A DNA stretch of 64,000 nucleotides from a virus. The stretch spans positions 30,138 through 94,137 of IMG/VR virus record IMGVR_UViG_3300048924_000619. One strand, written 5' to 3'. Within the stretch, counting starts at the first letter, position 1; every line of letters starts with the position of its first letter. Below the pieces are notes generated by a model, which was not told the DNA's origin, ran no database searches, and worked only from the letters and a program-made list of their open reading frames with translations. Positions 1-64,000 of the stretch are shown here, piece after piece. Made by a program: the position numbers and the translations under genes.

Positions 1-28
1 CCCGCCTGCCATTCAGGAGACGCATAGC

Positions 29-850
29 ATGCGCAAGGTCAAAAAGATGGCCATGCCGGGAATTGAACCCGGCATGGCAGACACGCCGGAGCCGATTTTC
101 GAGGACGTGGATCCGACCACGCTCCTGGTGGACGAGGTCTATCAGCGCAAGCTGTCCGAACGGTCCGTCTCGCTGATCCGGAAGATGGTCGGCACGTGGG
201 ATTGGCGGAAGTTCCAGCCGCCGACCGTGGCGAAGACCGACGCTGGTCTGATGGTGCTCGACGGCCAGCACACGGCGATCGCTGCTGCGTCGCACCCGAT
301 GATTTCCAAGATCAAGGTCAAGGTGGTCGCGGCGCCTGACGTCCAGGCTCAGGCTAAGGCCTTCGTCGGCCTGAACCGCGACCGCATTAACCTGACGACG
401 ACGCAGATGCACCAGGCGGCCGTCGCCGCCGGCGACGAGGACGCGCTGACCATCAAGCAGGTTTGCGAGCGGGCTGGCGTTAGGGTGCTGAATTGCCCGC
501 CGGGCGGCGGCGCGTTCAAGCCCGGCGACACGATGGCCGTGACGGCGATCGGCGCACTGATCAGCCGCCGCGGGGCGAAGGGCGCGCGCGAGGTGCTCGA
601 GGTACTCGCCAACGCCCGCTGTGCGCCGGTGAGCCAATCCGGGATCCGCGCTGTCGAGTGCCTGCTGTACGATCCGGAATATGCGGGACAGGTTCTGGCG
701 CCGGACATCACATCAGCGCTGCTGAAGCTCGGCCAGGCGGCCGACCAGGAAGCGCGCGTGTTCGCGGCCGCCCACAACGTCCAGATCTGGCGCGCCTTGA
801 CCGTGGTGCTCTTCAAGGGAGCTCGCCGTGGACGTCGCCGCGCGGCTTGA
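29..850 (+). CDS. ParB/Srx-like N-terminal domain protein
   Basis: VDEVYQR and VLDGQH motifs typical of the ParB/DGQHR superfamily. Confidence 0.7.
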   Translation: MRKVKKMAMPGIEPGMADTPEPIFEDVDPTTLLVDEVYQRKLSERSVSLIRKMVGTWDWRKFQPPTVAKTDAGLMVLDGQHTAIAAASHPMISKIKVKVVAAPDVQAQAKAFVGLNRDRINLTTTQMHQAAVAAGDEDALTIKQVCERAGVRVLNCPPGGGAFKPGDTMAVTAIGALISRRGAKGAREVLEVLANARCAPVSQSGIRAVECLLYDPEYAGQVLAPDITSALLKLGQAADQEARVFAAAHNVQIWRALTVVLFKGARRGRRRAA

Positions 851-1211
851 GGGCCTCGAGGCGGAGAACGAGCGGCTCCAGTTCCGGGTGGAGGAATTGG
901 AGCGCTGCCTCGGCATGGATGACGACTCCTGCCGGTTCCCCGTCGAATGGCTGCTGACAGCATCCGAGTCGAGGCTGCTCGGATTTCTGATGACGCGCGA
1001 GATGGCCTCCAAGGAGGCGATCCTGCTGGCGCTCTACAGCCTGCGGGCTGACGACGCGCCGGACATCAAGATCGTCGACGTCTTCGTGTGCAAGGCTCGG
1101 AAGAAGCTGAGCCGGTTCGGCGTCCAGATCGAGACGATTTGGGGGCAGGGCTACCGCCTCTGCAGGGCTTCGAAGGACCACATCCGGGCCCTCAAGGAGG
1201 ACTCGGTGTGA
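828..1211 (+). CDS. Stand-alone OmpR-type winged-helix regulator, CtrA C-terminal-like, with N-terminal coiled coil
   Basis: IKIVDVFVCKARKKL...IETIWGQGYRL resembles the CtrA DNA-binding domain; no receiver domain. Confidence 0.8.
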   Translation: MDVAARLEGLEAENERLQFRVEELERCLGMDDDSCRFPVEWLLTASESRLLGFLMTREMASKEAILLALYSLRADDAPDIKIVDVFVCKARKKLSRFGVQIETIWGQGYRLCRASKDHIRALKEDSV

Positions 1212-1334
1212 CGCCTCCCGCCAGCAAAACCGCCAGCGTTGCGGTCGAGGAGTCGGCCTCCCACTCGGAGGATGGGGCGGAGGTCCGACTCGTGGGGGGC
1301 GAGTCGGCCGGTCTGTTGGCGGCCGGCCGCGGCG

Positions 1335-1357
1335 GTCGTGACGGCGCAATAGTCCGC
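1335..1357 (+). promoter_or_regulatory. GTCGTGAC promoter-like element (variant spacing)
   Basis: GTCGTGAC 15 nt before ATG 1358; lacks the A at spacer position 4. Confidence 0.5.
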
Positions 1358-1600
1358 ATGACGAATCACTCCGGGTCCTTCCCGCTGATGGCGATCGCCG
1401 CGGAGCACGGCGTCGAATACGGCGACGTGCTGCTGATGGCGGACCTCTATCGGTGTACCGTCCAACGCCTGCACGTCCCGCGTGGTCGCGCGGTGCTGGC
1501 CAGCCGGGCGGCGTATCGCGTTCAGAAGGCGGGCGGGGTCCGCGCGCTGGTGAGCCTCCGCACGACTTTGGTGCGCCATGCGCTGGGCCGTTGGTCGTGA
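1358..1600 (+). CDS. hypothetical protein
   Basis: ATG follows the GTCGTGAC motif; stop overlaps the next GTG (GTGA). Confidence 0.5.
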   Translation: MTNHSGSFPLMAIAAEHGVEYGDVLLMADLYRCTVQRLHVPRGRAVLASRAAYRVQKAGGVRALVSLRTTLVRHALGRWS

Positions 1601-1902
1601 GTTGCTGCCCGCATTGCGGCGGCGTCCTCCCGCCTGTCATCGCCAGCAAGGGCGGCGGGAATCCGTCGCTCCCGGAAGAACTGCGCCGCGCCGGCCAAGA
1701 GGCCGGTGAGGTTGCGGTTCGGTTGGGCGATGATCTGGTCGGCTGGCGCGGCATGGTCTGGAGCCGGTGCTTGGCGCGCAAGCCAGCAGAATGCTGGGTC
1801 ACGGGCGTCACGATCCCTGTGAGCGGGCCCGCGTGGCGGCCGATCACGAACGGTAAGGACCGACCGCGGCGCGTGGCGGCGTCCGTCTGGGCGGCGATAT
1901 GA
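1597..1902 (+). CDS. hypothetical protein with N-terminal CxxC (CCPHCG)
   Basis: GTG start overlaps upstream stop; stop overlaps helicase ATG (ATGA). Confidence 0.5.
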   Translation: MSCCPHCGGVLPPVIASKGGGNPSLPEELRRAGQEAGEVAVRLGDDLVGWRGMVWSRCLARKPAECWVTGVTIPVSGPAWRPITNGKDRPRRVAASVWAAI

Positions 1903-3059
1903 CCCCGACGCCAGCACAGGCCGCGGCCATCCGCGCCATCGTCGAGTGGTACAAGGGCGGCCGGCGGACGCCTCAGGTGTTCTACCTCGCTGGCTACGCT
2001 GGCACGGGCAAGTCGACGATCTTCAAGGCCGCGCTCGAGGAGCTGCGCGAAAAGGGGGGCCTGAAAAAGCACGCCCTCGCGACATTCACCGGCAAGGCCG
2101 CGTCGGTGCTGCGGAAGAAGGGGAACTACGAGGCCCGCACGATCCACTCGCTGATCTACATCCGTGACGAGTCCGCGGACTCGAAGTGGATCCTCAACTG
2201 GGCGGGCGAAGCCGCGGACGTCGATCTGATCGCACTCGACGAATGCTCCATGGTCGATGAGGCGATGGGGCGCGACGTGCTGGCCTTCGGCAAGAAGGTG
2301 CTCGTCATGGGCGACCCTGGCCAGCTGCCGCCGATCCGTGGCCAGGGGTTCTTTACCACTCGCGAGCCGGACGTCTTCCTGGAGGAGGTGCACCGCCAGG
2401 CCGCGGAGTCGCCGATCATCCGGCTCGCCACGATGGCGCGCGAGGGGAAGCAACTCCCGCTCGGCGAATGGGACGCTGGCGAGCTCGGCTGCGCCCGGGT
2501 GCTCAAGCACGGGCCCGAGACGCAGCGCGAGCTGTATCGGGAGGAGACGCAGGCGCTCTGTGGCCTCCACCGCGTCCGCATCGGCTACACGCAGCGCATC
2601 CGCCGGATCCGTGGCTTTGAGGGCCCGCGGCCGATGGCTGGCGAGACGCTGCTCGTCCGCAAGAACGATCGCGAGCTGGCGATTTTCAACGGGACGTTCG
2701 CCGGGCTGCGCGCGGATCCGCGGCCGTACAAGCGCCGCGCCGGCGACGACGAGTCCGACGCGGCGCTGATCCGCCTCGACATCGAGCCCGAGGACGGCGC
2801 GCCGATCGAAGGCATGCTGACCGACCCGTACCTGTTCGACCGCCACTTCCGAGACGTCCAGGAGCCGCGGTTCCGCAAGGGCATCCAGTGGGTCGACTGG
2901 GGCAACGTCATCACCATGCACTCGGCGCAGGGCTCCGAGTGGCCGGACGTGACCGTCGTCGATGACGGCGGCTCGTTCCGCGAAGACCAGCACCGTTGGC
3001 GCTACGTCGGCCTCACCAGGGCGAGCGAGCGCGTGACGTTTTTGGGGAGGATGGGATGA
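1899..3059 (+). CDS. RecD/Dda-like SF1 DNA helicase
   Basis: Walker A GYAGTGKS, DECSM, GDPGQLPP, HRQA, HSAQGSEW, YVGLTRA. Confidence 0.9.
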   Translation: MTPTPAQAAAIRAIVEWYKGGRRTPQVFYLAGYAGTGKSTIFKAALEELREKGGLKKHALATFTGKAASVLRKKGNYEARTIHSLIYIRDESADSKWILNWAGEAADVDLIALDECSMVDEAMGRDVLAFGKKVLVMGDPGQLPPIRGQGFFTTREPDVFLEEVHRQAAESPIIRLATMAREGKQLPLGEWDAGELGCARVLKHGPETQRELYREETQALCGLHRVRIGYTQRIRRIRGFEGPRPMAGETLLVRKNDRELAIFNGTFAGLRADPRPYKRRAGDDESDAALIRLDIEPEDGAPIEGMLTDPYLFDRHFRDVQEPRFRKGIQWVDWGNVITMHSAQGSEWPDVTVVDDGGSFREDQHRWRYVGLTRASERVTFLGRMG

Positions 3060-3292
3060 GGGGAATTGTGCGAGCGGTCGCGGCCGCAGCTCTTGCGATG
3101 GCGACGGGCGTTGGTCAGCCCTATCGGCCGGGCGCCCCGCGGAACTACGACCTGGACGAGCCCATGGAGGCTTACGTGACGCGTCGCGCGCGCCGCAATG
3201 GTGGCAAGCGTCACAAGGTCGGCGCCTACAAGGGCTCGCGGTTCGCGAAGCGCGCGTCGAAGCGCGGCGGCAACCCGGCGGCGCACGGGTGA
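3056..3292 (+). CDS. hypothetical basic protein
   Basis: ATGA overlap with helicase stop; GGAGG upstream. Confidence 0.5.
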   Translation: MRGIVRAVAAAALAMATGVGQPYRPGAPRNYDLDEPMEAYVTRRARRNGGKRHKVGAYKGSRFAKRASKRGGNPAAHG

Positions 3293-3525
3293 TGGCTATC
3301 GAGACGATGATGCGCACCGTCGAGCGCAGCGATGGATGGTGGATCGTCCAGAAGGGCTGGAAGGACTACGGCCCGTTCGGAAGCGAATCTGACGCCGAGG
3401 CTTGGGGTGACAAGCACATCGACGACCAAGTCTTTGGGGATCCGAACTCCTTCGCTCCGGAACTCCGGACGCGCGCCGAAGAGCCGGTCGTCTTGCTCTT
3501 CACCGCCGGCAATACCGCCAGCTGA
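3289..3525 (+). CDS. hypothetical protein
   Basis: Start coupled to upstream stop; phage-like codon usage. Confidence 0.55.
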   Translation: MMAIETMMRTVERSDGWWIVQKGWKDYGPFGSESDAEAWGDKHIDDQVFGDPNSFAPELRTRAEEPVVLLFTAGNTAS

Positions 3526-3618
3526 CCGCGCGGCCGCCGTGCTCGACAGAGGGAGTGGCGGCCGGCATCAGAATCAGTGGGAACGAGTCTGCCCGCCTGA
3601 AACCGCCGCGGCCGACCG

Positions 3619-3640
3619 GTCGTGACCGGACGATGCGACC
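3619..3640 (+). promoter_or_regulatory. GTCGTGAC-N3-A-N3-T promoter (ssb-terminase operon)
   Basis: GTCGTGAC cggAcgaTgcgacc; short leader containing AAGGGAAG before ssb. Confidence 0.7.
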
Positions 3641-3658
3641 CGAACAAGGGAAGTACGC

Positions 3659-4120
3659 ATGGCTGGTAGCCTCAACAAGGTCACGCTGATCGGGAACGTC
3701 GGCGCCGATCCGGAGATCAAGTCGCTCAACAGCGGCGACCGGGTCGCGAACATCAGGCTCGCCACCTCCGAGACCTGGAAGGACAAGGGCTCCGGCGAGA
3801 AGAAAGAGCGTACGGAGTGGCATCGCATCGTCGTCTTCGGCGACGGCCTGGTCCGGGTGATCGAGAGCTACGTCCGCAAGGGCTCCAAGATCTACATCTC
3901 GGGCGCGCTGCAGACGCGCAAGTGGAACGACCAAGCCGGCGTCGAGAAGTCCTCCACCGAGATCGTGCTCAAGCCGTACAACGGCGAGCTGATCCTGCTC
4001 AGCGGCAAGGCTGAGGGCGGTTCCGACCATGGCGGCGGCTACAGCGGCGGCCAGTCGAGCGGCGCAGCCTCGGGCGGCGCCAACGCGGGCCCGGACGTCG
4101 ACGACACGATTCCGTTCTGA
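3659..4120 (+). CDS. ssb: single-stranded DNA-binding protein
   Basis: MAGSLNKVTLIGNVGADPE, ATSETWKDK, TEWHRIV, acidic tail DDTIPF. Confidence 0.97.
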   Translation: MAGSLNKVTLIGNVGADPEIKSLNSGDRVANIRLATSETWKDKGSGEKKERTEWHRIVVFGDGLVRVIESYVRKGSKIYISGALQTRKWNDQAGVEKSSTEIVLKPYNGELILLSGKAEGGSDHGGGYSGGQSSGAASGGANAGPDVDDTIPF

Positions 4121-4127
4121 GTCCCAC

Positions 4128-4823
4128 ATGGCGGAGGCGTCCCCCGATCTGAAAGACCGGATCCTCGCGGAGATCGCGGCCCATGTGCGCGTCTACGGGC
4201 GCACGCAGTGGGACCGCGTCCGCGAGCGGCCGGAGTTCGCGCCCATCATCGGCAAGGAGTCCGGGGCCGGCGGCCGGCGGAAGTTCTTCCGCTGGGTCGA
4301 CGTGGTCTGCGCGCCCCGGCCGGATGACGCCGTCGGCGCCGGCCGGCCGCATGAGGGGCGGGACGTCGCCGCGGAGGCGCTGAGCGATGCGCAGCGGCGC
4401 GCGCTGCTCGCGGCCCAGAAGAACATCCCGGCCGCGCCGTCGCCGTCGTACATGATGCGCAAGGGTGCCCAGGCGGAAAACCAGATCAACTTCCTGGCGA
4501 TCGTGCACGAGCTGATGGCCGACGTCGGCAAGCTGCGCGGAATGTCCGTCGTCGCGGACGAGGCGGCGGCTGACGGCGAGCGGGTCAAGAATCCGCACCT
4601 GTTCGGCCAGGCGATCGACAAGCGGCTCCGCGTGATGGAGACCGCGCTGAAGGTCATGCAGGAAATCTGGGACCTGCAGTACCAGCAGCGGTTCTACGAC
4701 GAGATCACTGAGATCATCGTCACGGAGCTGGCGGCGATCCCTGACGTGCAGGAGCGCGTCATCCGGCGCCTCGCTGACCTGAACAACCGGCGGGGCATGA
4801 CGCTCTACGCCGAGCCGACCTGA
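4128..4823 (+). CDS. putative terminase small subunit
   Basis: Helical protein translationally coupled directly upstream of TerL; call is positional. Confidence 0.55.
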   Translation: MAEASPDLKDRILAEIAAHVRVYGRTQWDRVRERPEFAPIIGKESGAGGRRKFFRWVDVVCAPRPDDAVGAGRPHEGRDVAAEALSDAQRRALLAAQKNIPAAPSPSYMMRKGAQAENQINFLAIVHELMADVGKLRGMSVVADEAAADGERVKNPHLFGQAIDKRLRVMETALKVMQEIWDLQYQQRFYDEITEIIVTELAAIPDVQERVIRRLADLNNRRGMTLYAEPT

Positions 4824-6925
4824 TGGCGGGCCGGCCGCCGTCGCCATTCAACCGCCGCAAGCCGCGCCCGATCCCGCAAACGGACGCGCTGTCGGCGGCG
4901 ATCGCCCAGCTCGAGGCGCGCACCGGGCACAAGGTGACGCCGGACCAGAAGGCGATCCCGGACGGGATGACGTTCCGCCAGTGGTGCGAGAAGCTCGGGG
5001 CCGAGGGCCTCGAGGTGGACGGCAAGCCGTTCACGCTCCACGACCGGCCGGCGATGGCCTGGATCTACGACCAGATCCCGTCGACGGCGGACGAGGCCTA
5101 CAACCTCGTGCTCGTCCTGATGAAGTGCGCGCAGGTCGGGTTCACCGTCATGGAGATGCTGGCCACGGTCTACCTGGGGCTCAAGTTTGGGCCCTGCACG
5201 GTCGGCATGTTCCTGCCGGACATCAACTTGGCGGGCATGAAGTCAACTGAGCGCTTCATGCCCATCATCCGGTCGATTCCGGATGTGCACGCGCTGATGA
5301 CGCAGGACGCCGCCGACGGCTCCGGCAAGAAGCGGGGCGAGGGCAACGTCAACCGCCGGCGCATCGCCAAGGCCCTGTTCGTCTTCTCCTGGACGTCCGG
5401 CAAGGCGTCGACCGAGTCCGTCCCGATGGACATCCTCTCCTTCGACGAAGTGCAGGAGATGACGAAGGAGCAGCTGGAAAAGACCCAAGAGCGCCTGAGC
5501 GCCTCGCCGGTCCGCTTCACGCTGATGGGCTCGACGGCCAACTGGCCAGACGAAGACATCCACTTCTGGTACAAGAAGGGGTCGCAGCACCAGTTTCACA
5601 CCGAATGCCCGACGTGCCGGGTGAAGAAACCGCTCGACGACTATTTCCCGAGGTGCATCCAGTGGGATGCGGCGCGCCGGGTCTATCGCTACGTCTGCGA
5701 GGCCGGACATTGGATCGACGACCCTCAGATCGGCGAGTGGGTGGCCTTCAACGAGGAGGCTGACCCGGCGATCGACTACACGATCCCGAAGAAGCACTGG
5801 CCGAAGCGGATCCGGTCCATCCACTTCCCCCAGTTCCTGTCGCCGACGATCAGCGCCTCGGACATGATGACCGCCTACAACGAGGCGAGCGACCTCAAGA
5901 ACTACCACAACCGGAAGCTTGGGAAGCCGTTCCTCGACCCGACCGTCACGCCCGTGACGCTCGAGCATTGTGCGCGCGCCGTCGAGCTCGGCCGCGCCGC
6001 CGGCGTCCAGTGGAAGACTCGGGCGCGCGGGACCTTCATGGGCATCGACCAGATGGGCCAGTTCAACGTGCACATCATCAAGGAGCGCCTGCCCGACGGC
6101 CGCCAGGCCGTGATCCACTACGAGGAGACGTACGCGGAGGATCCGTTCGCACGCTCGAGCGAGCTCATGGAGGCCTACGGCGTCCAGGCCTGCGTCGTCG
6201 AGATCAACCCGAATTTCAACGACGCGCACAAATTCGCGAAGCGCCACCCGGGCAAGGTGTTCCTCTGCGACGGGTTCAAGGCGATCGAGGGCGACATGAT
6301 CGTCTGGGGCGACGGGCCGAAGCTCGACGTATCGGACCGGCGAACCGATGAGGACTCACGGACGCGCTACACGGTCAAGGCCGACCAGTACAAATGCATG
6401 CAGACGTCTCTCGCGCGCATCGTGAAGGGCCACTGCCTGTTCCCGGACCCGAAGGAGCTTATCCAGGAGGTCGTCGACAAGGGCGTTCGCCAGCTGGTGC
6501 CCATCCTGCCGCGGCTGTTCCTGCACTTCACGCGCACGGCGCTCGTCGCCGAGAAGGACAAGGAAACCAACAAGTACAAGCGCTCCGTCAAGAAGGTGGG
6601 GCTGGATCCACACGGTTCGTACGCTAACCAATTGTGCGACGTCGCCTGGGCGCGGGCCCACGGCACGGCGAGCTTCATCCTCCCGGAGACTGGCGACGTG
6701 GCAACTGATCAAGCTAAGCAATCTGCCGAAATGGGCATGGTCGGCCTTCCGAACCACGTCGTCAGCATGCTCAACGACCTGCCGCCTGGCGTCTGCGGCC
6801 GCTGCTCGGCCTATCCCTTCGGCGACGACAACGGGCCGCCGGCGCGCGGGATGTGCGCGGAGCGCGGGTTCGAGGTCGCCGCGGCGGATCCGGCCTGCCC
6901 GATGTTCGCGGCGGTCGAGGGCTAA
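4823..6925 (+). CDS. terminase large subunit (lambda gpA-like family)
   Basis: Deviant Walker A LMKCAQVGFT, Walker B FDEVQEM, CPTC Zn motif, nuclease GIDQ. Confidence 0.88.
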   Translation: MAGRPPSPFNRRKPRPIPQTDALSAAIAQLEARTGHKVTPDQKAIPDGMTFRQWCEKLGAEGLEVDGKPFTLHDRPAMAWIYDQIPSTADEAYNLVLVLMKCAQVGFTVMEMLATVYLGLKFGPCTVGMFLPDINLAGMKSTERFMPIIRSIPDVHALMTQDAADGSGKKRGEGNVNRRRIAKALFVFSWTSGKASTESVPMDILSFDEVQEMTKEQLEKTQERLSASPVRFTLMGSTANWPDEDIHFWYKKGSQHQFHTECPTCRVKKPLDDYFPRCIQWDAARRVYRYVCEAGHWIDDPQIGEWVAFNEEADPAIDYTIPKKHWPKRIRSIHFPQFLSPTISASDMMTAYNEASDLKNYHNRKLGKPFLDPTVTPVTLEHCARAVELGRAAGVQWKTRARGTFMGIDQMGQFNVHIIKERLPDGRQAVIHYEETYAEDPFARSSELMEAYGVQACVVEINPNFNDAHKFAKRHPGKVFLCDGFKAIEGDMIVWGDGPKLDVSDRRTDEDSRTRYTVKADQYKCMQTSLARIVKGHCLFPDPKELIQEVVDKGVRQLVPILPRLFLHFTRTALVAEKDKETNKYKRSVKKVGLDPHGSYANQLCDVAWARAHGTASFILPETGDVATDQAKQSAEMGMVGLPNHVVSMLNDLPPGVCGRCSAYPFGDDNGPPARGMCAERGFEVAAADPACPMFAAVEG

Positions 6926-7013
6926 CCGCCCTCAGAACCGCCGGCGCCAGCGGCCTCGCATGGCGATCGCCGAGAGCGCGCGGCCGCTAATCCGACTCGG
7001 GAGCGACGAGTCT

Positions 7014-7035
7014 GTCGTGACGCCACCCTTTCCGG
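7014..7035 (+). promoter_or_regulatory. GTCGTGAC-N3-A-N3-T promoter
   Basis: GTCGTGAC gccAcccTttccgg upstream of ORF 7076. Confidence 0.7.
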
Positions 7036-7075
7036 GTGACGGGCAGGAGCCCGCGCATCTGGAAAGGATGAACCC

Positions 7076-7774
7076 ATGAAGTATGCCTCTGAGCATGCGG
7101 GCGTGCTCACGTCCGTGCACCAGTGGAAGCCGGTCCCAGCCGACCGCTTCGCTCAACTCCTCCACCACTATTCCACGTTCGTCGCTGATCTGAACGGCAA
7201 GGACGCCCTGTCGATCACAGCGATCGCGCTCGACCGCGACGCCACGGCGACCATCTACTACCGTCGCAAGGAGCGCGGCTCGCCCGTCTACTGCCCGGTC
7301 CTGATGACCATGGAAGGCGCCGGCGGAAAGACGCTCTGTTTTGAGACGACCAACCAGGATTCCGCCCTGGACCCTCAGCAGCCGGCGCTCGTGATCCGCT
7401 CGGCGATGGCCGCGCGGGACGTCTACAAGGCTGAGCGCATGAGTGAGGTCGCCCAGCGCGCCGCGGCGTCCCGCAGCGTCGTCGCCATTACCCCACGCAA
7501 GGCCGCGTTTGATGAGATCCGCCGCGCCTACGAGCGCGCAGGCGGCGAGCGCATCAACCTCGGCATCCACCTTTCGACGCAACTCGACCAGCTGCGCGCG
7601 ATCAAGGGGCGGATCGATGGCGTCTGGCTGCACGACGCTGGCCATATCGGTGCCCTGGGCGAGGTCATGGACGTCATCGCCGAGCTGATGGGCGGCAAGG
7701 GCTGGATGGGGATGACCGGCCACACGCCCATGGGCTGGCCGGCGCCGGACGGATTGCCGGGAGAGCGCGCCTGA
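7076..7774 (+). CDS. hypothetical protein
   Basis: 232 aa ORF with AAAGGA upstream and typical codon usage. Confidence 0.7.
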   Translation: MKYASEHAGVLTSVHQWKPVPADRFAQLLHHYSTFVADLNGKDALSITAIALDRDATATIYYRRKERGSPVYCPVLMTMEGAGGKTLCFETTNQDSALDPQQPALVIRSAMAARDVYKAERMSEVAQRAAASRSVVAITPRKAAFDEIRRAYERAGGERINLGIHLSTQLDQLRAIKGRIDGVWLHDAGHIGALGEVMDVIAELMGGKGWMGMTGHTPMGWPAPDGLPGERA

Positions 7775-7786
7775 GCGCTCCGGCCC

Positions 7787-7808
7787 GTCGTGACGGCAGG
7801 CTGAGGCC
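7787..7808 (+). promoter_or_regulatory. GTCGTGAC-N3-A-N3-T promoter heading the RNA island
   Basis: GTCGTGAC ggcAggcTgaggcc, with no long ORF for ~220 nt downstream. Confidence 0.65.
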
Positions 7809-8027
7809 TCATCACCGGGGCGGCGACTCCCGCCCAACAGAACCCACGAGCTCAACCATGAAGCTCTGAACCTGATCGGCGTCACCTGCCGCCCCTCTTG
7901 GGGAAAGTGGTCGAGCCGCCCGGAAGCAGAGCCGGCGCCTGAGGCCTAAGGCGAAACGATTTGGTTCCCTGCCGCTGGGGGTCAGTCAGCGGCGTGAGCA
8001 CGGACGATACCGGCCGAGAGGGGTGAA

Positions 8028-8615
8028 ATGCCCCCACTCCCTTTCCCTCAAATCGGGTGCTCCATGTTCCCTGTGCTGCCGATCTGGCTCGCGCTGCTGT
8101 TATCCGCCCTATTCATCCCCCTGTTCAGCTTCTCCGACCGCGAAGTCGGCGACGGCAAAGAGGGACTCGTCTCACGCGTCCCGGCCATGGACATCGCCAT
8201 CATCGGCGGCGGCATCCTCGGCGTCCTGGCATTCGGGCCGTCATTCGTCGCGGTAGGCGCGCTCTGGGCCGCAAGCCGGTCGATCGGCTTTGGTGACGGG
8301 GACCTCGACCCATCGACCCTCAAGGACGCGCTCCAGTGCGCCAAGCGCTACGTGATCTGGCTTCCTCTGTCGCTGCAGGCGTATTGGCGCGGCGACGACT
8401 GGCGGTTGCTCGCTGGGCCCCTGGCCGTGGCGATTGTGCTGATCATGCTCATGCGCCTGCACTTCGGCGCGATGACCCGCATGGCCCGGGCCGGCGGCTA
8501 TGCACTGGTGGGCGACGAGAACGCCATCATCGAGAGGGTCGGCGGCGGCGTGTTTGGCGCCGCGCTCTTCGCCTACGGCCTGCTGAGGTCGGGCTTGCTG
8601 CACCTTCCAGGGTAG
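8028..8615 (+). CDS. multi-pass membrane protein, hypothetical (start may be ATG 8064)
   Basis: Several hydrophobic segments. Confidence 0.65.
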   Translation: MPPLPFPQIGCSMFPVLPIWLALLLSALFIPLFSFSDREVGDGKEGLVSRVPAMDIAIIGGGILGVLAFGPSFVAVGALWAASRSIGFGDGDLDPSTLKDALQCAKRYVIWLPLSLQAYWRGDDWRLLAGPLAVAIVLIMLMRLHFGAMTRMARAGGYALVGDENAIIERVGGGVFGAALFAYGLLRSGLLHLPG

Positions 8616-8685
8616 CGCGGGAACCTCCGGGTATACGGGGGACATGGGGTTGAGACGGCCGCTGGGGGGAGGGTAGCTTCCTCTC

Positions 8686-8762
<77 letters not shown>

Positions 8763-9249
8763 ATTCGCCCTTTCAGGGCATCCGAGATGCGGACCACGCT
8801 CGAATAGGTGGCAATCCCTCCGGGGCCTGCGGACCGAAAGACTGGCGAGCATGGCGCTAAAGGCAAGCTTCTGGCCCGCGCCGGCTGAAAGGCCGGCAAC
8901 AAGATCCCGTGCGAACGGGGCGCGCTTGATGGGAGGCCCGCGGAAGGGCCGAACGTAGCACCCCTAGTAGGCCGGCCCCGAGGCGGTTCGGGTGCCCGTT
9001 GGCGCCGGCGGTTACGGCGTCAGAGGCCCAATGGGCCGCAGTTGGTGGAAGCCCGGCGCCAGTTTCGCCCCTTCGGGGCGTCCGATGCGTCTTGTTGCAG
9101 GTGCAAGAGCCGGCTGCGGTTGCCCGACGGGGCCACCTAGCGAGTGCCGGACGTGGTTGGTGGTTTGGTCGCCCTAGGCGGCCTCGTCCGCCAGCGATCA
9201 AAACCTGAGGGGTTAATGGGCGGTCACCGACGGGAGACCGCCCAAGACT

Positions 9250-9540
9250 TCCAAATGAGAATTCGCCCTTGCAGGGCACACAAGCTTTGGTTCGGACCCG
9301 GGTGCAATTCCCGGCGGCTCCACCCAAGCCCATCGACCGCCGCGAGAGCGGGCGGCGCCCGGAGCGAAGGGGCGTTGATGCTAACGGGACGATGGGCTTC
9401 GGGGGGCCGATCAGGATCGACGAGCCAGGGGCGCGGTGAAAGCCGCATTTGATAACTCTGAACGACAACTATCCCATCGCTCAGGCCATCGCGGCCTAGC
9501 AGGAGCCCGGCGGGGGCTTGGCAACAGAACCCCGCCACCC
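9250..9540 (+). ncRNA. ssrA: two-piece circularly permuted tmRNA (alphaproteobacterial type); outer boundaries approximate
   Basis: Acceptor piece ends GACCCGGGTGCAATTCCCGGCGGCTCCA (9322); intervening stem AAGCCCATCG/CGATGGGCTT; coding piece starts GGGGCCGATCAGGATCGAC (9403) giving G3.U70; tag frame 9458-9499 LNDNYPIAQAIAA*; terminal hairpin with GGCAACAGAA loop. Confidence 0.92.
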
Positions 9541-9637
9541 AGAGGCCTAGGCGGGCCAACCGATCACCGAAAGGGACCACGGCGGCGCCGATCGTGGCGA
9601 CTCCCCCGGCCGGTTGGTTCGACCCTAGGCCTCTGGG
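9538..9637 (+). ncRNA. candidate ~100 nt rod-like structured RNA
   Basis: CCCAGAGGCCTAGG/CCTAGGCCTCTGGG 14 bp stem plus CGGGCCAACCG/CGGTTGGTTCG 11 bp stem. Confidence 0.4.
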
Positions 9638-9654
9638 CCAACGAGAAGACCGAC

Positions 9655-10293
9655 AGCGCGCCAGCGTACCAGTCTTAGTAAATGGGTGAATCTGGTGGGA
9701 GCCTGACCGCTCCCGTTCCTGAGGGCTGGGGGGGAAGCGATTGATCGTCGCTGATACCGAAGCTCAAGGGCGACAAGATCAGGTTGGCTAGCCCGAACGC
9801 GCCGCAGCACCGCCGGCGCCAGTACGGAGGTCCCGGACCGGTTGCGCGTGCTGGCGCAGCCGCGGAATCCCCGCCCATCGTGGCTTCGGCCTTGAACGTG
9901 GGAAAGTCACCCCGGCTGCGTTCCACGCGGTCGGGCAGGCCCTTCCGGGGGATCCTGATGACCGGGGCATGAATTCGCCCGAACGGGCAACAGAGGTCTG
10001 TGCCGACAGACGGTCAGGGGCGGCCCCCGCGAGGTTTCGACTTCAGCGACGGGATCGTAAGTCCTTGGGCATCGGCCCGTGCGGTGTGCCGGCGGTTATC
10101 CGGTTGTCCGGGGGCAATTGACTGAACCCCCTCAACAAAGCTGTCAGGAGTTGCGCCCGAAGGGGCACACGAGTTGTCGGCGGGGAGGCGGTTAGCGCCG
10201 CTTCCAGCCAAGGTTGGCCAACCGGGTCAATGCTCTGCGCAGGGCGGCGACCTTAAGCGTGAATGGCATCGCGGTTCGAGTCCGTGGCGCGCA
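9655..10293 (+). ncRNA. candidate large (~640 nt) structured RNA with tRNA-like closure
   Basis: GCGCGCCA (9656-9663) complementary to TGGCGCGC (10285-10292); T-arm CGCGG-TTCGAGT-CCGTG at 10270-10286; many internal hairpins; no credible ORF. Confidence 0.5.
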
Positions 10294-10392
10294 CATGGCA
10301 ACCGCCGGCGAAACCATCTGGCGGCGGGGCATCCGAGCTATCGGAGTAGGGCCCCGCCGCTGGGGCAGACTTCCCCCGCCCCTCCCAATTCG

Positions 10393-10414
10393 GTCGTGAC
10401 GCCAGTATCGGCGC
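10393..10414 (+). promoter_or_regulatory. GTCGTGAC promoter, leaderless (portal)
   Basis: GTCGTGAC gccAgtaTcggcgc ATG; 14 nt spacer, no SD. Confidence 0.8.
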
Positions 10415-12160
10415 ATGGCCGACAATCCCGCCGCCGTTGCGACAGATCCGAACGCGCCCGCGTCGGAGCGCCACGACGCGCAGGCTGAGTTCCAGAAGTC
10501 GCACGGCACGGCCGGGATCGCGTCCGAGCTGTTTCCATCCGCGGCGATGGAGCCGGTCATTGCCCGGATCCAAGAGGTTCTGTTCGAGCAGGATCTCAAC
10601 AAGGCCGCGCAGGGAAACCTGATCGTCGGCCCCTGGAAGAACAAGCGGCCGCAAGACGGCGGCCAGTCCGTCTTCCTCGACAATTTCCAGATCCAGACGC
10701 AGGGCCCCTACTGGGATCGGCCTGGCGTCCTGGGCTTCGACGCCATGCGGTCGATGGTCGAGCAAACGCCGATCCTCAACAGCATCGTGCTCACGCGCAT
10801 CCGCCAGGTCCGCCGCTTCTGCCGGCCGCGGATGGGCAACACGGGCCCCGGCTTCGTGATCGAACACGTTGATCCGCAGGTCGAGCTCAACGACGACCAG
10901 CAAGCATCGATCCAACGCCTGACGCAGTTCGTGATCAACTCCGGTTGGGAAACGGACGCCAGGGCCCGCAAGCGCAAGAAGCGCGACCCGTTCGCGGCGA
11001 TGATGGCGAAGCTCGTGCGCGACACGCTCACGATGGACGCCTGCCCGATCGAGACCGAGTTCAAGCGGTCGCGGAGCCTGGGCCTGGACGGTCTCTATGC
11101 GCTGGACGGCGCCACGATCCGCCTGTGCACCGAGGAGGGCTACAACGGTGACGACGAGTTCTTCGCCCTGCAGGTCATCCAGGGCAACATCCGGACCGCC
11201 TACACCTACGACGACCTGATCTATGAGGTGCGGAACCCGCGCACCGACGTGACCGCCTGCGGCTACGGCTACTCCGAGACGGAGATGCTGATCCGCATCG
11301 TCACCTACCTGCTGAACACGATGACGTTCAATGGGTCGTTCTTCGACAAGAACTCGATCCCGCGCGGCATCCTCAACGTCTACGGTCAGTTCACGAACGA
11401 AGACGTCGCGGCGTTCAAGCGCCAGTGGAACGCCATGGTTCGCGGGGTCCAGAACTCCCACAACCTGCCCGTTCTGGTTTCCAAGGACCAGGAGTCCGGG
11501 ACCAACTTCACCGAGGTCGGCGGCCAGCTCAACGAGATGGCCTTCGGGAAATGGCTCTCCTTCCTGACGTCGATCGCGTGCGCGATCTTCGGCGTCGCCC
11601 CCGAAGAAATCTCCATGGAGTCGTTTGCCACGACGAGCCGCGGGCTCGGCGGGAACGACACCGAGGAGAAGCTCGTCTCAGCGAACGACAAGGGCCTCGT
11701 GCCGCTGCTCAACTTCGTCGAGGACATCTACTCCGATTTCATCCTCCAGCCCTTCTCGCCGCAGTACCGGCTGACCTTCAAGGGCCTCGACGATGAGGAC
11801 GAGGACAAGCGCTGGGAGCGTCAGAAGCTCTCGCTCACCTGGAACGAGGTGCGCGCGGTCGACAGCATGGACCCGATCGATGGGCCGCTGGGCGACGCGC
11901 CCATGAACCCCACGCTGATCGGCATCTGGGCTCAGGAGTCCGGCGTCGGCCAGCCAGAAGAGCCGGAAGAGGACTTCGGCGACCCGGACGCCGCCGGCGC
12001 CGATGATGGCGTGCCCGCCAGCGGAGAGCTGGAGGCAGGCCCGCCCGAACAGCAGACAGAAGACGCAGGCGCGCCGGATCTCGGTTCGCCTGCCGGCGGC
12101 GACGAAGTGGCCAAGGCCCTCGATTTCGGCCTGCCGATCTACGTCCTCGACCTGTCGTGA
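10415..12160 (+). CDS. portal protein
   Basis: LYALDGATIR, GYGYSETE, FFDKNSIPRGIL, IACAIFGVAPEEI, LTWNEVRA; acidic C-terminal tail. Confidence 0.92.
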   Translation: MADNPAAVATDPNAPASERHDAQAEFQKSHGTAGIASELFPSAAMEPVIARIQEVLFEQDLNKAAQGNLIVGPWKNKRPQDGGQSVFLDNFQIQTQGPYWDRPGVLGFDAMRSMVEQTPILNSIVLTRIRQVRRFCRPRMGNTGPGFVIEHVDPQVELNDDQQASIQRLTQFVINSGWETDARARKRKKRDPFAAMMAKLVRDTLTMDACPIETEFKRSRSLGLDGLYALDGATIRLCTEEGYNGDDEFFALQVIQGNIRTAYTYDDLIYEVRNPRTDVTACGYGYSETEMLIRIVTYLLNTMTFNGSFFDKNSIPRGILNVYGQFTNEDVAAFKRQWNAMVRGVQNSHNLPVLVSKDQESGTNFTEVGGQLNEMAFGKWLSFLTSIACAIFGVAPEEISMESFATTSRGLGGNDTEEKLVSANDKGLVPLLNFVEDIYSDFILQPFSPQYRLTFKGLDDEDEDKRWERQKLSLTWNEVRAVDSMDPIDGPLGDAPMNPTLIGIWAQESGVGQPEEPEEDFGDPDAAGADDGVPASGELEAGPPEQQTEDAGAPDLGSPAGGDEVAKALDFGLPIYVLDLS

Positions 12161-12175
12161 CGGGATAGTGGAGCT
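12154..12175 (+). promoter_or_regulatory. GTCGTGAC-N3-A-N3-T promoter
   Basis: GTCGTGAC gggAtagTggagct overlapping the portal stop; SD GAGGGG downstream. Confidence 0.7.
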
Positions 12176-12193
12176 CTCATCCGAGGGGATCGC

Positions 12194-12475
12194 ATGGCTG
12201 TTTGGACGCCCGAAGGCCACGTCACGCTGAGTGCAACCTGGACCAAGCTTCTCGACGCGAACCCTCTGCGCCGCTTCCTCAAGTTTGCGCCGTCGACCTC
12301 CTTCTACGACGCCTACTGGACGACCGACGCGAGCGCCGCCGGCACGGCGAACGTCGAGGGCTTTCCCCTGACCGCGGGCGAAGATTTCGGCCTGCAGCCC
12401 GGCGTCTGCCCGACTGACGCGATCTACATGCGCAGTCCATCGGGCGAGGTCGTGACCTTCCGCGAGGGCTTCTAA
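12194..12475 (+). CDS. small beta-rich hypothetical virion protein
   Basis: SD GAGGGG; leads the fibre operon. Confidence 0.65.
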   Translation: MAVWTPEGHVTLSATWTKLLDANPLRRFLKFAPSTSFYDAYWTTDASAAGTANVEGFPLTAGEDFGLQPGVCPTDAIYMRSPSGEVVTFREGF

Positions 12476-12478
12476 CCG

Positions 12479-15400
12479 GTGTCCAAGCTCCCTCCGTTCG
12501 GTCTTTTCCCGACCCCCATCCGGCTGCTCGGAAACAAGGTCGCAGCCGGCGCCGCAGCAAACACGCGAGTCGGCCACCTGCTCTGCAGTGTGTCGGGCGT
12601 GGCGCTGACTGTTGTCTCGGGTCCGTTCTCGATCAGCGGTGGCGACCTCTATACCACCGGCGTCACGGGGGCTGCGGGGACCACGCAGACCGCTCGTATT
12701 CGCGCGACCGGCAGTCCGTTCATCGAGATCGATCAGGACTTCGTCATCTCGGCAGTGGGAGTCGCTGGTCCCCCCGACACGACGCCTGTCGCTTTTGATT
12801 TCGCCGACGTCTCGAACGCCGAGCTGTCCACCGACTATATCTACAGCTTCGTGGTCGCGGGCGTCGACGCGCCCTGTGCGGTCACGGCGACCGGGGCGGT
12901 TCAGGTCAAGATTAGTGGAGGAGCCTACGGGCAAGCTCCGGGAAATGCCGTCCTTGGCGATACGATCACCGTCAAGGTTACTTCGTCGAATAGTTATTCC
13001 ACGCCGGTAAGTGGTTCGTACACAGTCGGAACGCTAACCGATAGTGTCACGATTACGACGAAACTGTCGAGCACGTCAGTCTATGGCGTCGAAATCGGTG
13101 CTACAGGAACCGGCCTCTACGCCGGAATGGCGCTCGATGTCGGCAGTGAATTCACCCAAATGCCGCAGCGGTGGCACCCGTCGAAGAACCCGGATGGGTT
13201 CTTCAAGAGCGGTCCGCTTTACACCTCAACTCTCGGCTTTCCGAGCCCGTGGTGCGCCGCCATCGACCCCTATTGGTTGGGCGCGCGCTCTGAGGTCCCG
13301 GACGGCTTCGGTCTCGACGCCGTCACGCTGATCCCAGGCGGCGGCGCGAACCTGAACATGCGCGTGCCTGACGCCGCGCTGGTTCCCACCCTCCCGACGG
13401 TTTTCACCGGCGCCGGCGGCAAGCCCAACCTCTTGGCTGCGCAACTCTACTCGGCGCCTGGATACCTGATCTCGGCCAAGGGCGACTTCATCGTCGAGGC
13501 GATCATCCAGACGCCGGCGGGCAACCTCCTGGGGATGTGGTCCTCGTTTTGGACCTCGGGCCAGTTCTGGCCGAACGAGGCCGAGATCGACGTTCCGGAG
13601 TTCTTCAAGGCCCTGGCGATCGATACCGGGCCTGGCTCGTCGTCGCGCGCCGATGGCCAGACCTACATCCGGTACAACTCGATCACCAACGGGTCCGACG
13701 GCGGCGGCGCGGGCTCGGAAACACCGGCCTTCCTCGATATCTCGGACAGCCGACCCTACTGGTTTATGGCCAAGAAGACGTCGACCGGGGTCGCCTTCTA
13801 CGACGACTTCGATGTTCAAGGGACGCTTGCCCTTCGCGGAACCGCCGTCAACAACATCAACCGGTACTCCGGTGCGCACGATATCCGCATCGGTATGGGC
13901 GCGGCGCCGTATGGCGCGTCCGGAGCGGCGACGCGGACCTTCGACGCTTCGCAATGGGCGGGCGGCAAGGATCATAAGATCCTCATGTTCCGCGCCTGGA
14001 CGCCTGCCAGCCGGCCGCGCAACTTCCCGACCGTCGATCTGGGCACGGTGAACGTCGCGCCTGGCCAAACGGGCGTGACATTCCAGGTTCCCGCCGCAGC
14101 GACGCTGTGGGCCGGCAAGGTGCTGCCGAACCTCGAGGAGGTCATTGGCGGCTTCTATTCCTACGACAGCCCCGGCGCGCCGACACGCAACGGCACGACC
14201 AAGCTTCCCGGCGGGATGACCTATAGCGCGACGACGCGTCAGATCACTTGGGATGTCCCGTCGACCGAGGGCGGAACGGTCTGCGCTTACATCGTCGGGT
14301 CCTACACCGCCGGCGGCGCAGCGACGCGCGCCCGGGTCACTTTCAAGGTTGCGCCTGCGAAGCAGGGGACCTTCCCGTCGGTGATCGGGATGAACTCGGG
14401 GTCAGTCCTGAACCAGGCGGTCGCGTACACGGACTTCCACTCCGGCGACCTCACCCACTCCTACCAGAGCGTCAGCGCCGACCAGTCCTGGGTCACGGTG
14501 ACGATGGGGGCGAACAACCGCTCCTTCACCCTCACCGGGACAGCACCGGGGGTTGATCAAATCGTGACGGTATCAGGACAGGCGATTAACGGCGCGGGCC
14601 AAGTCACGCCGTTCACGACGACAATCAACGTCTCTTCGGCCTGGAGTTCGTCGGCTTGGTCGGCGCTGAAGCACGACTGGGATTTCACCGACACGACCAA
14701 GGTCTACTCGAACACCACGGGTAGCACGCTCGCCGATCCGACGGCGGGGACCGTCGCGATTGCGATGGTGAAAGACAAGAAGGGCACTGCGGACCTTACG
14801 AATGCCACGGCGAGCACGCGGCCGGTCTACATGAACATCGGCGGCATCCCGATGGCCAAGTTCACCAAGGCCACGCCGACCCATCTCGACAGCGCCAACG
14901 CCGCGATCTCCTCGGAGTTCGGCGGCGTGAACAAGCCCTTCACCGTGGTCATGGCGGTCAAGCGCGGAACGGCCGGCGTCAGCGTGCGGCCTATGTCGCT
15001 CCAGGTCTCCGCGAACTCCTCGCCCGTGGCGGTCCTATACGGCAGCTCCAACTCCTTCGGCTACCAGCGGAACGACGGCACGAACAACCGCACAATCGCC
15101 AGTGCGGGCGGCGTCGCGGCGGTCGATGAAATCCACGTCTGGACGCTCTGCTTCGACGGGACCAACCTCACGCTCCGGAAGGATGGCGTCGAGATCTTGG
15201 CGCCGACGCTCGTCAATGCGCCGCTCTCGATTGCGCTTGTCGGGATCTGCCTGGGGACCCTTCGGTCCAACGCGACGACCTGGGATACCGCCCTGGCCTT
15301 CGACGGGGCGATCGGCCGCGTCTTCGTGTCGACGGACACCTCGATCTCGACCGACGTGGTCCAGGCCGAAAACCTGCTCATGGCGCAGTTCGGCCTGGGC

Positions 15401-17179
15401 GGCACGCCGCCGGTCACGGTCACGGACAACACCCCGGTCATCACCGGGACCGTTGGAGCCAACTACATCAGCTCCACCCCCGTCGCTTCGGGCGGCATCG
15501 GTCCATACACCTGGGACCTCGACCTCACTCTGGGGGGCCCGATCCCGGACGGGTCCACGATGGATCCCGCGACGGGCATCATCAGCGGTGTCCTGACGAC
15601 CGCGGCGACCTACGCGAACATCATCCGCCGCGCCACCGACAGTAGCCCGACGGCGAAGCAAGGGAGCGCGCCGGCGTTCACTGTCACCGTCGCTGCGGCG
15701 AGCTGGACTCCGGCAGCCTGGACGGCGCTCAAGCACGTCTACGACCCTTCCGATGCGACGGCGGTCTTCACCGACACCGCCGGCACGACCGCGGCCAGCC
15801 CGACGGCCGGGACCGACAAGGTCGCGCTGCTGAAGGACAAGAAGGGGACCGCGGACCTCTCCAACGCGACCTCGACAACCCGGCCGGTCTATCAGCTGCT
15901 CAACGGCGTCCCGATGGTGAAATACACCAAGGCGACCCCGACGCACCTGGACAGCACCGCTTCGAACTGGGCGACCGAAATCGCCGGGACAAACACCCCG
16001 TACGCGATCGTCATGGCCGTTAAGCGCGGAACCTCCGGGGTCAGCGTCCGACCGCTCGCATGGTCGACCTCGGCCGGAAGCACGCCGATCCAGCATGTCA
16101 TCGGTTCCAGCGGTGGCTTCGGCTGCCAGCGGAACGACGGCACGACCCGCACAGTCACGACGAGTTTCGGCGAGGCAAACCTCGACGAACTCCACATCTG
16201 GACGTTCATCTACGACGGCACGAACTACATCATCCGCAAGGATGGGGTGGCTGTTGCTGAAAGCCCTCTGGCGGCGCTGACGACGGCGGCGATCACCATC
16301 GCCAACTTCACCGTCGGCACGACCAAGAGCGCCGCCGCGACCTGGGATACGGCCTTCGCCTTTGATGGCGCCTTCGGGGCTATCTACTTCTCGACCGACA
16401 CGACGGTGACCTCGGACATCGTCAACGCCGAGAAATACCTGATGGCGCGCCACGGGATCACGGTCGTGACCCCGACCGAGCTGGTCCCGGGCGCCGCGGT
16501 CCACGCAACGGCGGCGAACGCCAACGTCGACGTTCTTCCGAGCGCCTCGATCGTCGCCGGCGCGCTGGAGCAGTTGATCGTTCGCACTCCCAATCAGCCG
16601 ATCGCAACACCTTCAGGTTGGACCCTCAAGGCCGCCATCGACAACCGCGGCACCCCCGGAGCTGCGGGGTCGGTCGCGGAGCAGCTGTTCGTGAAGTTCA
16701 GCACCGGCTCCGCCGCGGCTCTGACGATCACCGGCACCTACAACAACCTGACGGCGCGGCGCTATGCGACCCTCGGAGTTGATCCCACCAATCCGATCGT
16801 CGGGATCTCGGCCAGCATCTCCGGAGACCCCATCAGCGGCGCGTCCGTCGCAACGACGGCGGTCACGGCCCCGGGGACCACGACACCGTCGGACCATTGC
16901 TTGGTCCGCACCTTCGTGGGTCTCGCTCTCGATGCGACGGCGGCGGGTCAATCGGGCTTCACGAACAGCAGCCTGTCGAACGTCCAGACGGCGGTCTCCT
17001 ATGGGACCCAGATCGGCGTCGGCGGCGTGATCGCGACCAACATCGGCGAGAAGTCGGTGGCTGGGCACGTCAACCCCTGGGCCGGCGCCTTCACCAGCTC
17101 GAAGCAGGTGGCGATCACCTACGCGCTCACGCCTTCGCCGACGGCGGCTGACGTCTTCACCTTCCAAGAGGATTTCTGA
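12479..17179 (+). CDS. large fibre/adhesin: Ig-like repeats, GH16-like domain, two LamG/ConA-like repeats
   Basis: T/S/A/G-rich; WSSFWT...EIDVPE GH16-type motif; putative Ig segment (GGIGPYTW...DPATGIISG); duplicated ~250 aa domain. Confidence 0.75.
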   Translation: MSKLPPFGLFPTPIRLLGNKVAAGAAANTRVGHLLCSVSGVALTVVSGPFSISGGDLYTTGVTGAAGTTQTARIRATGSPFIEIDQDFVISAVGVAGPPDTTPVAFDFADVSNAELSTDYIYSFVVAGVDAPCAVTATGAVQVKISGGAYGQAPGNAVLGDTITVKVTSSNSYSTPVSGSYTVGTLTDSVTITTKLSSTSVYGVEIGATGTGLYAGMALDVGSEFTQMPQRWHPSKNPDGFFKSGPLYTSTLGFPSPWCAAIDPYWLGARSEVPDGFGLDAVTLIPGGGANLNMRVPDAALVPTLPTVFTGAGGKPNLLAAQLYSAPGYLISAKGDFIVEAIIQTPAGNLLGMWSSFWTSGQFWPNEAEIDVPEFFKALAIDTGPGSSSRADGQTYIRYNSITNGSDGGGAGSETPAFLDISDSRPYWFMAKKTSTGVAFYDDFDVQGTLALRGTAVNNINRYSGAHDIRIGMGAAPYGASGAATRTFDASQWAGGKDHKILMFRAWTPASRPRNFPTVDLGTVNVAPGQTGVTFQVPAAATLWAGKVLPNLEEVIGGFYSYDSPGAPTRNGTTKLPGGMTYSATTRQITWDVPSTEGGTVCAYIVGSYTAGGAATRARVTFKVAPAKQGTFPSVIGMNSGSVLNQAVAYTDFHSGDLTHSYQSVSADQSWVTVTMGANNRSFTLTGTAPGVDQIVTVSGQAINGAGQVTPFTTTINVSSAWSSSAWSALKHDWDFTDTTKVYSNTTGSTLADPTAGTVAIAMVKDKKGTADLTNATASTRPVYMNIGGIPMAKFTKATPTHLDSANAAISSEFGGVNKPFTVVMAVKRGTAGVSVRPMSLQVSANSSPVAVLYGSSNSFGYQRNDGTNNRTIASAGGVAAVDEIHVWTLCFDGTNLTLRKDGVEILAPTLVNAPLSIALVGICLGTLRSNATTWDTALAFDGAIGRVFVSTDTSISTDVVQAENLLMAQFGLGGTPPVTVTDNTPVITGTVGANYISSTPVASGGIGPYTWDLDLTLGGPIPDGSTMDPATGIISGVLTTAATYANIIRRATDSSPTAKQGSAPAFTVTVAAASWTPAAWTALKHVYDPSDATAVFTDTAGTTAASPTAGTDKVALLKDKKGTADLSNATSTTRPVYQLLNGVPMVKYTKATPTHLDSTASNWATEIAGTNTPYAIVMAVKRGTSGVSVRPLAWSTSAGSTPIQHVIGSSGGFGCQRNDGTTRTVTTSFGEANLDELHIWTFIYDGTNYIIRKDGVAVAESPLAALTTAAITIANFTVGTTKSAAATWDTAFAFDGAFGAIYFSTDTTVTSDIVNAEKYLMARHGITVVTPTELVPGAAVHATAANANVDVLPSASIVAGALEQLIVRTPNQPIATPSGWTLKAAIDNRGTPGAAGSVAEQLFVKFSTGSAAALTITGTYNNLTARRYATLGVDPTNPIVGISASISGDPISGASVATTAVTAPGTTTPSDHCLVRTFVGLALDATAAGQSGFTNSSLSNVQTAVSYGTQIGVGGVIATNIGEKSVAGHVNPWAGAFTSSKQVAITYALTPSPTAADVFTFQEDF
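14633..16456 (+). repeat. intragenic duplication of a ~250 aa LamG-like domain (~14633-15395 and ~15695-16456)
   Basis: Both copies share ALKH..D..D.T, KDKKGTADL.NAT..TRPVY, TKATPTHLDS, MAVKRGT.GVSVRP and TWDTA.AFDGA. Confidence 0.85.
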
Positions 17180-17985
17180 TGACCATCCTCCCGAAGCTCT
17201 GGCACCCGACTGCGCGGCCCAGCGGGACCTGGGAAACCTGCATGTGGGAGAACGATCCCTATGTGGGCTACGGGCACGCCGCCCACGGCCGTGCCCGGCC
17301 GATGGAGTGGCAGATCTTCGCCGATCCGACGGAACAGGCACTCAACGTCTTCTCCAACCCGGTCGCGGGCGAGTTGGCGATCACGCCGGCGGCGATCAGC
17401 GGCACTGGCGGGAACTTCGTCGCGCCGTTCCCACCGGGATCTGGACCTGGCGGGATCGACCCCATCCTCGCGCAGGGTACGCCCTTCACCCGCGCCAGCG
17501 GCCTGATCACCTCGCGCCGCACCTTCTCCCAGACCAACGGCACATTCTCGTACGAGGCAATCTTTCCCCAGGTTGGAGACGGCGGGGCCTTCTCTGCCGG
17601 GTGGCTCGTCAATCTGGACACCCACAAGGAGATCGACATGCCGGAGGTGCTCTCGGGGCGTCCTCGGCAAATAGAATACAATATCCTGAGCGGCGGTAAT
17701 CAGTTCGGGACGGTGATCAGCGGGAACCGCATCATCGTCATGCCGTCGACGTGGGATCCGAGCGTCTATCACGAACACAAGATCCTCTGGGACGCGACGC
17801 TTGTGGCCTTCTTCCTCGACGGGATCGAGCGCTACCGGATCAATCACGGCGGCGTTCTCATCGACCCGCTGTACTGGGTCTTCAACAACTCGGCGCTCTA
17901 TGACTGGGGCGACTACGTCACGCCCCCCGCGGCCGGCTTCATCGGAACGCCGATGAAGGTCCGCAAGGTGCGCGTCAAAGCGTAG
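17179..17985 (+). CDS. GH16-family glycoside hydrolase-like protein
   Basis: SGLITS, EIDMPE catalytic-type motif, YHEHKILW, FFLDG. Confidence 0.75.
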   Translation: MTILPKLWHPTARPSGTWETCMWENDPYVGYGHAAHGRARPMEWQIFADPTEQALNVFSNPVAGELAITPAAISGTGGNFVAPFPPGSGPGGIDPILAQGTPFTRASGLITSRRTFSQTNGTFSYEAIFPQVGDGGAFSAGWLVNLDTHKEIDMPEVLSGRPRQIEYNILSGGNQFGTVISGNRIIVMPSTWDPSVYHEHKILWDATLVAFFLDGIERYRINHGGVLIDPLYWVFNNSALYDWGDYVTPPAAGFIGTPMKVRKVRVKA

Positions 17986-18002
17986 GCGTAGGCGAGGCGG
18001 AT

Positions 18003-19082
18003 CTAAGCGACCGCCTCGTCCGCCGCCCGGCCGACCTGCGGCTGGCGCTGACCGTACCGGAACCGGTCCTTCAGCTTCAGAATGGGTTGCTCGAGCACCA
18101 CCCACGACAGCGACGCGATAGCGACGGCGACAAGGAAGCATGCCGCGATGCGCGGGTAGATGGTCAGGCTGTCGTGGCTAAGCCGATCGACCAGCAGGGC
18201 GGCCACGCCATGATAGAGGTAGAGGCCGTAGGAGCGGCGACCGAGGTACTGCAGCGGCGCCCAGTTCAGCCAAGCAAAGCGGCGCTCATGCTGGCGCTGG
18301 ACAACCGCGCCGAGGATAGCGAACGAGAACAGCCCGACTGCGAGGTTGAAGCCGACGCCGATGAGCGGCAGGTGGGACCGGCCCACCGTGATGGCCGCGT
18401 ATCCAAGCAGGCCCGACACACCGATTAGCGCCAGCGTCTTGGTCGGAATACGATCGGTCTGCGTGATCGACGCGAGCAGGGCGCCCAAGCACAAGGTGTC
18501 CAGGCAGGACGGGAGCAGCACAGCGCTCTGGGTCTGGAGGTCGAAGCCTGCGAGGCCAAGGCCGAGGCGGAACGCGAGCGAGATCCCGATCAGGCCGAAG
18601 AGCAGGGGCCGAAACGCGGCGCGCGGCGTTAGGAACACGACCGCAGGCCACAGAAGATAGAACTGCTCTTCGACGGCCAGGGACCAGAGGTGGCCGGTGG
18701 CGTGACCCCATTCCGCATTCTTGAAGACGTAGAAGTTGGAGAGGTAGGCTAGGTGCCACGGCATGCCGGATGCGAGGTGGTGGCCGAGTAGGCCTGCCAC
18801 GATGAACACCGCCAGCAGAGCGTAGTAGGGCGGGAAGATCCGCAGCGTTCGGCGGGCGTAGAAGGTCTTCATCTCCTCCCAGAAGCTGTCGCCGGCGTCG
18901 AGCCGGCCTCGACCCTTCAGCAAGATACCGGTGATCAGGAAGCCGGAGATCACGAAGAATAGGCGGACGCCGAAGCCGCCGGGGCTGAACTGCTGGATCC
19001 AGGAGGGACCCCAATGGGTCAGCATCACGCCTGAGACCGCTAGGGCCCTGAGCCCGTCGATTTCGGTCCACTTCTTTTCCAC
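18003..19082 (-). CDS. acyltransferase-3 (OafA-like) membrane O-acyltransferase
   Basis: IDGLRALAV, GVRLFFVISGFLIT, FYARRTLRIFP, HLWSLAVEEQFY, LGRRSYGLYLYH, LEQP. Confidence 0.93.
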   Translation of the reverse strand: MEKKWTEIDGLRALAVSGVMLTHWGPSWIQQFSPGGFGVRLFFVISGFLITGILLKGRGRLDAGDSFWEEMKTFYARRTLRIFPPYYALLAVFIVAGLLGHHLASGMPWHLAYLSNFYVFKNAEWGHATGHLWSLAVEEQFYLLWPAVVFLTPRAAFRPLLFGLIGISLAFRLGLGLAGFDLQTQSAVLLPSCLDTLCLGALLASITQTDRIPTKTLALIGVSGLLGYAAITVGRSHLPLIGVGFNLAVGLFSFAILGAVVQRQHERRFAWLNWAPLQYLGRRSYGLYLYHGVAALLVDRLSHDSLTIYPRIAACFLVAVAIASLSWVVLEQPILKLKDRFRYGQRQPQVGRAADEAVA

Positions 19083-19109
19083 GCGACGCCCCCGAAAATG
19101 TCTACCGGC

Positions 19110-19137
19110 ATACTAACCGCGCGAATGGCGATCGCAA
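19110..19137 (-). promoter_or_regulatory. possible sigma70-type promoter for the acyltransferase
   Basis: TTGCGA-N16-TAGTAT on the minus strand, ~28 nt before GTG 19082. Confidence 0.35.
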
Positions 19138-19178
19138 CCAAAAATTCAACCTTCGGCAGAGTGCCGACGATAAGGCCT

Positions 19179-19200
19179 GTCGTGACCGCATATTCGGATT
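19179..19200 (+). promoter_or_regulatory. GTCGTGAC-N3-A-N3-T promoter (near-leaderless)
   Basis: GTCGTGAC cgcAtatTcggatt, then GCG, then ATG 19204. Confidence 0.75.
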
Positions 19201-19203
19201 GCG

Positions 19204-20847
19204 ATGGTCAAGTCGACGAATTCCAAAAAACAGATGGCGGCCGATCTCTCGGAGGCTCCTGATGTCGAGCGCCATGACGAGATCTATTTCCGCCATGCGT
19301 CGGGTCCCAAAACAGGGAAGGTGCTCTCCCGCGGCGCGCACGGCTGCGTCATCGAAGCGGACGGCTCCAGACACAAGGTGCGGTGGGAGAACTTCCTCGG
19401 CCACAAGGTGCGCGTCCGGCCCGACGTAAGGGTCGTCGATAAGGGCGAGGATGGGTTCCTGGTCGAGAGCCGCGCCGGCGAGCGCCGGTTCGTGCGCGAC
19501 CCGATGGGCGAGGTGAAGGCCGACGGCCCGGCGATGCGGAAGGCGCTGCGTCCTACCGTCCTGTTCTTTGCTGAGCCCGAAGTGCTCGCGAAAGCCATGG
19601 GAAGGGGGATCAAGAATCGGCCGGGCCTGAGCCTGCAGGACGTGACCGATAAGAGCGGCCGGCACACCAAGCGCTGGAAGCGCTCCGGGGGCGATGCGGG
19701 CGGCGCCGATGGAGACGACGGCGAGGCCGGAGCTGAGCACGGCTATGGCACGCACAACCTGCGGCCCGGCGACCACGTGCAGTTCGAGGCGGGCGACTTC
19801 AGCGGTGAAGGCGAGATTGTCGGCGCGCCCGGCCGCGATGGCGCCTATGTCCGCGACAAGTCCGGGCGTGATCACCGCGTCCTTTGGTCAGAGGTGCGTG
19901 CCCACCGGCCGCAGCCAGGCGCGGCCGGCCCGAAGGCCGAGCACGAGGTGCGCGGCAGTCAGGACCCCATCGAGCCCGACAAGTTCAGCGCCGCCGACTA
20001 CGCGCGGTCGCACGACGACGACAAGGTGACGCCGGAGAGTGTGCTCAGCCACTTCCCGCCGGACACCGGCGAAAAGATCCACGCGGCGCAGGATCGGCTG
20101 GCCACCCTCGAGGAGACCTACAAGACGCACCGCCTGACCGGCGAGGGCGAGGACTCGATCTACGCCGACAGCCGGGCGCCCGTGCACGCCAGTGTGCTGT
20201 TCGAGCCCTGGACCGACCCGAAGGGGAAAACGCACCCGGGCATCCTGTCTCCGGAGGAGGTGGAGCGGGCGACTCCGAAGGACGGCGAACAGCCTACCTT
20301 CATGCTGCTTGGCGGCCGCGGCGGGTCCGGCAAGAGCAAGCTCAAGGGGCGCGTCTACGACCCGAGCAAGTACCTCGTCCTGGACGCCGACGAGTTCAAG
20401 CAGCGCCTCCCGGAATATGAGGGCTGGAACGCCGGGCAGGTGCACGAGGAGTCGTCCGACCTGTTGGAGCGCGCACTCTCGTTCGCGAAGCTGCACGGGC
20501 TGAACGTCGTGCTCGACGCGACCATGAAAACCTCCAAGGGCGCGATGAAGAAGGTCGATGCGTTCAAGGAGGCTGGATACCGGATCGAGGCGCATTACAT
20601 GCACCTGCCGCGTCAGGAGGCCGCCAAGCGGGCCGTTTCCCGATTCCTGGGGGCAACGCAGCGCTACGTGCCGGTGGACGTCGTGCTTGGGAACACGTCC
20701 AACGAGCAGACATTTGACGAAGTGCGTAAGCACGCCGATGCTTGGTCCTTCCACGACAACAACGTCGGCGAGAAGGACGAGCCAAAGCTCATTTCCAAGG
20801 GTGAGCAGTCCGCGGCCGTTGCGGCCGGGCGCCGCCATCGGTCTTGA
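19204..20847 (+). CDS. zeta-toxin-like P-loop kinase with N-terminal SH3/KOW-like modules
   Basis: LLGGRGGSGKS, LDADEFK, VHEESS, NVVLDATM, RAVSRF...RYVP. Confidence 0.8.
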   Translation: MVKSTNSKKQMAADLSEAPDVERHDEIYFRHASGPKTGKVLSRGAHGCVIEADGSRHKVRWENFLGHKVRVRPDVRVVDKGEDGFLVESRAGERRFVRDPMGEVKADGPAMRKALRPTVLFFAEPEVLAKAMGRGIKNRPGLSLQDVTDKSGRHTKRWKRSGGDAGGADGDDGEAGAEHGYGTHNLRPGDHVQFEAGDFSGEGEIVGAPGRDGAYVRDKSGRDHRVLWSEVRAHRPQPGAAGPKAEHEVRGSQDPIEPDKFSAADYARSHDDDKVTPESVLSHFPPDTGEKIHAAQDRLATLEETYKTHRLTGEGEDSIYADSRAPVHASVLFEPWTDPKGKTHPGILSPEEVERATPKDGEQPTFMLLGGRGGSGKSKLKGRVYDPSKYLVLDADEFKQRLPEYEGWNAGQVHEESSDLLERALSFAKLHGLNVVLDATMKTSKGAMKKVDAFKEAGYRIEAHYMHLPRQEAAKRAVSRFLGATQRYVPVDVVLGNTSNEQTFDEVRKHADAWSFHDNNVGEKDEPKLISKGEQSAAVAAGRRHRS

Positions 20848-21047
20848 CAGCGAATGTCTACCGGTATACGCGTGAATTGAGGCCAAGGGTTAGAGAGATG
20901 GATAGGCCAGAAATCTACGACGACTACGACGTGCGGCCCGGCCCGGATAAGGTCCGGCCTGAAGCCGACGCCTACTGGGCGAAGGTCATGGCGGCGGCCA
21001 AGAAGCCTGCCGAGACCAAGCCCCAGAAGAAGCGGCGGGCGGCCTGA
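20844..21047 (+). CDS. small hypothetical protein (start may be ATG 20898)
   Basis: Coupled to both neighbours by TTGA and TGATG overlaps. Confidence 0.5.
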   Translation: MTANVYRYTRELRPRVREMDRPEIYDDYDVRPGPDKVRPEADAYWAKVMAAAKKPAETKPQKKRRAA

Positions 21048-21610
21048 TGCTGTCGAGCCGGTACGCAGACGCCGTCGCCTACGCGACCGACGCGCACGCC
21101 GGACAGGTCCGCAAAGGGACCTCGATCCCCTACATCACGCACCCCATCGCGGTTTCTGCGCTCGTCCTGGAGTTCGGCGGCGACGAGGACTTGGCCATAG
21201 CGGGCGTTCTGCACGACGTGGTCGAGGACTGCGGCGTGACGGTGGACGACCTGATGGGGAAGTTCGGTGAACGGGTCGCGGACCTCGTTGAGGCCTGCAC
21301 CGACGGCGTACCGGACGAGACCGGCCGCAAGCCAGCATGGCGGACCCGCAAGGAGACCTACCTTAGCCACCTGCAGACCGCATCCGCCGACCTCCTGCTC
21401 GTCTCGATCTGCGACAAGATCCACAATGCACGGGCTATCGAAGCGGATCGGTCCACCATCGGCGACGCGGTGTTCGACCGCTTCACAGCCGGCCGGGCCG
21501 GGACCTACTGGTACTATTGGGCCCTGCACGACGTCTTCAAGGCGCGGCTTGGTGAGATGGCGGCGCCGGTCGTCGCGCTGCGCACGGCGCTGAACCGCAC
21601 CTACAACTAA
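21047..21610 (+). CDS. HD-domain hydrolase, small alarmone hydrolase/Mesh1-like
   Basis: HAGQVRKG..PYITHP, AGVLHDVVED, DKIHN. Confidence 0.85.
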   Translation: MLSSRYADAVAYATDAHAGQVRKGTSIPYITHPIAVSALVLEFGGDEDLAIAGVLHDVVEDCGVTVDDLMGKFGERVADLVEACTDGVPDETGRKPAWRTRKETYLSHLQTASADLLLVSICDKIHNARAIEADRSTIGDAVFDRFTAGRAGTYWYYWALHDVFKARLGEMAAPVVALRTALNRTYN

Positions 21611-21619
21611 GCCTCTCCT

Positions 21620-21641
21620 GTCGTGACCTTAGCGTCGGCTC
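21620..21641 (+). promoter_or_regulatory. GTCGTGAC promoter, leaderless
   Basis: GTCGTGAC cttAgcgTcggctc ATG; 14 nt spacer. Confidence 0.8.
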
Positions 21642-22802
21642 ATGGGCCGACCGCTTCTTCTCGACATCGCCTGCCTTTGCGACGAGCACAGCGACGCTGC
21701 GCTTGAGGGGATCTACAAGGCGATCGGCGAAGAGCCGCCTGACGGCGACATCTGGGCCGAGCATCCGAATCCCTTCGTCCGACGCATCGTCGAGCTCTTT
21801 ACGCAGCGTGGCCTCGACCGCATCCAGGGCCTGCGCGCCGAGCTGACGCGCTGGCTGCGTGGCGAAGAGCATCAATCGACGCCTGAAGCTCCAACCCTGC
21901 GCCCCGATGGCGCGATGCGCCGCTGGGACGCGACCGAGCTTGGCGTCGTCCGCCTCTATCTCCGCAACCTGCCGGCCGGCGAGTTCGCGATCGACGACTG
22001 GATGCTGCTCGTTGACTACCTCGTGCAGCGCTACCTGCCGGAGGCGGACCTCCGCAGCGAAGCCGACTGGTTGGCCACGCGCTCCGGGCTCATGGGTCGC
22101 GTGCAGGCTGCGATGGGCGAGGCCAAGCCGGAGCAAGTGGACGTCATCCTGGCGACGCTCCCGAGCCTTGAGGACGCTATCGCCAGCTGGGGCATGACGG
22201 CGCCGCAGCGAGCGGCCATCGACTACGGGCGGGCGCGCTGCGCCGAGAGCGTCACGGGCCTCGCCGATTCCACCCGCCACCGGCTCCGGCGGATGGTGGT
22301 CGACCATCAAGAGGCGATCCACCTCGGCGATCGCGCCGCCGCAGCGCACGACATCCAGACGAAGCTGCTCGACGAATTCGGCCTCCTATCGCGCGACTGG
22401 CGGCGCATCGCCGTCACAGAGGCCACCGAAAACACCAATCAGGGCTTCATCGCCTCCATGCCGCCAGGCGCGCGGGTGCGCCGCGTCGAAAAGTACCGCG
22501 GGGCCTGCCCGTTCTGCCGCTCAATCGACGGGAAGGTCGTCACGGTCGTCTCGCCGACGGCGCCGGACAAGGACGGCGAGACGCAGATCTGGGTCGGAAA
22601 GACGAACGTCGGCCGGTCGGCCAGCCCGCGCAAGCGCGCCGGCGGAGCGCTCGTCGAGCGGGAGCCTCACGAAATGTGGTGGGTCGCCGCTGGCGCGATG
22701 CATCCGCACTGCCGCGGGGCCTGGGTCAAGGCCGGCGGTGCGTCGGCGGATCCAGAGTTTGAAGCCTTCCTCGAAAACCTCGGAAAGCGGAAGTCCACAT
22801 GA
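21642..22802 (+). CDS. MuF/SPP1 gp7-like head morphogenesis protein
   Basis: RDWRRIAVTE, ACPFC, HPHCRG. Confidence 0.8.
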   Translation: MGRPLLLDIACLCDEHSDAALEGIYKAIGEEPPDGDIWAEHPNPFVRRIVELFTQRGLDRIQGLRAELTRWLRGEEHQSTPEAPTLRPDGAMRRWDATELGVVRLYLRNLPAGEFAIDDWMLLVDYLVQRYLPEADLRSEADWLATRSGLMGRVQAAMGEAKPEQVDVILATLPSLEDAIASWGMTAPQRAAIDYGRARCAESVTGLADSTRHRLRRMVVDHQEAIHLGDRAAAAHDIQTKLLDEFGLLSRDWRRIAVTEATENTNQGFIASMPPGARVRRVEKYRGACPFCRSIDGKVVTVVSPTAPDKDGETQIWVGKTNVGRSASPRKRAGGALVEREPHEMWWVAAGAMHPHCRGAWVKAGGASADPEFEAFLENLGKRKST

Positions 22803-23041
22803 GGAACAACGTCAACGGCGACGATATCAAGGTGAGCCGCGGGTCGCTCGCCGACCACATGGACGCATACGACGCCCTGCCTCCGCGCATCCGCTGCCTT
22901 CTGGCAGGAATGTCGATCAACTGGAATGGTCACAACGTCCTGAAGGTCTACGACCTCCACGGCGAGCAGACGACGGCTGCGCTGCTGATGAAGACGGAAG
23001 CAGACGTCCAGAACGCCTACCGCGAACGGCTCCGCCTGTGA
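22799..23041 (+). CDS. hypothetical protein
   Basis: ATGA and GTGA overlaps with neighbours. Confidence 0.6.
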   Translation: MRNNVNGDDIKVSRGSLADHMDAYDALPPRIRCLLAGMSINWNGHNVLKVYDLHGEQTTAALLMKTEADVQNAYRERLRL

Positions 23042-23550
23042 GCCTCCCCGTTGTCTTGCTTCGGCTGGATCTGACCGAACCCAGTCAGGCCCAACTGCGG
23101 TCTGGGCGCTACCCGAAGCGGCGCGTGCAGTGGAAGGGGCTGACGCTCGCGATCGAGAACGAGGCGGGGACCTATCGGCGCGGCCGCAAGCCGGACGGGG
23201 CCGAATGGGAAACGCTGATGCACTTCGCCTACGGCGAGGTGCTGCGGACCGAGGGCGTCGACGGAGATCCGGTTGACGTGTTCCTCGGGCCCTTCATGGA
23301 AGTCGCGCCGCTGGTCTACGTCATCCACCAGCGCAAGGTCGGCGCCTGGGACGAATACGACGAGGATAAGTGCATGCTCGGCTTCATGTCAGAGCAGGAC
23401 GCGATTGACGCCTTCCTGTCGTCCTATGATGACCCGCGGTTCCTGGGCCCGATTACCCCGATGCCAGTGGCGGAGTTCGTAGCGAAGGCGAGGGCGACCC
23501 GCACGGCGCCGGCGATGATCAAGGCCGCGCCTCTTCTCATTTTCCCCTGA
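23038..23550 (+). CDS. inorganic pyrophosphatase-like (InPase) domain protein
   Basis: IENEAG..R.G, YGEV..TEGVDGDPVDVF, DEDKCMLGF. Confidence 0.8.
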   Translation: MSLPVVLLRLDLTEPSQAQLRSGRYPKRRVQWKGLTLAIENEAGTYRRGRKPDGAEWETLMHFAYGEVLRTEGVDGDPVDVFLGPFMEVAPLVYVIHQRKVGAWDEYDEDKCMLGFMSEQDAIDAFLSSYDDPRFLGPITPMPVAEFVAKARATRTAPAMIKAAPLLIFP

Positions 23551-23551
23551 A

Positions 23552-23589
23552 CAAAGAAAAAGCCGGGCGAGGTGACTCGCCCGGCTTCT
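23552..23589 (-). terminator. intrinsic terminator between convergent genes
   Basis: AGCCGGGCGAG-GTGA-CTCGCCCGGCT with U-tract on the minus strand. Confidence 0.8.
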
Positions 23590-23609
23590 GCTTGCGCGCT
23601 GTCCGCTGA

Positions 23610-24167
23610 TTAGGCGGCGGCAGGCTCCGCGGCCGGATCGGCGTCGGCAGGGGCTTCCGGAGCCGGATCGGCGACCGGAGCTTCCTCGGGGGCGTCGGCC
23701 GGAGCGTCCGCGACCGGGGTTTCCACCGGAGCTTCAACCGGGGCGTCGACCGGGGCCGGCTCGGGCGCCGGTTCCGGGGCGGGCTCGGGGGCCGGGGTGG
23801 GTTCCGGCGTCGGGACCACGTCGGACCCGGAGCTGCCGGCGACCGTATCGCTGCCCGCGGGGGCGGCCACGGTGTCTTCGCCTTCGATCAGGCCGTCGAT
23901 GGTCTTCAGGCCGGCGTCGACGTCGTCGGCGCGGCTTTCGAGGGCGCCCGTACGCGCCTCCACGGCGGCGAGGCGGGCTTCCACCGCGCCAAGGGCGGCG
24001 GCGACGGCGTCTTCAGCCTGGGCGGTGATCGAGGCGGTGATAGTGCCTTCGAACTGTTGGAGCTCGTTGGTCAGTTCGAGGATCTCGCTGCGCGCGACGT
24101 CGTCGACGCTCGAGGCGTGCAGGATCTTCTGCAGGGCGACGCCGATGCGGGTGTAGATGCTGGGCAT
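23610..24167 (-). CDS. coiled-coil protein with acidic P/A/E repeat tail
   Basis: Likely start ATG 24167 (MPSIYTR) with SD GGAGA and own GTCGTGAC promoter; PAPE/APAD repeats. Confidence 0.7.
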   Translation of the reverse strand: MPSIYTRIGVALQKILHASSVDDVARSEILELTNELQQFEGTITASITAQAEDAVAAALGAVEARLAAVEARTGALESRADDVDAGLKTIDGLIEGEDTVAAPAGSDTVAGSSGSDVVPTPEPTPAPEPAPEPAPEPAPVDAPVEAPVETPVADAPADAPEEAPVADPAPEAPADADPAAEPAAA

Positions 24168-24214
24168 GTGGTGAAATTCTCCGGGATGGAATCGGGTGAG
24201 GGGCCCCCTCAGGC

Positions 24215-24236
24215 CGACCGACCTTCCTGTCACGAC
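24215..24236 (-). promoter_or_regulatory. GTCGTGAC-N3-A-N3-T promoter (divergent, minus strand)
   Basis: GTCGTGAC aggAaggTcggtcg on the minus strand. Confidence 0.7.
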
Positions 24237-24268
24237 GCTCTGGTCTAGGTGTCGCGTGTAGCTGAGCG

Positions 24269-24290
24269 GTCGTGACCCGAATCTCGGGTC
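24269..24290 (+). promoter_or_regulatory. GTCGTGAC promoter, leaderless
   Basis: GTCGTGAC ccgAatcTcgggtc ATG; 14 nt spacer. Confidence 0.8.
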
Positions 24291-27200
24291 ATGCTGCTGC
24301 TCCTGATGAAGGCCGATCAGCTCGGCCTGTTCGAAAAGCTCGTGCCCGTGAAGGCGAGCATCAGCTCGTCTGGCCGTCTGATCTCCGCGCACACGGCGAT
24401 CCGGCACGTCCGGCGCGTCGAGCCGACGAAGCGCCATGCCGAGGTGCTCGACCTCTTCGGACACGCGCCGCAGCCGAAGCCGGCCCTGGTCACGCCGAAG
24501 AAGCCCGCGCCGGCACCGCAGGCGGACCTGTTCGAGCATCGGCCGGATCCGCCGAAAGCCGACCTCAACGGCATGATGGCGCGGTCGCGCGATCAGCGCT
24601 TGGCGCGCGAGGCCAAGGCGAAGGAGATCGGTGCCGGCGTCGGGTCGGTCAAGCTGAAGCATGCTGACGGTCGCGCCGCGCTGCTTTCCCCGGATCTGCA
24701 ACGCGACGGCGGCTGGCGATTCACCCGCCTGGATGCCGACGGGCCGGTGGGCCACTCCGAGTACGACAGCAAGGAGGCCGCCGCTGCGGAGGCGCTGCGT
24801 GCCGGGTACTCAACCGACGCGCCGGAAGCGATCCAGCCGCACGCGCCGTTAGAACCGGCGGTCAGCCTCCAAAATCAATTACCCGCCTCCGGAATCGATT
24901 ACTCCGAGGGCCTGCCGGCCGAGCTTCCTGCTTTCGGCGTCGCGCCGGGGACGACCAAGGGCGAGCGACGGGCGATCAATGCGCTGGCCGCCTCAATGGT
25001 CAACGGCCGGAAGTCCCTGCTCGACGAGGCGCCGGCACCGGTCAATCCGGAGGTGCTCCGTCAATATTCGGGCTGGGGCGGCTGCGGCGACAGCCTGAAC
25101 GAGTTCTACACCGATCCGAACGTGGCCGCGGCCATGTGGTCCGTCCTCCATCGCATGGGCCTGGGGGAGGGCGCGAGCGTCCTGGAGCCGTCCTGCGGCA
25201 CGGGCGTCTTCCTCGAGCTGGCGCCGAAGGGCGTCAAGGTCACAGGAGTCGAGCTCGACGAAACCAGCTCCAAGATCGCGGCCACCCTGCACCCGACCCA
25301 CGAGGTGGTGAATTCCGCCCTCGAGGCTTTCGCGACGACCGACACGCGCCAGTTCGACGCGGTGATCGGCAACCCGCCGTTCGGCGATAGCCGTGGCTCC
25401 CTGGTTGCGGCCGACAAGCCGGACATCAGCCGGCCCGAGCAATATTTCGTCGATACCGCGCTGGACAAGGCGCGCGCCGGCGGCCTGGTCGCGCTCGTGC
25501 TGCCGACCGGGATCTTGGACAGTCGGTCTGCGCGCAAGCTGCGGGATCGCTGGATCCGCAAGGGCCAATTCCTCGGCGCCCTGCGCATGCCGAACACCGC
25601 GTTCGAGGCCAGCCACACGGGCGTGACCACGGACGTCGTGTTCTTCCGCAAGCGGCCAGACGAGGTCGCCGGCGCGCTGTCCGTGGTCGATCGCGACACC
25701 CTGAAACTGCTCGGCGCCTGGGACGAGGAATTCGTCGGCGGCGGCTACTTCAGCGGCCGCGGTGAGGGCAACATCCTTGGCACGCTGGAAGCCGGGTGGC
25801 GCTCCAAGGCCGGCATGGGCGACGACATCACCGTGGCAGGGTCGATGGTGGGCGTCCCGGAGGCGATCGCCAGCTTTGAGCCTGAACAGCCGTCGGGCCC
25901 GACGGGCGTGGAGGAGGTGCTCGGCGCCGTCCAGGACCAGGATCTGAAGGCTCGCATCCGCGGCGCGGCCGCGCGCAAGCCCTACGATCAGGCGAAGCGC
26001 GGCGACACCCGGGTCATCGACGGCGTGACGTACGTCCTGGAGGGCTCGCCGCTCCGCTGGCATCGCGTGGACGAGTTCATGGCGGAGCAGGCCGTCGTCG
26101 ACGCCGGCGCGCTCGGCGCCGACATCGAACGCGCGGTGCAGGGCGAAGACGTGCCCGGCCTGGCGGACCGCGTTCGCGCCTATGTCTCGGCGCACGGGAT
26201 CCCGGCGAAGAATCCGAACCTCGTCATAGCGGCAAAGCAGGACAAGGCGATATATCGCCTGCTCGGCGCCGTTAAGCAGGACGGCTCGCTCTCTGACGTT
26301 GTCGAGGGCCGTCGCGAGTCCGCCGCCGTCTCCAACTTTGACACGGCGGCGAAGACCCTCGCCCTGGAAGTCGGCTACTTCTCGCCCTCCATGGTCGCCG
26401 GCCGCTGGCATGGCGGGACCGAGGATGTGGTGCTCGACCACCTCTATGCCTCGCCAGACTATGCGATCGATCCGCGCAGCGGGACCTGGACGAGCCTCGA
26501 CCAGTACCTCTCCGGCGAGCTCTGGCCGAAGTACGACGACGCGAAAGCGGCGCTGGCCGAATCCGACTTGAAGCCGGAAGACCGGGCGAAGATCGAACGC
26601 CAGCTGGCCGCGCTGGACGAGGCGATTGCGCCGAAGTCGCTGGAGGACGTCGAGATCCAGGTGAATAGCGGCTTCGTGCCGCTGAACGTCGTGTCGGCTT
26701 TCTTCAACGAGGTCCACCCGTCGAGCTACGGCGACAAGACGCCGATGACCATCACCTATGACGAGGGCGTCTTCGCCGTCATGGGTGGCGGCTACGAGGC
26801 GCACACGCTGCGCAAGTACCTGAACCGCGACGGCGTGCGGAAGGACGACGATCTGCCGACGATCGAACGGTGGAACCGGGCATTCAAGGAGTGGCTCTGC
26901 GCCTCCGCCTATCGCGACGAGGTCGAGGAGCTCTACAACCGGAAATTCCGAGGCTTCCGCCAGAAGGCCTATTCGGAGGAAGCGTTCGAGGTTCCAGGCC
27001 TGCGGTCCGACGGCCTGAAGAGCTACCAGTGGAGCGGGCTGCGCTGGGCTCTGGAGGCCGGCAAGGGGATCATCGCGGCCGACGTTGGCCTGGGGAAGAC
27101 GGCCCGCGCGCTGATCCTCAACAAGCTGATGAAGATCACGGGGCAGGCCAAGCGCCCCATGATCGTGGTCCCGAAGTCCGTGGCGGCCAACTGGATGCGC

Positions 27201-30200
27201 GAGGCGGAGAAGTGGTTCCCCGGCTCGTCCGTCATGGTGATCGGCGAGACCTACAGCCGCGACAAGAACGGCGAGCTCAAGGGGCGTGGCGATACCGAGG
27301 CGGAGCGGAATCAGAAGTTCCACGACATCCGGCAGAACGACTACGACTTCATCCTGATCACGCAGCCGGCCTGGAATGCGCTCGACCTGGATCCGGAGAC
27401 CAAAGAAAAATACGCCAGCTCCGACTTCTGGGAGAAGCGGAAGGAAGGCCTGGGCAAGGGCCCGAGCGCCAAACAGCTCGCCCGCCAGAAGGAAGCCCAC
27501 GACGCCAAGATCGCGAAGCAGGACTTCCAAAGCCGCTCGGACGCGCTCTACTTCAATGACCTGGGCGTCGACGCCCTCATCTCCGACGAGATGCACGCCT
27601 ACAAGAACCTGTTCGAGGCGCGGGACCGCTTCGGCCAGCAACCGAAGTTCCTCGGCGGTTCGTCCAGCTCAAAGCGGGCGGCGGACATGCGCTGGAAGAC
27701 GGACTGGCTGCGCGACCAGACCGGCGGTCGCAACGTCTATGGCCTGACGGCCACGCCGACGAAGAATAGCCCGCTTGAGGTCTATTCGATGCTCTCGCAT
27801 ATCGCCCCTGAGGCGTTCCTGAACATCGGAATCCGGAACTCCGAAGACTTCCTCGACCGCTTCTGCGAGTTCAAGGAGGAGAACGTCCTGGACACGAATG
27901 GGCGGATGACCCGCTCGCTCTGCGTCAAGGGCTTCAAGAACCTGTCCGAGCTGCGCGAGATCATGCGCCGCTACATCGACCGGAAGACGGCTGAGGACGT
28001 CGGCCTGCAGCTGCCGGCGAAGGACGATCGGCAACACCTCGTCGATATCTCGGCCTCCCAGAAGGAAGTCTACGCCGAGTTGCGCGAGCTTGCGGAGAAG
28101 GCGAAGCAGGCCGGCAACGACGCCAGCGGCGAGGCGCACCCGTTCTCCATCATGCACAAGATGGACCGGGCGACGCTCGACCTGGAGCTCTACGACCCGG
28201 TCCGCTACGCTGGCGCCCGGTCGCCCAAGCTGGAGCAGGCCGTCACCAACATCACATCGGGCATCAAGGAAGGCGGCCAGATCGTCTTCTGCGACGCGAT
28301 CGAGACCCATGACAAGCTGGTCGGCCTCCTCGTCGCAGCGGGGATTCCCCGCGATCAGATCGGAGTCCTGAACGCCAAGGTCGCGCCCACCTCGGCCAAG
28401 CGCCAGAACATCGCGGAGGCCTACCGGGCGAAGAAGCTGCGCGTGGTCATCGGCAACTCGACGATGGAAGAGGGCGTCGATGGCCTGCAGGCCGACACGA
28501 CCGACATTCACCACCTCAACATCCCCTGGACGCCGGCGGCCATCCAGCAGCGGAACGGTCGCGGCCTTCGCCAGGGCAACACCGCAGAGGCCGTGCGCCT
28601 GCACAACTACCTCGCGAAGGGCACGTTCGACGGCTACCGCTATCAGACGATCTCGGCGAAGAAGGACTGGCAGACCCTCCTCTGGGACGGCGGCGACCGC
28701 GTTGAGAACCTCGCGTTCGAAGGCGGCATGAACCACGAGGAGATGTTGATCGCGCTCGCCGAGGATCCGGACAAGGCGCGCGAGGAGTTGACGAAGAACA
28801 AGGAGTTGGCGCAGGCCAAGCTCGACGCGCAACAGTACGCCGACGCGGCGGAAGCGTACCGGGCCTATCGGAAGATGCGCGCCAGCCTCAAGAAGCTGGA
28901 CGCGGGCTCGCGCGCCAAGGCCTCGGGCCAGCGCCTCGAGCACAAGCTGAGCATGATGCGGACCTCGCTGGAGGCGAACCCGTACTTCAAAGCCAAATCC
29001 GCGATCGACGCCGACCATGAAATCATGATCGCGCCGGGGTCTGGCGACGCCATCGCGCCTGGCGCGGGCCTCGACGTGCCGCCCGAGGGCAAGATCACCA
29101 CGGGCAGATATGTGGTCGAGAAGGTGTCGCCGGATCACGGTTGGGTTGAGCTGCGGCGCTGGGGCGAAACCGGGAAGGCCGGGCGCATGCTCGTCGATCT
29201 GGCCGACCTCTCCCACGCGAAGGTGACGGAGCACGACAAGGCGGCGGAGGACGCGCACATCACGGCGAAGACGGCTGAGGTGCTCGCGGCCGGCGCCAAG
29301 GATCTCGACAGCTACAAGAAGCTGCGGGAGTTCCCGTCGGCGGCGATCGAGGCCAACCGGGAAGCGATCAGCCACACGGTCAAGCGCGGCCTGAAGGAAT
29401 ACAAATTCCGCGACGGCTACGAGGCGCGGATCGGGATCATCCGGCCAGAGGGCGCGCGAGCGCTGCCGAGTTACGAGGCCGGCAAGCTGACGGACGCCGA
29501 CCTGCCCATGCTGCCGATCGACGAGCACAAGAAGCTCGCGTTCGACGCCTACGCTGCGGACGAGGCCGGCAAGAAGTTCACGAAGGTGCCCGAGACCGGT
29601 CGCCGCGGCGCCTCCACGGGGCGGTATCGCGATGAGCTGCGCTACCCGGGCGACCACTATAACGGCGAGACGAAGAACCGCTGGGCGAGCGTGATCGAGA
29701 ATCTCTGGGGCCCGGAGGGGTTGTCGGAGGCCCACCGCCAGTTTGAGTCTCGGCAAATGGAGGCCGCGCGCCGCGCACCGGACTTGAAGACGGCGATCGC
29801 CCACGCCCTGCCGACATCCATCCGGAAGGAAGGCTACATGCCGACGGTGAAGAGCAAGTGGGGCCGCAAGGCCTTGGCCACGCTCTACGCGAAGGCGAAG
29901 GCTGGCGGCCACCTGCGTACGCCGCTGCTCGACCACCTGGAGACCAAGGAGGTGCGTCAGGGCTACGGGCTCAGTGAGCGCCGCTACCAGACGCCAGTCG
30001 TCAGCGAGGATCACTTCTCCGATGGACGCACCTACGGATCCGTCGTCAAGGAGCCGGTCGGCTCGGCCCTTGCCAAGCTCGCCGTCGCCAACGGTCACGT
30101 CGACCTTGCATCGGCCATGGCCGTCGATCACGCCGAGACGCCGGAAGAGGCCATGTCCAACCTTGGCCGGCTGCCCGAGCACCCGGCGCGCGAGGACGCC

Positions 30201-30266
30201 AAGCGCCACCTGATCGCCAAGCATCCTCACCTGGGCCAACTCGAGGAGGCGCCGCGTGCAGCCTGA
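24291..30266 (+). CDS. DarB-like N6-adenine methyltransferase / SNF2 helicase fusion
   Basis: FYTDP, VLEPSCGTG, IGNPPF; ADVGLGKT, DEMH, TATPTKN, QRNGRGLRQGN. Confidence 0.88.
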   Translation: MLLLLMKADQLGLFEKLVPVKASISSSGRLISAHTAIRHVRRVEPTKRHAEVLDLFGHAPQPKPALVTPKKPAPAPQADLFEHRPDPPKADLNGMMARSRDQRLAREAKAKEIGAGVGSVKLKHADGRAALLSPDLQRDGGWRFTRLDADGPVGHSEYDSKEAAAAEALRAGYSTDAPEAIQPHAPLEPAVSLQNQLPASGIDYSEGLPAELPAFGVAPGTTKGERRAINALAASMVNGRKSLLDEAPAPVNPEVLRQYSGWGGCGDSLNEFYTDPNVAAAMWSVLHRMGLGEGASVLEPSCGTGVFLELAPKGVKVTGVELDETSSKIAATLHPTHEVVNSALEAFATTDTRQFDAVIGNPPFGDSRGSLVAADKPDISRPEQYFVDTALDKARAGGLVALVLPTGILDSRSARKLRDRWIRKGQFLGALRMPNTAFEASHTGVTTDVVFFRKRPDEVAGALSVVDRDTLKLLGAWDEEFVGGGYFSGRGEGNILGTLEAGWRSKAGMGDDITVAGSMVGVPEAIASFEPEQPSGPTGVEEVLGAVQDQDLKARIRGAAARKPYDQAKRGDTRVIDGVTYVLEGSPLRWHRVDEFMAEQAVVDAGALGADIERAVQGEDVPGLADRVRAYVSAHGIPAKNPNLVIAAKQDKAIYRLLGAVKQDGSLSDVVEGRRESAAVSNFDTAAKTLALEVGYFSPSMVAGRWHGGTEDVVLDHLYASPDYAIDPRSGTWTSLDQYLSGELWPKYDDAKAALAESDLKPEDRAKIERQLAALDEAIAPKSLEDVEIQVNSGFVPLNVVSAFFNEVHPSSYGDKTPMTITYDEGVFAVMGGGYEAHTLRKYLNRDGVRKDDDLPTIERWNRAFKEWLCASAYRDEVEELYNRKFRGFRQKAYSEEAFEVPGLRSDGLKSYQWSGLRWALEAGKGIIAADVGLGKTARALILNKLMKITGQAKRPMIVVPKSVAANWMREAEKWFPGSSVMVIGETYSRDKNGELKGRGDTEAERNQKFHDIRQNDYDFILITQPAWNALDLDPETKEKYASSDFWEKRKEGLGKGPSAKQLARQKEAHDAKIAKQDFQSRSDALYFNDLGVDALISDEMHAYKNLFEARDRFGQQPKFLGGSSSSKRAADMRWKTDWLRDQTGGRNVYGLTATPTKNSPLEVYSMLSHIAPEAFLNIGIRNSEDFLDRFCEFKEENVLDTNGRMTRSLCVKGFKNLSELREIMRRYIDRKTAEDVGLQLPAKDDRQHLVDISASQKEVYAELRELAEKAKQAGNDASGEAHPFSIMHKMDRATLDLELYDPVRYAGARSPKLEQAVTNITSGIKEGGQIVFCDAIETHDKLVGLLVAAGIPRDQIGVLNAKVAPTSAKRQNIAEAYRAKKLRVVIGNSTMEEGVDGLQADTTDIHHLNIPWTPAAIQQRNGRGLRQGNTAEAVRLHNYLAKGTFDGYRYQTISAKKDWQTLLWDGGDRVENLAFEGGMNHEEMLIALAEDPDKAREELTKNKELAQAKLDAQQYADAAEAYRAYRKMRASLKKLDAGSRAKASGQRLEHKLSMMRTSLEANPYFKAKSAIDADHEIMIAPGSGDAIAPGAGLDVPPEGKITTGRYVVEKVSPDHGWVELRRWGETGKAGRMLVDLADLSHAKVTEHDKAAEDAHITAKTAEVLAAGAKDLDSYKKLREFPSAAIEANREAISHTVKRGLKEYKFRDGYEARIGIIRPEGARALPSYEAGKLTDADLPMLPIDEHKKLAFDAYAADEAGKKFTKVPETGRRGASTGRYRDELRYPGDHYNGETKNRWASVIENLWGPEGLSEAHRQFESRQMEAARRAPDLKTAIAHALPTSIRKEGYMPTVKSKWGRKALATLYAKAKAGGHLRTPLLDHLETKEVRQGYGLSERRYQTPVVSEDHFSDGRTYGSVVKEPVGSALAKLAVANGHVDLASAMAVDHAETPEEAMSNLGRLPEHPAREDAKRHLIAKHPHLGQLEEAPRAA

Positions 30267-30612
30267 ACACGTCATGCGCAACGATGGCTTGGACCCGATT
30301 GGTTTCGCGGCGAATGCCCGGACGCTGATCCTGGAGCAGCCGCGGAATTACACCGCGTTCGGCGCCTACTGGTTCCTCGTCAAGGCTCTGCTCCGGCGCG
30401 TCTACGAGCCGGCGGAAATTCCCCTGCTCGGCGTCTACGAGGATCCGAGCGTCATCGACCGCATGCCCAAGGGCCTGGGTCTGGCGGATCTTCTGCAGCT
30501 CGCCGGCGAGGAGTATGCCGTCAACCGCTCGCTGGGCACGCCGCCCGACAAGCTGGAGGATCCGCGGGATGGCGAGTTCTTCACCTTGAGCGATCCCGAC
30601 ATGGGCGGCTGA
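30256..30612 (+). CDS. hypothetical protein
   Basis: Overlaps the DarB-like 3' end; GAGGAGG upstream. Confidence 0.65.
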   Translation: MQPEHVMRNDGLDPIGFAANARTLILEQPRNYTAFGAYWFLVKALLRRVYEPAEIPLLGVYEDPSVIDRMPKGLGLADLLQLAGEEYAVNRSLGTPPDKLEDPRDGEFFTLSDPDMGG

Positions 30613-30613
30613 T

Positions 30614-30635
30614 GTCGTGACCGCAGCATGCGGTC
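30614..30635 (+). promoter_or_regulatory. GTCGTGAC promoter, leaderless
   Basis: GTCGTGAC cgcAgcaTgcggtc ATG; 14 nt spacer. Confidence 0.8.
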
Positions 30636-33600
30636 ATGCTTCAGAAGCCGCGCGTCATTCTGTTCGCCAGCACGGCGATGCTGAAAGCGACGGCGGCCGG
30701 CGAACGGTGGGTCACGGTCCACCCGCACGGCCCTGACTCCAAGGGTCAGCCGATACTGATCCAGCCACAGCCGGACGGCTCGGCCAAGGTAATCGGCGGC
30801 GCCGGCGGATCGCTGAACCATATGCGGCTCACCGGGATCAAACCGAAGACGGAATACACCGAGACCCTCAAGGAGCGCGCGCGGGACCGCCGCGCCGCCC
30901 GGAAGCGACAGCGGGACCGTGACAAGGCGCTCGGTCTGCAGCAGGCCAAAGCCGACGCGCACAAGAAGGTCACGGAGAAGACCCAGGCCGCGCAGAGGGA
31001 TTTCGTGAGCGGCGTCGCGCAGGCGATGGGTTGGGCGCCGGAGGACTATAAGTTCCAGCCGCCAGAGGGGCAGGCTGACCACGTCGTCGCGAAGATGCAC
31101 GCGGCCCACCTGAAGGAGATGGTGAAGCGCGCCGAAGCCGCGGTGAAGCTGAACCGTGAGCGCATCCTGGCCGACGCGTCGACCCGCGCGCACGAGGAGC
31201 TCGGCGAAGTCCCGCTGGACTCCGAGGATGCGAACACCCTGTCCGTTCAGGATCTCGACCCGGTCAGGACGGCCCCGCTCGGGCTGGGCTTCGCGACGGA
31301 ATACAAGGCCCGCGCGGAGGCCAACGGCGCCGACGAGGCGGCCATCAAGGGCGAGGCCGCCGAGAACAGGCGCGAGCAGACGGAGGCCCAACGCAAGGCC
31401 GCCGTCCAGAACGGCGAGACCGCGCGGCTCGTCGCCGAAAACGTCGCCCTCCTGCGCGAGCCAGATCAGGTCGAGAAGCTCGCGCCCAAGCTAGTCGAGG
31501 CGAAACAGGCGCTCGACCTCTTGAAGCTGGAGAAGAAGCGCAAGATGGCGGAGCGCCAGGCCAAGCAGGCGCGTAAGCAGATCGACGACGCGATCGAGGC
31601 GCCCAAGGCCTATATCGTCGAGGTGGACGATGCGAAGGTCGACGCGAAGGTGGCGGAGGACGTCGCCAACGACCTTCGCACGATCTCCACGCGCGCCTTC
31701 CTGTCAGAGGTCGAGAAGACGGTCCCGGACGCGGCCGTCACGCTGCGCCGTCACGTGGGCGCCGGCGCGTACAATTCGGTCAACGCCCTGGCCCTGGCCG
31801 CCGGCGGCGCGGCGCTCGTCGACCGTAGCGTCGTGGATGTCCTGGGCATCGCCGGCGCGGCGGAGGTACTCGCCCGGCGGCTGCACGCCGATCTGACGCC
31901 CGACGAACTGCGCGACGTCTCCGAGGGCATGACCGCCTATCACCTCCATCATTACATGGAGGCGTCGGAGGAGGCGATCGGCCGGGCCCGTGAGCTTCAG
32001 GCGCAGGCGCGCGAGATGGAACTCGGCGCCGCGGAGAACGGTGAGGATCTCGCGGCGCTCCAGGAAATCAACCGCCAGCGCGGCGCGGCGCTGGGCGAGT
32101 CCCGAAAGGTGCTGGGCACGGCGCTGGGCGAGATGGAGGCGAACGCCGCGCTCGTCTATGCGCTCGGCCGCGGAAAGTCCGAGAAGCCGTTCGTCGTCCC
32201 GCTCGGCGACGTGTCGATGGAGTCGGCGATCGCGCAGGTTCGGGCCATCGGCCTCCAGCGCGGCGATTATTCGATCGAGACCGCCGCGGGCAACCGTGTG
32301 CTCAAAGTGAACCCACAGGGCCTTGACCGCTTGGCTGCGCCGGTCAACCGGGCCGACCTGGAGCAGGTGCGGCGCAACCTCGACATCATTTCCGGACGGT
32401 TCGACGAAGACGATTGGATGCCGCAAGGCATTTCGGACCGGCCGGACCTGGATATGAAGGCCAAGCCGGGCGTCGCTCCGCAGCTGGCCGAACCGTTCGC
32501 GCCGGGCGCTGACCTGGAGGCGTCCGTCCGCGACTACATTGGCGGGCGGGCGGCCGACGGCGACGCGCCGGCGGACATCGTGGCCGACCTGCAGTCGGCT
32601 GATTTCATGCGCAAGGTCGGCGCGGACCGCGTCGATGACTACCGCGCGGCGCTGGATCGGCTGGCCCCGCTGGCCGACGACAAGGGCAACCTCCGCCAGC
32701 CGGAGGCCCTGCGGCCATCGTTCGAGGAGATGGCCGACGCCTTCGCCAGCGCCCGCGGCGCCGTCGAGCCGCTCCATCGCCAGAACTTCCACGTCGATGA
32801 AACCTCGATCGACGCGTTGCACCGCGCGCTCACGTCGGAGCCGACAGGCGTGGCCGCCTACAAGCCGGTCGGTGAGTTGACGCCGCAGGATCAGGGCGCG
32901 CTGCGGGACTTTTTCGCCAAGCACGTCGCGAAGGAATCGCCGGAAGTGGCTGGCCACCGCGCGGAGCTGGGCAAGCTGGAGGCCAGGGAGCCGGAGCGCC
33001 ACGTCGAGGATATGTTCGGCGAGCAGGCGACGAATCCGGAGTGGTCGGATTGGCGCAACCGGCGCGACGAACTGCGCGGCCATGTGAACGCCGGGTCGAT
33101 GACCTGGGCGAAGTATGTGGAGGCGATGCGCTCGCCGCAGGCGGCCTACGCGGCGACGCAGGATCTTGTCCGGAGCCAGATCACGCGCGGTTTCGCGGAC
33201 GCCTACAATACCCTGAAGCCGGCCTCACCGCTGAAGGTCGGTCGCTCGGTCATCCGCTCGAACCTTGACCACCTGGACGCGGTCGATCCGGCCGCCCGGG
33301 ACGCGCGCCTCGCGAAAGAGCGGGCGCTGTCGGACTCGCTGCGCAATCGCGTTGCTGGTCGGTATGCCTCCGGTTCGGTGCGCGACCGGCTTGACGCTGC
33401 GCGTGAGGAGCAAGCAGGCCTCGAGGCGGCGCAGATGGGCTTCTTCGCGGACGAGCCCGCGCCGGCGACGGAGAAGCCCCTCGGTGGCGATGAGCGCTGG
33501 ACGATCGGCCACGAGGCGGAGCGCCGCATTGCGGAAATGATGCCGCAGGTCGGCGCCAACTTCCGGCCCGGCCAGCCTGTGCACCTCTTCCGGCCGTCGA

Positions 33601-35165
33601 TGAGCGGCGGGAAGAATTACCCGCGCCAGCGCGCGATCAAGATGCTCGAGGCGAACAAGCGCGTCGTGCTCTCGTTCGGCACAGGCTCCGGCAAGACGTT
33701 GATCGGCCTCGGCGGGTTCACGCAGCTGCACTCCAAGGGTGCCGTGAAGCGCGGGCTGTTCCTGGTCCCGTCGATCGCGCAGGGTGGCTTCGGGGCGGAG
33801 TCGCTGCGCTTCCTGAAGCCAGGCGCGTACCGCTGGCATGCCAAGCCGGGCGCGTCGCGTTCAGAGCGGATCGCCGCATACAAGGATCCGTCGCACCACT
33901 TCTGCGTCATGACCCACCAGTCGTTCCGCGACGACATGCTCCACCTCGGCGCTCAACATGCAGGCGTCCCGGAATCCGAGTTGTCGGCCAAGGTGGCGAC
34001 GATGTCCCGCGCCGAGCGCAAGGACTGGATCAAGGGCGTCATGCGGCGCGAGGGGATCGCCTTCGACTACCTGAACGTCGACGAGGGCCACGACACGCTG
34101 AACCGCCGGGGCAAGGAGAACTCGGCGATGTCGAACGTGATCGACGCGCTCGGCGACCACACGCCCTATTACGTGAATGCCAGCGCCGACCCGATCAAGA
34201 ACGACGTCTCCGAGGCCTTCTCGCTTCTGCAGAAGATGGATCCGGAGCGCTACACTGACGAAGGCGCCTTCATGCGGCGCTATGGCGTCGACACGCTGGA
34301 TGCCAAGGACGGCCTCCGGCGCGAGCTGGCGCGCTTCCAGTATCCGTCGAAGATCGACCCGGACATCACGGCGAACCGGGTCGAGCGCAAGGTTTCGGTT
34401 TCGGACGCCCAGCACAAGGCGCTGAGCGAGCTCGACGGCCACATGGCGAACGCTCGGATCGCGCGCATGCAGGGCAAGGTCGACGTCTCCGCCGTGAAGG
34501 CGATCAGCCCCTCGTCGTTCGAGGGGGTGCCGCCGGCGGAGCACGAGGCCATCGCGCGGGATCTCCAGGCGAACCTGGGGATCCTGAAGCAAACGGCCGT
34601 GCGTCGGCTGCTCGACGCGCACCCGGAAAGCGCCAAGGTCGGCGACGTGCTCAAGGTCGCCGCCGAGCGCAAGGGCAAGCAGGGCGTCGTCTTCGCCCAC
34701 TCCCTCGAGGCGGTCGAGGCGATCAAGTCGCGGTTGGCCAGCGAGGGCTTTCGGGTCGGCACGATCACGGGCAAGGACTCGGCCAAGGATAAGGCCAAGC
34801 GGATCGGCGAATTCCGGCCGGCGTCCGGCGCCGCGGCGATCGACGTCATGGTTTGCTCAGATGCCGGCGCTACGGGGGCGAACCTGCAGTCCGGCCAATG
34901 GCTCGTGAACTACGACACCCCGGACACGGCGAAGACGCACGCGCAGCGGAACGGGCGGATCAACCGCATCGGGCAGACGCAGGACGTCGACCTGATCGAC
35001 CTCGTCTCTGACCACCCGGAAGAACGCCGTCGGCGCGACCGGCTGGAGAAGAAGTATGCGCTGCGTGAGATGATGACGACGCCCATGGAGAGCCTCGACG
35101 ACACGGGCCTGGCGTATTTTCTCCGCCAGCGCCAGATCATGCGGGATAACGGTGCGCCCCGGTAG
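30636..35165 (+). CDS. large SF2/SNF2-like helicase with long helical N-terminal region
   Basis: FGTGSGKT, VDEGH, SADPIKN, SDAGATGANLQ, QRNGRINRIGQ. Confidence 0.85.
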   Translation: MLQKPRVILFASTAMLKATAAGERWVTVHPHGPDSKGQPILIQPQPDGSAKVIGGAGGSLNHMRLTGIKPKTEYTETLKERARDRRAARKRQRDRDKALGLQQAKADAHKKVTEKTQAAQRDFVSGVAQAMGWAPEDYKFQPPEGQADHVVAKMHAAHLKEMVKRAEAAVKLNRERILADASTRAHEELGEVPLDSEDANTLSVQDLDPVRTAPLGLGFATEYKARAEANGADEAAIKGEAAENRREQTEAQRKAAVQNGETARLVAENVALLREPDQVEKLAPKLVEAKQALDLLKLEKKRKMAERQAKQARKQIDDAIEAPKAYIVEVDDAKVDAKVAEDVANDLRTISTRAFLSEVEKTVPDAAVTLRRHVGAGAYNSVNALALAAGGAALVDRSVVDVLGIAGAAEVLARRLHADLTPDELRDVSEGMTAYHLHHYMEASEEAIGRARELQAQAREMELGAAENGEDLAALQEINRQRGAALGESRKVLGTALGEMEANAALVYALGRGKSEKPFVVPLGDVSMESAIAQVRAIGLQRGDYSIETAAGNRVLKVNPQGLDRLAAPVNRADLEQVRRNLDIISGRFDEDDWMPQGISDRPDLDMKAKPGVAPQLAEPFAPGADLEASVRDYIGGRAADGDAPADIVADLQSADFMRKVGADRVDDYRAALDRLAPLADDKGNLRQPEALRPSFEEMADAFASARGAVEPLHRQNFHVDETSIDALHRALTSEPTGVAAYKPVGELTPQDQGALRDFFAKHVAKESPEVAGHRAELGKLEAREPERHVEDMFGEQATNPEWSDWRNRRDELRGHVNAGSMTWAKYVEAMRSPQAAYAATQDLVRSQITRGFADAYNTLKPASPLKVGRSVIRSNLDHLDAVDPAARDARLAKERALSDSLRNRVAGRYASGSVRDRLDAAREEQAGLEAAQMGFFADEPAPATEKPLGGDERWTIGHEAERRIAEMMPQVGANFRPGQPVHLFRPSMSGGKNYPRQRAIKMLEANKRVVLSFGTGSGKTLIGLGGFTQLHSKGAVKRGLFLVPSIAQGGFGAESLRFLKPGAYRWHAKPGASRSERIAAYKDPSHHFCVMTHQSFRDDMLHLGAQHAGVPESELSAKVATMSRAERKDWIKGVMRREGIAFDYLNVDEGHDTLNRRGKENSAMSNVIDALGDHTPYYVNASADPIKNDVSEAFSLLQKMDPERYTDEGAFMRRYGVDTLDAKDGLRRELARFQYPSKIDPDITANRVERKVSVSDAQHKALSELDGHMANARIARMQGKVDVSAVKAISPSSFEGVPPAEHEAIARDLQANLGILKQTAVRRLLDAHPESAKVGDVLKVAAERKGKQGVVFAHSLEAVEAIKSRLASEGFRVGTITGKDSAKDKAKRIGEFRPASGAAAIDVMVCSDAGATGANLQSGQWLVNYDTPDTAKTHAQRNGRINRIGQTQDVDLIDLVSDHPEERRRRDRLEKKYALREMMTTPMESLDDTGLAYFLRQRQIMRDNGAPR

Positions 35166-35237
35166 TTCCCGCGAACGCCCCGGTATCCCACATCACCTGC
35201 GTCCAGGTGCTCGGTAGACTTACCTCGTTGAAAAGAG

Positions 35238-35795
35238 GTGAGAATGAGCTCCGCCATTGAGCTTCCGCCGGGCCCATTCGGGGTGATCCTCGCCGACCCG
35301 CCGTGGAACTTTCGGACGTTTGACCGGAAGAAGAGCGTCCCGAGTCGGACGTCCGTCGACCCATACGCGACGATGACGATTCCTCAGCTTTCAGAGCTGC
35401 CGGTGGGGGACGTCGCCGCGAAGGACTGCGTCCTGTTCCTATGGACGGTGTCGTATCTCCAGGACGAGGCGACGGAGGTGGCGAGGGCTTGGGGCTTCAA
35501 GCCGAAGAGCCTCGCCTTCGTCTGGCAAAAGGGCTCGATCGGAATGGGGTACTGGACGCGCCAGCAGGTCGAGATCTGCAAGCTCTACACCCGCGGCAAG
35601 CCGCGTCGGCTGAGCCGGAGCGTCCGCCAACTGATCATCGCTCCTCGCCGCGAGCACAGCCGGAAGCCAGACGAGCAATATGAGCGGATCGAAGCGCTCG
35701 CTGGCGGACCTTACCTGGAGCTGTTTGCGCGTCAGCAGCGGCCCGGCTGGTCAGCGTGGGGCAACCAGACCGACAAATTCAGCGAGGCCGCATGA
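35238..35795 (+). CDS. MT-A70 family adenine methyltransferase
   Basis: ILADPPW, LFLW, GMGYWTR, REHSRKP, YLELFAR, WGNQ. Confidence 0.92.
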   Translation: MRMSSAIELPPGPFGVILADPPWNFRTFDRKKSVPSRTSVDPYATMTIPQLSELPVGDVAAKDCVLFLWTVSYLQDEATEVARAWGFKPKSLAFVWQKGSIGMGYWTRQQVEICKLYTRGKPRRLSRSVRQLIIAPRREHSRKPDEQYERIEALAGGPYLELFARQQRPGWSAWGNQTDKFSEAA

Positions 35796-36037
35796 CCATC
35801 ACTCCTGACAGCTTGCGCCGCGATCTCGCCGATGGCGCCGCGGCCGCCGGCCGGACCCAGCAGTCCGAGGGCGAGATCCGTCGGGCGGCGGAGCAGCGGC
35901 GCGAGGCGATCCAGACCCGCATCGCCGAGCTCGTGCCGCTCGTGAACCGCAGCCCCGGCGCGGCCGATGAATATCAAGCACTCATCCGCGAGCGCGGACA
36001 GCTGGACGTCGTCCTGGCAGAGCGCAGCGATGACTGA
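35792..36037 (+). CDS. hypothetical protein
   Basis: ATGA overlap with the MT-A70 stop. Confidence 0.55.
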   Translation: MTITPDSLRRDLADGAAAAGRTQQSEGEIRRAAEQRREAIQTRIAELVPLVNRSPGAADEYQALIRERGQLDVVLAERSDD

Positions 36038-36326
36038 ACCTCACGTCTTGGGCGACCGGATCAACGCCAGCCGCATCGCCGTCACCCCTGAGCGTGTCTC
36101 GGCGGTGATCTCCGAGGTTGCCAGCGAGCTGCGGCTGCATCCCGGCGACATCCGCGGCCCTAGCCGGCGCCGGCCAGTCCGAGCGGCGCGGGTAGAGGCC
36201 TGGAAGCGGCTCGCCAAGCCAAACGTCTCAATCGCGTCGATCGCGCGGGCTTGGCCTTGCCATCACGCGACCATCCTCAACGGCCTCGGCCGCATCAAGA
36301 AGGCGAAGAAACCGGCATGTCGGTGA
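36030..36326 (+). CDS. DnaA C-terminal-like helix-turn-helix protein
   Basis: DIRGPSRRRPVRAAR...SIASIARAWPCHHATILNG resembles DnaA domain IV. Confidence 0.6.
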   Translation: MTEPHVLGDRINASRIAVTPERVSAVISEVASELRLHPGDIRGPSRRRPVRAARVEAWKRLAKPNVSIASIARAWPCHHATILNGLGRIKKAKKPACR

Positions 36327-36754
36327 AGCCCACGAACCCCAAGGACGCGATCGGCTCCACGAAGCTGCCGCTCCACCTCGTCCCGGCGTCGGTCAAGATC
36401 TATGCGGCGCTGGCCTTTACCGAGGGCGCGGCGAAGTATGGCGCGTTCAACTGGCGGGCCGCCGGCGTGCGATCGTCGATCTACAAGTCAGCGCTCGAGC
36501 GCCACCTCGAGAAGTGGTGGAACGGCGAATGGGCGGATCCGAAGACCAGCGTCCCGCATCTCGCCAGCGTCATCGCCTGCGCCGGGATCATCCTGGACGC
36601 CGGTCTGTGCGGCAAGCTGACTGATGATCGTCCTCCGGCCGCGCCGATGTCCGAAGCGATCGATGCGATGGAGGAGATCGTGAAAGAGCTCCTCGCGATG
36701 CACGCGGACAAGAACCCTCACCACCACACGATCAACGACCCCGTCGAGGCCTGA
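36317..36754 (+). CDS. dATP/dGTP diphosphohydrolase-like (DUF5664-like) protein
   Basis: NPKDAIG..KLPLHLVP, GAAKYGAFNWR, RHL..WW.GE..DP, HLA. Confidence 0.8.
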   Translation: MSVKPTNPKDAIGSTKLPLHLVPASVKIYAALAFTEGAAKYGAFNWRAAGVRSSIYKSALERHLEKWWNGEWADPKTSVPHLASVIACAGIILDAGLCGKLTDDRPPAAPMSEAIDAMEEIVKELLAMHADKNPHHHTINDPVEA

Positions 36755-36770
36755 CCTCTCGGCCGACTAT

Positions 36771-36792
36771 GTCGTGACGATACCGTCTCGGC
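36771..36792 (+). promoter_or_regulatory. GTCGTGAC promoter, leaderless (head operon)
   Basis: GTCGTGAC gatAccgTctcggc ATG; 14 nt spacer. Confidence 0.8.
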
Positions 36793-37707
36793 ATGGTCGA
36801 AAGCGACGCCGCATTGATGGATGCATGCCCGGACTTCGTGTCCGTGGGCTCGCTTCTGAAGGCGCATCCTCAGGAGGATGGTGGTCGACGCTTCGTTTAC
36901 TTCGAAGCCTCGAACGAAGGTCTGGACCAGCAGGATGAGGTGATCCTGTCGAAGGCCCTGGCGGACTCGAAGGACTTCTACCTCCGCTACGGCAACGTCG
37001 ACATCGACCACTACACCCAGATCGGCGCGCGCGCCGGCATCCCGGACTATCCGACGTATGAGATCGGACAGCCGGTCGAGGTCGGCCAGCGCGGCGGATC
37101 CACCTTCGTCAAGAGCCAGCTCTACGCCGCGACCTCGGACAAGATCTCCACGCCGATGCTGGAGAAGGCGAACATGGTCTGGGACGGCCTGACCAAGGTC
37201 GACCCTCCCCAGCGCTGGTATCCGAGCGTCGGCGGCGCCGTCCTGCAGAAGGCTATCCACGTTGACGAGGCGACGCAGGCGCGTCGCGCCGTCATCTCCA
37301 AGGTGCGCTGGTCCAACGTCGGGCTCTCGCGGACGCCCGTGAACCAGCACGTCAGCGCTTGCGCGGCGGCGCCGATCGGCATGTTCGCCAAGTGCCTCGC
37401 GGCGCAGGGTGTGATCGATTTCTCAAAGACCCTGACGGCCGGCTACGGCACGGACTCCGCCACGCTGTCGGGCGGTGCGTCGCTGCGCCAGCAATCGCTC
37501 GACGGCGGCGTCAAGAGCTACTGGGATTTCCGCGAGCGCCTGGCTCAGGCGATGCGCGAAGGAACGGCGGGAAAGAACCCCAAGTCCGCGGACTTGGTGC
37601 GGTTCGCCGCCGAGAGGTTCGGGCTCTCTCACGATGAGGCGGCCGAATACGTGGAGCGCTTCGTGCGCGACCTCCAATCCGGACTGACAAAGAGGAAAGC
37701 GGCATGA
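36793..37707 (+). CDS. prohead protease
   Basis: EASNE..DQQDE, DIDH, PSVGG, LSRTPVN; upstream of scaffold and capsid. Confidence 0.75.
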   Translation: MVESDAALMDACPDFVSVGSLLKAHPQEDGGRRFVYFEASNEGLDQQDEVILSKALADSKDFYLRYGNVDIDHYTQIGARAGIPDYPTYEIGQPVEVGQRGGSTFVKSQLYAATSDKISTPMLEKANMVWDGLTKVDPPQRWYPSVGGAVLQKAIHVDEATQARRAVISKVRWSNVGLSRTPVNQHVSACAAAPIGMFAKCLAAQGVIDFSKTLTAGYGTDSATLSGGASLRQQSLDGGVKSYWDFRERLAQAMREGTAGKNPKSADLVRFAAERFGLSHDEAAEYVERFVRDLQSGLTKRKAA

Positions 37708-38324
37708 GCGCTGAAAAGACGGCGGGGTCCTTCGACGCCCTGCTCGAGGAAATCTCGACCGACCTGACGAAGGCGCTGCCGACCGACGGCGACACGAAGG
37801 AAGACGACGCCAAGATCGAGGCCGCCGCGGCCGACGGTGAGGGCGAAGAAGACAAGGAAGACGGCGAAGCCGCGCCCATGGCGAAGTCCTTCAAGATCAC
37901 CCTCCAAAATGGCGAGGAGATCGATGCCGTTGACGGCGCCGAGCTGGTCAAGTCGCTCGTCGCCCGCATCGAAAGCAACGAGACGGGCATCCTCAAGGTG
38001 CTCGGCGAGACCGCGAAGATCGCCATCGCTCAAGGCGAGCTGATCAAGTCGCTGCAGACCCGTCTCGGCACCCTGGAAGGCCAGGGCAAGGGCCGCAAGG
38101 CCGTCCTGACCATCGCCGAGAAGCCCGCCGCCGCGGCCGAGGAACTGCGCAAGTCGCAGGAAACCCACGGCTTGGACGGGGACGCGTTCATGGCCAAGGC
38201 CCTGTCCGCCCAAGTCGCCGGCCGGATCAACGGCACGCAGGTCGCCATCGCCGAGGCGCACATCAACGCCGGCAAGCAGCCGCCCGCCGACATCGTCCGC
38301 GCCGTCCTCCCGGACGCCCAGTAA
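37704..38324 (+). CDS. putative scaffolding protein
   Basis: Acidic/helical, repeated xxKS/KA sites, between protease and MCP. Confidence 0.65.
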   Translation: MSAEKTAGSFDALLEEISTDLTKALPTDGDTKEDDAKIEAAAADGEGEEDKEDGEAAPMAKSFKITLQNGEEIDAVDGAELVKSLVARIESNETGILKVLGETAKIAIAQGELIKSLQTRLGTLEGQGKGRKAVLTIAEKPAAAAEELRKSQETHGLDGDAFMAKALSAQVAGRINGTQVAIAEAHINAGKQPPADIVRAVLPDAQ

Positions 38325-38384
38325 CCGCACTCCGCGAGCCGCCGCCCACGTCGGTCTCGTCCACAAGCAGAGGGTAAGGATCCC

Positions 38385-39839
38385 ATGAATATCAACCTCG
38401 ACGTGGCCCTGAACGCCACCGCGGGCGGCGTTGCGGACGCGTCCGTGATCGACGAACTGCAAAAGGCCCTGACGGCCGGCTATGGCACGGACGTGTCGCA
38501 GCTGACCGGCGGCTCGGCCCTGCGCATCCAGTCGCTCGACAAGACCATGAAGTCGACGATCCAGGAGAACGAGCACTTCGTTCTCTTCAACGCGCTGGCC
38601 AAGTCCGGCGCCGGCGCGACCGTCGACGAATGGACCGAGCGGACCGACGTCGGCAGCTTCCCGGGCGGCTCGACCAACTCGGAAACCGGCGTCATCTCTC
38701 AGGCGCAGGGCAACTACAAGCGGCGCGTCGGCCTGGTCAAGTACCTGATGACCCAGGCCCAAGTGTCGCTGGTCGCGACCCTCGGCAACAACATCGAGGC
38801 GGCGAAGGCCGTCGAAGCCCAAGCCGCCGCCCTGCGGCTGCTGACCGACGCCGAATATCTCAGCTTCGAAGGCGACTCCACCGTCGTCCCGACCGAGTTC
38901 GACGGCATCGCCGCTCAGATGTACGCCGGCGTGGCCGACGGTTCGGTCGATGGCGGCAACGTCATCAACGTCGACGGCTCCTCGCTGGCCTCGATCAACG
39001 CCGTCAACCAAGCCGCCGCTCAGATCTCCTCGTACGGCAACTGGGGCCGGGCGAGCGACCTGTTCTTCTCGCAGCAGGTCCAGGCGGACTTCGACAACGG
39101 CCTGGACCCGGCCTTCCGGGTCGCGTTGAACAACGTCGGCGACGGCGGCCTGAAGCTCGGCGCCCCCGTGGTCGGCATCCGCACCAGCCACGGCAACATC
39201 AAGACGAACAACGACACGTTCATCTTCGATGAGCCGCGGCAGATGCCGTTCGACGTGCTGTTCCCGGCCGTCGCGACCGCCCTCACGTCCCTGAAGCCGG
39301 CCTCCGTGACCGCCGCGGCCACGACGGGCACGACCGCGAACAAGTTCACCGCCGCTCGCGCGGGGAACTACTACTACCTCGTCGCGGGCGTGAGCGCCGC
39401 CGGCCAGTCTGACGGTCGGGTCACCACCCAAACCGCCGTCGCGGCCGGTCAGAAGGTCACTCTGACCATCACCGCGTCGGCGGGCGCTCAGGAAACTGGC
39501 TATGCGATCTATCGCGGCCGCCTGAACGGGACCAACGCTCCGTCGGACATGCGCCTGATCAAGCGCGTGGCGAAGGCCGGCGCGACGACCACGTTCGTGG
39601 ACGAGAACCTCGACATCCCCGGCACCTCCAAGGGCTACATGCTCCCGATGGGGCCGGGCGCCGATGCGATCTCGTGGCGCCAGCTGCTGCCGATGATGGA
39701 GTTCCAGCTCTATCCGACCAACGCGCCGGTCCTGCCCTGGGCTCAGCTCCTGTTCGGCTATCTGCGGATGACCAAGCGCCGCCGGGTCGTGGTGTTCAAG
39801 AACATCCTGCCCAGCTCGTCGCTCTGGAAGCCGTTCTAG
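38385..39839 (+). CDS. major capsid protein (SPO1/Twort-like)
   Basis: KALTAGYGTD...GGSALRIQSLD, EYLSFEGDS...EFDGI; strong codon bias; terminator follows. Confidence 0.9.
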   Translation: MNINLDVALNATAGGVADASVIDELQKALTAGYGTDVSQLTGGSALRIQSLDKTMKSTIQENEHFVLFNALAKSGAGATVDEWTERTDVGSFPGGSTNSETGVISQAQGNYKRRVGLVKYLMTQAQVSLVATLGNNIEAAKAVEAQAAALRLLTDAEYLSFEGDSTVVPTEFDGIAAQMYAGVADGSVDGGNVINVDGSSLASINAVNQAAAQISSYGNWGRASDLFFSQQVQADFDNGLDPAFRVALNNVGDGGLKLGAPVVGIRTSHGNIKTNNDTFIFDEPRQMPFDVLFPAVATALTSLKPASVTAAATTGTTANKFTAARAGNYYYLVAGVSAAGQSDGRVTTQTAVAAGQKVTLTITASAGAQETGYAIYRGRLNGTNAPSDMRLIKRVAKAGATTTFVDENLDIPGTSKGYMLPMGPGADAISWRQLLPMMEFQLYPTNAPVLPWAQLLFGYLRMTKRRRVVVFKNILPSSSLWKPF

Positions 39840-39861
39840 TCGGTCCCTGCCAGGAGTGGAG

Positions 39862-39890
39862 GGGAGGGCGGTCTTCGGGCCGCCCTCTTT
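39862..39890 (+). terminator. intrinsic terminator after MCP
   Basis: GAGGGCGGTC-TTCG-GGCCGCCCTC-TTT. Confidence 0.75.
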
Positions 39891-39945
39891 CCTGGAAAGC
39901 GCCTCGCGGGGCGCTTCCCCGGAAAGAGGAAGCAAGGACCCTCAT

Positions 39946-40446
39946 ATGTTCCACGTTCACTGCAAGCTGCCCAACGCGTCGACCGAGATCAACGGCGTCT
40001 CATTTGTGGTGATGAGCCCATCGCTTGAGCCGGACGGCGTCGTGCACGTCCGTACGGTCGATCCGGTCTCCGGCGAGGTCGCTGCCCAGTTCGCCGACAT
40101 CTCCGGCTACGAGATCGAGAATCTTGGATCGCCGGCGGTCCCGAATCGCGACGCGCACCGTGCCCCCGAGTTCGTGCCTCTGGCGGCCAGGGCCGCTGAC
40201 ACGGCCGTTGAAGCGCCGCGCCGTCGCGGCCGCCCGAGCGCTGCAGACATTGCGGCGCGCGCCGCTGCGAGTGCGCCGCCGGCCGTGACGCCCGAGCCCG
40301 CCGCCCCGCCGCCCGTCGCCGATGACGAGCAGGCCGCCCCAGCGCCCGAGCCGGCGATTGCCGCCGCCCTGGCCGCGGCTGGCAGCGAGGAAGCGCCAGC
40401 GGATCCGGCTGAAGCGACCGCCCCGCCCGAGCCGGCCGCCGAATAA
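39946..40446 (+). CDS. hypothetical virion-associated protein with P/A-rich tail
   Basis: SD AAGGA; LPNASTEINGV N-terminus; RRRGRP basic patch. Confidence 0.65.
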   Translation: MFHVHCKLPNASTEINGVSFVVMSPSLEPDGVVHVRTVDPVSGEVAAQFADISGYEIENLGSPAVPNRDAHRAPEFVPLAARAADTAVEAPRRRGRPSAADIAARAAASAPPAVTPEPAAPPPVADDEQAAPAPEPAIAAALAAAGSEEAPADPAEATAPPEPAAE

Positions 40447-40484
40447 GCGCCGGGCCATAGACAGGCCATAGAAGGAATCAGCCC

Positions 40485-40712
40485 ATGTCCCGTAATCCGT
40501 CGCCCCACACGCCTCAGGGCAAGCTCAACCGCTCCACGCCGGCCGCCTCCGAGGTCCGTCTCGGCGACATCATCAACGACCTGATTACGACCGTGAACGC
40601 GGTCGTGGCCGACAACGTGGCGATGGCCGCGAAGCTCAACGCCGACGCCGGCGTGACCGACACGAACTATGCCGTGACCGCCGCGGCCGTCACGGTTCTC
40701 TCGCTGCGCTAA
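40485..40712 (+). CDS. small putative capsid-associated protein
   Basis: SD GAAGGA; coiled-coil segment; terminator follows. Confidence 0.65.
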   Translation: MSRNPSPHTPQGKLNRSTPAASEVRLGDIINDLITTVNAVVADNVAMAAKLNADAGVTDTNYAVTAAAVTVLSLR

Positions 40713-40717
40713 GTTCC

Positions 40718-40749
40718 AGGCGGCGGCTTCGGCCGTCGCCTCTCTCTTC
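40718..40749 (+). terminator. intrinsic terminator-like hairpin
   Basis: AGGCGGCGGC-TTCG-GCCGTCGCCT then CTCTCTT. Confidence 0.65.
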
Positions 40750-40760
40750 AGGAGGCCCAC

Positions 40761-41555
40761 GTGAGCCTGTTCAGCAGCGGCGACGTGGCCAGCTTCAAGG
40801 CGGACCGCCTGTTCCGCGCGGCCCAGAGCCTCTGGCCAGGCGTCACCCTCGGCGACGACTACCTGCTTCACGAGTTGCAGGCCGCCGAAGCCGGCATCGC
40901 CCGTCGGCTGAGGGTCTACCTCGAGCCGACCACCATCTTCCCGTACGAGCCCAGCGAGGACGAGGTTGAAGCGCTGAGCGGCGCGCCATACGCGGAAGAG
41001 CCGGGCTATGATTATGACCCGGAGTTCTTCGGCTCGGGCCGTTGGGGCTACATCGTCACGCGCCAGAAGCCGATCGTCTCCGTCGAGTTCATCCGCTTCG
41101 CCTACCCGAACCCGCAAGCGGCTTTCTTCCCGATCCCGGACCCCTGGATCCGGATCGACAAGAAGCATGGGCAGATCAACCTCGTGCCGGCGTCGGCTTC
41201 GTTCGCCGCGCCCCTGAACGCCTTCATGCTTCAGGCTGTCGGCGGCGGCGCGATGATCCCCTTCATGCTGCAGGTGAAGTATGTCGCGGGTCTGAAGAAC
41301 GTGAAGTCGGATCCGCAGTGGGCGGACCTGATGGACGTCATCTACAAGCAGGCGGCGCTGAACGTCGTCGACGAGAACTTCACGCCGCAGAGCGCCTCGA
41401 TATCGGCGGACGGGCTGTCCCAATCGATGTCTATGGACGCGGACAAGTACCGCGACGTCGTCGAGGCGAAGCTGTTCGGCGGCAAGGGCTCCAACGGTGG
41501 CCTCTGGACCTCCATCCATGGAATCGGCATTGGCGTCGCCGGAGTGACCACATGA
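40761..41555 (+). CDS. head-tail adaptor protein
   Basis: Position; P..LQVKYVAG and SISADGLSQS motifs. Confidence 0.7.
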   Translation: MSLFSSGDVASFKADRLFRAAQSLWPGVTLGDDYLLHELQAAEAGIARRLRVYLEPTTIFPYEPSEDEVEALSGAPYAEEPGYDYDPEFFGSGRWGYIVTRQKPIVSVEFIRFAYPNPQAAFFPIPDPWIRIDKKHGQINLVPASASFAAPLNAFMLQAVGGGAMIPFMLQVKYVAGLKNVKSDPQWADLMDVIYKQAALNVVDENFTPQSASISADGLSQSMSMDADKYRDVVEAKLFGGKGSNGGLWTSIHGIGIGVAGVTT

Positions 41556-41728
41556 TCGCTCGCCCCGAGTTCGCTCACCTCGCGATCGGCGAGACCATGA
41601 CAATCGACGGCATTCCGATGCGTCACGCCGGCGGTGGCTTGTTCGAACCGGCGGTGATCGGCGACGAACTGCTGAAGCGCTTCGACGTCAACGAGGGCGA
41701 GACGCTCCACCGGCCGCGGGCCGCCTGA
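41552..41728 (+). CDS. small hypothetical protein
   Basis: ATGA overlap with upstream stop. Confidence 0.4.
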   Translation: MIARPEFAHLAIGETMTIDGIPMRHAGGGLFEPAVIGDELLKRFDVNEGETLHRPRAA

Positions 41729-41729
41729 C

Positions 41730-42362
41730 GTGCGGCTGTCCCCGGCGCTCTTCAATCAGTTCCTTGGCAGCAGCGTGCGCCAGGATTTCATGTGGCGCCG
41801 GCGCTCGGCCTGCCCGTGCGTGAGCGCGTCCTCAGGCGCCGCGCGTTATGACTGCCCGGTGTGCAACGGCAAGGGCCATATCTGGGCCTCGGCGGAGGTC
41901 CCCGGCTGGGCGGGGATGTCCAACCAGATCCCGAAGAAGTCGGCGACGCCGATCAACTGGGAGCCTGGCGACGCGACGCTGACCATTCCCTCAGACTCGC
42001 CGCTCTATGGCGTACGCCAGTACGATCGGATCCGGGCGCTCGGCTCCACGAACCCCTTTTCCGAGGTGATCGTGCCAGGCCGCAATGACAAGCTGCGCAT
42101 GCCGGTCGTCTCGGTTTCTCGGGTGTTCTGGCTGGCGACCGATGGCGAGACGATCGTCGAGGGTGGCATTCCCACCGTCGCGGCGAATGGCGCGATGACG
42201 TGGGCGTCCGGCGCGCCGCCGGCGGAGACCAGCTTCACGGTCGAGGGCACGCGCGAAGACGAGTTCTTCGTCTACGACTCCCTGGCGAGCGACCGGAACT
42301 CCGGCGTCAGCGGCCTGCCCCTGAAGCTCCAGGCGCGGAAGTTCGACCTGCTCGGACGCTAG
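41730..42362 (+). CDS. head closure/neck protein with Zn-finger
   Basis: ACPC...CPVCNGKG; position in neck module. Confidence 0.65.
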   Translation: MRLSPALFNQFLGSSVRQDFMWRRRSACPCVSASSGAARYDCPVCNGKGHIWASAEVPGWAGMSNQIPKKSATPINWEPGDATLTIPSDSPLYGVRQYDRIRALGSTNPFSEVIVPGRNDKLRMPVVSVSRVFWLATDGETIVEGGIPTVAANGAMTWASGAPPAETSFTVEGTREDEFFVYDSLASDRNSGVSGLPLKLQARKFDLLGR

Positions 42363-43162
42363 AGGCCGGCAAGATCCGCGGCGATCGCGGCTGGGAAGTC
42401 CTGGGCCGCGGTGCGCTGGAGGGATTCCGAGACCGCGCGCGCGATCCAAAGTCCCGGCCGCGCCCCGATGACCCATCCGCTGCTACCCTCGGCCATCACC
42501 CGGAAGGTGAGATAGGTCGAGCTGCGCGAGCCGCCGGGATTGTTGGCCTTGAAGCGGACCATTCCCGCGTACGGATCCGACTTGTGCTGCGGCTTAAGCT
42601 TCGGCGCCATCCCGGCACCCAGGCGGCCGCCCCAGACGTAGCGACGCGCGCGGACCTCCATTGGCCGACGCGTCTTGATGTCGCTGGCGTTCAGGCCGGA
42701 GCGCCGGACGCCATGGCCGACGATCTGCGAAGCCGCAAGGTTGCGGGCCTCCGCGTGGACGGCCTTCGGCATGGGCACCGCCAGCGCGCTTTGGCCGGGC
42801 GTGTTGTGGCGGAAGGGGATGATCAGGTAGCGGCGACCCTTCTTCGACACGCGCACCTTGGGGCTCGTGTCCAGCATCCGCTTCATATCGTACGGTGGCC
42901 GGCCGCTTTCGATGTCCTGGACGTATTTGTAGCTCGAGACGATCTCACCTGAGAACGGCCCCGTCATCCGCCCCTGGATGGAGTCGGCGTAGGCGCGGCG
43001 CTCGCCGTCCCAGAGCGGCGCCTTGAGGGCCGCGGCTTTCCACCGCTCCTCGCCGGTCTCCACGACCGCTTGGACCGCAGCTGACAGGTTCGCGAAGATC
43101 CCAGCGCCGGCGATGGGGCCGGCGGCCATGAGTTCCGATAGGTCGACCTTGACGCTCAGCAT
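42359..43162 (-). CDS. neck/tail-completion-like protein, inverted orientation
   Basis: YVQDIESGRPPYDMK..L..SPK, YLIIPFRH, YLTFRVM; own leaderless promoter. Confidence 0.65.
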   Translation of the reverse strand: MLSVKVDLSELMAAGPIAGAGIFANLSAAVQAVVETGEERWKAAALKAPLWDGERRAYADSIQGRMTGPFSGEIVSSYKYVQDIESGRPPYDMKRMLDTSPKVRVSKKGRRYLIIPFRHNTPGQSALAVPMPKAVHAEARNLAASQIVGHGVRRSGLNASDIKTRRPMEVRARRYVWGGRLGAGMAPKLKPQHKSDPYAGMVRFKANNPGGSRSSTYLTFRVMAEGSSGWVIGARPGLWIARAVSESLQRTAAQDFPAAIAADLAGL

Positions 43163-43184
43163 GCTCGAGCATTGGTCTCACGAC
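43163..43184 (-). promoter_or_regulatory. GTCGTGAG promoter variant, leaderless (minus strand)
   Basis: GTCGTGAG accAatgctcgagc ATG; 14 nt spacer. Confidence 0.65.
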
Positions 43185-43192
43185 CCTCGGCT

Positions 43193-43214
43193 GTCGTGAC
43201 AACATGATCCCGGA
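43193..43214 (+). promoter_or_regulatory. GTCGTGAC-N3-A-N3-T promoter (tail operon)
   Basis: GTCGTGAC aacAtgaTcccgga, then CG, then ATG 43217. Confidence 0.75.
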
Positions 43215-43216
43215 CG

Positions 43217-44047
43217 ATGATCACCTTCGTCCAACCGATGCCGATCGGCAACGCCGTGCGGGTGCTGTTCGCGCCCCCGGACGACGCGGTTGCCTGGAAG
43301 ATCCTTCGGAAGACGAGCGACACGTTCAGCGGCCACGCCGATCCGGATGCAGGCGTGGTCTACGATGGCGATGAGAACAGCGTCATCGACGTAGCCGGCC
43401 TAATCAACGGCACGGCCTACTACTACAAGCCCTACTACATGGACGCGTCCGACCAGTGGTCCACGGATGTGTCGGTCACGTGCACGCCATCGCCCACGGC
43501 GGCCCTGCGCGGCCCGGATCCGCAAGCGCTCGTTCGGGAGCGCCTCGAGCTGGGCCTGCGGGTCGAGGTCGAGGCCGGGCGGCTCATGCACGACAACGGG
43601 TATGTGCCGTGCCTCACGGCGCCGCCGACGTTCGAGGGGACGAAATTCCCGATCGTCACGGTGCGGGTCGAGAGCCTGTCGCGCGCAGAATCCGGCGTCG
43701 GCGAAATGGTCGCCTCCGACGAATACGACGTCGCCTCGGACGACTGGACCGAGAGCGAAGGATTCCTCGCCCGGGTTCAGCTGCAAATCGGAACGTGGGT
43801 TGTCGGCAACGTCGACGTGCGCAACGCGCTGCGCAAGGCCGTGATCAAGGTGCTCCTGGGCAACATCCCCGTCTTCTACGACCAGGGCCTGAGCATGGTC
43901 GAGGTGTCGCAAAGCGACCTCGAGGACTTCGAAACCTACGAGACGGCGATGTTCCAGACCGTCTCGACCTTCACCTGCCTTGCGCCAATCGCCGTGGACG
44001 CGCTCACCCCGCCGATCCGCGATGTGGCGCTCGCCGCCACCGCATAG
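43217..44047 (+). CDS. tail terminator-like protein with N-terminal FN3-like domain
   Basis: GLINGTAYYY; position directly before sheath. Confidence 0.6.
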   Translation: MITFVQPMPIGNAVRVLFAPPDDAVAWKILRKTSDTFSGHADPDAGVVYDGDENSVIDVAGLINGTAYYYKPYYMDASDQWSTDVSVTCTPSPTAALRGPDPQALVRERLELGLRVEVEAGRLMHDNGYVPCLTAPPTFEGTKFPIVTVRVESLSRAESGVGEMVASDEYDVASDDWTESEGFLARVQLQIGTWVVGNVDVRNALRKAVIKVLLGNIPVFYDQGLSMVEVSQSDLEDFETYETAMFQTVSTFTCLAPIAVDALTPPIRDVALAATA

Positions 44048-44055
44048 AGGACTCC

Positions 44056-44274
44056 ATGGCCGACAAGCCCACCACCCCGCCCGAAGAGGCCCCGGCCTCG
44101 CCCACCACCTTCGACGTGACCCTCGACGAGTTCTGCGCCGAGGCGTCGACCCGCGGCTACGGCATCGAAATGCTCGGCGGGTTCTTCGCGGACGCGACGC
44201 TGAAGGGCCCGACGAAGGCGTCGCGCGAGACCTTTCAGGCGGCTCTCGACGCCTTCATCACCCGCCCCGTCTAA
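44056..44274 (+). CDS. small hypothetical tail-module protein
   Basis: SD GAGGA; ATG 44056. Confidence 0.65.
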   Translation: MADKPTTPPEEAPASPTTFDVTLDEFCAEASTRGYGIEMLGGFFADATLKGPTKASRETFQAALDAFITRPV

Positions 44275-44304
44275 GCCGGCCACCTTAGGAAGGATCACTG
44301 ACGA

Positions 44305-46041
44305 ATGACCGGATATTTCTTCAACGGCCGGCAGAACATCACGCCGCAGGCGATGACCCACGTGAACGACGGGGCCATGCTTCCGGCCGCGCCGAGCGTT
44401 GGCAACTTCGCGGCGCTGATCGGCCACTCCACGGGCGGCGCGCCCGGCGTGGTTCTGAAGTTCGGATCCCCGGATGACGCCCGCTCGGTGCTGGCCAGCG
44501 GAGAGCTGCTCGACGGCGTGATCCGCGCCTTTGCGCCCTCCGCCGAAACCGGCGGCCCGGATGCCGTGATCGCCGTGCGCGTCGATCCGGCGACGCCGGC
44601 GACCCTGGCGTTGAAGGACTCCATCGCCGCCACGGTCATCAACCTGACGTCGACCAATTACGGTCTGCGCGAAAATCAGATCAAGGTGAAGGTCGAGGCG
44701 GCCACCGGCGGCCGCGGCCTGAAGATCACCACGCAGCGGGGGTCGTCCTACTACACGCAGGACAACATCTTCCGGAACGCGTTCAGCGTCCAATACAGCG
44801 GCGCCCAGGCCTCGGCCGTGGCGCAGATCTCCCAGTCGCAGGTTGTCCTTCAGGCGCCGTCCGGCTCGACGGTCGCGACCATCGACCTGAACACCTTCCA
44901 GACCATCCAGCAGCTCGTGGACCGCATCAACGCCACTGCGGGCTTCTCTGCGGCGGTCCTGGACGGCAACGGCTCCAAGAAGGCGCTCGACGGCCTGGAC
45001 ACGGTGGCGGCGCAGGACGTCAAGACCGCGGTCTACAACGCCCGCGCCGATCTGCAGGCCGTGGTCGACTGGTTCAACACCTCGGGCGAGCCCTACGTGA
45101 CCGCGGCGCGCGCGGCGAGCGTCGGTACGCTGCCCGCGCCGGCGGCGTTCACCTACCTGTCTGGCGGCATCGACGGCACGTCGACGAATACCGAGTGGTC
45201 GAACGCCTTCTCCGCGCTGCAAACGGCCGATGTGCAGTGGATCACTCCGCTCACCTCGGACCCGGCGGTCCACGCGATGGCTGACGCGCACGTGCAGTTC
45301 ATGTCCGACCAGGGCCGCAAGGAACGTCGGGCGATCTGCGGCGGCCCGCTGGCGACCTCCGACGCCACGGCGATTACGCTGGCCAAGGGTCTGAACTCGG
45401 ACCGCACCAGCTTCGTGCACCTCGGCGTCTACGACTATGACGTGCTGGGCGATGGCTCGCTGAAGCTCTACCCGCCCTACATGGCGGCCGCGATGATCTC
45501 CGGCGCTTTTGCCGGCGTCACGCCCGGCACGGCGCTGACTGGCGTCTCGCTGAGCGTGGTCGGTGCCGAGCGGACCCTCCGCAACCCGGTGGATACCGAT
45601 GGTCTTCTGCAGGGCGGCGTCCTGCCGATCGAGGACACAGCGACCGGCGTCCGTGTCACGCAGTCGATCTCCACGTGGCTGACCGACGGCAAGTTCAACC
45701 GTCGCGAACAGTCGACCGGCGCCGCACTGGACTTCGCCTGTCGCTTCATTCGCGAACGGGTCGAGACGGCGGTGAAGGGCAAGAAGGGCTCGCCGCAGAT
45801 GCTCTCGGTCGCGATTACGACCATGGAGACCTGCTGCAAGGAGCTCGCGAAGCCCGAGGAGCTCGGTGGACTCGGTGTGCTGGCCGGCGACGCGGCGAAC
45901 CCGGCTTACATGGGCCTCAAGGCGTCGCTGAACGGCGACGTTCTGGCGCTCGTGGGCCAGCTCTCGCCGGTCATTCCGATCAACTACATCCCGATCACGA
46001 TCAACGCCGTCCCGTACTCGGGCACGGCCTCGATCGGCTAA
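44305..46041 (+). CDS. contractile tail sheath protein
   Basis: LIGHSTGGAPG, SGELLD, YLSGG.DG, C-terminal SPVIPINYIPIT. Confidence 0.9.
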   Translation: MTGYFFNGRQNITPQAMTHVNDGAMLPAAPSVGNFAALIGHSTGGAPGVVLKFGSPDDARSVLASGELLDGVIRAFAPSAETGGPDAVIAVRVDPATPATLALKDSIAATVINLTSTNYGLRENQIKVKVEAATGGRGLKITTQRGSSYYTQDNIFRNAFSVQYSGAQASAVAQISQSQVVLQAPSGSTVATIDLNTFQTIQQLVDRINATAGFSAAVLDGNGSKKALDGLDTVAAQDVKTAVYNARADLQAVVDWFNTSGEPYVTAARAASVGTLPAPAAFTYLSGGIDGTSTNTEWSNAFSALQTADVQWITPLTSDPAVHAMADAHVQFMSDQGRKERRAICGGPLATSDATAITLAKGLNSDRTSFVHLGVYDYDVLGDGSLKLYPPYMAAAMISGAFAGVTPGTALTGVSLSVVGAERTLRNPVDTDGLLQGGVLPIEDTATGVRVTQSISTWLTDGKFNRREQSTGAALDFACRFIRERVETAVKGKKGSPQMLSVAITTMETCCKELAKPEELGGLGVLAGDAANPAYMGLKASLNGDVLALVGQLSPVIPINYIPITINAVPYSGTASIG

Positions 46042-46069
46042 GCGCGGCCTTGGGCTAGGAGCAACATGA

Positions 46070-46492
46070 ATGTCTGAGCAAAACCTCAAGGTCCAGTCCG
46101 GCAACCAGATCGTCGTCATGCTCGACGGCAAGGCGGTCGGTCTGATCCAGTCAGTGCGCGGGAGCGACGACTATTCGCCAGAGGCCGCCAGCGGCATCGG
46201 CGACATCCACGTGCAGGAATATGTGCCGAGCATGGCGCGGCACAACATCACCGTCTCGACGATGGTGCTGCGGAAGGCGAACCTCCGGAGCCAGGGGATC
46301 GCCGCCAAGAATGGCGACGACGTCCTCAAGGGCCGTGTGTTCGACTTCGTGTCCATGCAGAAGGACGGAACCGTCCTGCGCGCCTGGCGCGGTTGCTCGT
46401 ACGCGAGCGGCGACGTCGAGATCGCCAAGCATGCGATCGTGATGTCGAGCGCGCAGTTCAACGCGCTGGATGTGGACGGCGACGGCATCTAG
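46070..46492 (+). CDS. tail tube protein
   Basis: VQSGNQIVVMLDGKAVG..Q...GIGDIHVQEYV; follows sheath. Confidence 0.85.
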   Translation: MSEQNLKVQSGNQIVVMLDGKAVGLIQSVRGSDDYSPEAASGIGDIHVQEYVPSMARHNITVSTMVLRKANLRSQGIAAKNGDDVLKGRVFDFVSMQKDGTVLRAWRGCSYASGDVEIAKHAIVMSSAQFNALDVDGDGI

Positions 46493-46515
46493 GGCCGCGT
46501 CATCGTCGAAGCCTT

Positions 46516-46550
46516 GAGGCCGCTCCGGCTCGCGTCGGGGCGGCCTCTTT
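46516..46550 (+). terminator. intrinsic terminator after tube gene
   Basis: GAGGCCGCTCCGGC-TCGC-GTCGGGGCGGCCTC-TTT. Confidence 0.75.
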
Positions 46551-46551
46551 C

Positions 46552-46573
46552 GTCGTGACAATAGCTTGGGGGC
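46552..46573 (+). promoter_or_regulatory. GTCGTGAC promoter, leaderless
   Basis: GTCGTGAC aatAgctTgggggc ATG; 14 nt spacer. Confidence 0.8.
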
Positions 46574-46978
46574 ATGACGGACGAATCGCCGACGGAATTC
46601 GTGGTGGAGGTGAAGGGCGTTGGCCAGTTCACCTTCGCCAAGCGGAACATGCGCCTGGAAATCAAGGCGGCGGTGGAGCTTCGGCGGCTCACCGAAGGAG
46701 TCGACCTGGACGACTTCACGCTGACGTTCTTGCGCGCCACCGCGGAGCTCAAGGCGCTCACGAAGTCGGCGCCGAAGGGCTGGGCCCCCGAAGAACTCGA
46801 CGACCTCGACCCCTATGACGACGCGACGTACGGCCGCGTCCTGCTGGTGTGGGGGGCGCTCCGCGAGAAGGAACGTCCCTTTCGCGGAGCTGCTGCGGGC
46901 GTGCAAGCGGGCGGCCAAGACGCAGGCGGGGACGGCGGATCTTTGGTTCCGCCGAACCTTCAATCTGGCGCCGACTGA
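46574..46978 (+). CDS. tail assembly chaperone
   Basis: Between tube and tape measure; acidic; contains CCC TTT CGC. Confidence 0.7.
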   Translation: MTDESPTEFVVEVKGVGQFTFAKRNMRLEIKAAVELRRLTEGVDLDDFTLTFLRATAELKALTKSAPKGWAPEELDDLDPYDDATYGRVLLVWGALREKERPFRGAAAGVQAGGQDAGGDGGSLVPPNLQSGAD

Positions 46979-47168
46979 CGCGAGATACCTAGACGCGACG
47001 CCCGAGCAGATCATCACCGAGTACTGGGCGCACCACTACGACAATCTCGTGCGGTCCGGAAAGTCCGTCGACGATGAAGTCGAGGACGAAGACTTCGACA
47101 AGGACTCCGTCCTGCAGGCGATGGAGTCGGACGACTGGCTCGACATCGTGAACAACGGCGGGGATTGA
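46878..47168 (+). CDS. tail assembly chaperone C-terminal extension (+1 frame, probable frameshift product)
   Basis: Overlapping +1 frame encoding LWFRRTFNLAPTDARYLDATPEQI and an acidic tail; no good independent start. Confidence 0.6.
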   Translation, partial: PFAELLRACKRAAKTQAGTADLWFRRTFNLAPTDARYLDATPEQIITEYWAHHYDNLVRSGKSVDDEVEDEDFDKDSVLQAMESDDWLDIVNNGGD

Positions 47169-47169
47169 G

Positions 47170-49722
47170 GTGGGGCAAGAAATCAAGATCCCCGTCGAGG
47201 CGAAGGTCGACGGCGCCAAGAAGGCCGCCGGAGACCTCGCCGACGCGTTCGAGGGCGTCGAGAAGGCGGTCGGCTCGATCGACGGCGCCGCGAAGCGCGC
47301 CGGCGCATCGCTCGACCGCCTGACCACGCGCCTCGAGGAAATCAAGCGCGTCCAGGAGAGCCTCCAAAAGCTCGGCATTGGCCTTTCGGAAGGCGACGCC
47401 GACAGCTTCCTGCAACGCTGGGGCTCGATGCGCAGCGCGCGCGGCCCGGCGACGGCTGCGGTGCGGCGCTTCGACGATTTCGACTCCTGGTATCGCGGCC
47501 ATGAAGGCCTCTATTCGTCGCCGCGAGAGGCTGCGCGCCATCGCCGGCAGATGATCACCACGGCGCTCCAGGGCACGGACTATGCCCGCTCCCGCGCGCC
47601 CACGGTCGACGAGGGCGGCGGTGGGGGCGGCGACGAGGGCGGTGGCGGCGGTGGCGGTGGCGGAGCCTGGGGCGGCGGTCTGGCGCGCGCCCGGTCGCAA
47701 GCCTTGGCGTTCGGCAAGTCGATGTTGGCGCTCGCCGGCATCAACAGCGCCATGGCGATGGCCGGCCGCGGCATCGACAACGCCAACGAAGAGGCGACCG
47801 GCATCGACAACCTCAAGCGCCGTATCGGCGACCTGGGAGTCGAGTTCGAGGGGCTGCGCGACCAGGCGCGCCAAGCCGGCCAAGGCCTGGGCGTCACCTA
47901 TGTCGAGAGCCAGCGCCTCGCCCAGTCCTACGCGCGGACCGTCGGAAATCTGAATTTCTCGGACGCTGGGCGGCTGGGTGGATCAGTGCGGCTGGGTATG
48001 GGCCTGTCGCGGAGCTACGGGCTCGACCTCGAGGAGGGAAATCAGTTCTTCGGCTCGATGGCCAAATATGGCGTCGCGCGCGATGAGCAATCCCAGCGGC
48101 GCCTGGCGCTGATGATCGGCGACTCGGTGGCGCGCTCCGGCTACTCGGGCAAGGTCGACGAGCTGCTCGGCGCCATCACGAATTACAGCGCGATCGCGGC
48201 CCGGCAAACGCTGACAACCCCCAACGTCGAGGCCTACGCGAATGCACTGACTTCGCTCGTCGGGAAGTACACGGGCCTGGGGCCGAACGAGGCCAGCGCT
48301 CTGATCGGGCAGGCTGACGGCGCGGTTCGCCGCGGCGGCGCCATGGGCGAGGCCTCGCAGAATTTCATCTACAGCGCCTTGCGCAACTTCTCGCCCGGTC
48401 TGTCGCCGTTGCAAGCGATGGCCATGTGGCAAGGCGGTCTGTTCTCGACCAACTCGAACACCTTCGGCCAAGGGCCGCTGATGGGCATGGGTCCCGCTGG
48501 CGGCAACATGACGACGTTCGAGAAGATCGTGAAAACGCTCCGCGGCCGCGGCGGCTACCAGGATCCGCTGTACCTCGCCTCGGCCATGGGCGGCATCACG
48601 GGGCTCGACCTCGCTCAATCGAAAGCGCTGACCGACATGGCCACATCCGGCCAGCTCGGGCAGTCCATGGGGCTGCTGAAGGCGGCCGGCGTGGATCCGA
48701 ATTCCATCAGCGCGACGGGCATGCCGCTGATCGGGCGCATCGCCGGTGCGAGGGGCCGTGGCGGCCTGACCGAGATCTACGACCAGATCCGCGGCCGCAA
48801 AGACATCACGCCTGACCAGAAGGCGGCCCTGGACCGAGCGATGAAGGCTGGCGGCGACGAGGAGGTTCGCAAGGCTCTCGTCCGGGTCGCCGCCCTGCTC
48901 GACCAGGAATCGACCAAGGGAACGGATACCCGCAAGTCGCTGGCCGATTTGAACGACAGCCTGACGCGGGTCGGCGACAAGCTGCTCGAGCCTCTGAACA
49001 GCATTCGGAATGCCGTCGTCGCAATGGCGGGTGCCTCCGTTCCGGGCTTTCTGGATTCGACCGGCGGCGTGCCGATCGGCCAGGAGTCCTGGCACGGCGG
49101 CAACCAGGGCGCCGGCAAGGGGAACGCGGCGCGCTCCCCGCTTGAGAAGCAGGCGATGGCCTACTTCATGAGCCAGGGGTGGACGAAGGCGCAATCGGCC
49201 GGGATCGTCGGCAACCTGATCGCCGAGTCGAACCTCAACTCCAAAGCGCTCGGCGACTACAATGGCGCCGGCGCGCCGCAAGCGCGGGGCCTTGCGCAGT
49301 GGCACGCGGACCGCTGGAACCGGCTGGTGAAGTGGGCCAAGGCCAAGGGCCTCAACCCCGACGACTACCAGACGCAGCTGCAATACGTGCAGTACGAGCT
49401 GACGCAGGATGGGCGGGAGGCGGGCGCTCACGGGGCGCTCCGGGGCGCGGGGACTGCGCGCGAGGCGGCCGCAGCCATGCTCGCCTATGAGCGGCCGAAG
49501 GGCTGGGACCGTGCCCACGGATACCGGCCTGAGGCGGCCACTGGCTGGGACAGCCGATCCGGCCAGGCGGTCCGGCTGGCGGGCTCCGTCGAGGTCAACG
49601 TCCGCCATCCGGACGGCCGCAAAGAAAAGCACAACGTGCCGCTCAAGCCGGTCGCGGCGCCGCAGCCGGCCGGCCTGCGCGGGGTTGCGTGGCGTGTCGG
49701 CGAATGGATCGAGGGTCGCTGA
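47170..49722 (+). CDS. tape measure protein with C-terminal phage tail lysozyme-like domain
   Basis: A/G-rich helical body; AMAYFMSQGW...AGIVGNLIAES, GLAQW. Confidence 0.85.
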   Translation: MGQEIKIPVEAKVDGAKKAAGDLADAFEGVEKAVGSIDGAAKRAGASLDRLTTRLEEIKRVQESLQKLGIGLSEGDADSFLQRWGSMRSARGPATAAVRRFDDFDSWYRGHEGLYSSPREAARHRRQMITTALQGTDYARSRAPTVDEGGGGGGDEGGGGGGGGGAWGGGLARARSQALAFGKSMLALAGINSAMAMAGRGIDNANEEATGIDNLKRRIGDLGVEFEGLRDQARQAGQGLGVTYVESQRLAQSYARTVGNLNFSDAGRLGGSVRLGMGLSRSYGLDLEEGNQFFGSMAKYGVARDEQSQRRLALMIGDSVARSGYSGKVDELLGAITNYSAIAARQTLTTPNVEAYANALTSLVGKYTGLGPNEASALIGQADGAVRRGGAMGEASQNFIYSALRNFSPGLSPLQAMAMWQGGLFSTNSNTFGQGPLMGMGPAGGNMTTFEKIVKTLRGRGGYQDPLYLASAMGGITGLDLAQSKALTDMATSGQLGQSMGLLKAAGVDPNSISATGMPLIGRIAGARGRGGLTEIYDQIRGRKDITPDQKAALDRAMKAGGDEEVRKALVRVAALLDQESTKGTDTRKSLADLNDSLTRVGDKLLEPLNSIRNAVVAMAGASVPGFLDSTGGVPIGQESWHGGNQGAGKGNAARSPLEKQAMAYFMSQGWTKAQSAGIVGNLIAESNLNSKALGDYNGAGAPQARGLAQWHADRWNRLVKWAKAKGLNPDDYQTQLQYVQYELTQDGREAGAHGALRGAGTAREAAAAMLAYERPKGWDRAHGYRPEAATGWDSRSGQAVRLAGSVEVNVRHPDGRKEKHNVPLKPVAAPQPAGLRGVAWRVGEWIEGR

Positions 49723-51248
49723 TGGCGGATATTCCGGTCGCTCAGGAAATCGTCGTCACGGCGCCGCCCGCCGCCCCGCCGCGCCGCGTGCGTCCCTACC
49801 GGCCGCAGTTTTCCGTCATCCTCAAGAAGTCGGTGCTGCGGACCCAGGTCGCGCAGGACGTGAACGTCTCCTCGCGGGTCAACGGGCTCGCGAACCAGGA
49901 AATCGACCTCGCGCAATTCCTCGGCGAGGGGAACGCCGTGACGGTCCGCCGCTCGGTGCGCGGCGGAGACAGCGGCTCGTTTTCGATCCAGTTTCCCGAT
50001 CAGATGAGCCGCGGCCAGCTCGAGAGCTTCTATGGGCTCGTCGAGCCGATGGACGTCATCGAAATCCGCATGGCGCGGTCGCCGACGGGAGCCGGCGGCT
50101 CGGCGGCGCTACCGGTCGTGCTCCGTGGCTTCGTGAGTCAGGTCTCGCGCGACGAGGTGATGACGAACAACGGCCCGCAACGCGTCGTCGCGATCGCTGG
50201 CCACGACTACATGAAGCTGCTCCAGATCATGCGCGTGATCTACCTGCCCACGATGATCGTGGGGCAGGACTTGCTCACGCCCATGAACCTCTTCCTGAAC
50301 TACGGGGTGGACGCTAAGAACTACGTCACGGCGGCCGACTTCGTGAAAGAGGTGCTCGAGAAGACGGTGCAGCCGTTCATCGGGCGTCTGCAGGGCGCGA
50401 CGGGGTCCGGATCCTCGCCCGTCGAGCAGCTCCAGCTGGGTATCAACGTGTCGCCGGCGGATAGCTCCAACGTGAGCCCCTTCGGGACGCAGTCCTGGGC
50501 CGGCGGGACGATCTACGATCTGCTGGCCCAATTCGGCGACGTCGGGCCCTGGCAGGAGCTCTACGTGTCCGACGAGGACGACGGGCCCAAGCTGAACTAT
50601 CGGCCAACGCCGTTCAAGGACGCCACGGGCGCGATGATCCAGGCCGATGCGGCGGCGGATAGCGTGACGATCGACGCGGCCGACGTCATGGAATTGCACG
50701 CGTCCCGCTCGGATGACGACGTGGGGAATTACTTCTGGGTCGATGCGCCCCGCTACCAGCTGATCGGCTCGCCGATCCTGCAGCAGGACCAGAACCTCGA
50801 CCCGGCGCCGGACCTGACCAGCTATCAAAACTGCGACCCCAAGATCTACGGGACGCGGCTGTTGCGGGTGAGCTCCAATCAGGGTGGCCGTTACGATGGA
50901 CAGTCTGAGGCCGGCGTGACCCAGGGCGACCAGGACGCGGTCGATATGGTCAACCAGAAGCGGCGGATCCTGATCGAGAACAACAAGGACAACGTCGTGC
51001 TGGAGACGGGCTACATGCGCGTCAAGGGCGACGAGACGATCAAGCCGGGCATGTACGTGAAGGTCCGGCGGAACGCGTTCACGGCGAGCTACTACGCGCA
51101 CACCGTGACGCAGACGTTCGTCTTCGGCGGCGTCTTCACCACCACGATCGAATTCGACCGCGGGACAGGCTTCCTGGAACGCGTGCAGCGGGAGGGGACC
51201 GCGAGTCCATACCTCTCGGAAGTCGGCAGGGGCGTCTATGCCAGCTAA
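49722..51248 (+). CDS. baseplate hub-like protein
   Basis: Follows TMP; beta-rich; KGDETIKPGMYV. Confidence 0.7.
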   Translation: MADIPVAQEIVVTAPPAAPPRRVRPYRPQFSVILKKSVLRTQVAQDVNVSSRVNGLANQEIDLAQFLGEGNAVTVRRSVRGGDSGSFSIQFPDQMSRGQLESFYGLVEPMDVIEIRMARSPTGAGGSAALPVVLRGFVSQVSRDEVMTNNGPQRVVAIAGHDYMKLLQIMRVIYLPTMIVGQDLLTPMNLFLNYGVDAKNYVTAADFVKEVLEKTVQPFIGRLQGATGSGSSPVEQLQLGINVSPADSSNVSPFGTQSWAGGTIYDLLAQFGDVGPWQELYVSDEDDGPKLNYRPTPFKDATGAMIQADAAADSVTIDAADVMELHASRSDDDVGNYFWVDAPRYQLIGSPILQQDQNLDPAPDLTSYQNCDPKIYGTRLLRVSSNQGGRYDGQSEAGVTQGDQDAVDMVNQKRRILIENNKDNVVLETGYMRVKGDETIKPGMYVKVRRNAFTASYYAHTVTQTFVFGGVFTTTIEFDRGTGFLERVQREGTASPYLSEVGRGVYAS

Positions 51249-51993
51249 TCCCTTCAGCGCCGCGCGGGTGGCCAAGGTCGTGCGCGTGATGCCAGAGGCG
51301 CATGCCTGCGACCTCATCTACCTCGACGACCTCAGCCGGGCCCCGCTCGTTCAGATCATGGCGGGCGTCTCGACCGACACGGGACATGTCGACCTGCCCG
51401 AGCCCGCGGCGCCTTCTGACGAGGAGGCGCCCCACCGGGCCACGAAGGATCGCGACCTCTACGCTGTCGTCATGCCCGTCGGCGGCATCCCCCTGGTCTG
51501 GGGATTCCTGCCGCCGCAAGTCTCGCAACTGCTGTTCCGCGGCCGCAAGAACTTCCGCGTGAGCCGTCACGGATCCGACGTCTATTCGACGCTCGAGGAC
51601 GACGGTTCGTTCACCTTCGCGTGGCCGAACGGGACCTATATGAAGGTCGGTGCCGCGCCGGCGAAAGAAGATCTGACCGGCAAGGATTTCGACGCCAAGT
51701 GGGAGATCAAGCGCAACAGGGCCGTCGCGCCGCATGTGCACCTCTCCGTCGCCGACGGGGAGGGGGCCGAGACGGCAGTGATCGACATCGCTCCGTCTGG
51801 AGCCATCACCTCCAGCGCGCCGAGTTGGACCCACACTGGGCCCTTCCATGCGACCGGGGACATCACCTCGGATGGAACGGTCCATGGGGCGGTCGACGTG
51901 ATCGCCGACGACATCAGCGGCAAGAGCCACACTCACGCGGTCAAGAACGTGCAGTCAGGCTCGGCGACGAAGGAATCCGATCCGCCGACCTAG
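51238..51993 (+). CDS. baseplate spike (gpV-like)
   Basis: OB-fold-like N-terminus; C-terminal beta repeats ending in SHTH metal-binding tip. Confidence 0.8.
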   Translation: MPANPFSAARVAKVVRVMPEAHACDLIYLDDLSRAPLVQIMAGVSTDTGHVDLPEPAAPSDEEAPHRATKDRDLYAVVMPVGGIPLVWGFLPPQVSQLLFRGRKNFRVSRHGSDVYSTLEDDGSFTFAWPNGTYMKVGAAPAKEDLTGKDFDAKWEIKRNRAVAPHVHLSVADGEGAETAVIDIAPSGAITSSAPSWTHTGPFHATGDITSDGTVHGAVDVIADDISGKSHTHAVKNVQSGSATKESDPPT

Positions 51994-52325
51994 TCGAACT
52001 TCACGTCGGCCACGAAATCGTCTGAACCGTCGATGCCGGCAAATCGGATCCAGGCTGAGGTTTGGGTTCCGGCCTGGGCGTCATAGACCGGCGGACTCGC
52101 ATAGAACCATGTGTCGTTGCTGTCGTGGACCTGCTGTGGCGATCCGAATTCAGCCGAGACCTGAGCCTTGGTCAGGTTCACGACATGCGCGGCGAACTGC
52201 TCCTTGGTGTACCGGGTCTGGACTGCGACCGGGGCCGCATCTGCCGCCGCCTGGGGCTCGTCCGGCGCCTGCGCCTGGCTGCATCCGCACAGGGTGAGCG
52301 CAACTAATAGGGCAGCTAAGCGCAT
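51990..52325 (-). CDS. lipoprotein, BamE/SmpA-like fold candidate (moron)
   Basis: MRLAALLVALTLCG-C lipobox; LTKAQV..EFGSP...WFY; SD GGAGGA. Confidence 0.7.
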   Translation of the reverse strand: MRLAALLVALTLCGCSQAQAPDEPQAAADAAPVAVQTRYTKEQFAAHVVNLTKAQVSAEFGSPQQVHDSNDTWFYASPPVYDAQAGTQTSAWIRFAGIDGSDDFVADVKFD

Positions 52326-52382
52326 AATTCCTCCGGGGCGAGCATAGCGGACAGCTCGGCCACGATCAAACACAGTCTATGC

Positions 52383-52404
52383 GTCGTGATCGCATCATCA
52401 CGGC
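52383..52404 (+). promoter_or_regulatory. GTCGTGAT promoter variant, leaderless
   Basis: GTCGTGAT cgcAtcaTcacggc ATG; 14 nt spacer. Confidence 0.75.
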
Positions 52405-53556
52405 ATGACGGCGACCACCACGCAAAAGGCAGATGCGGCGCCAATCGGATTCCGCCTCGAGCCCGCCAGCGGCGCGGCGGTCAGCTTCACGTTGCCGATT
52501 CGCCCCGAGGATCTGAATTACAGCGAGCCGGCCATGCAGACGCCGGCGGCCACGTTCGGCGGCGCGTTCGTTGACGACTTCGGCCGCGGCATCCAATCCA
52601 TCTCGATCTCCGGCACGACTGGCTGGGGGCAGGGAACGCGGCCCGACGGGGCTGAGCAGTTCAAGCGCCTCTACGACACGGTCTGGGTCCGGTGGCATGC
52701 GGAGCGCGAGTCGGCGCTCAGCCGCGGCCAGGATCCCAATGACGTTCGGCTAATCTTCGTCGACGCGCTCAATGATCGCGTGGTCACGGTCATGCCCGGG
52801 TTGTTCGTCCTGAAGCGCAACAAGACCCGGCCGCTACTGGCCATGTACCAGATCAACATGATCGTGACCGACACGGGCGTCGTTCCTTCACAGGACGATC
52901 CCCTCAGCATCGGCTCGAGCAGCTCCAGCTTCGGCGTGCTTTCGGGTCTCGCCAGCCTCAAGGCCAGCGTGGGCAAGATCGAGGCTGCGGTGAGCAACGC
53001 CCGCGGCTTCATCGACGCGACCATCGCGCAGCCGGTGCGAGCCTTCATGGGCATGACGCACGAGGTCATGACGGGCGTTTCCGGCCTGGTGGATGGCGTG
53101 AAAGGGGTTGTGGGGGCTGAGGCCGCGCAACTGGCCGGCGTCGGCGCCGATCTGGCGCTGGCGGGGCGCAACGCCTTCCAGGCCTACAATGCCGTGGCCA
53201 ACGCGCCAGATTTCCTGCGCGCTGAGGTGTCCGCGGTGGCGGCCAACTATCAGAACGCCTTCTGTATCCTCAAGAACTCCTTCCGCAAGGTCGAGGAGTA
53301 CCCGGACTACTCGGGTCTGTATGGAGCGTTCAATTGCTCCTCGACCGTCGGGGGATCTCCTCTCAGCATCTACGCTGACACGAACCCATGGGAAGTCCTC
53401 GCCCCCAAGATTCCGGGCGTCGCGGCGATCACGCAGGACGCCCGCGAGCAGATCGACCTGCTCAAGAGGGGCGACCCCGTTCTGTCGCCGATGAGCCTGT
53501 CCGAAATCGGCGCGCGGCTCGGTGTCATCGCCGGCGGCGTGCAGGTGACGCTGTGA
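52405..53556 (+). CDS. baseplate/tube initiator-like protein
   Basis: PIRPEDL...TFGGAFVDDFG.G...ISISGTTG. Confidence 0.65.
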   Translation: MTATTTQKADAAPIGFRLEPASGAAVSFTLPIRPEDLNYSEPAMQTPAATFGGAFVDDFGRGIQSISISGTTGWGQGTRPDGAEQFKRLYDTVWVRWHAERESALSRGQDPNDVRLIFVDALNDRVVTVMPGLFVLKRNKTRPLLAMYQINMIVTDTGVVPSQDDPLSIGSSSSSFGVLSGLASLKASVGKIEAAVSNARGFIDATIAQPVRAFMGMTHEVMTGVSGLVDGVKGVVGAEAAQLAGVGADLALAGRNAFQAYNAVANAPDFLRAEVSAVAANYQNAFCILKNSFRKVEEYPDYSGLYGAFNCSSTVGGSPLSIYADTNPWEVLAPKIPGVAAITQDAREQIDLLKRGDPVLSPMSLSEIGARLGVIAGGVQVTL

Positions 53557-54167
53557 CGGCGCCGACCCGGACGCTGCGCGGCTGGCGCTTCGTGGCCGTC
53601 CGCCATAGCGACACGCTTCAGTCGATCGCCCTGCGTGAACTTGGGAATGCGGACCGCTGGCGCGACCTGATCGCGATAAATGATCTGGCCCCGCCCTACA
53701 TCACGAACGACCCCGCCCAGGCCAGCCCGCGCGTGCTCGGGCCGGGGGACCAGCTGCGCGTGCCTGCAGCGACGGCGTCGGCCACCTCGGTCGATGACCC
53801 GACGCGGATCTTCGGCGTCGACCTGAAACTGACCAACGGCCGGCTCAGCGCCGAGAATGGCGACTTTGCCACCGTCAGCGGGGTGAAGAACCTCGATCAG
53901 GCGATCGTCAATAGGATTCAAACCCCGACTGGGCGGCTGGCCTTCCACCCGGACTATGGCTGCAAGGTTCACGAGCTCTTGGGGGAGAAGAACCTCCCGA
54001 CGAAGGCGGCGCTGGGCGCCGCGTTCGTACGCGGCTCACTTCTCAACGACCCGCGCATCTCCAACGTCCCCTCCGTCTCGGTCAGGTCGCAGGCCGACGC
54101 CTTGCCGATCGAAGCCACAGTGCAGCCCATCACGGGTTCGACCGTCGACGTTCAGACTTCGGTGTAG
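53553..54167 (+). CDS. LysM plus gp25/GPW-like baseplate protein
   Basis: DTLQSIALRELGNADRW..LIAINDL; NLDQAI..RIQTP.G..HPDYG. Confidence 0.8.
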   Translation: MTAPTRTLRGWRFVAVRHSDTLQSIALRELGNADRWRDLIAINDLAPPYITNDPAQASPRVLGPGDQLRVPAATASATSVDDPTRIFGVDLKLTNGRLSAENGDFATVSGVKNLDQAIVNRIQTPTGRLAFHPDYGCKVHELLGEKNLPTKAALGAAFVRGSLLNDPRISNVPSVSVRSQADALPIEATVQPITGSTVDVQTSV

Positions 54168-54169
54168 AT

Positions 54170-55291
54170 ATGTCGTTCCAGATCCGCGATTTCACGTCCA
54201 TCACGGCGTCCATGATCAACCATCTCCGCGCGTCGCAGCGCGAGGTGACGGACTTCAACGTGGGGGCCGTCGGCCGGACCATGCTGGAGTCCGTCTCTCA
54301 AGAGATCGATCAGTTCTACCTGGACATGTTCAATAGCGTGAAAGACGCCATCCCGGTCGCGACCTATGCGACGTTCAGCTTCGACAAGCTGCCGCCGGGC
54401 CCAGCCGCTGGCGTGGTCACGGTCACGGTCGACGTCTCGAGCCAGGACGTGGTCATTCCCGCGGCGACCGTGTTCACTCCTGTCGCCGGCGGGATGGCGT
54501 TCACGAACACCGATACGATGACGATCGCGGCCGGCTCCTCGACCGTCGAAGTTTCGATCGTCGCCGTGGCGTCGGGGAGCGCGGGCAACGTCGCCGCGGA
54601 TGTGCAATTCGGCCTGACGCCGGCGCCGGCGAATTTTGTGAGCGCCACGAACGCGCGGCCGTTCAACAGTGGCCGTGACCTGGAATCCAACGACGAGCAA
54701 AAGCAGCGCTTCAACTCCTACATCTCGACCCTCCCGCGAGGGACGAACGATGCGGTGATTTACGGGGCCAAGACCACGGCGCTGTTCAACGCCGCCGGCG
54801 TCGAGGTTGAGCGCGCGCGCTGCGTCTCTCTGGTCGAGCCCTATCTCGATGATCCGGATCAACCGATTTCGCTGATCCTGGTCTACGTCCATAACGGCGA
54901 AGGCTCGACGTCGGGGGCGCTCGTTGCAGAGGTCGACAAGGTGCTGCGCGGGTACACGACGCCAGCCGGAGTCAAAGTGCCAGGCTGGAAGGCGGCTGGC
55001 GTGAAGCTGGTCACGGCCGCGGCGACAGAGGTTGAGGTCGACCTCACGGGGGCGATTACGTTGAACCCGGGCTACGACGGACCCACGGCGATCGCCGATG
55101 CAACAGCCCTGCTGCAGCGGCAAATCCTTGAGCTCGATAACGGCATGCCGAGCCTCTACAAGGATCGGGTGATCCTCGTCGGCGACCTGCCGGCCGTCGC
55201 GAACATCGTCTTCACGATCGGAACCAGCGACGTCACCTGTGACCGCAACGAGAAGCTCGTTCCCGGCACAATCACGCTGACGGCCTCGTAG
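54170..55291 (+). CDS. baseplate J-like wedge protein
   Basis: TDFNVGAVGRTMLE, GSAGNV, GRDLESNDE..QRF. Confidence 0.88.
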   Translation: MSFQIRDFTSITASMINHLRASQREVTDFNVGAVGRTMLESVSQEIDQFYLDMFNSVKDAIPVATYATFSFDKLPPGPAAGVVTVTVDVSSQDVVIPAATVFTPVAGGMAFTNTDTMTIAAGSSTVEVSIVAVASGSAGNVAADVQFGLTPAPANFVSATNARPFNSGRDLESNDEQKQRFNSYISTLPRGTNDAVIYGAKTTALFNAAGVEVERARCVSLVEPYLDDPDQPISLILVYVHNGEGSTSGALVAEVDKVLRGYTTPAGVKVPGWKAAGVKLVTAAATEVEVDLTGAITLNPGYDGPTAIADATALLQRQILELDNGMPSLYKDRVILVGDLPAVANIVFTIGTSDVTCDRNEKLVPGTITLTAS

Positions 55292-56404
55292 ATGAAGCTG
55301 ACCGATAGCCTCCTCAAAAACCTGAACGACGTCTTCGACAAGGATCCCGAGAAGTTCGTCGCCCTGCGCGTGACGTTCGATGGGTCGATGACGTGGGCTG
55401 TGACCGATGGGGTCCTGACGCTGACCGTGGACGATCGGCCGGACGCGTCTCTCACCTATGACCTGTCGCAGGTCACTCTGCGCCAGCTGGTCGACTCGAT
55501 CGCCGGTCACGCGGGCTACGAGGTCGGCTACCTGGATCCAGATCGGTCAGACCTGTCTGGCCTGGTGCTGCTGGACGGAACCGGCAATCAGTCCGAATTC
55601 AATGGCGACGCCATTTTCGGATACAGCTCGCTTCTCTGGGCGGTGGCGGAGGCGTTCGCGCGAGGCCTGCAAACGGCGGCGGACCAGATCCCGGAAGCGC
55701 CGCGCCAGCTGAGCACACCAACGGCCGCCGGGTCGTGGCTGGATGAGCTCGGGTCCTACTACAAAGTGCCTCGCCTCACGAACGAGGACGACCGCATCTA
55801 TGGCCCGCGCATCCTGGCCGAGGTCTTGCGACCGATGTCGAACAATATCGCCTTGGAGCGGGCGATTGAGGACTATACCGGCCAGCCCTGCCAAGTGGTC
55901 GACGTGACGGTGTACCGGGGCGTCTACCCGATCTATGACGGCTCGATCACGTATGACGGAACGTACGACTACGACGTCGTTGGCTTCCCGAATTACGGCT
56001 TGTTCGACGTCTCGGTCGCCTACGACCTCATCAATAGCGGCGACATCTCGACGTTCCTCACGACCGTCCACACGATCGTCGATCGGTTGCGGGCGGCCGG
56101 AACCCACCTGCGGGGCCTCGCTCTGCGCGCAGACGGCACGCCCCTGACGGACACCCTGACCGCCCCCACCGACACAATGTCAGTGCCAATGACCACGGGC
56201 GCCTTCACCGATAGCCTCTCGGCGCCGGGCGAGACCTTCGGCGGCGCGGCCGGGCTGTTGGCGGCCTTGGCGGACACCTTCACCGCTCCAACGGATGCGG
56301 CGACCGGGGTAATCACGCAGACCCTCACCACGGCCGATGGCGCGACGATCACCGATGATTCGGGTGTGCCGATCCTGATCAGCACGGCGTCAATCTTCAC
56401 CTGA
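55292..56404 (+). CDS. baseplate wedge protein (gpI-like)
   Basis: TAAGSWLDELGSYY.VPR...EDD..Y..RI; RAAGT. Confidence 0.7.
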   Translation: MKLTDSLLKNLNDVFDKDPEKFVALRVTFDGSMTWAVTDGVLTLTVDDRPDASLTYDLSQVTLRQLVDSIAGHAGYEVGYLDPDRSDLSGLVLLDGTGNQSEFNGDAIFGYSSLLWAVAEAFARGLQTAADQIPEAPRQLSTPTAAGSWLDELGSYYKVPRLTNEDDRIYGPRILAEVLRPMSNNIALERAIEDYTGQPCQVVDVTVYRGVYPIYDGSITYDGTYDYDVVGFPNYGLFDVSVAYDLINSGDISTFLTTVHTIVDRLRAAGTHLRGLALRADGTPLTDTLTAPTDTMSVPMTTGAFTDSLSAPGETFGGAAGLLAALADTFTAPTDAATGVITQTLTTADGATITDDSGVPILISTASIFT

Positions 56405-56417
56405 ATCAAGCCTCGCG

Positions 56418-56439
56418 GTCGTGACCGCATAGTCGGGCC
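56418..56439 (+). promoter_or_regulatory. GTCGTGAC-N3-A-N3-T promoter
   Basis: GTCGTGAC cgcAtagTcgggcc. Confidence 0.7.
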
Positions 56440-56454
56440 CATGCGAGGCGCCCA

Positions 56455-57564
56455 ATGACGACGATCTCCGGTCTGCCACCCAAGGCTGCTGGGCCGTTGA
56501 CCGGCCTCGAGGTGATTCCGGCAGACCAATCGTCCGGCGGCCTGACGGAGCGGTTCACCTCCGGCGACGTGGCGAGTCTCGGCGAGAGCTACGCGGCGCT
56601 GAACTTGGCCGTGTTTCCGGAGCGCTTTGACGCTGCCGGAACCTATTTCACGACACAACGCGCCGGCGATCCGTTCTCGACGTGGTTCCCGCCTTCGATC
56701 GTCGTCGAGTCCTCGTACGGCTACGTCGCGCAGGTCACTGGCGGCCTCCGGCTGTACACGCGCGGCGCCCTGCCGATGGGGCTAGACCGCATCTATGAGG
56801 TCGAGGCGGAGATCGACGTCGTCAGCGTCGGCGGCGGCGAGACGCCTTACGTGCGCGTCGGCATGGCCTCGCTCAAGGCCGATTTCACGGCGACGGACGC
56901 CACGCCGGACTCCTTCGGCGCAGTCGTCGGGCCCGTGGCCGCCGGCGGTGCGGTCGTGGTCCGCGGCCGGTTCAGCCTGTCGGCGCCCGCGGGCGGCTTC
57001 GCGGTCCAAGATCCGTCGACAGCGATCCTCTTCCGGCCATTCGTTGAGGTGGCGTTGCAGGCGGACGCGAGCGCGTATTATCCCAGCACCGTTACGCGGA
57101 TCCGCCGCTTGACGGTGCGCGACGTGACCGCGCTCGTCCTGGCCAAGGCCGCCATCGCGGCGCTGCGGGCCGGCAACGGCGACGATTTCCACTACCCCAC
57201 GGCGAAGGGGCTCTATGACGCCAATGCGCCGGTGTCGATGGCGTTCGCCGCGCCGCTAGTGGTCGACCTGACAGCGGGCATGTGCTTCGACCTTTCCAGC
57301 CCCGTCACCTCGAACTTCGTATTGGCCAACCCGACTGGCCTGTCGGCCAACATCGGCAAGAGCGGCCGGATTCGCTTCGCAATGGACAGCACTGGCGGCT
57401 GGGGGATCACGTCCATCGGGTCGGTTTGGGCGGCCGGCGGATCTCCGGGGGGCCTGACCCTCAATCAGCCCACGTCGGCGCCCAACGCTGTCAACGCGAT
57501 CTACTATTACGTCCGCTCCGCCACCGAGGTGGAGTGGAACATCGCGCGCGACTTCAAGGCCTGA
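56455..57564 (+). CDS. tail fibre/spike-associated protein
   Basis: MTTISGLP..LTGLEVIP fibre-type N-terminus; beta-rich C-terminus. Confidence 0.6.
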   Translation: MTTISGLPPKAAGPLTGLEVIPADQSSGGLTERFTSGDVASLGESYAALNLAVFPERFDAAGTYFTTQRAGDPFSTWFPPSIVVESSYGYVAQVTGGLRLYTRGALPMGLDRIYEVEAEIDVVSVGGGETPYVRVGMASLKADFTATDATPDSFGAVVGPVAAGGAVVVRGRFSLSAPAGGFAVQDPSTAILFRPFVEVALQADASAYYPSTVTRIRRLTVRDVTALVLAKAAIAALRAGNGDDFHYPTAKGLYDANAPVSMAFAAPLVVDLTAGMCFDLSSPVTSNFVLANPTGLSANIGKSGRIRFAMDSTGGWGITSIGSVWAAGGSPGGLTLNQPTSAPNAVNAIYYYVRSATEVEWNIARDFKA

Positions 57565-58220
57565 TGCTCCCGTTCCTGCACGCCATGGTGGGCCGGGGCG
57601 CTCGGCCGCCGTTTACCGCTGCGGCCTCGGCAAGCTCGCTGTCGGCGACCGGGGCGAATGGCTCGACCGAGACGACCACGTCCACGACCGTCACGCCGAC
57701 CGGCCTTGGGACCTTCACCTATGCGTGGACGCGCATCAGCGGCTCGACCTCGATCAACGTCACCTCTTCCACGTCGGCCACGACGACCTTCAGCGGCGTT
57801 GCGCCGAGCAATTCGACGATCAACGCCACCTTCCGCTGCACGGTAACGCGCGACGATGGCCAGACGGCCTACGCGGATGTCGCGGTCGACCTGACGGCGA
57901 TGACCGTGTTCAGCACCAACATCGCTCCGAACAACATCACCCCCGCTGGTGCTCCGCTATCGAACCATACCGTCACCCTTACGGCGGGCCCAAGTGGCGG
58001 GAGCGGAAGCTACAGCTATGCGTGGTCGATCACGTCGAGCAACTGGACCTGCAGCATCTCCGGATCATCCACCGGCTCCAGCTGCACCTTCAACTACCAG
58101 ATGGGCCCGGACGATACCCACGGCTATTCGACGACCATCTCCCTCACCGTCCATGACACTGTCACCGGCGGAAACGCCAACGCCAACGCGACGATCTATC
58201 AGTTCGACGTCAACTGGTAA
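57564..58220 (+). CDS. T/S-rich Ig-like putative receptor-binding protein
   Basis: Two repeats with TYAW/SYAW; TGATG coupling. Confidence 0.6.
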   Translation: MLPFLHAMVGRGARPPFTAAASASSLSATGANGSTETTTSTTVTPTGLGTFTYAWTRISGSTSINVTSSTSATTTFSGVAPSNSTINATFRCTVTRDDGQTAYADVAVDLTAMTVFSTNIAPNNITPAGAPLSNHTVTLTAGPSGGSGSYSYAWSITSSNWTCSISGSSTGSSCTFNYQMGPDDTHGYSTTISLTVHDTVTGGNANANATIYQFDVNW

Positions 58221-58235
58221 CGGCCAGTCGCATCG

Positions 58236-58257
58236 GTCGTGACGCCAACGTGTGGGC
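58236..58257 (+). promoter_or_regulatory. GTCGTGAC-N3-A-N3-T promoter
   Basis: GTCGTGAC gccAacgTgtgggc, then SD AAGGAG and TTG 58274. Confidence 0.7.
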
Positions 58258-58273
58258 TCCAAGGAGTCTGACG

Positions 58274-58726
58274 TTGAATCCAGCCGACGCCATCCAGCCG
58301 CCGACGGGGCGCTTCATCCTTCAGGTCCGGCGCAACGGGATCCTGGTCCCGGAGCTCTGCGTGGACGATCCCAACCTGATCGTGAACGGCTCCAAGGGGA
58401 TCCATGCCGCCCTCCTGGGGGGCAACGTCTCCAACCAGAGCGTCACGAAGATCGCCTACGGGACGAACGGGACCGCCGCCGCCGGCGCGGACACGGCGAT
58501 CACGGGCGCCTTCGTCAAGGCGATCGACGCCGTCACCTATCCGACCAGCACGTCGGTTCAGTTCGCCTTCTCGCTCGGGTCAGCCGAGGACAATGGCATG
58601 GCGATCCAGGAGTTCGGCCTGCTCACGCAGGGCAACACTCTCTACGCGCGCAAGGTCCGGACCTCAGGTGCCCTCAACAAGGACGCCGACCTGAGTTTCT
58701 CCGGAACCTGGACGATCAACTTCTAG
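58274..58726 (+). CDS. tail collar/fibre attachment protein
   Basis: NLIVNG, IAYGTNGT, EDNGMAIQEFGL..LYARK, WTINF; TTG start after AAGGAG. Confidence 0.7.
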   Translation: MNPADAIQPPTGRFILQVRRNGILVPELCVDDPNLIVNGSKGIHAALLGGNVSNQSVTKIAYGTNGTAAAGADTAITGAFVKAIDAVTYPTSTSVQFAFSLGSAEDNGMAIQEFGLLTQGNTLYARKVRTSGALNKDADLSFSGTWTINF

Positions 58727-58733
58727 GGCCGCT

Positions 58734-59588
58734 ATGAGCGATCTCTCCGAGACTGCCAGCTGGGTTCCTGGGATCTACGAACTCGAAACGGTCGACCCGG
58801 TCCAGGGCGGACCGACCGGCGTGTCCAACACGCAGGCGGGCCAACTCGCCAATCGGACCGGCTACCTGAAGGCCCACGTCGACGACCTCGAGGCGGCCGT
58901 TGCGGCGATTCAGGCCGCGCTGGGCGTGCTCCCGGATACGCAGGCGGCGGGGAACAGCTCGCAGAGCTACGCCACCACGGCGTTCGTCCACCGCGCGCAG
59001 GGCGGCTTCGTGTCGGTCGACATCTCGGCCGGCGGCAACGTCGTGCTGACATCCGACCAATGGGGTTGCGCCGTCATCATTCTGACGGGCGCTCTGCCGG
59101 GAAATACGAACGTGATCTTCCCGGCGCGGGGAGACATCTGGCTCGTCGTCAATCGTACGACGGGCTCAGCCAAGACGACCTGCAAGACGGCCTCCGGATC
59201 CGGCGTCACCGTCGCACAGGGCCGGTCGAAGGCCATCTTCTGCGATGGGACCAACGTCGGATCGTCGGAGACCGACCTTTCGACGCGCCCGCGCACGATC
59301 TCGGCGGCTACGCTTCTGGCCGCCGGCGATGACGTGACTGTCGATTTCTCGGCGAGCGTGTTCGCTCTGACCCTTCCGGCCTCGCCACAGGATGGCGATC
59401 AGGTGCGCATCCGGGGGAATTTCCTCACGTCGAATCTGACGGTGCTGCGCAACGGCAAGCTCATCGCCGACGAGACTGGAACGGCGCAGGGGGCCGACTA
59501 CCAGATCAACCGCAACAACGCCTCGGACGTCCTGACCTACGTCGTTCCGACGACCGGTTCCGCCTACTGGCTGGTGACGCAGGGCTGA
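58734..59588 (+). CDS. tail fibre protein
   Basis: L.E...W..GIYELET.DPVQGG..G.SN.QA.QLANRT.YLK; ATTAFV. Confidence 0.8.
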   Translation: MSDLSETASWVPGIYELETVDPVQGGPTGVSNTQAGQLANRTGYLKAHVDDLEAAVAAIQAALGVLPDTQAAGNSSQSYATTAFVHRAQGGFVSVDISAGGNVVLTSDQWGCAVIILTGALPGNTNVIFPARGDIWLVVNRTTGSAKTTCKTASGSGVTVAQGRSKAIFCDGTNVGSSETDLSTRPRTISAATLLAAGDDVTVDFSASVFALTLPASPQDGDQVRIRGNFLTSNLTVLRNGKLIADETGTAQGADYQINRNNASDVLTYVVPTTGSAYWLVTQG

Positions 59589-59592
59589 TCCA

Positions 59593-60198
59593 GTGATCCG
59601 CCACGACGTCCTCTTTCCGCTCGGCTACCCGCTGATCAGCCGCATCTATTTCAGCGACCCGGGTGTGTGGGCTGCTGAGGCCCCGCCGCTCACGGCGTGG
59701 GTCCGCGCGGCGGCGAGCGGCGCCGGAGGGTTCAAGGACGACGCCGACGGATGGGGTGGGGGGGCGGCATTCGCCTTCTCGAGCGAGTCGTGCGCTCCCG
59801 GCGCCGACTTCCAAATCCAAGTTGGCGACACGCAGCACTCACGCCCCGCGGCGAACGACGCGCTGGGCAACACATGGGTCAAGCGGGCAGACAGCTCGAT
59901 CCTCGTCCTGGCCGACCGCGGCCGCCCCGATGGCTCTCCTGGTCTGGGCGCGAACTCCACCGGCCTGATCACCCGCAGCGGCGGAGCCGCTGGCCCAAGT
60001 TCCGGCGGGGCGTCGGCCGGCGACGACTCCGATCCGTTCCCGCTGGGGTTTGGCGGCGTGGGAGCGTCGATCACCAACGCGCCCTGGTACGGCGGCGGCG
60101 GCGGCCGGGTGTCGGGAGCGTTCACCTATCCGCAATTCGCCGCCGCGGACGGGCGCGCCTGCCTGGAATTCTACGCCGTGGATCCGGGGTACGAATGA
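59593..60198 (+). CDS. glycine-rich tail-associated protein (paralog 1)
   Basis: GGGAAFA, ADRGR, GFGG, ends EFYAVDPGYE. Confidence 0.65.
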   Translation: MIRHDVLFPLGYPLISRIYFSDPGVWAAEAPPLTAWVRAAASGAGGFKDDADGWGGGAAFAFSSESCAPGADFQIQVGDTQHSRPAANDALGNTWVKRADSSILVLADRGRPDGSPGLGANSTGLITRSGGAAGPSSGGASAGDDSDPFPLGFGGVGASITNAPWYGGGGGRVSGAFTYPQFAAADGRACLEFYAVDPGYE

Positions 60199-60773
60199 GC
60201 ATCCTCCACAGCAAGGTCATTCCCGATCGGTCGCGGCTGATCTCGCGCGGGTGGCTGAAGCTCGCAACGTCCGGGACGGTGATGGCGCCGACTGGTGCGA
60301 CAATCGTCCGTATCGGCATCGTCTCGTCAGGCGGCGAGGGGGAAAACCTGGGCGGCTCTGGCGCGTTCGCCTACCGCAAGGCCCCGACCAGAGAGGGCGA
60401 GGTCTTCGAATTCCAGATCGGCCAGACGCACACCGGCGGTAACTCCGGCCACAGCTGGGTGCGCCGCCAGGCGACCGGGGAGATCCTTGCGTTTGCCGAC
60501 CGCGGCCGGGGCTCCGGCGAGGTCAGCGGCAACGCGGCCTACTGCGTTGGCGACTTCGTCGAGGGCGGCCAATTTCGCCTCCGCAGCGGCGGCGACTCCA
60601 CCTTTGAGCAGGCGTGGGGCTTCGGCGGACGTTGGGCCGCGAACATTCCGAGCCGGGCGTGTGGGCCTGGCGGTGGCGGGCAGGGGCGCATCTACCCCAC
60701 CCCGAATATCGCCAAGCCGGCGGGCGCCGGGGCTGGCGTATTCGAATGGTACGCCGGGGATCCAGGCTTCTGA
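60195..60773 (+). CDS. glycine-rich tail-associated protein (paralog 2)
   Basis: GGSGAFA, ADRGR, GFGG, ends EWYAGDPGF. Confidence 0.65.
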   Translation: MSILHSKVIPDRSRLISRGWLKLATSGTVMAPTGATIVRIGIVSSGGEGENLGGSGAFAYRKAPTREGEVFEFQIGQTHTGGNSGHSWVRRQATGEILAFADRGRGSGEVSGNAAYCVGDFVEGGQFRLRSGGDSTFEQAWGFGGRWAANIPSRACGPGGGGQGRIYPTPNIAKPAGAGAGVFEWYAGDPGF

Positions 60774-60777
60774 GTTG

Positions 60778-60799
60778 GTCGTGACGACAGTGTTTCGGC
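60778..60799 (+). promoter_or_regulatory. GTCGTGAC promoter, leaderless (lysis operon)
   Basis: GTCGTGAC gacAgtgTttcggc ATG; 14 nt spacer. Confidence 0.8.
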
Positions 60800-61408
60800 A
60801 TGGCTGGCACGCTGACCATCTCGAACGCCCAAAGGAAGCTGAGCACGCTCGGCCTCTATGCTGGCGCCGCAGATGGTGACTGCGGCCCGAAGACCTGGGC
60901 CGCGCTCTTCGCCCATCAAGGTGCGCGGCCAGATTTGGCGGCGCAGTTCGGCGCGGCGATGGCCGAGTACGGCCGGGACATCGACACCCCGCTCGAGGTT
61001 ATCTATTTCCTGGCCCAAGCCGGGCACGAAACGCAGGGCTTCAGGTACCTGACCGAAGTCGGCGGGCCGGGGTACTGCTCTCGCTACGACTGCCGCAAAG
61101 ACCTGGGCAACAGCCGTCCTGGGGACGGCTATCGCTTCCGCGGCCGCGGCATCTTCCAGATCACCGGCCGCGCCAATTACCTGACCATGAGCACCAAGCT
61201 CGGCGTCGACCTCCTCGCCGAGCCGGCCCGCGCCGCCGAGCCGGAGATCGCCATCCGCACGGCGCTCGAGTTCTGGCGCTCGCGTGGCCTCGGCAAGCTG
61301 GCCGCGGCCGACTACGGCGCGGAGATCACTCAACGGATCAACGGCGGCCAGAACGGGGCGGTTGACCGCCAGACGCGCGCCGCAAAGCTGAAGGCGCTTT
61401 TCGCGTGA
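60800..61408 (+). CDS. GH19 endolysin with N-terminal peptidoglycan-binding domain
   Basis: QRKL..LG...ADGDCGPKT; FLAQAGHET, RGRGIFQITGRANY, ITQRINGG.NG. Confidence 0.92.
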   Translation: MAGTLTISNAQRKLSTLGLYAGAADGDCGPKTWAALFAHQGARPDLAAQFGAAMAEYGRDIDTPLEVIYFLAQAGHETQGFRYLTEVGGPGYCSRYDCRKDLGNSRPGDGYRFRGRGIFQITGRANYLTMSTKLGVDLLAEPARAAEPEIAIRTALEFWRSRGLGKLAAADYGAEITQRINGGQNGAVDRQTRAAKLKALFA

Positions 61409-61484
61409 TCAGAGCATCTACGGTCAAGGTCTATCTCGTCGTGGCTGCGGTAGTCGCCTGCGCCGCCTACCGTTGGGGGTGCGC

Positions 61485-61727
61485 ATGAACCGCGCGCTCA
61501 GGGCGGCCATTCGCGTCCAGGAGATCGCCCTTTGCGTGGTGCGCAAGTGGTGGCGGCCCTGCATCTGCCTGGGCATTGCCGGCTCGATCATCAACGTCGG
61601 CATCGTCCTGCCAATCACCACCAAGACCTATCCCGACCTCACGGGGCTCGCTGCCCTGATTGCCGCTGCGGCGCCGTTCGGTGTGATGCGCGGCCTCGAG
61701 AAGAAATGGGGCTCGAACGATGCCTAA
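61485..61727 (+). CDS. putative holin
   Basis: WRPCICL motif, two TM segments, basic C-terminus (MRGLEKKWG). Confidence 0.65.
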   Translation: MNRALRAAIRVQEIALCVVRKWWRPCICLGIAGSIINVGIVLPITTKTYPDLTGLAALIAAAAPFGVMRGLEKKWGSNDA

Positions 61728-62154
61728 GCTCTCCTTCAGCGGCATCGCGGGCTCCGTCGGCGGTTTCCTGCTGAGGCACTGGGTGTGGTTCGCCCTCGCC
61801 GGCGCGCTGCTGTGCGCCAGGCACTATCAGGGACAGAGCGCCGGCCTCACGACCCAGCTCAGCGCCGTGACCAGCGAGCGCGACACCGCCGTTCAGCGCG
61901 CCACCGAATGGAAGGCCGCCGTCGAGGCCGACCGGGCGCTCGCCGAGAAGACGGCCGCGGCCCACGCCGACGAAACCAACCGCCTCATCGATTTGGCCCG
62001 ATCCGCGGGCGCCGCCAAACAGGGGATCGCCAATGCGCCGGGCGCTGCTGATCGCTTCCGTTATTCCGATGCTGCTTACGGCTTCATGCGGGCACGTCCC
62101 GCTCAAGCTGCCGGGGGCGCCGGGCAAGCCGCTTCCGACTTGGGTGGCCGCTGA
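61720..62154 (+). CDS. i-spanin (Rz-like)
   Basis: N-terminal TM followed by coiled coil; overlapped by a lipoprotein gene. Confidence 0.7.
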   Translation: MPKLSFSGIAGSVGGFLLRHWVWFALAGALLCARHYQGQSAGLTTQLSAVTSERDTAVQRATEWKAAVEADRALAEKTAAAHADETNRLIDLARSAGAAKQGIANAPGAADRFRYSDAAYGFMRARPAQAAGGAGQAASDLGGR

Positions 62155-62323
62155 CTTCGACTGCGGCGACGAGCCCGGAGCTCCGCCGCAGGACACCACC
62201 AAGGGCGTGGTCGAGGCCTACCAGACGGACGCGCTGTCCTGGGGCCGGACCTGCGGCACGAAACTGAAGGCTAGGGGCGCCGACGCGTCCCGCTATGGGC
62301 TGCTGGGGGTCAAGTCAAAGTGA
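62033..62323 (+). CDS. o-spanin (Rz1-like lipoprotein)
   Basis: LLTAS-C lipobox, Pro-rich, overlaps i-spanin in another frame. Confidence 0.75.
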   Translation: MRRALLIASVIPMLLTASCGHVPLKLPGAPGKPLPTWVAADFDCGDEPGAPPQDTTKGVVEAYQTDALSWGRTCGTKLKARGADASRYGLLGVKSK

Positions 62324-62646
62324 GCGAGTACGCGTGGGTGTTCGGAGCCGGATCGCTCCTGCTGGCCTTCCTGACCTTCTACGGCGGATGGGTGCTTGCT
62401 CGGTATCGCGGCGAGAGCGCGGCGAAGGACGCCAAGGAGGCGCTCGCCAAGATCGATGCCGCCAGGGCAGAGCTGCACGCGCGCATCGACAGCCTCAACG
62501 CCGACCTCGCGGCCTTCAAGGAGCACGTGGCCCGAGATTACGCCTCCAATCGCATGATCGAGCAGATGGAGGCCCGGCTCGTAGCCGCGATCAACAGGCT
62601 CGGCGACCGCCTCGACCGGGCTTTCGACCGTGTGGGCAAGGAGTGA
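62320..62646 (+). CDS. membrane-anchored coiled-coil protein
   Basis: N-terminal TM; LAAFKEHVARDYAS coiled coil. Confidence 0.65.
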   Translation: MSEYAWVFGAGSLLLAFLTFYGGWVLARYRGESAAKDAKEALAKIDAARAELHARIDSLNADLAAFKEHVARDYASNRMIEQMEARLVAAINRLGDRLDRAFDRVGKE

Positions 62647-62650
62647 TAGC

Positions 62651-64000
62651 GTGACGCTGCGGCTCATTCCGACCGAAGAAGACCTCACCTGTCTCGACCT
62701 CGAGAGCCTCAAGCCGTACGCCAACCCGCGCCGCCTGCAGTACATTGAAGCCGTGCTCGAGCACGGCGGCGTGCGCGCGGCCGGCCGGGCGATCGGCGTC
62801 GACCATGGGGCCATCTCCAGGGGGATCCAGAAGTGTCGCGCCGAGGCCGCGCAGGCCGCCCGCCAGGCCGCCATCGCCCCGCGAGGTACGGATGGCTTTG
62901 TCGTCCGGGAGATCACCACGGCGTACGACGCTGATGGCGAGGTTGATGGCGAATGGGTCCGCGAAGGACCGGAGCCGGTCCTGGGGCACGGCGGCGAGCT
63001 CGAGGGCCCCGCGCGCGACGGCCACGATGGCTGGAAGATCCAGGGCGTCTCAACCTACTATGGCGCCGGCGGCGAGGTGCGCGGCCAATGGGTGAAGACC
63101 AAGGCTGACGAAGCCGCCCGCCTCCAGGGGATCGAGGCCGCGCTCGCCAAGCTGGCGCACAACAACGCACCGCGGTTGGCCCCGCTCCCGGCGCCGGCGC
63201 ATTCCCTGCGCCACCTCCTGAACCTCTATATCTTCACCGACTACCACTTGGGCATGCGCGCCTGGGCGGAGGAGGGCGGCGCCGACTGGGATCTCCAGAT
63301 CGCGGAAGAGCTCATCCTCAAGTGCTTTGAGCACATGGTTGCGAGCGCGCCGGCGGCCCGCGTCGGCTTCATCGCGCAACTCGGCGACTTCTTGCACTTC
63401 GACGGTCTGCTGCCCCTGACGCCAACAAGCCGGCACGTGGTCGACGCCGCGGCCCACTACGAGGCGATCGTCGATGCGGCGATCCGGATCATGCAGAAGC
63501 TGATCGACTTCGCGCTGCACCGCCACGACGAGGTCGTCGTGTTGGGCGCTGAGGGCAACCACGACATCGCCGGGTCGATGTGGATGCGGCCGGTGCTGCG
63601 GGCGCTCTATCAGAACGAGCCGCGCGTGAAGGTCATCCGGAGCGCCTCGCCGTTCTACGCCTACGAGTTCGGCAAGAACATGCTCGCCTTCCACCACGGC
63701 CACCTGAAGAAGAAGGAGCAGCTGCCCGTCCTCTTCGCCGATCGGTATGACGAGATGTGGGGCCGGACGAAGAAGCGCTACGCCCACACCGGACACTACC
63801 ACCACGAGGTCGTGGTGAAGGAAGAGAGCGGGATGCGGGTCATCCAGCACCCGACGCTCGCGCCCAGCGATAGCCATTCGTCGCGCAGCGGCTTCAGCCT
63901 GAACGGTCGCCAGACCGTGGCCATCACGTACCATGAGCGGTTCGGCAAGGCCTGGGAACAGGTGGTCACGCCGGAGATGTTGGAGCCGCTGGCGGCCTGA
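62651..64000 (+). CDS. calcineurin-like metallophosphoesterase with N-terminal HTH
   Basis: TDYHLG, LGDFLH, EGNHD, HHGH, GHYHH; GVRAAGRAIGV HTH. Confidence 0.85.
   Translation: MTLRLIPTEEDLTCLDLESLKPYANPRRLQYIEAVLEHGGVRAAGRAIGVDHGAISRGIQKCRAEAAQAARQAAIAPRGTDGFVVREITTAYDADGEVDGEWVREGPEPVLGHGGELEGPARDGHDGWKIQGVSTYYGAGGEVRGQWVKTKADEAARLQGIEAALAKLAHNNAPRLAPLPAPAHSLRHLLNLYIFTDYHLGMRAWAEEGGADWDLQIAEELILKCFEHMVASAPAARVGFIAQLGDFLHFDGLLPLTPTSRHVVDAAAHYEAIVDAAIRIMQKLIDFALHRHDEVVVLGAEGNHDIAGSMWMRPVLRALYQNEPRVKVIRSASPFYAYEFGKNMLAFHHGHLKKKEQLPVLFADRYDEMWGRTKKRYAHTGHYHHEVVVKEESGMRVIQHPTLAPSDSHSSRSGFSLNGRQTVAITYHERFGKAWEQVVTPEMLEPLAA

Follow-up and report, generated by a model that had tools for sequence, protein, structure and literature searches.

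What does GTCGTGAC signal, a short octamer that recurs ahead of genes in this viral DNA, often at one fixed distance from an ATG? The window analyzed here is a stretch of 64,000 nt from the 94,137-bp record of a temperate phage, which encodes an integrase. The motif is far more abundant than chance would give and the observation is real: the window contains 28 copies of the heptamer GTCGTGA, whereas dinucleotide-preserving shuffles give 12.2 ± 3.4 and 0 of 100 shuffles reach 28. The original prediction listed 19 octamers, and all 19 coordinates were correct on checking. An A at spacer position 4 and a T at position 8, that is, at +4 and +8 after the octamer, are found in 17 of these 19 (exceptions 1335 and 43184 on the minus strand) and in 120 of 199 pooled heptamer matches. 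Exactly 14 nt separate octamer and ATG at the nine sites for which this had been claimed (10393, 21620, 24269, 30614, 36771, 43184 minus, 46552, 52383, and 60778), and spacings of 8–13 and 18–23 nt occur in 0–1 cases each. Nine heptamers lie outside the list (1594, 12449, 14619 minus, 16161 minus, 16463, 52184 minus, 56064 minus, 56654 minus, and 61853 minus), about the number predicted by chance and most of them inside coding sequence; the A/T pair is missing from all nine, including the two in-CDS octamers at 12449 and 16463 that had been put forward as an internal control. The full element, GTCGTGAC-N3-A-N3-T, has 16 forward matches and one reverse match in the whole record, only one of them in the 30 kb beyond the window, and none in the reversed control. 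The element is intergenic and one-stranded.

The 19 sites are listed below, each with the promoter type predicted for it and, where given, the distance from octamer to ATG.

1335–1357, plus strand: atypical GTCGTGAC site, A absent at +4; ATG of an 80-aa ORF (1358–1600) after 15 nt; the weakest of the set
3619–3641, plus strand: predicted promoter of the SSB gene 3659–4120 (SSB by Pfam), with leader and Shine-Dalgarno AAGGGAAG
7014–7036, plus strand: predicted promoter with leader before ORF 7076–7774; hairpin directly 5'
7787–7809, plus strand: predicted promoter heading ORF 8028–8615 and a tRNA-Met/permuted tmRNA island
10393–10415, plus strand: predicted leaderless promoter of the portal gene 10415–12160; 14 nt
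12154–12176, plus strand: predicted promoter with leader, ORF 12194–12475; the portal stop codon is the octamer's TGA
19179–19201, plus strand: predicted promoter of a Zeta-toxin-domain protein (19204–20847); 17 nt
21620–21642, plus strand: predicted leaderless promoter of a conserved head-associated gene (21642–22802), whose earlier name, MuF, finds no Pfam match; 14 nt
24214–24236, minus strand: predicted promoter with leader; Shine-Dalgarno GGAGAA, ATG near 24168
24269–24291, plus strand: predicted leaderless promoter of a 1991-aa methylase/SNF2 helicase (DarB-like); 14 nt
30614–30636, plus strand: predicted leaderless promoter of a 1509-aa SF2 helicase; 14 nt
36771–36793, plus strand: predicted leaderless promoter of the prohead protease; 14 nt
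43162–43184, minus strand: predicted leaderless promoter GTCGTGAG, T-7 missing, of the inverted gene 42359–43162; 14 nt; back to back with the 43193 site
43193–43215, plus strand: predicted promoter of gene 43217–44047; 16 nt; orthologue N-termini align from the Met
46552–46574, plus strand: predicted leaderless promoter of gene 46574–46978; 14 nt; strong terminator hairpin (-30.6 kcal/mol) directly 5'
52383–52405, plus strand: predicted leaderless promoter GTCGTGAT of the tail tube initiator gene; 14 nt
56418–56440, plus strand: predicted promoter; 15 nt; next comes a 5-codon mini-ORF with a TGA that overlaps the start codon (ATG) of gene 56455–57564 (read from the sequence)
58236–58258, plus strand: predicted promoter with short leader, Shine-Dalgarno AAGGAG and TTG start at 58274; the 150-aa product has the length of PHB04 gp001
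60778–60800, plus strand: predicted leaderless promoter of the GH19 endolysin 60800–61408; 14 nt

An ordinary leader with a Shine-Dalgarno sequence is found at six sites (3619, 7014, 7787, 12154, 24236 minus, and 58236). The gene classes behind the element are morphogenesis, lysis, and some replication genes; the label of a late regulon is too narrow, since SSB, the terminase, and the RNA island are also members.

The pooled logo of 120 unique sites consists of the octamer at -22 to -15, A-11, T-7, and C-1, followed by the ATG at +1. A-11 and T-7 are the bases flipped by sigma-70 region 2, and the conserved pair occupies these positions only when +1 is set at the predicted start, the ATG's own A. 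A TTGACA-like -35 hexamer, expected 16–18 bp upstream of the -10, is absent, the information being close to zero at every position from -52 to -23 of the 120 aligned sites. The stretch upstream of the octamer is often occupied by terminator T-runs, and the element often lies directly 3' of terminator hairpins. In low-GC relatives (contigs of 41–44% GC) the motif precedes tRNA-Asn, at distances of 2 and 10 nt from the predicted +1, and it therefore appears to act on transcription, not translation. The whole signal, 16 bases comprising GTCGTGAC and then A and T at fixed spacing, looks like a -35-less promoter whose mRNA often starts on the AUG. Of the compact promoter class originally proposed, the octamer at -22 to -15 in place of the -35 element agrees with its conserved spacing and its one-stranded, intergenic, post-terminator, and pre-tRNA placement, whereas the sigma factor and ORF 828, both discussed below, found no support.

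Action on RNA or translation, for example by a start-associated sequence recruiting ribosomes to AUGs without a Shine-Dalgarno sequence in polycistronic transcripts, would account for the fixed 14-nt distance to such AUGs. The same motif, however, stands before tRNA genes and 30–230 nt before genes with a leader and Shine-Dalgarno sequence of their own, follows terminators, and has a conserved A and T that fit -10 geometry; we regard this explanation as extremely improbable.

The claim that the nine 14-nt ATGs have no clear Shine-Dalgarno sequence agrees with the pairing energies, which are -2.4 kcal/mol at these starts versus a mean of -4.9 kcal/mol for other genes (Mann-Whitney p = 0.002), with a random 17-mer baseline of -3.4 kcal/mol. 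No start of the reading frame lies further upstream at a spacing of 14 because the octamer's TGA is in frame with the ATG. Prohead protease orthologues from 22 of 28 lineages have an ATG 14–15 nt past the octamer, and SF2 helicase orthologues keep the 14-nt spacing in 12 of 20, the proteins aligning from that Met in both families. The ATG stands exactly at +1 in 63 of the 120 unique pooled sites and one base later in 14. With nine ATGs at the predicted +1, no Shine-Dalgarno pairing, and kept spacing and N-termini, these units look like leaderless mRNAs. Leaders with Shine-Dalgarno sequences predominate in the E. coli phage, and leaderless starts are frequent in Pseudomonas phage Dolphis. One promoter, apparently leaderless in the phages of high-GC alpha- and betaproteobacteria and of Pseudomonas and mostly followed by a leader in the E. 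coli phage, is a natural comparison that bears on host differences in leaderless translation.

In the mechanism that we propose, A-11 and T-7 of an otherwise degenerate -10 hexamer would be read by a sigma-70-type region 2, most simply that of the host primary sigma factor, and the invariant GTCGTGAC at -22 to -15, read by a phage-encoded factor, would supply specificity where the -35 is absent. Transcription would start 15 nt after the octamer, with C at -1 and a purine at +1. About half of the units would begin with AUG and yield leaderless mRNAs, and the rest would have leaders with Shine-Dalgarno sequences or be RNA genes. Since the phage itself makes this factor, the roughly 19 promoters would be silent in the lysogen and jointly activated upon induction. 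Taken as a whole, the best explanation is probably that the host multisubunit RNA polymerase uses a phage-specific promoter whose octamer is read by a phage factor; the start point and the use of host sigma are what we infer, as are the need for a phage factor and its identity.

In related genomes, which the original prediction had named for a motif check, the element is clade-wide, with the same spacing and on the late-gene strand, while the spacer and upstream DNA vary freely. The comparison included 26 IMG/VR relatives and seven prophages of named alpha-, beta-, and gammaproteobacteria; overall, the element is found in about 100 IMG/VR contigs and prophages of these three classes and in the cultured phages Pseudomonas Dolphis, Escherichia ECML-606-1, Yersinia fHe-Yen8-01, and Aeromonas ST4. 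In Bordetella phage PHB04 the late strand bears all 11 copies of GTCGTGAC, accompanied by a clearer -10 (xACAAT) and GGC-ATG. Morganella Mecenats66 has traces only, with no strict motif match and few octamer-like sites. The octamer is identical in alpha-, beta-, and gammaproteobacterial phages of 41% to 69% GC, the hosts of the clade ranging from Caulobacter relatives (Caulobacterales) to E. coli (Enterobacteriaceae). The motif is also phage-specific: all 16 matches in a 4.4-Mb Phenylobacterium genome lie inside a prophage, and 18 of 26 in an 8.2-Mb Paraburkholderia MAG lie in a 95-kb phage contig. No description of this promoter was found in the literature searched.

Many asymmetric intergenic copies, all oriented with transcription, in a temperate phage with an integrase would also suit a negative site, namely an asymmetric operator or "stoperator" of an immunity repressor. 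Cluster A stoperators of mycobacteriophages are such a repressor-binding element, at which elongation is blocked, and Cluster K start-associated sequences are a translation-linked one; both share with the present element many short asymmetric intergenic copies near gene starts and oriented with transcription, but only here are they combined with -10 geometry, a place after terminators, and a place before tRNA genes. A repressor site, moreover, has no need of fixed phasing with A-N3-T, a C/A start, and a start codon, nothing promoter-like is left upstream once the octamer is set aside, and the element is kept in some cultured relatives where no integrase homologue was seen. A stoperator is thus very unlikely.

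Host sigma-70 holoenzyme might alternatively suffice alone, with sigma region 3 or the beta-prime zipper contacting the octamer as an unusual spacer or extended -10-like element and without recourse to a phage factor. Extended -10 (TGn) promoters likewise dispense with a -35 through a short element just upstream of the -10, the octamer contains TG, and A-11 and T-7 are the region-2 signature. Gammaproteobacterial phages often have T as the eighth base and G after it (GTCGTGAT-G), creating a true TG at -15/-14, and in some relatives an octamer-like GTCGTGAT is fused directly to the -10 before a gene that we call CysA and reads as an ordinary extended -10 promoter. An extended -10 was nevertheless rejected for the late sites, where the invariant TG, at -18/-17, lies three bases too far upstream, 103 of 120 sites have C at position -15, and conservation extends over eight bases versus two. 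The -10 is weak, the motif is essentially missing from host chromosomes, prophages must keep about 19 such promoters silent, and the same octamer serves across three proteobacterial classes and a wide GC range. We consider it quite unlikely that host sigma acts unaided.

A phage-encoded reader is plausible from sequence comparison because temperate phages of very different hosts share an invariant octamer. For the sigma factor originally suggested in this role, no sigma-70-family domain was detectable in the phage: a six-frame search with Sigma70_r2 (PF04542) at E ≤ 1 gave no match where control genomes matched, PF08281 gave weak helix-turn-helix matches only, and no sigma factor was found among roughly 60 phage proteins scanned with Pfam or PHROGs, models that very divergent sigmas can escape. 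Homologues of gp55, gp33, MotA, and AsiA were not seen in this phage, and a search with PF00940 (single-subunit RNA polymerase) gave no match, but its control also matched nowhere. Neither earlier candidate gained support: ORF 828, an OmpR-type winged helix, is missing in all 13 of the 13 related virus records, and five whole relatives lack any homologue of the ORFs around 36030. The three giant proteins carry methylase/helicase domains or none; a 1566-aa protein cannot be the clade's reader because it has no homologue in the five relatives.

Candidates come from a two-gene cassette that lies a short way to the left of the window and heads the rightward transcription.

Genome 26009–26611: CysA, 200 aa, eight conserved Cys; candidate reader
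Genome 26929–27198: CysB, 89 aa, zinc-ribbon protein; candidate reader

Among the non-structural genes of the phage, CysA alone has homologues in each of the five whole relatives, in a core-gene screen that small, fast-evolving regulators could have escaped. It is present in 15 of 15 relatives and CysB in 20 of 20, the two adjoining wherever both were located. Around CysA genes (80 IMG/VR loci, 1.17 Mb) the motif occurs 135 times versus once for the control, and 5 of 5 nearly complete records with at least 8 motif matches encode CysA. The CysA family comprises 959 clusters at 50% identity. Mecenats66 keeps CysA and CysB despite its lack of strict motif matches, and one 81-kb provirus record (G025) has several sites and no detectable CysA, CysB, or capsid gene; this record may be truncated at the contig end. 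Neither protein matched a known fold or family. CysB has a CxxC-X17-CxxC pattern and three further conserved Cys; it gave only sub-threshold generic zinc-ribbon matches and none to Ogr_Delta, and its weak fold matches to the polymerase-associated ribbons Elf1, TFIIS, and Rpb9 (Z ≤ 4.3) are at noise level.

The promoter's confinement to -22 to -7 would suit a small sigma without a -35-binding domain, and a very divergent sigma-like phage protein, possibly CysA itself, could replace host sigma in the manner of T4 gp55 and recognize octamer and A/T pair alike. CysA, present throughout the clade, is 175–200 aa long, within the size range of gp55. Against this stand the six-frame Sigma70_r2 result and, as a weak argument, the CysA model: it is zinc/cysteine-rich, combines alpha and beta elements, and gave no match to a sigma structure, an absence that proves little. 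Replacement of host sigma is unlikely. That CysA/CysB is the factor reading the octamer, alongside host sigma as proposed above, has in our view somewhat less than an even chance, and cassette and motif may both merely be traits of one clade. Tentatively, and by analogy, CysA/CysB could be a new promoter-specificity factor that reads the -22 to -15 element, replaces the sigma region 4/-35 contact on host polymerase in a BRE/TFB-like way, and switches on the whole leaderless middle/late regulon in alpha-, beta-, and gammaproteobacterial phages; this is possible but doubtful. The archaeal/eukaryotic BRE/TATA and TFB/TFIIB system is an analogy only: a short asymmetric element abuts the melting element, has a zinc-ribbon reader, and fixes direction, and CysB is the zinc-ribbon protein here, a likeness without demonstrated homology.

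Middle/late promoters of Thermus phage phiYS40 reportedly lack a -35, place the -10 a few bases before the start codon, yield leaderless mRNAs, and form a temporal class. The "-10 motif adjacent to ORFs" of Deinococcus-Thermus is likewise -35-less, lies a few bases before the start codon, and gives leaderless mRNAs (PMC12340547). The present element resembles both in these three features; theirs, however, depend on nothing beyond a -10 or extended -10 and belong to hosts in which leaderless mRNAs are the norm, whereas here, in proteobacterial hosts, an invariant 8-bp element is added at -22 to -15 and only A-11/T-7 remain of the -10. T4 late promoters (TATAAATA, an element only at -10) are recognized by gp55 together with gp33 and the gp45 clamp, and the middle promoters of T4 have a MotA box centered near -30 and use AsiA; in both, phage proteins bypass host -35 recognition and switch on many units at once, but sequence and position differ from those found here. 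Ogr/Delta late activators are small C4 zinc-finger proteins with a dyad site near -55, in contrast to an asymmetric element at -22 to -15.

The T4 middle/late, SPO1, and phiYS40 promoter classes have taught much about the re-targeting of RNA polymerase. The layout suggested here is unusual among promoters, with an invariant spacer-region octamer, a -10 cut to its pair of flipped bases, and a transcript predicted to begin on the AUG, all without a -35. The CysA/CysB cassette is a concrete, testable candidate for its reader, and cultured relatives grow on E. coli and Pseudomonas putida. The element also provides a rule by which transcription units and true start codons can be annotated throughout the clade.

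Two starts in PHB04 look mis-annotated by this octamer rule: that of gp066, whose frame gains 26 codons when begun at the ATG that follows the octamer at 59549, and that of the plus-strand gene after 14015.

The motif consists of an octamer at -22..-15 followed by an A four bases and a T eight bases past its end (predicted A-11 and T-7), and the predicted +1 falls 15 bases past the octamer end. All 19 octamer sites of the original prediction exist in the window, and 17 of them carry both the A and the T. At nine sites, exactly 14 nt separate the octamer from an ATG while adjacent spacings are almost empty, and these nine ATGs lack a Shine-Dalgarno sequence (pairing energy of -2.4 versus -4.9 kcal/mol for other genes). 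The observation of these sites is confirmed. At the 14-nt sites the octamer's TGA shares the reading frame of the ATG and so excludes any start further upstream. The heptamer GTCGTGA occurs 28 times in the window against 12.2 ± 3.4 expected; the nine matches absent from the original set all lack the A/T pair, and their number is about that predicted by chance. Across the whole record, the 16-base pattern has 16 forward matches and one reverse match, with one match outside the window and none in the control.

The record, an IMG/VR provirus of 94,137 bp with 66.5% GC, holds the window at 30138-94137, and its left end carries an integrase. A syntenic but distant relative is the Bordetella phage vB_BbrM_PHB04 (94,005 bp). 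Because the nearest capsid protein (81% identity) is found in a Phenylobacterium ferrooxidans prophage, the probable host is an alphaproteobacterium similar to Phenylobacterium.

The motif recurs throughout the relatives of this phage. PHB04 contains 11 copies of GTCGTGAC, every one on the late strand, with a clearer -10 (xACAAT) followed by GGC-ATG. The motif is also present in 26 IMG/VR relatives with capsid identities of 45-67%, in prophages of Phenylobacterium, Oxalobacteraceae, Novacetimonas, Azospirillaceae, Caballeronia, Paraburkholderia, and one gammaproteobacterial MAG, and in cultured phages of E. coli (9 forward matches, 0 on the other strand), Pseudomonas putida (13/0), Yersinia (7/0), and Aeromonas (10/0). 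Pooling yielded 199 unique heptamer matches, and a logo was built from the 120 with the A/T pair. It holds zero information at -52..-23, and downstream of that it shows the octamer at -22..-15, A-11, A/C at -9 and -8, T-7, C-1, and the ATG at +1..+3. The ATG lies exactly at +1 in 63 pooled sites and one base later in 14, and 38 have leaders. Terminator T-runs frequently abut the octamer. At window 43162-43215, two promoters are predicted back to back with octamers 8 bp apart, a divergent layout that relatives repeat and in which their leftward octamer is often GGCGTGAC (PHB04 14015, G003 41360). In PHB04 (position 13993), the octamer-like site 14015(+) places an ATG at 14037, the annotated start of gp015.

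Hairpin promoters of the N4 type were considered. Perfect 7-bp dyads cover -17..-1 at 24269 and 30614, but by eye they are missing from most other sites and from relatives, and this candidate was rejected. The 45 nt upstream of the window sites are overall not more structured than random 45-mers (-12.4 versus -13.8 kcal/mol), and a clear hairpin precedes only some sites (7014, 7787, 46552, and 60778).

The promoter itself appears to be the conserved part, and the predicted leaderlessness of the mRNA varies with lineage, since the E. coli phage ECML-606-1 keeps the promoter mostly with an added leader and Shine-Dalgarno sequence, while the Pseudomonas phage Dolphis is often leaderless by predicted start. 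Among 28 distinct protease orthologues, the octamer-to-ATG distance is 14 nt in 15 and 15 nt in seven, and the proteins align from the Met (M-x-x-D-x-Q-L-L). The 14-nt spacing is kept in 12 of 20 helicase orthologues. In ECML-606-1, the protease gene (L171) carries a relic AUG-UUU-UGA at the predicted +1, which resembles an arrangement at window 56418-56458. There, 15 nt separate the predicted promoter from a five-codon mini-ORF (ATG CGA GGC GCC CAA TGA). Its stop and the start codon of gene 56455-57564 overlap (ATGA), and the mini-ORF looks like a leaderless reading frame coupled to the main gene. By the same promoter rule, gp066 of PHB04 (L009/L010) probably starts at 59527, 26 codons before its annotated start.

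A translational role of the motif is unlikely because it also precedes tRNA genes: in contigs of 41-44% GC, the predicted +1 falls 2 and 10 nt upstream of a tRNA-Asn gene. In two bacterial genomes, the motif moreover lies wholly or mostly in phage DNA. In a 4.4-Mb Phenylobacterium genome, 16 of 16 matches lie within the prophage, and in an 8.2-Mb Paraburkholderia MAG, 18 of 26 lie on the phage contig and the remainder is at control level. The octamer is identical across hosts of three proteobacterial classes. For temperate phages, lysogeny requires that these predicted promoters be silent. The tRNA placement, the concentration in phage DNA, the need for silence in lysogens, and the same octamer in three classes together point to a phage-encoded positive factor that would read the predicted promoter. 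These sequence comparisons give good support to the predicted promoter, which would belong with the phage-specific promoters that lack a -35 box and serve leaderless genes, as a further variant of that kind. As a full-text literature query, the octamer returned primers only, and the literature searched on PHB04 and the cultured relatives contained no promoter description.

The original prediction named a phage sigma factor or an activator as the reader. The sigma factor found no support: six-frame searches of the phage with PF04542 (sigma region 2) and PF08281 identified none. Scans of early-region and window proteins with Pfam and PHROGs returned neither a sigma factor nor a polymerase, and no polymerase domain was found in the giant proteins. 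PF00940 gave no polymerase match in six frames, nor did it match the control. As a candidate reader, ORF 828-1211 had been suggested, a stand-alone winged helix of the OmpR/PhoB type (Trans_reg_C, 5e-10) directly before the first octamer sites. None of 13 related virus records contains it, which rules it out as a universal reader; the Phenylobacterium prophage alone among the relatives has a homologue. The ORFs around 36000, which include the other suggested candidate (ORF 36030), have no homologue in five whole relatives.

A core-gene screen of this phage against those five relatives left, besides packaging and virion genes, one non-structural gene common to all. It encodes CysA, and with its neighbor CysB it forms a cassette of two unnamed zinc/cysteine-rich proteins, at window -4128..-2939 and hence outside the window:

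Genome 26009-26611 (L038:11009-11611): CysA, 200 aa, 8 conserved Cys
Genome 26929-27198 (L038:11929-12198): CysB, 89 aa, zinc ribbon, 7 Cys

The cassette heads rightward transcription, with the first octamer site a few kb further on, and in this phage no octamer belongs to the cassette itself. CysA is present in 15/15 relatives and CysB in 20/20, CysB adjoins CysA wherever both were located, and they are the only non-structural genes found common to the whole clade. The CysA family comprises 959 clusters at 50% identity. Neither protein matched a family in Pfam, PHROG, or PDB sequences, and the protein atlas returned only unnamed clusters. Foldseek with VIA-align gave nothing above noise (best Z of 3.4 for CysA and of 4.3 for CysB, the latter to an Elf1/TFIIS-type zinc ribbon), and in BFVD CysA matched its own family only.

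In 80 IMG/VR loci around CysA, the motif occurs 135 times against once in the control, and all five nearly complete records with at least eight motif matches encode CysA. IMG/VR records without CysA are fragments, have chance-level motif counts, or are G025, an 81-kb provirus (L304/L305, IMGVR_UViG_2884411467_000001); the several fragmentary ones with many sites are 48-75% complete. G025 carries several octamer sites, including one upstream of a primase homologue, together with two homologues of tail genes; CysA, CysB, and the clade capsid gene were not detected in it. The contig may end before the provirus does, or the provirus may be a mosaic. These distributions fit CysA/CysB as a candidate reader of the motif, and they fit equally well a situation in which cassette and motif are both simply traits of one clade. 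The octamer is invariant and so offers no covariation with a factor. In Mecenats66, whose CysA diverges most, octamer-like sites are few. As a candidate reader, CysA/CysB replaces ORF 828 as the concrete proposal.

About ten relatives (L048, L049, L050, L051, L047, L092, L105, and others) carry an octamer-like (G)TCGTGA(T/C) 38-45 nt before CysA, which is absent in this phage. It runs directly into a -10 (ATAAT, ACCAT, or AAAAT), with a distance three bases shorter than at late sites. TG thereby comes to lie at -15/-14, its place in ordinary extended -10 promoters, and in some cases a -35 resembling TTGAC is present as well. The element may be a promoter of the host type used early, or it may serve autoregulation.

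Other genes of the window include the following:

8686-8762: tRNA-Met (ARAGORN and Rfam)
9280-9499: circularly permuted tmRNA (RF04321, 58.6 bits)
12479-17179: 1566-aa ORF, odd codon-position GC of 0.56/0.56/0.84
17179-17985: GH16-like protein
18003-19082, minus strand: acyltransferase-3 gene
19204-20847: 547-aa protein, Zeta-toxin/AAA_33 kinase domain at its C terminus, octamer promoter at 17-nt spacing

For the 1566-aa ORF, Pfam gave no match and the five whole relatives contain no homologue. The GH16-like and acyltransferase-3 genes both lack an octamer promoter, relatives contain no homologue of either, and both look like acquired cargo. The tRNA-Met and the tmRNA lie downstream of site 7787, in a 1.8-kb ORF-free stretch that separates the terminase region from the portal gene.

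Follow-up and report, generated by a model that had tools for sequence, protein, structure and literature searches.

The species 1 and species 2 RNAs of phage T4 (rnaC/rnaD) are stable RNAs encoded in a phage tRNA gene cluster, and PeSLs are promoter/stem-loop cassettes that mediate modular shuffling in the hyperplastic regions of T4-type phages. GOLLD and ROOL are large ornate RNAs (10.1101/2024.12.08.627333). The Methylophilales phage Melnitz carries a permuted ssrA of the alphaproteobacterial type, with a glutamine riboswitch attached to the ssrA region (PMC9004378). In addition, tmRNA and the bacterial Y RNAs (YrlA) carry tRNA-like domains (PMC4201824).

The locus described herein shares features with each of these systems. 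The window that we analyzed, a stretch of 64,000 nt, makes up the right-hand part of an IMG/VR provirus record that is 94 kb long, and it contains a non-coding island in which a tRNA gene, a permuted tmRNA gene and unassigned segments are separated by copies of a short hairpin. A first-pass annotation had proposed that positions 9655-10293 form a single structured RNA of ~640 nt, with a T-arm and, stacked on it, a tRNA-like acceptor stem that joins the two ends. This proposal is partly right, in that the region is non-coding and RNA-like and carries a real T-arm, but one closed RNA of 640 nt is not supported. It is reasonably likely that the stretch is instead a run of cassettes, separated by hairpins, within a phage RNA island. 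The cassette of greatest concern in this report combines a long near-perfect hairpin (LH) with the conserved segment that follows it (module A).

As in the T4 rnaC/rnaD cluster, the island has non-coding RNAs interleaved with phage tRNA genes, presumably on a common precursor, and some of these have tRNA-like ends. Unlike those of T4, the island modules, which are predicted here from sequence, are larger (~430 nt), lie beside a two-piece tmRNA and are split by a dedicated repeated hairpin. The phage resembles Melnitz in carrying a two-piece permuted tmRNA; however, the tmRNA here ends at 9540, the candidate RNA lies outside it, and no riboswitch family in Rfam matches the candidate RNA. With GOLLD and ROOL the locus has in common a large non-coding RNA candidate that adjoins tRNA genes in a phage or prophage, but there is no covariance match at E<=10, and the conserved unit measures ~430 nt and is found in two phages only. 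The resemblance to tmRNA and YrlA lies in a T-arm of tRNA type carried at its 3' end by a sequence that is not a tRNA, although here the T-arm is accompanied by no supported acceptor stem, D-arm analogue, G3.U70 pair or Rfam match. A gene for Ro60 (TROVE, PF05731) is absent from the 94-kb record, and control genomes gave the expected matches. Finally, as with PeSLs, a short repeated stem-loop flanks units that vary in order and content between related phages, whereas most of the units here are tRNA or tmRNA genes and RNA-like non-coding segments, and no promoter was recognized beside the hairpin. The candidate LH plus module A counts as a member of a broad kind, namely phage-encoded structured RNAs located beside tRNA and tmRNA genes.

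The non-coding island upstream of the portal gene

The source phage is temperate and alphaproteobacterial, from soil or rhizosphere. A tyrosine integrase is encoded at the left end of the record (record 685-1173), and the proteins closest to its portal were found in metagenomes of soil and rhizosphere and in genomes of Phenylobacterium and Parvibaculum. The portal relatives P0001 and P0003-P0007 show 69-80% identity to the window portal, P0007 being a prophage protein of Phenylobacterium ferrooxidans. The elements of the island follow one another in the order tRNA-Met, two unassigned segments, permuted tmRNA, LH plus module A, segment B, segment C and portal gene (Table 1).

Table 1. Coordinates of features in and around the island, as positions in the window
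Feature	Position	Strand	Remarks
Large terminase gene, GpA-type	4823-6925		
ORF of 195 aa	8028-8615		
Non-coding island	8650-10414		1.75 kb; between terminase and portal genes
tRNA-Met (CAT)	8686-8762	+	ARAGORN; Rfam RF00005, 63 bits; opens the RNA island
Permuted two-piece tmRNA, including 5' hairpin	9259-9540	+	Rfam RF04321, 58.6 bits, at 9280-9499
Long near-perfect hairpin LH	9536-9640	+	MFE -66.5 kcal/mol, z = -6.3
Module A, conserved non-coding with covarying local helices	9641-9970	+	L007:62-369, nhmmer E = 2.9e-32
Proposed 5' closing strand GCGCGCCA	9656-9663	+	Inside module A; L007 reads GCGTGCCG there
Punctuation hairpin copy 4, GAATTC-GCCC-gaac-GGGC-AACAGAG	9971-9995	+	Ends module A
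Segment B, lineage-specific non-coding, short hairpins	9996-10149	+	z = 0.05; no codon periodicity
Punctuation hairpin copy 5, GTTGC-GCCC-gaag-GGGC-ACACGAG	10150-10173	+	
Segment C body, lineage-specific non-coding, no D or anticodon arm	10174-10269	+	z = -0.57
Orphan tRNA-type T-arm, then acceptor-3'-like GCGCGCA and C	10270-10294	+	No CCA after
Two-level stem-loop GGCGGGGC-[ATCCGAGCTATCGGAGTAG]-GCCCCGCC	10321-10358	+	Common to L007:885-925
GTCGTGACG motif	10393-10401	+	14 nt before portal ATG; 3' limit of island
Portal gene	10415-12160	+	Pfam PF04860, E = 4e-18

The earlier statement that 9655-10293 holds no credible ORF is borne out by codon-position GC, which is flat across 8650-10450; in the flanking genes GC3 is ~0.9 and GC2 ~0.42. 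Small protein genes within the island are ruled out by this absence of codon periodicity and by frame-breaking indels. The remainder of the genome is tightly packed, and an ORF-free stretch of 1.75 kb is unusual there. GC skew is positive over the whole island, and no sigma-70 promoter or intrinsic terminator was recognized on the + strand. The contigs obtained from DNA sequencing runs (n=4) were short and of low depth, and they matched the window exactly apart from one 2-nt insertion at 10255-10256.

The hairpin that punctuates the island recurs in the form (A/T)ATTC-GCCC(N)-loop-(N')GGGC-A/G with fixed flanks, and its five copies, at 8762, 9060, 9259, 9971 and 10150, are all on the + strand. 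The fifth stem pair covaries, occurring as T-A, C-G and G-C. The CCA end of tRNA-Met abuts the first copy directly. The third copy heads the tmRNA gene, and in the related contig L007 its counterpart lines up with the 5' hairpin in the alpha_tmRNA model of Rfam. Copies 4 and 5 lie inside the proposed 640-nt RNA and split 9655-10293 into cassettes. The relatives that carry the motif (three copies in L007, four in L005 and two in L010) have portals that are 58-83% identical, and every one of these copies lies in the island that precedes the portal gene. When IMG/VR was scanned for the motif, only scattered single matches, compatible with chance, were returned.

A role for these hairpins as promoters of an N4-like virion RNA polymerase was rejected because the giant proteins of this phage are DarB-like methyltransferase/helicases and not polymerases. 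The giant ORFs concerned (24291-30266 and 30636-35165) match the DarB-like antirestriction methyltransferase/helicase families phrog_11801, phrog_10089 and phrog_62, and these matches suggest P1-style anti-restriction proteins. Elsewhere in the window, a 590-nt internal direct repeat whose copies are 67% identical (14625-15189 and 15684-16248; record 44762-45326 and 45821-46385) lies inside an ORF of 1566 aa (12479-17179) that has no Pfam or PHROG match.

Two more non-coding segments, bounded by the same punctuation hairpin, occupy 8786-9258 between tRNA-Met and the tmRNA gene. One of them, M2 (9086-9258), has a folding z of -3.2 that is about equal on both strands, and no homolog of the segments within 8786-9258 was present in any fetched locus.

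The tmRNA gene lies immediately upstream of the proposed 640-nt RNA. Its tag frame reads ...NDNYPIAQAIAA with the stop TAG at 9497-9499, and its 3' motif is GGCAACAGAACCCCGCCACC. The ends of the gene were set by homology to L007, where alpha_tmRNA RF01849 matches over its full length, and the 3' end at 9540 is fixed by L007, by the unrelated IMG/VR phage L099 and by the Rfam model. Matches to the tmRNA models (RF00023, RF01849 and RF04321) are confined to 9280-9499, upstream of the proposed 640-nt RNA. The acceptor piece of the window tmRNA (9319-9327) ends ...GGCTCCACCC and not ...CCACCA; L007 and L099 have CCA. This non-CCA acceptor end probably explains why ARAGORN in its default mode misses a tmRNA that Rfam detects. 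In L099, a homologous permuted tmRNA is present at 5780-6110 between tail-region genes. It is 77.5% identical over 218 nt, has a tag ending ...NDNHYQSHALAA, and is missed by ARAGORN.

The L099 tmRNA occurs without LH, module A or the other island modules, and therefore module A is not part of the tmRNA. The possibility that module A is a 3' extension of tmRNA is ruled out on this ground and by L007, in which the module lies upstream of the tmRNA. A second tmRNA, whether one-piece or permuted, built from GGTTTCGAC at 10035 and the T-arm was also rejected, since the acceptor strands are non-complementary and there is neither a tag frame nor a model match.

At the 3' edge of the island, the two-level stem-loop finds its L007 counterpart only weakly with nhmmer (E = 0.38). 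The 9-mer GTCGTGAC(R), which precedes the portal ATG, has 11 copies in the window versus ~1.9 (1.86) expected, and 10 of the 11 are on the + strand. It occurs also at 1335, 7014, 7787, 12154, 36771, 43193, 46552, 58236 and 60778, usually 13-25 nt before a start codon. In dozens of related loci (many at ~3976-3987) whose portals are only 47-60% identical, the 9-mer occupies the same position ahead of the portal ATG. Across the clade, GTCGTGAC(R) may function as a promoter, an operator or a signal for translation.

LH and module A

Portal-anchored searches gave about 100 loci, and only one of these shares island sequence: L007, a metagenome contig of 2.8 kb whose portal is 83% identical. Positions L007:5-280 match window 9593-9865 and L007:377-666 match window 9262-9540, and the full correspondence pairs L007:1-370 with window 9593-9970, both ending at the punctuation hairpin. 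LH plus module A is located upstream of the tmRNA in L007, where the hairpin that ends module A is followed by the tmRNA, and downstream of the tmRNA in the window. The L007 contig contains no T-loop anywhere and nothing like segments B or C. LH, which begins before the proposed 5' end of the 640-nt RNA, accompanies module A in L007, and its 3' half is 83% identical to L007:1-57. LH plus module A (9536-9970, ~430 nt) is a unit that moves as a block between related phages, as these arrangements show.

Folded alone, module A gives a z of -0.55, like dinucleotide shuffles. The window and L007 differ within it by indels of 1, 1, 2, 1, 3 and 9 nt, and these mark the module as non-coding. RNAalifold applied to the two sequences gave 108 pairs with 13 compensatory changes and 0 broken pairs, in a structure that was chosen on the same two sequences used for scoring. 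A local subset of 75 pairs is 100% paired in both sequences and holds 13 compensatory changes; slid controls gave 0-2. Because the alifold structure had been chosen on both sequences, each sequence was also folded alone and scored in the other. On the + strand, the single-sequence folds of the 3' domain (~9868-9968) have compensatory changes in 6-7 pairs, one-sided changes in 4 and broken pairing in 3; on the - strand the corresponding figures are 1-3, 0-1 and 10-12. The 5' domain of module A displays the same strand trend, more weakly. Identity in the 3' domain is 54%, about as low as at sites evolving neutrally (57.7% for 4-fold sites of the portal gene), and the central part of module A and the LH arm are 83-84% identical to L007.

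These results, which come from two sequences only, point to selection on + strand RNA structure in module A. We therefore regard LH plus module A as a candidate new structured RNA with preliminary covariation, known from two phages. Several interior helices had been listed in the first-pass annotation. The local hairpins GTCTGT-GCCG-ACAGAC and GGAGGCGG...CCGCTTCC are present as quoted, but the long helix pairing 9836-9862 with 9912-9933 is not conserved, its 3' partner being shortened by the 9-nt deletion in L007, and the covarying pairings in that region are local hairpins. The description of the stretch as a structured non-coding RNA likewise holds in part. It is supported, by comparison with the one homolog L007, for 9641-9970 together with the preceding hairpin at 9536-9640, and it finds no support in segments B and C, which have z values like those of shuffles, no well-defined predicted fold, and no homolog in the loci and phages searched.

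Searches with blastn and nhmmer over the ~100 portal-anchored loci and 118 further loci revealed no homolog of A, B or C beyond L007, and covariance models of both module A domains (R1 and R2) found no further copy in 99 sources comprising 0.8 Mb of related loci. No homolog of A, B or C was found by blastn among INPHARED phages, a sample of 401 Alphaproteobacteria genomes yielded chance-level short matches only, and exact patterns from module A retrieved no similar sequence from IMG/VR. When the same 401 genomes were searched with the portal protein, only the already known genome was recovered.

Comparison with the Rfam 15 covariance models (4227 families, permissive filters, E<=10) gives the region no family assignment: the models for GOLLD, ROOL, RNase P, introns, tmRNA and Y RNA are silent at E<=10. 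Across 9640-10600 nothing was reported at this threshold save mir-8521 (18 bits, E = 1.2), which we take as a chance match.

The proposed closing stem and the orphan T-arm

In the proposal of a single ~640-nt RNA, the acceptor stem stacked on the T-arm would serve end maturation, as in tmRNA and YrlA. The two quoted strands are indeed present as an 8-bp complement, with GCGCGCCA on the 5' side and TGGCGCGC at 10285-10292 on the 3' side, and a canonical T-loop lies next to them. Moreover, the ends pair in the MFE fold of the exact stretch, whose + strand has a folding z of -2.3 and folds 39 kcal/mol better than the - strand. However, shuffles show the same strand difference, and hence both values reflect base composition (G>C).

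The closure itself is statistically undistinctive. There are nine occurrences of GCGCGCCA in 64 kb (~0.14 per kb), and the window contains 45 copies of GCGCGCC and 131 of GCGCGC. The T-stem and the closing stem need the same two bases, 10285-10286, and with a 5-bp T-stem the closing stem is left as the palindrome GCGCGC/GCGCGC only. The 5' closing strand is used in a local hairpin, where its GCCA pairs as GCCAG/CTGGT and an A-U pair is replaced by G-C through a double change in L007. The third pair of the closing stem is G-C and not the G3.U70 pair. In L007, the single homolog, GCGTGCC replaces GCGCGCC and there is no T-loop, such that neither of the two proposed end features is conserved, an outcome that the first-pass annotation had itself named as contrary to its proposal. 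From these sequence comparisons, the acceptor-type closure with 9656-9663 is a chance match between common GC-rich strings.

The T-arm, CGCGG-TTCGAGT-CCGTG at 10270-10286, is real and tRNA-like. The sequence GGTTCGANTCC has two copies in the 94-kb record, one in tRNA-Met and one in the orphan T-arm (reversed control 0), and the two T-arms are 93% identical over 14 nt. The reported lack of a D arm and an anticodon arm nearby was confirmed, as there is no tRNA match in 9540-10414 at E<=10. ARAGORN in default mode, with or without introns, found only tRNA-Met. At 70-80% of its threshold it reported matches amid many obvious false positives, and a tRNA split by a giant intron was rejected as resting on such sub-threshold noise. 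An attP remnant was rejected as well, given that the integrase is 39 kb from the T-arm, the T-arm sits between the terminase and portal genes, and the record holds no second copy of the fragment. Searching all loci with blastn-short yielded no source tRNA for the T-arm region. On the simplest reading of the sequence, the T-arm comes from a tRNA gene that belonged to this rapidly changing array.

Related islands in L005 (2180-2560) and L010 (1-260) contain working tRNAs along with degenerate or orphan tRNA pieces. L005 includes an orphan T-arm/acceptor piece and a tRNA-like gene without an anticodon arm; this kind of gene in the related island scores 31 bits with Rfam (model 7-64). In the L005 and L010 islands, a tRNA 5' half (acceptor plus D arm) abuts a punctuation-type hairpin and is followed by ~190 nt of conserved non-coding sequence. 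This half could represent an intron-bearing or otherwise unusual tRNA.

Interpretations of the island

We favor the cassette reading for 9655-10293, and it can be stated as a sequence of processing steps. The island would be transcribed rightwards as a precursor, which fits the positive GC skew and the placement of all elements on the + strand. RNase E-type cleavage would act on this precursor at the AU-rich AAUU(C) that immediately precedes each hairpin, with the first such cut falling directly after the CCA of tRNA-Met and thus releasing that tRNA at its 3' trailer. Each downstream piece would keep a protective 5' hairpin like the one heading alphaproteobacterial tmRNA precursors, and LH may provide an RNase III-type cut site between the tmRNA and module A. 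The roles given to RNase E and RNase III here follow from resemblance of the sequences to what is generally known of sites for these enzymes. By this scheme, the proposed 640-nt stretch would yield about three RNAs of ~430, 175 and 145 nt, and the T-arm of segment C would be a 3' handle used in end maturation or else the relic of a tRNA gene that has decayed. The hairpins could also act at the DNA level as sites of cassette exchange, as the differing module order fits this equally well.

One more ambitious possibility, which we put forward only tentatively, is that the island is a processed polycistronic array of novel stable RNAs. LH plus module A would then be an RNA of a new class, ~430 nt in length, that travels with tmRNA; the AAUUC-GC-hairpin would provide punctuation and 5' protection; and the T-arms would be functional mimics of tRNA ends, serving either in maturation or as decoys for tRNA-attacking host enzymes.

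It is also rather unlikely that the stretch is mostly non-functional, consisting of a decaying tRNA array and DNA-level repeats in which the hairpins are recombination or cassette-exchange sites and module A is similar in L007 by recent descent or transfer. Several findings are in keeping with such decay. At the corresponding position, relatives have tRNA genes, small ORFs and degenerate pieces of tRNA; the cassettes of close relatives follow different orders; segments B and C lack both homologs and excess stability; and a tRNA-3'-end-like remnant is located at 10368-10387, just before the portal signal. However, 1.75 kb lacking any ORF is unusual for so tightly packed a genome. Furthermore, the 13 double changes keep pairs in module A and are strand-specific where identity is at the neutral level, the hairpin stem covaries and is strictly confined to one strand, and GC skew is positive, as expected of RNA genes.

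A narrower proposal, compatible with the cassette model and in our judgment doubtful, is that hairpin 5 and segment C (~10150-10295, ~145 nt) make up a separate small tRNA-like RNA whose T-arm and acceptor-like end are functional, be it in RNase P/Z processing, CCA addition or as a decoy. The T-arm is of tRNA grade and unlikely to occur by chance, orphan T-arm and acceptor pieces recur in L005, and GCGCGCA pairs at 6/7 positions with UGCGCCC, a 5' partner that lies closer, at 10151-10157. However, this partner overlaps the stem of hairpin 5, no CCA is encoded, and the predicted ensemble gives the T-arm a probability of 15-18% with no dominant acceptor pairing. In addition, the 20-mer spanning the T-arm and acceptor matches IMG/VR exactly only once, by chance, within coding DNA that holds no tRNA.

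A single ~640-nt molecule is highly improbable, given the fortuitous closure described above, two island-wide punctuation hairpins within its bounds, a conserved block that starts at 9536/9593 before the proposed 5' end, the relocation of its 5' module in L007 away from any T-arm, B or C, and the lack of a D-arm analogue and of any Rfam match. The evidence does not support a giant RNA held together by a tRNA-like end, which would be a new architecture.

The cassette organization favored here has consequences of its own. If the modules are expressed, the island would be a compact system in which to examine the assembly, processing and exchange of non-coding RNA cassettes by phages, and LH plus module A would offer a candidate for a new RNA family with a link to the manipulation of translation or ribosome rescue by phages.
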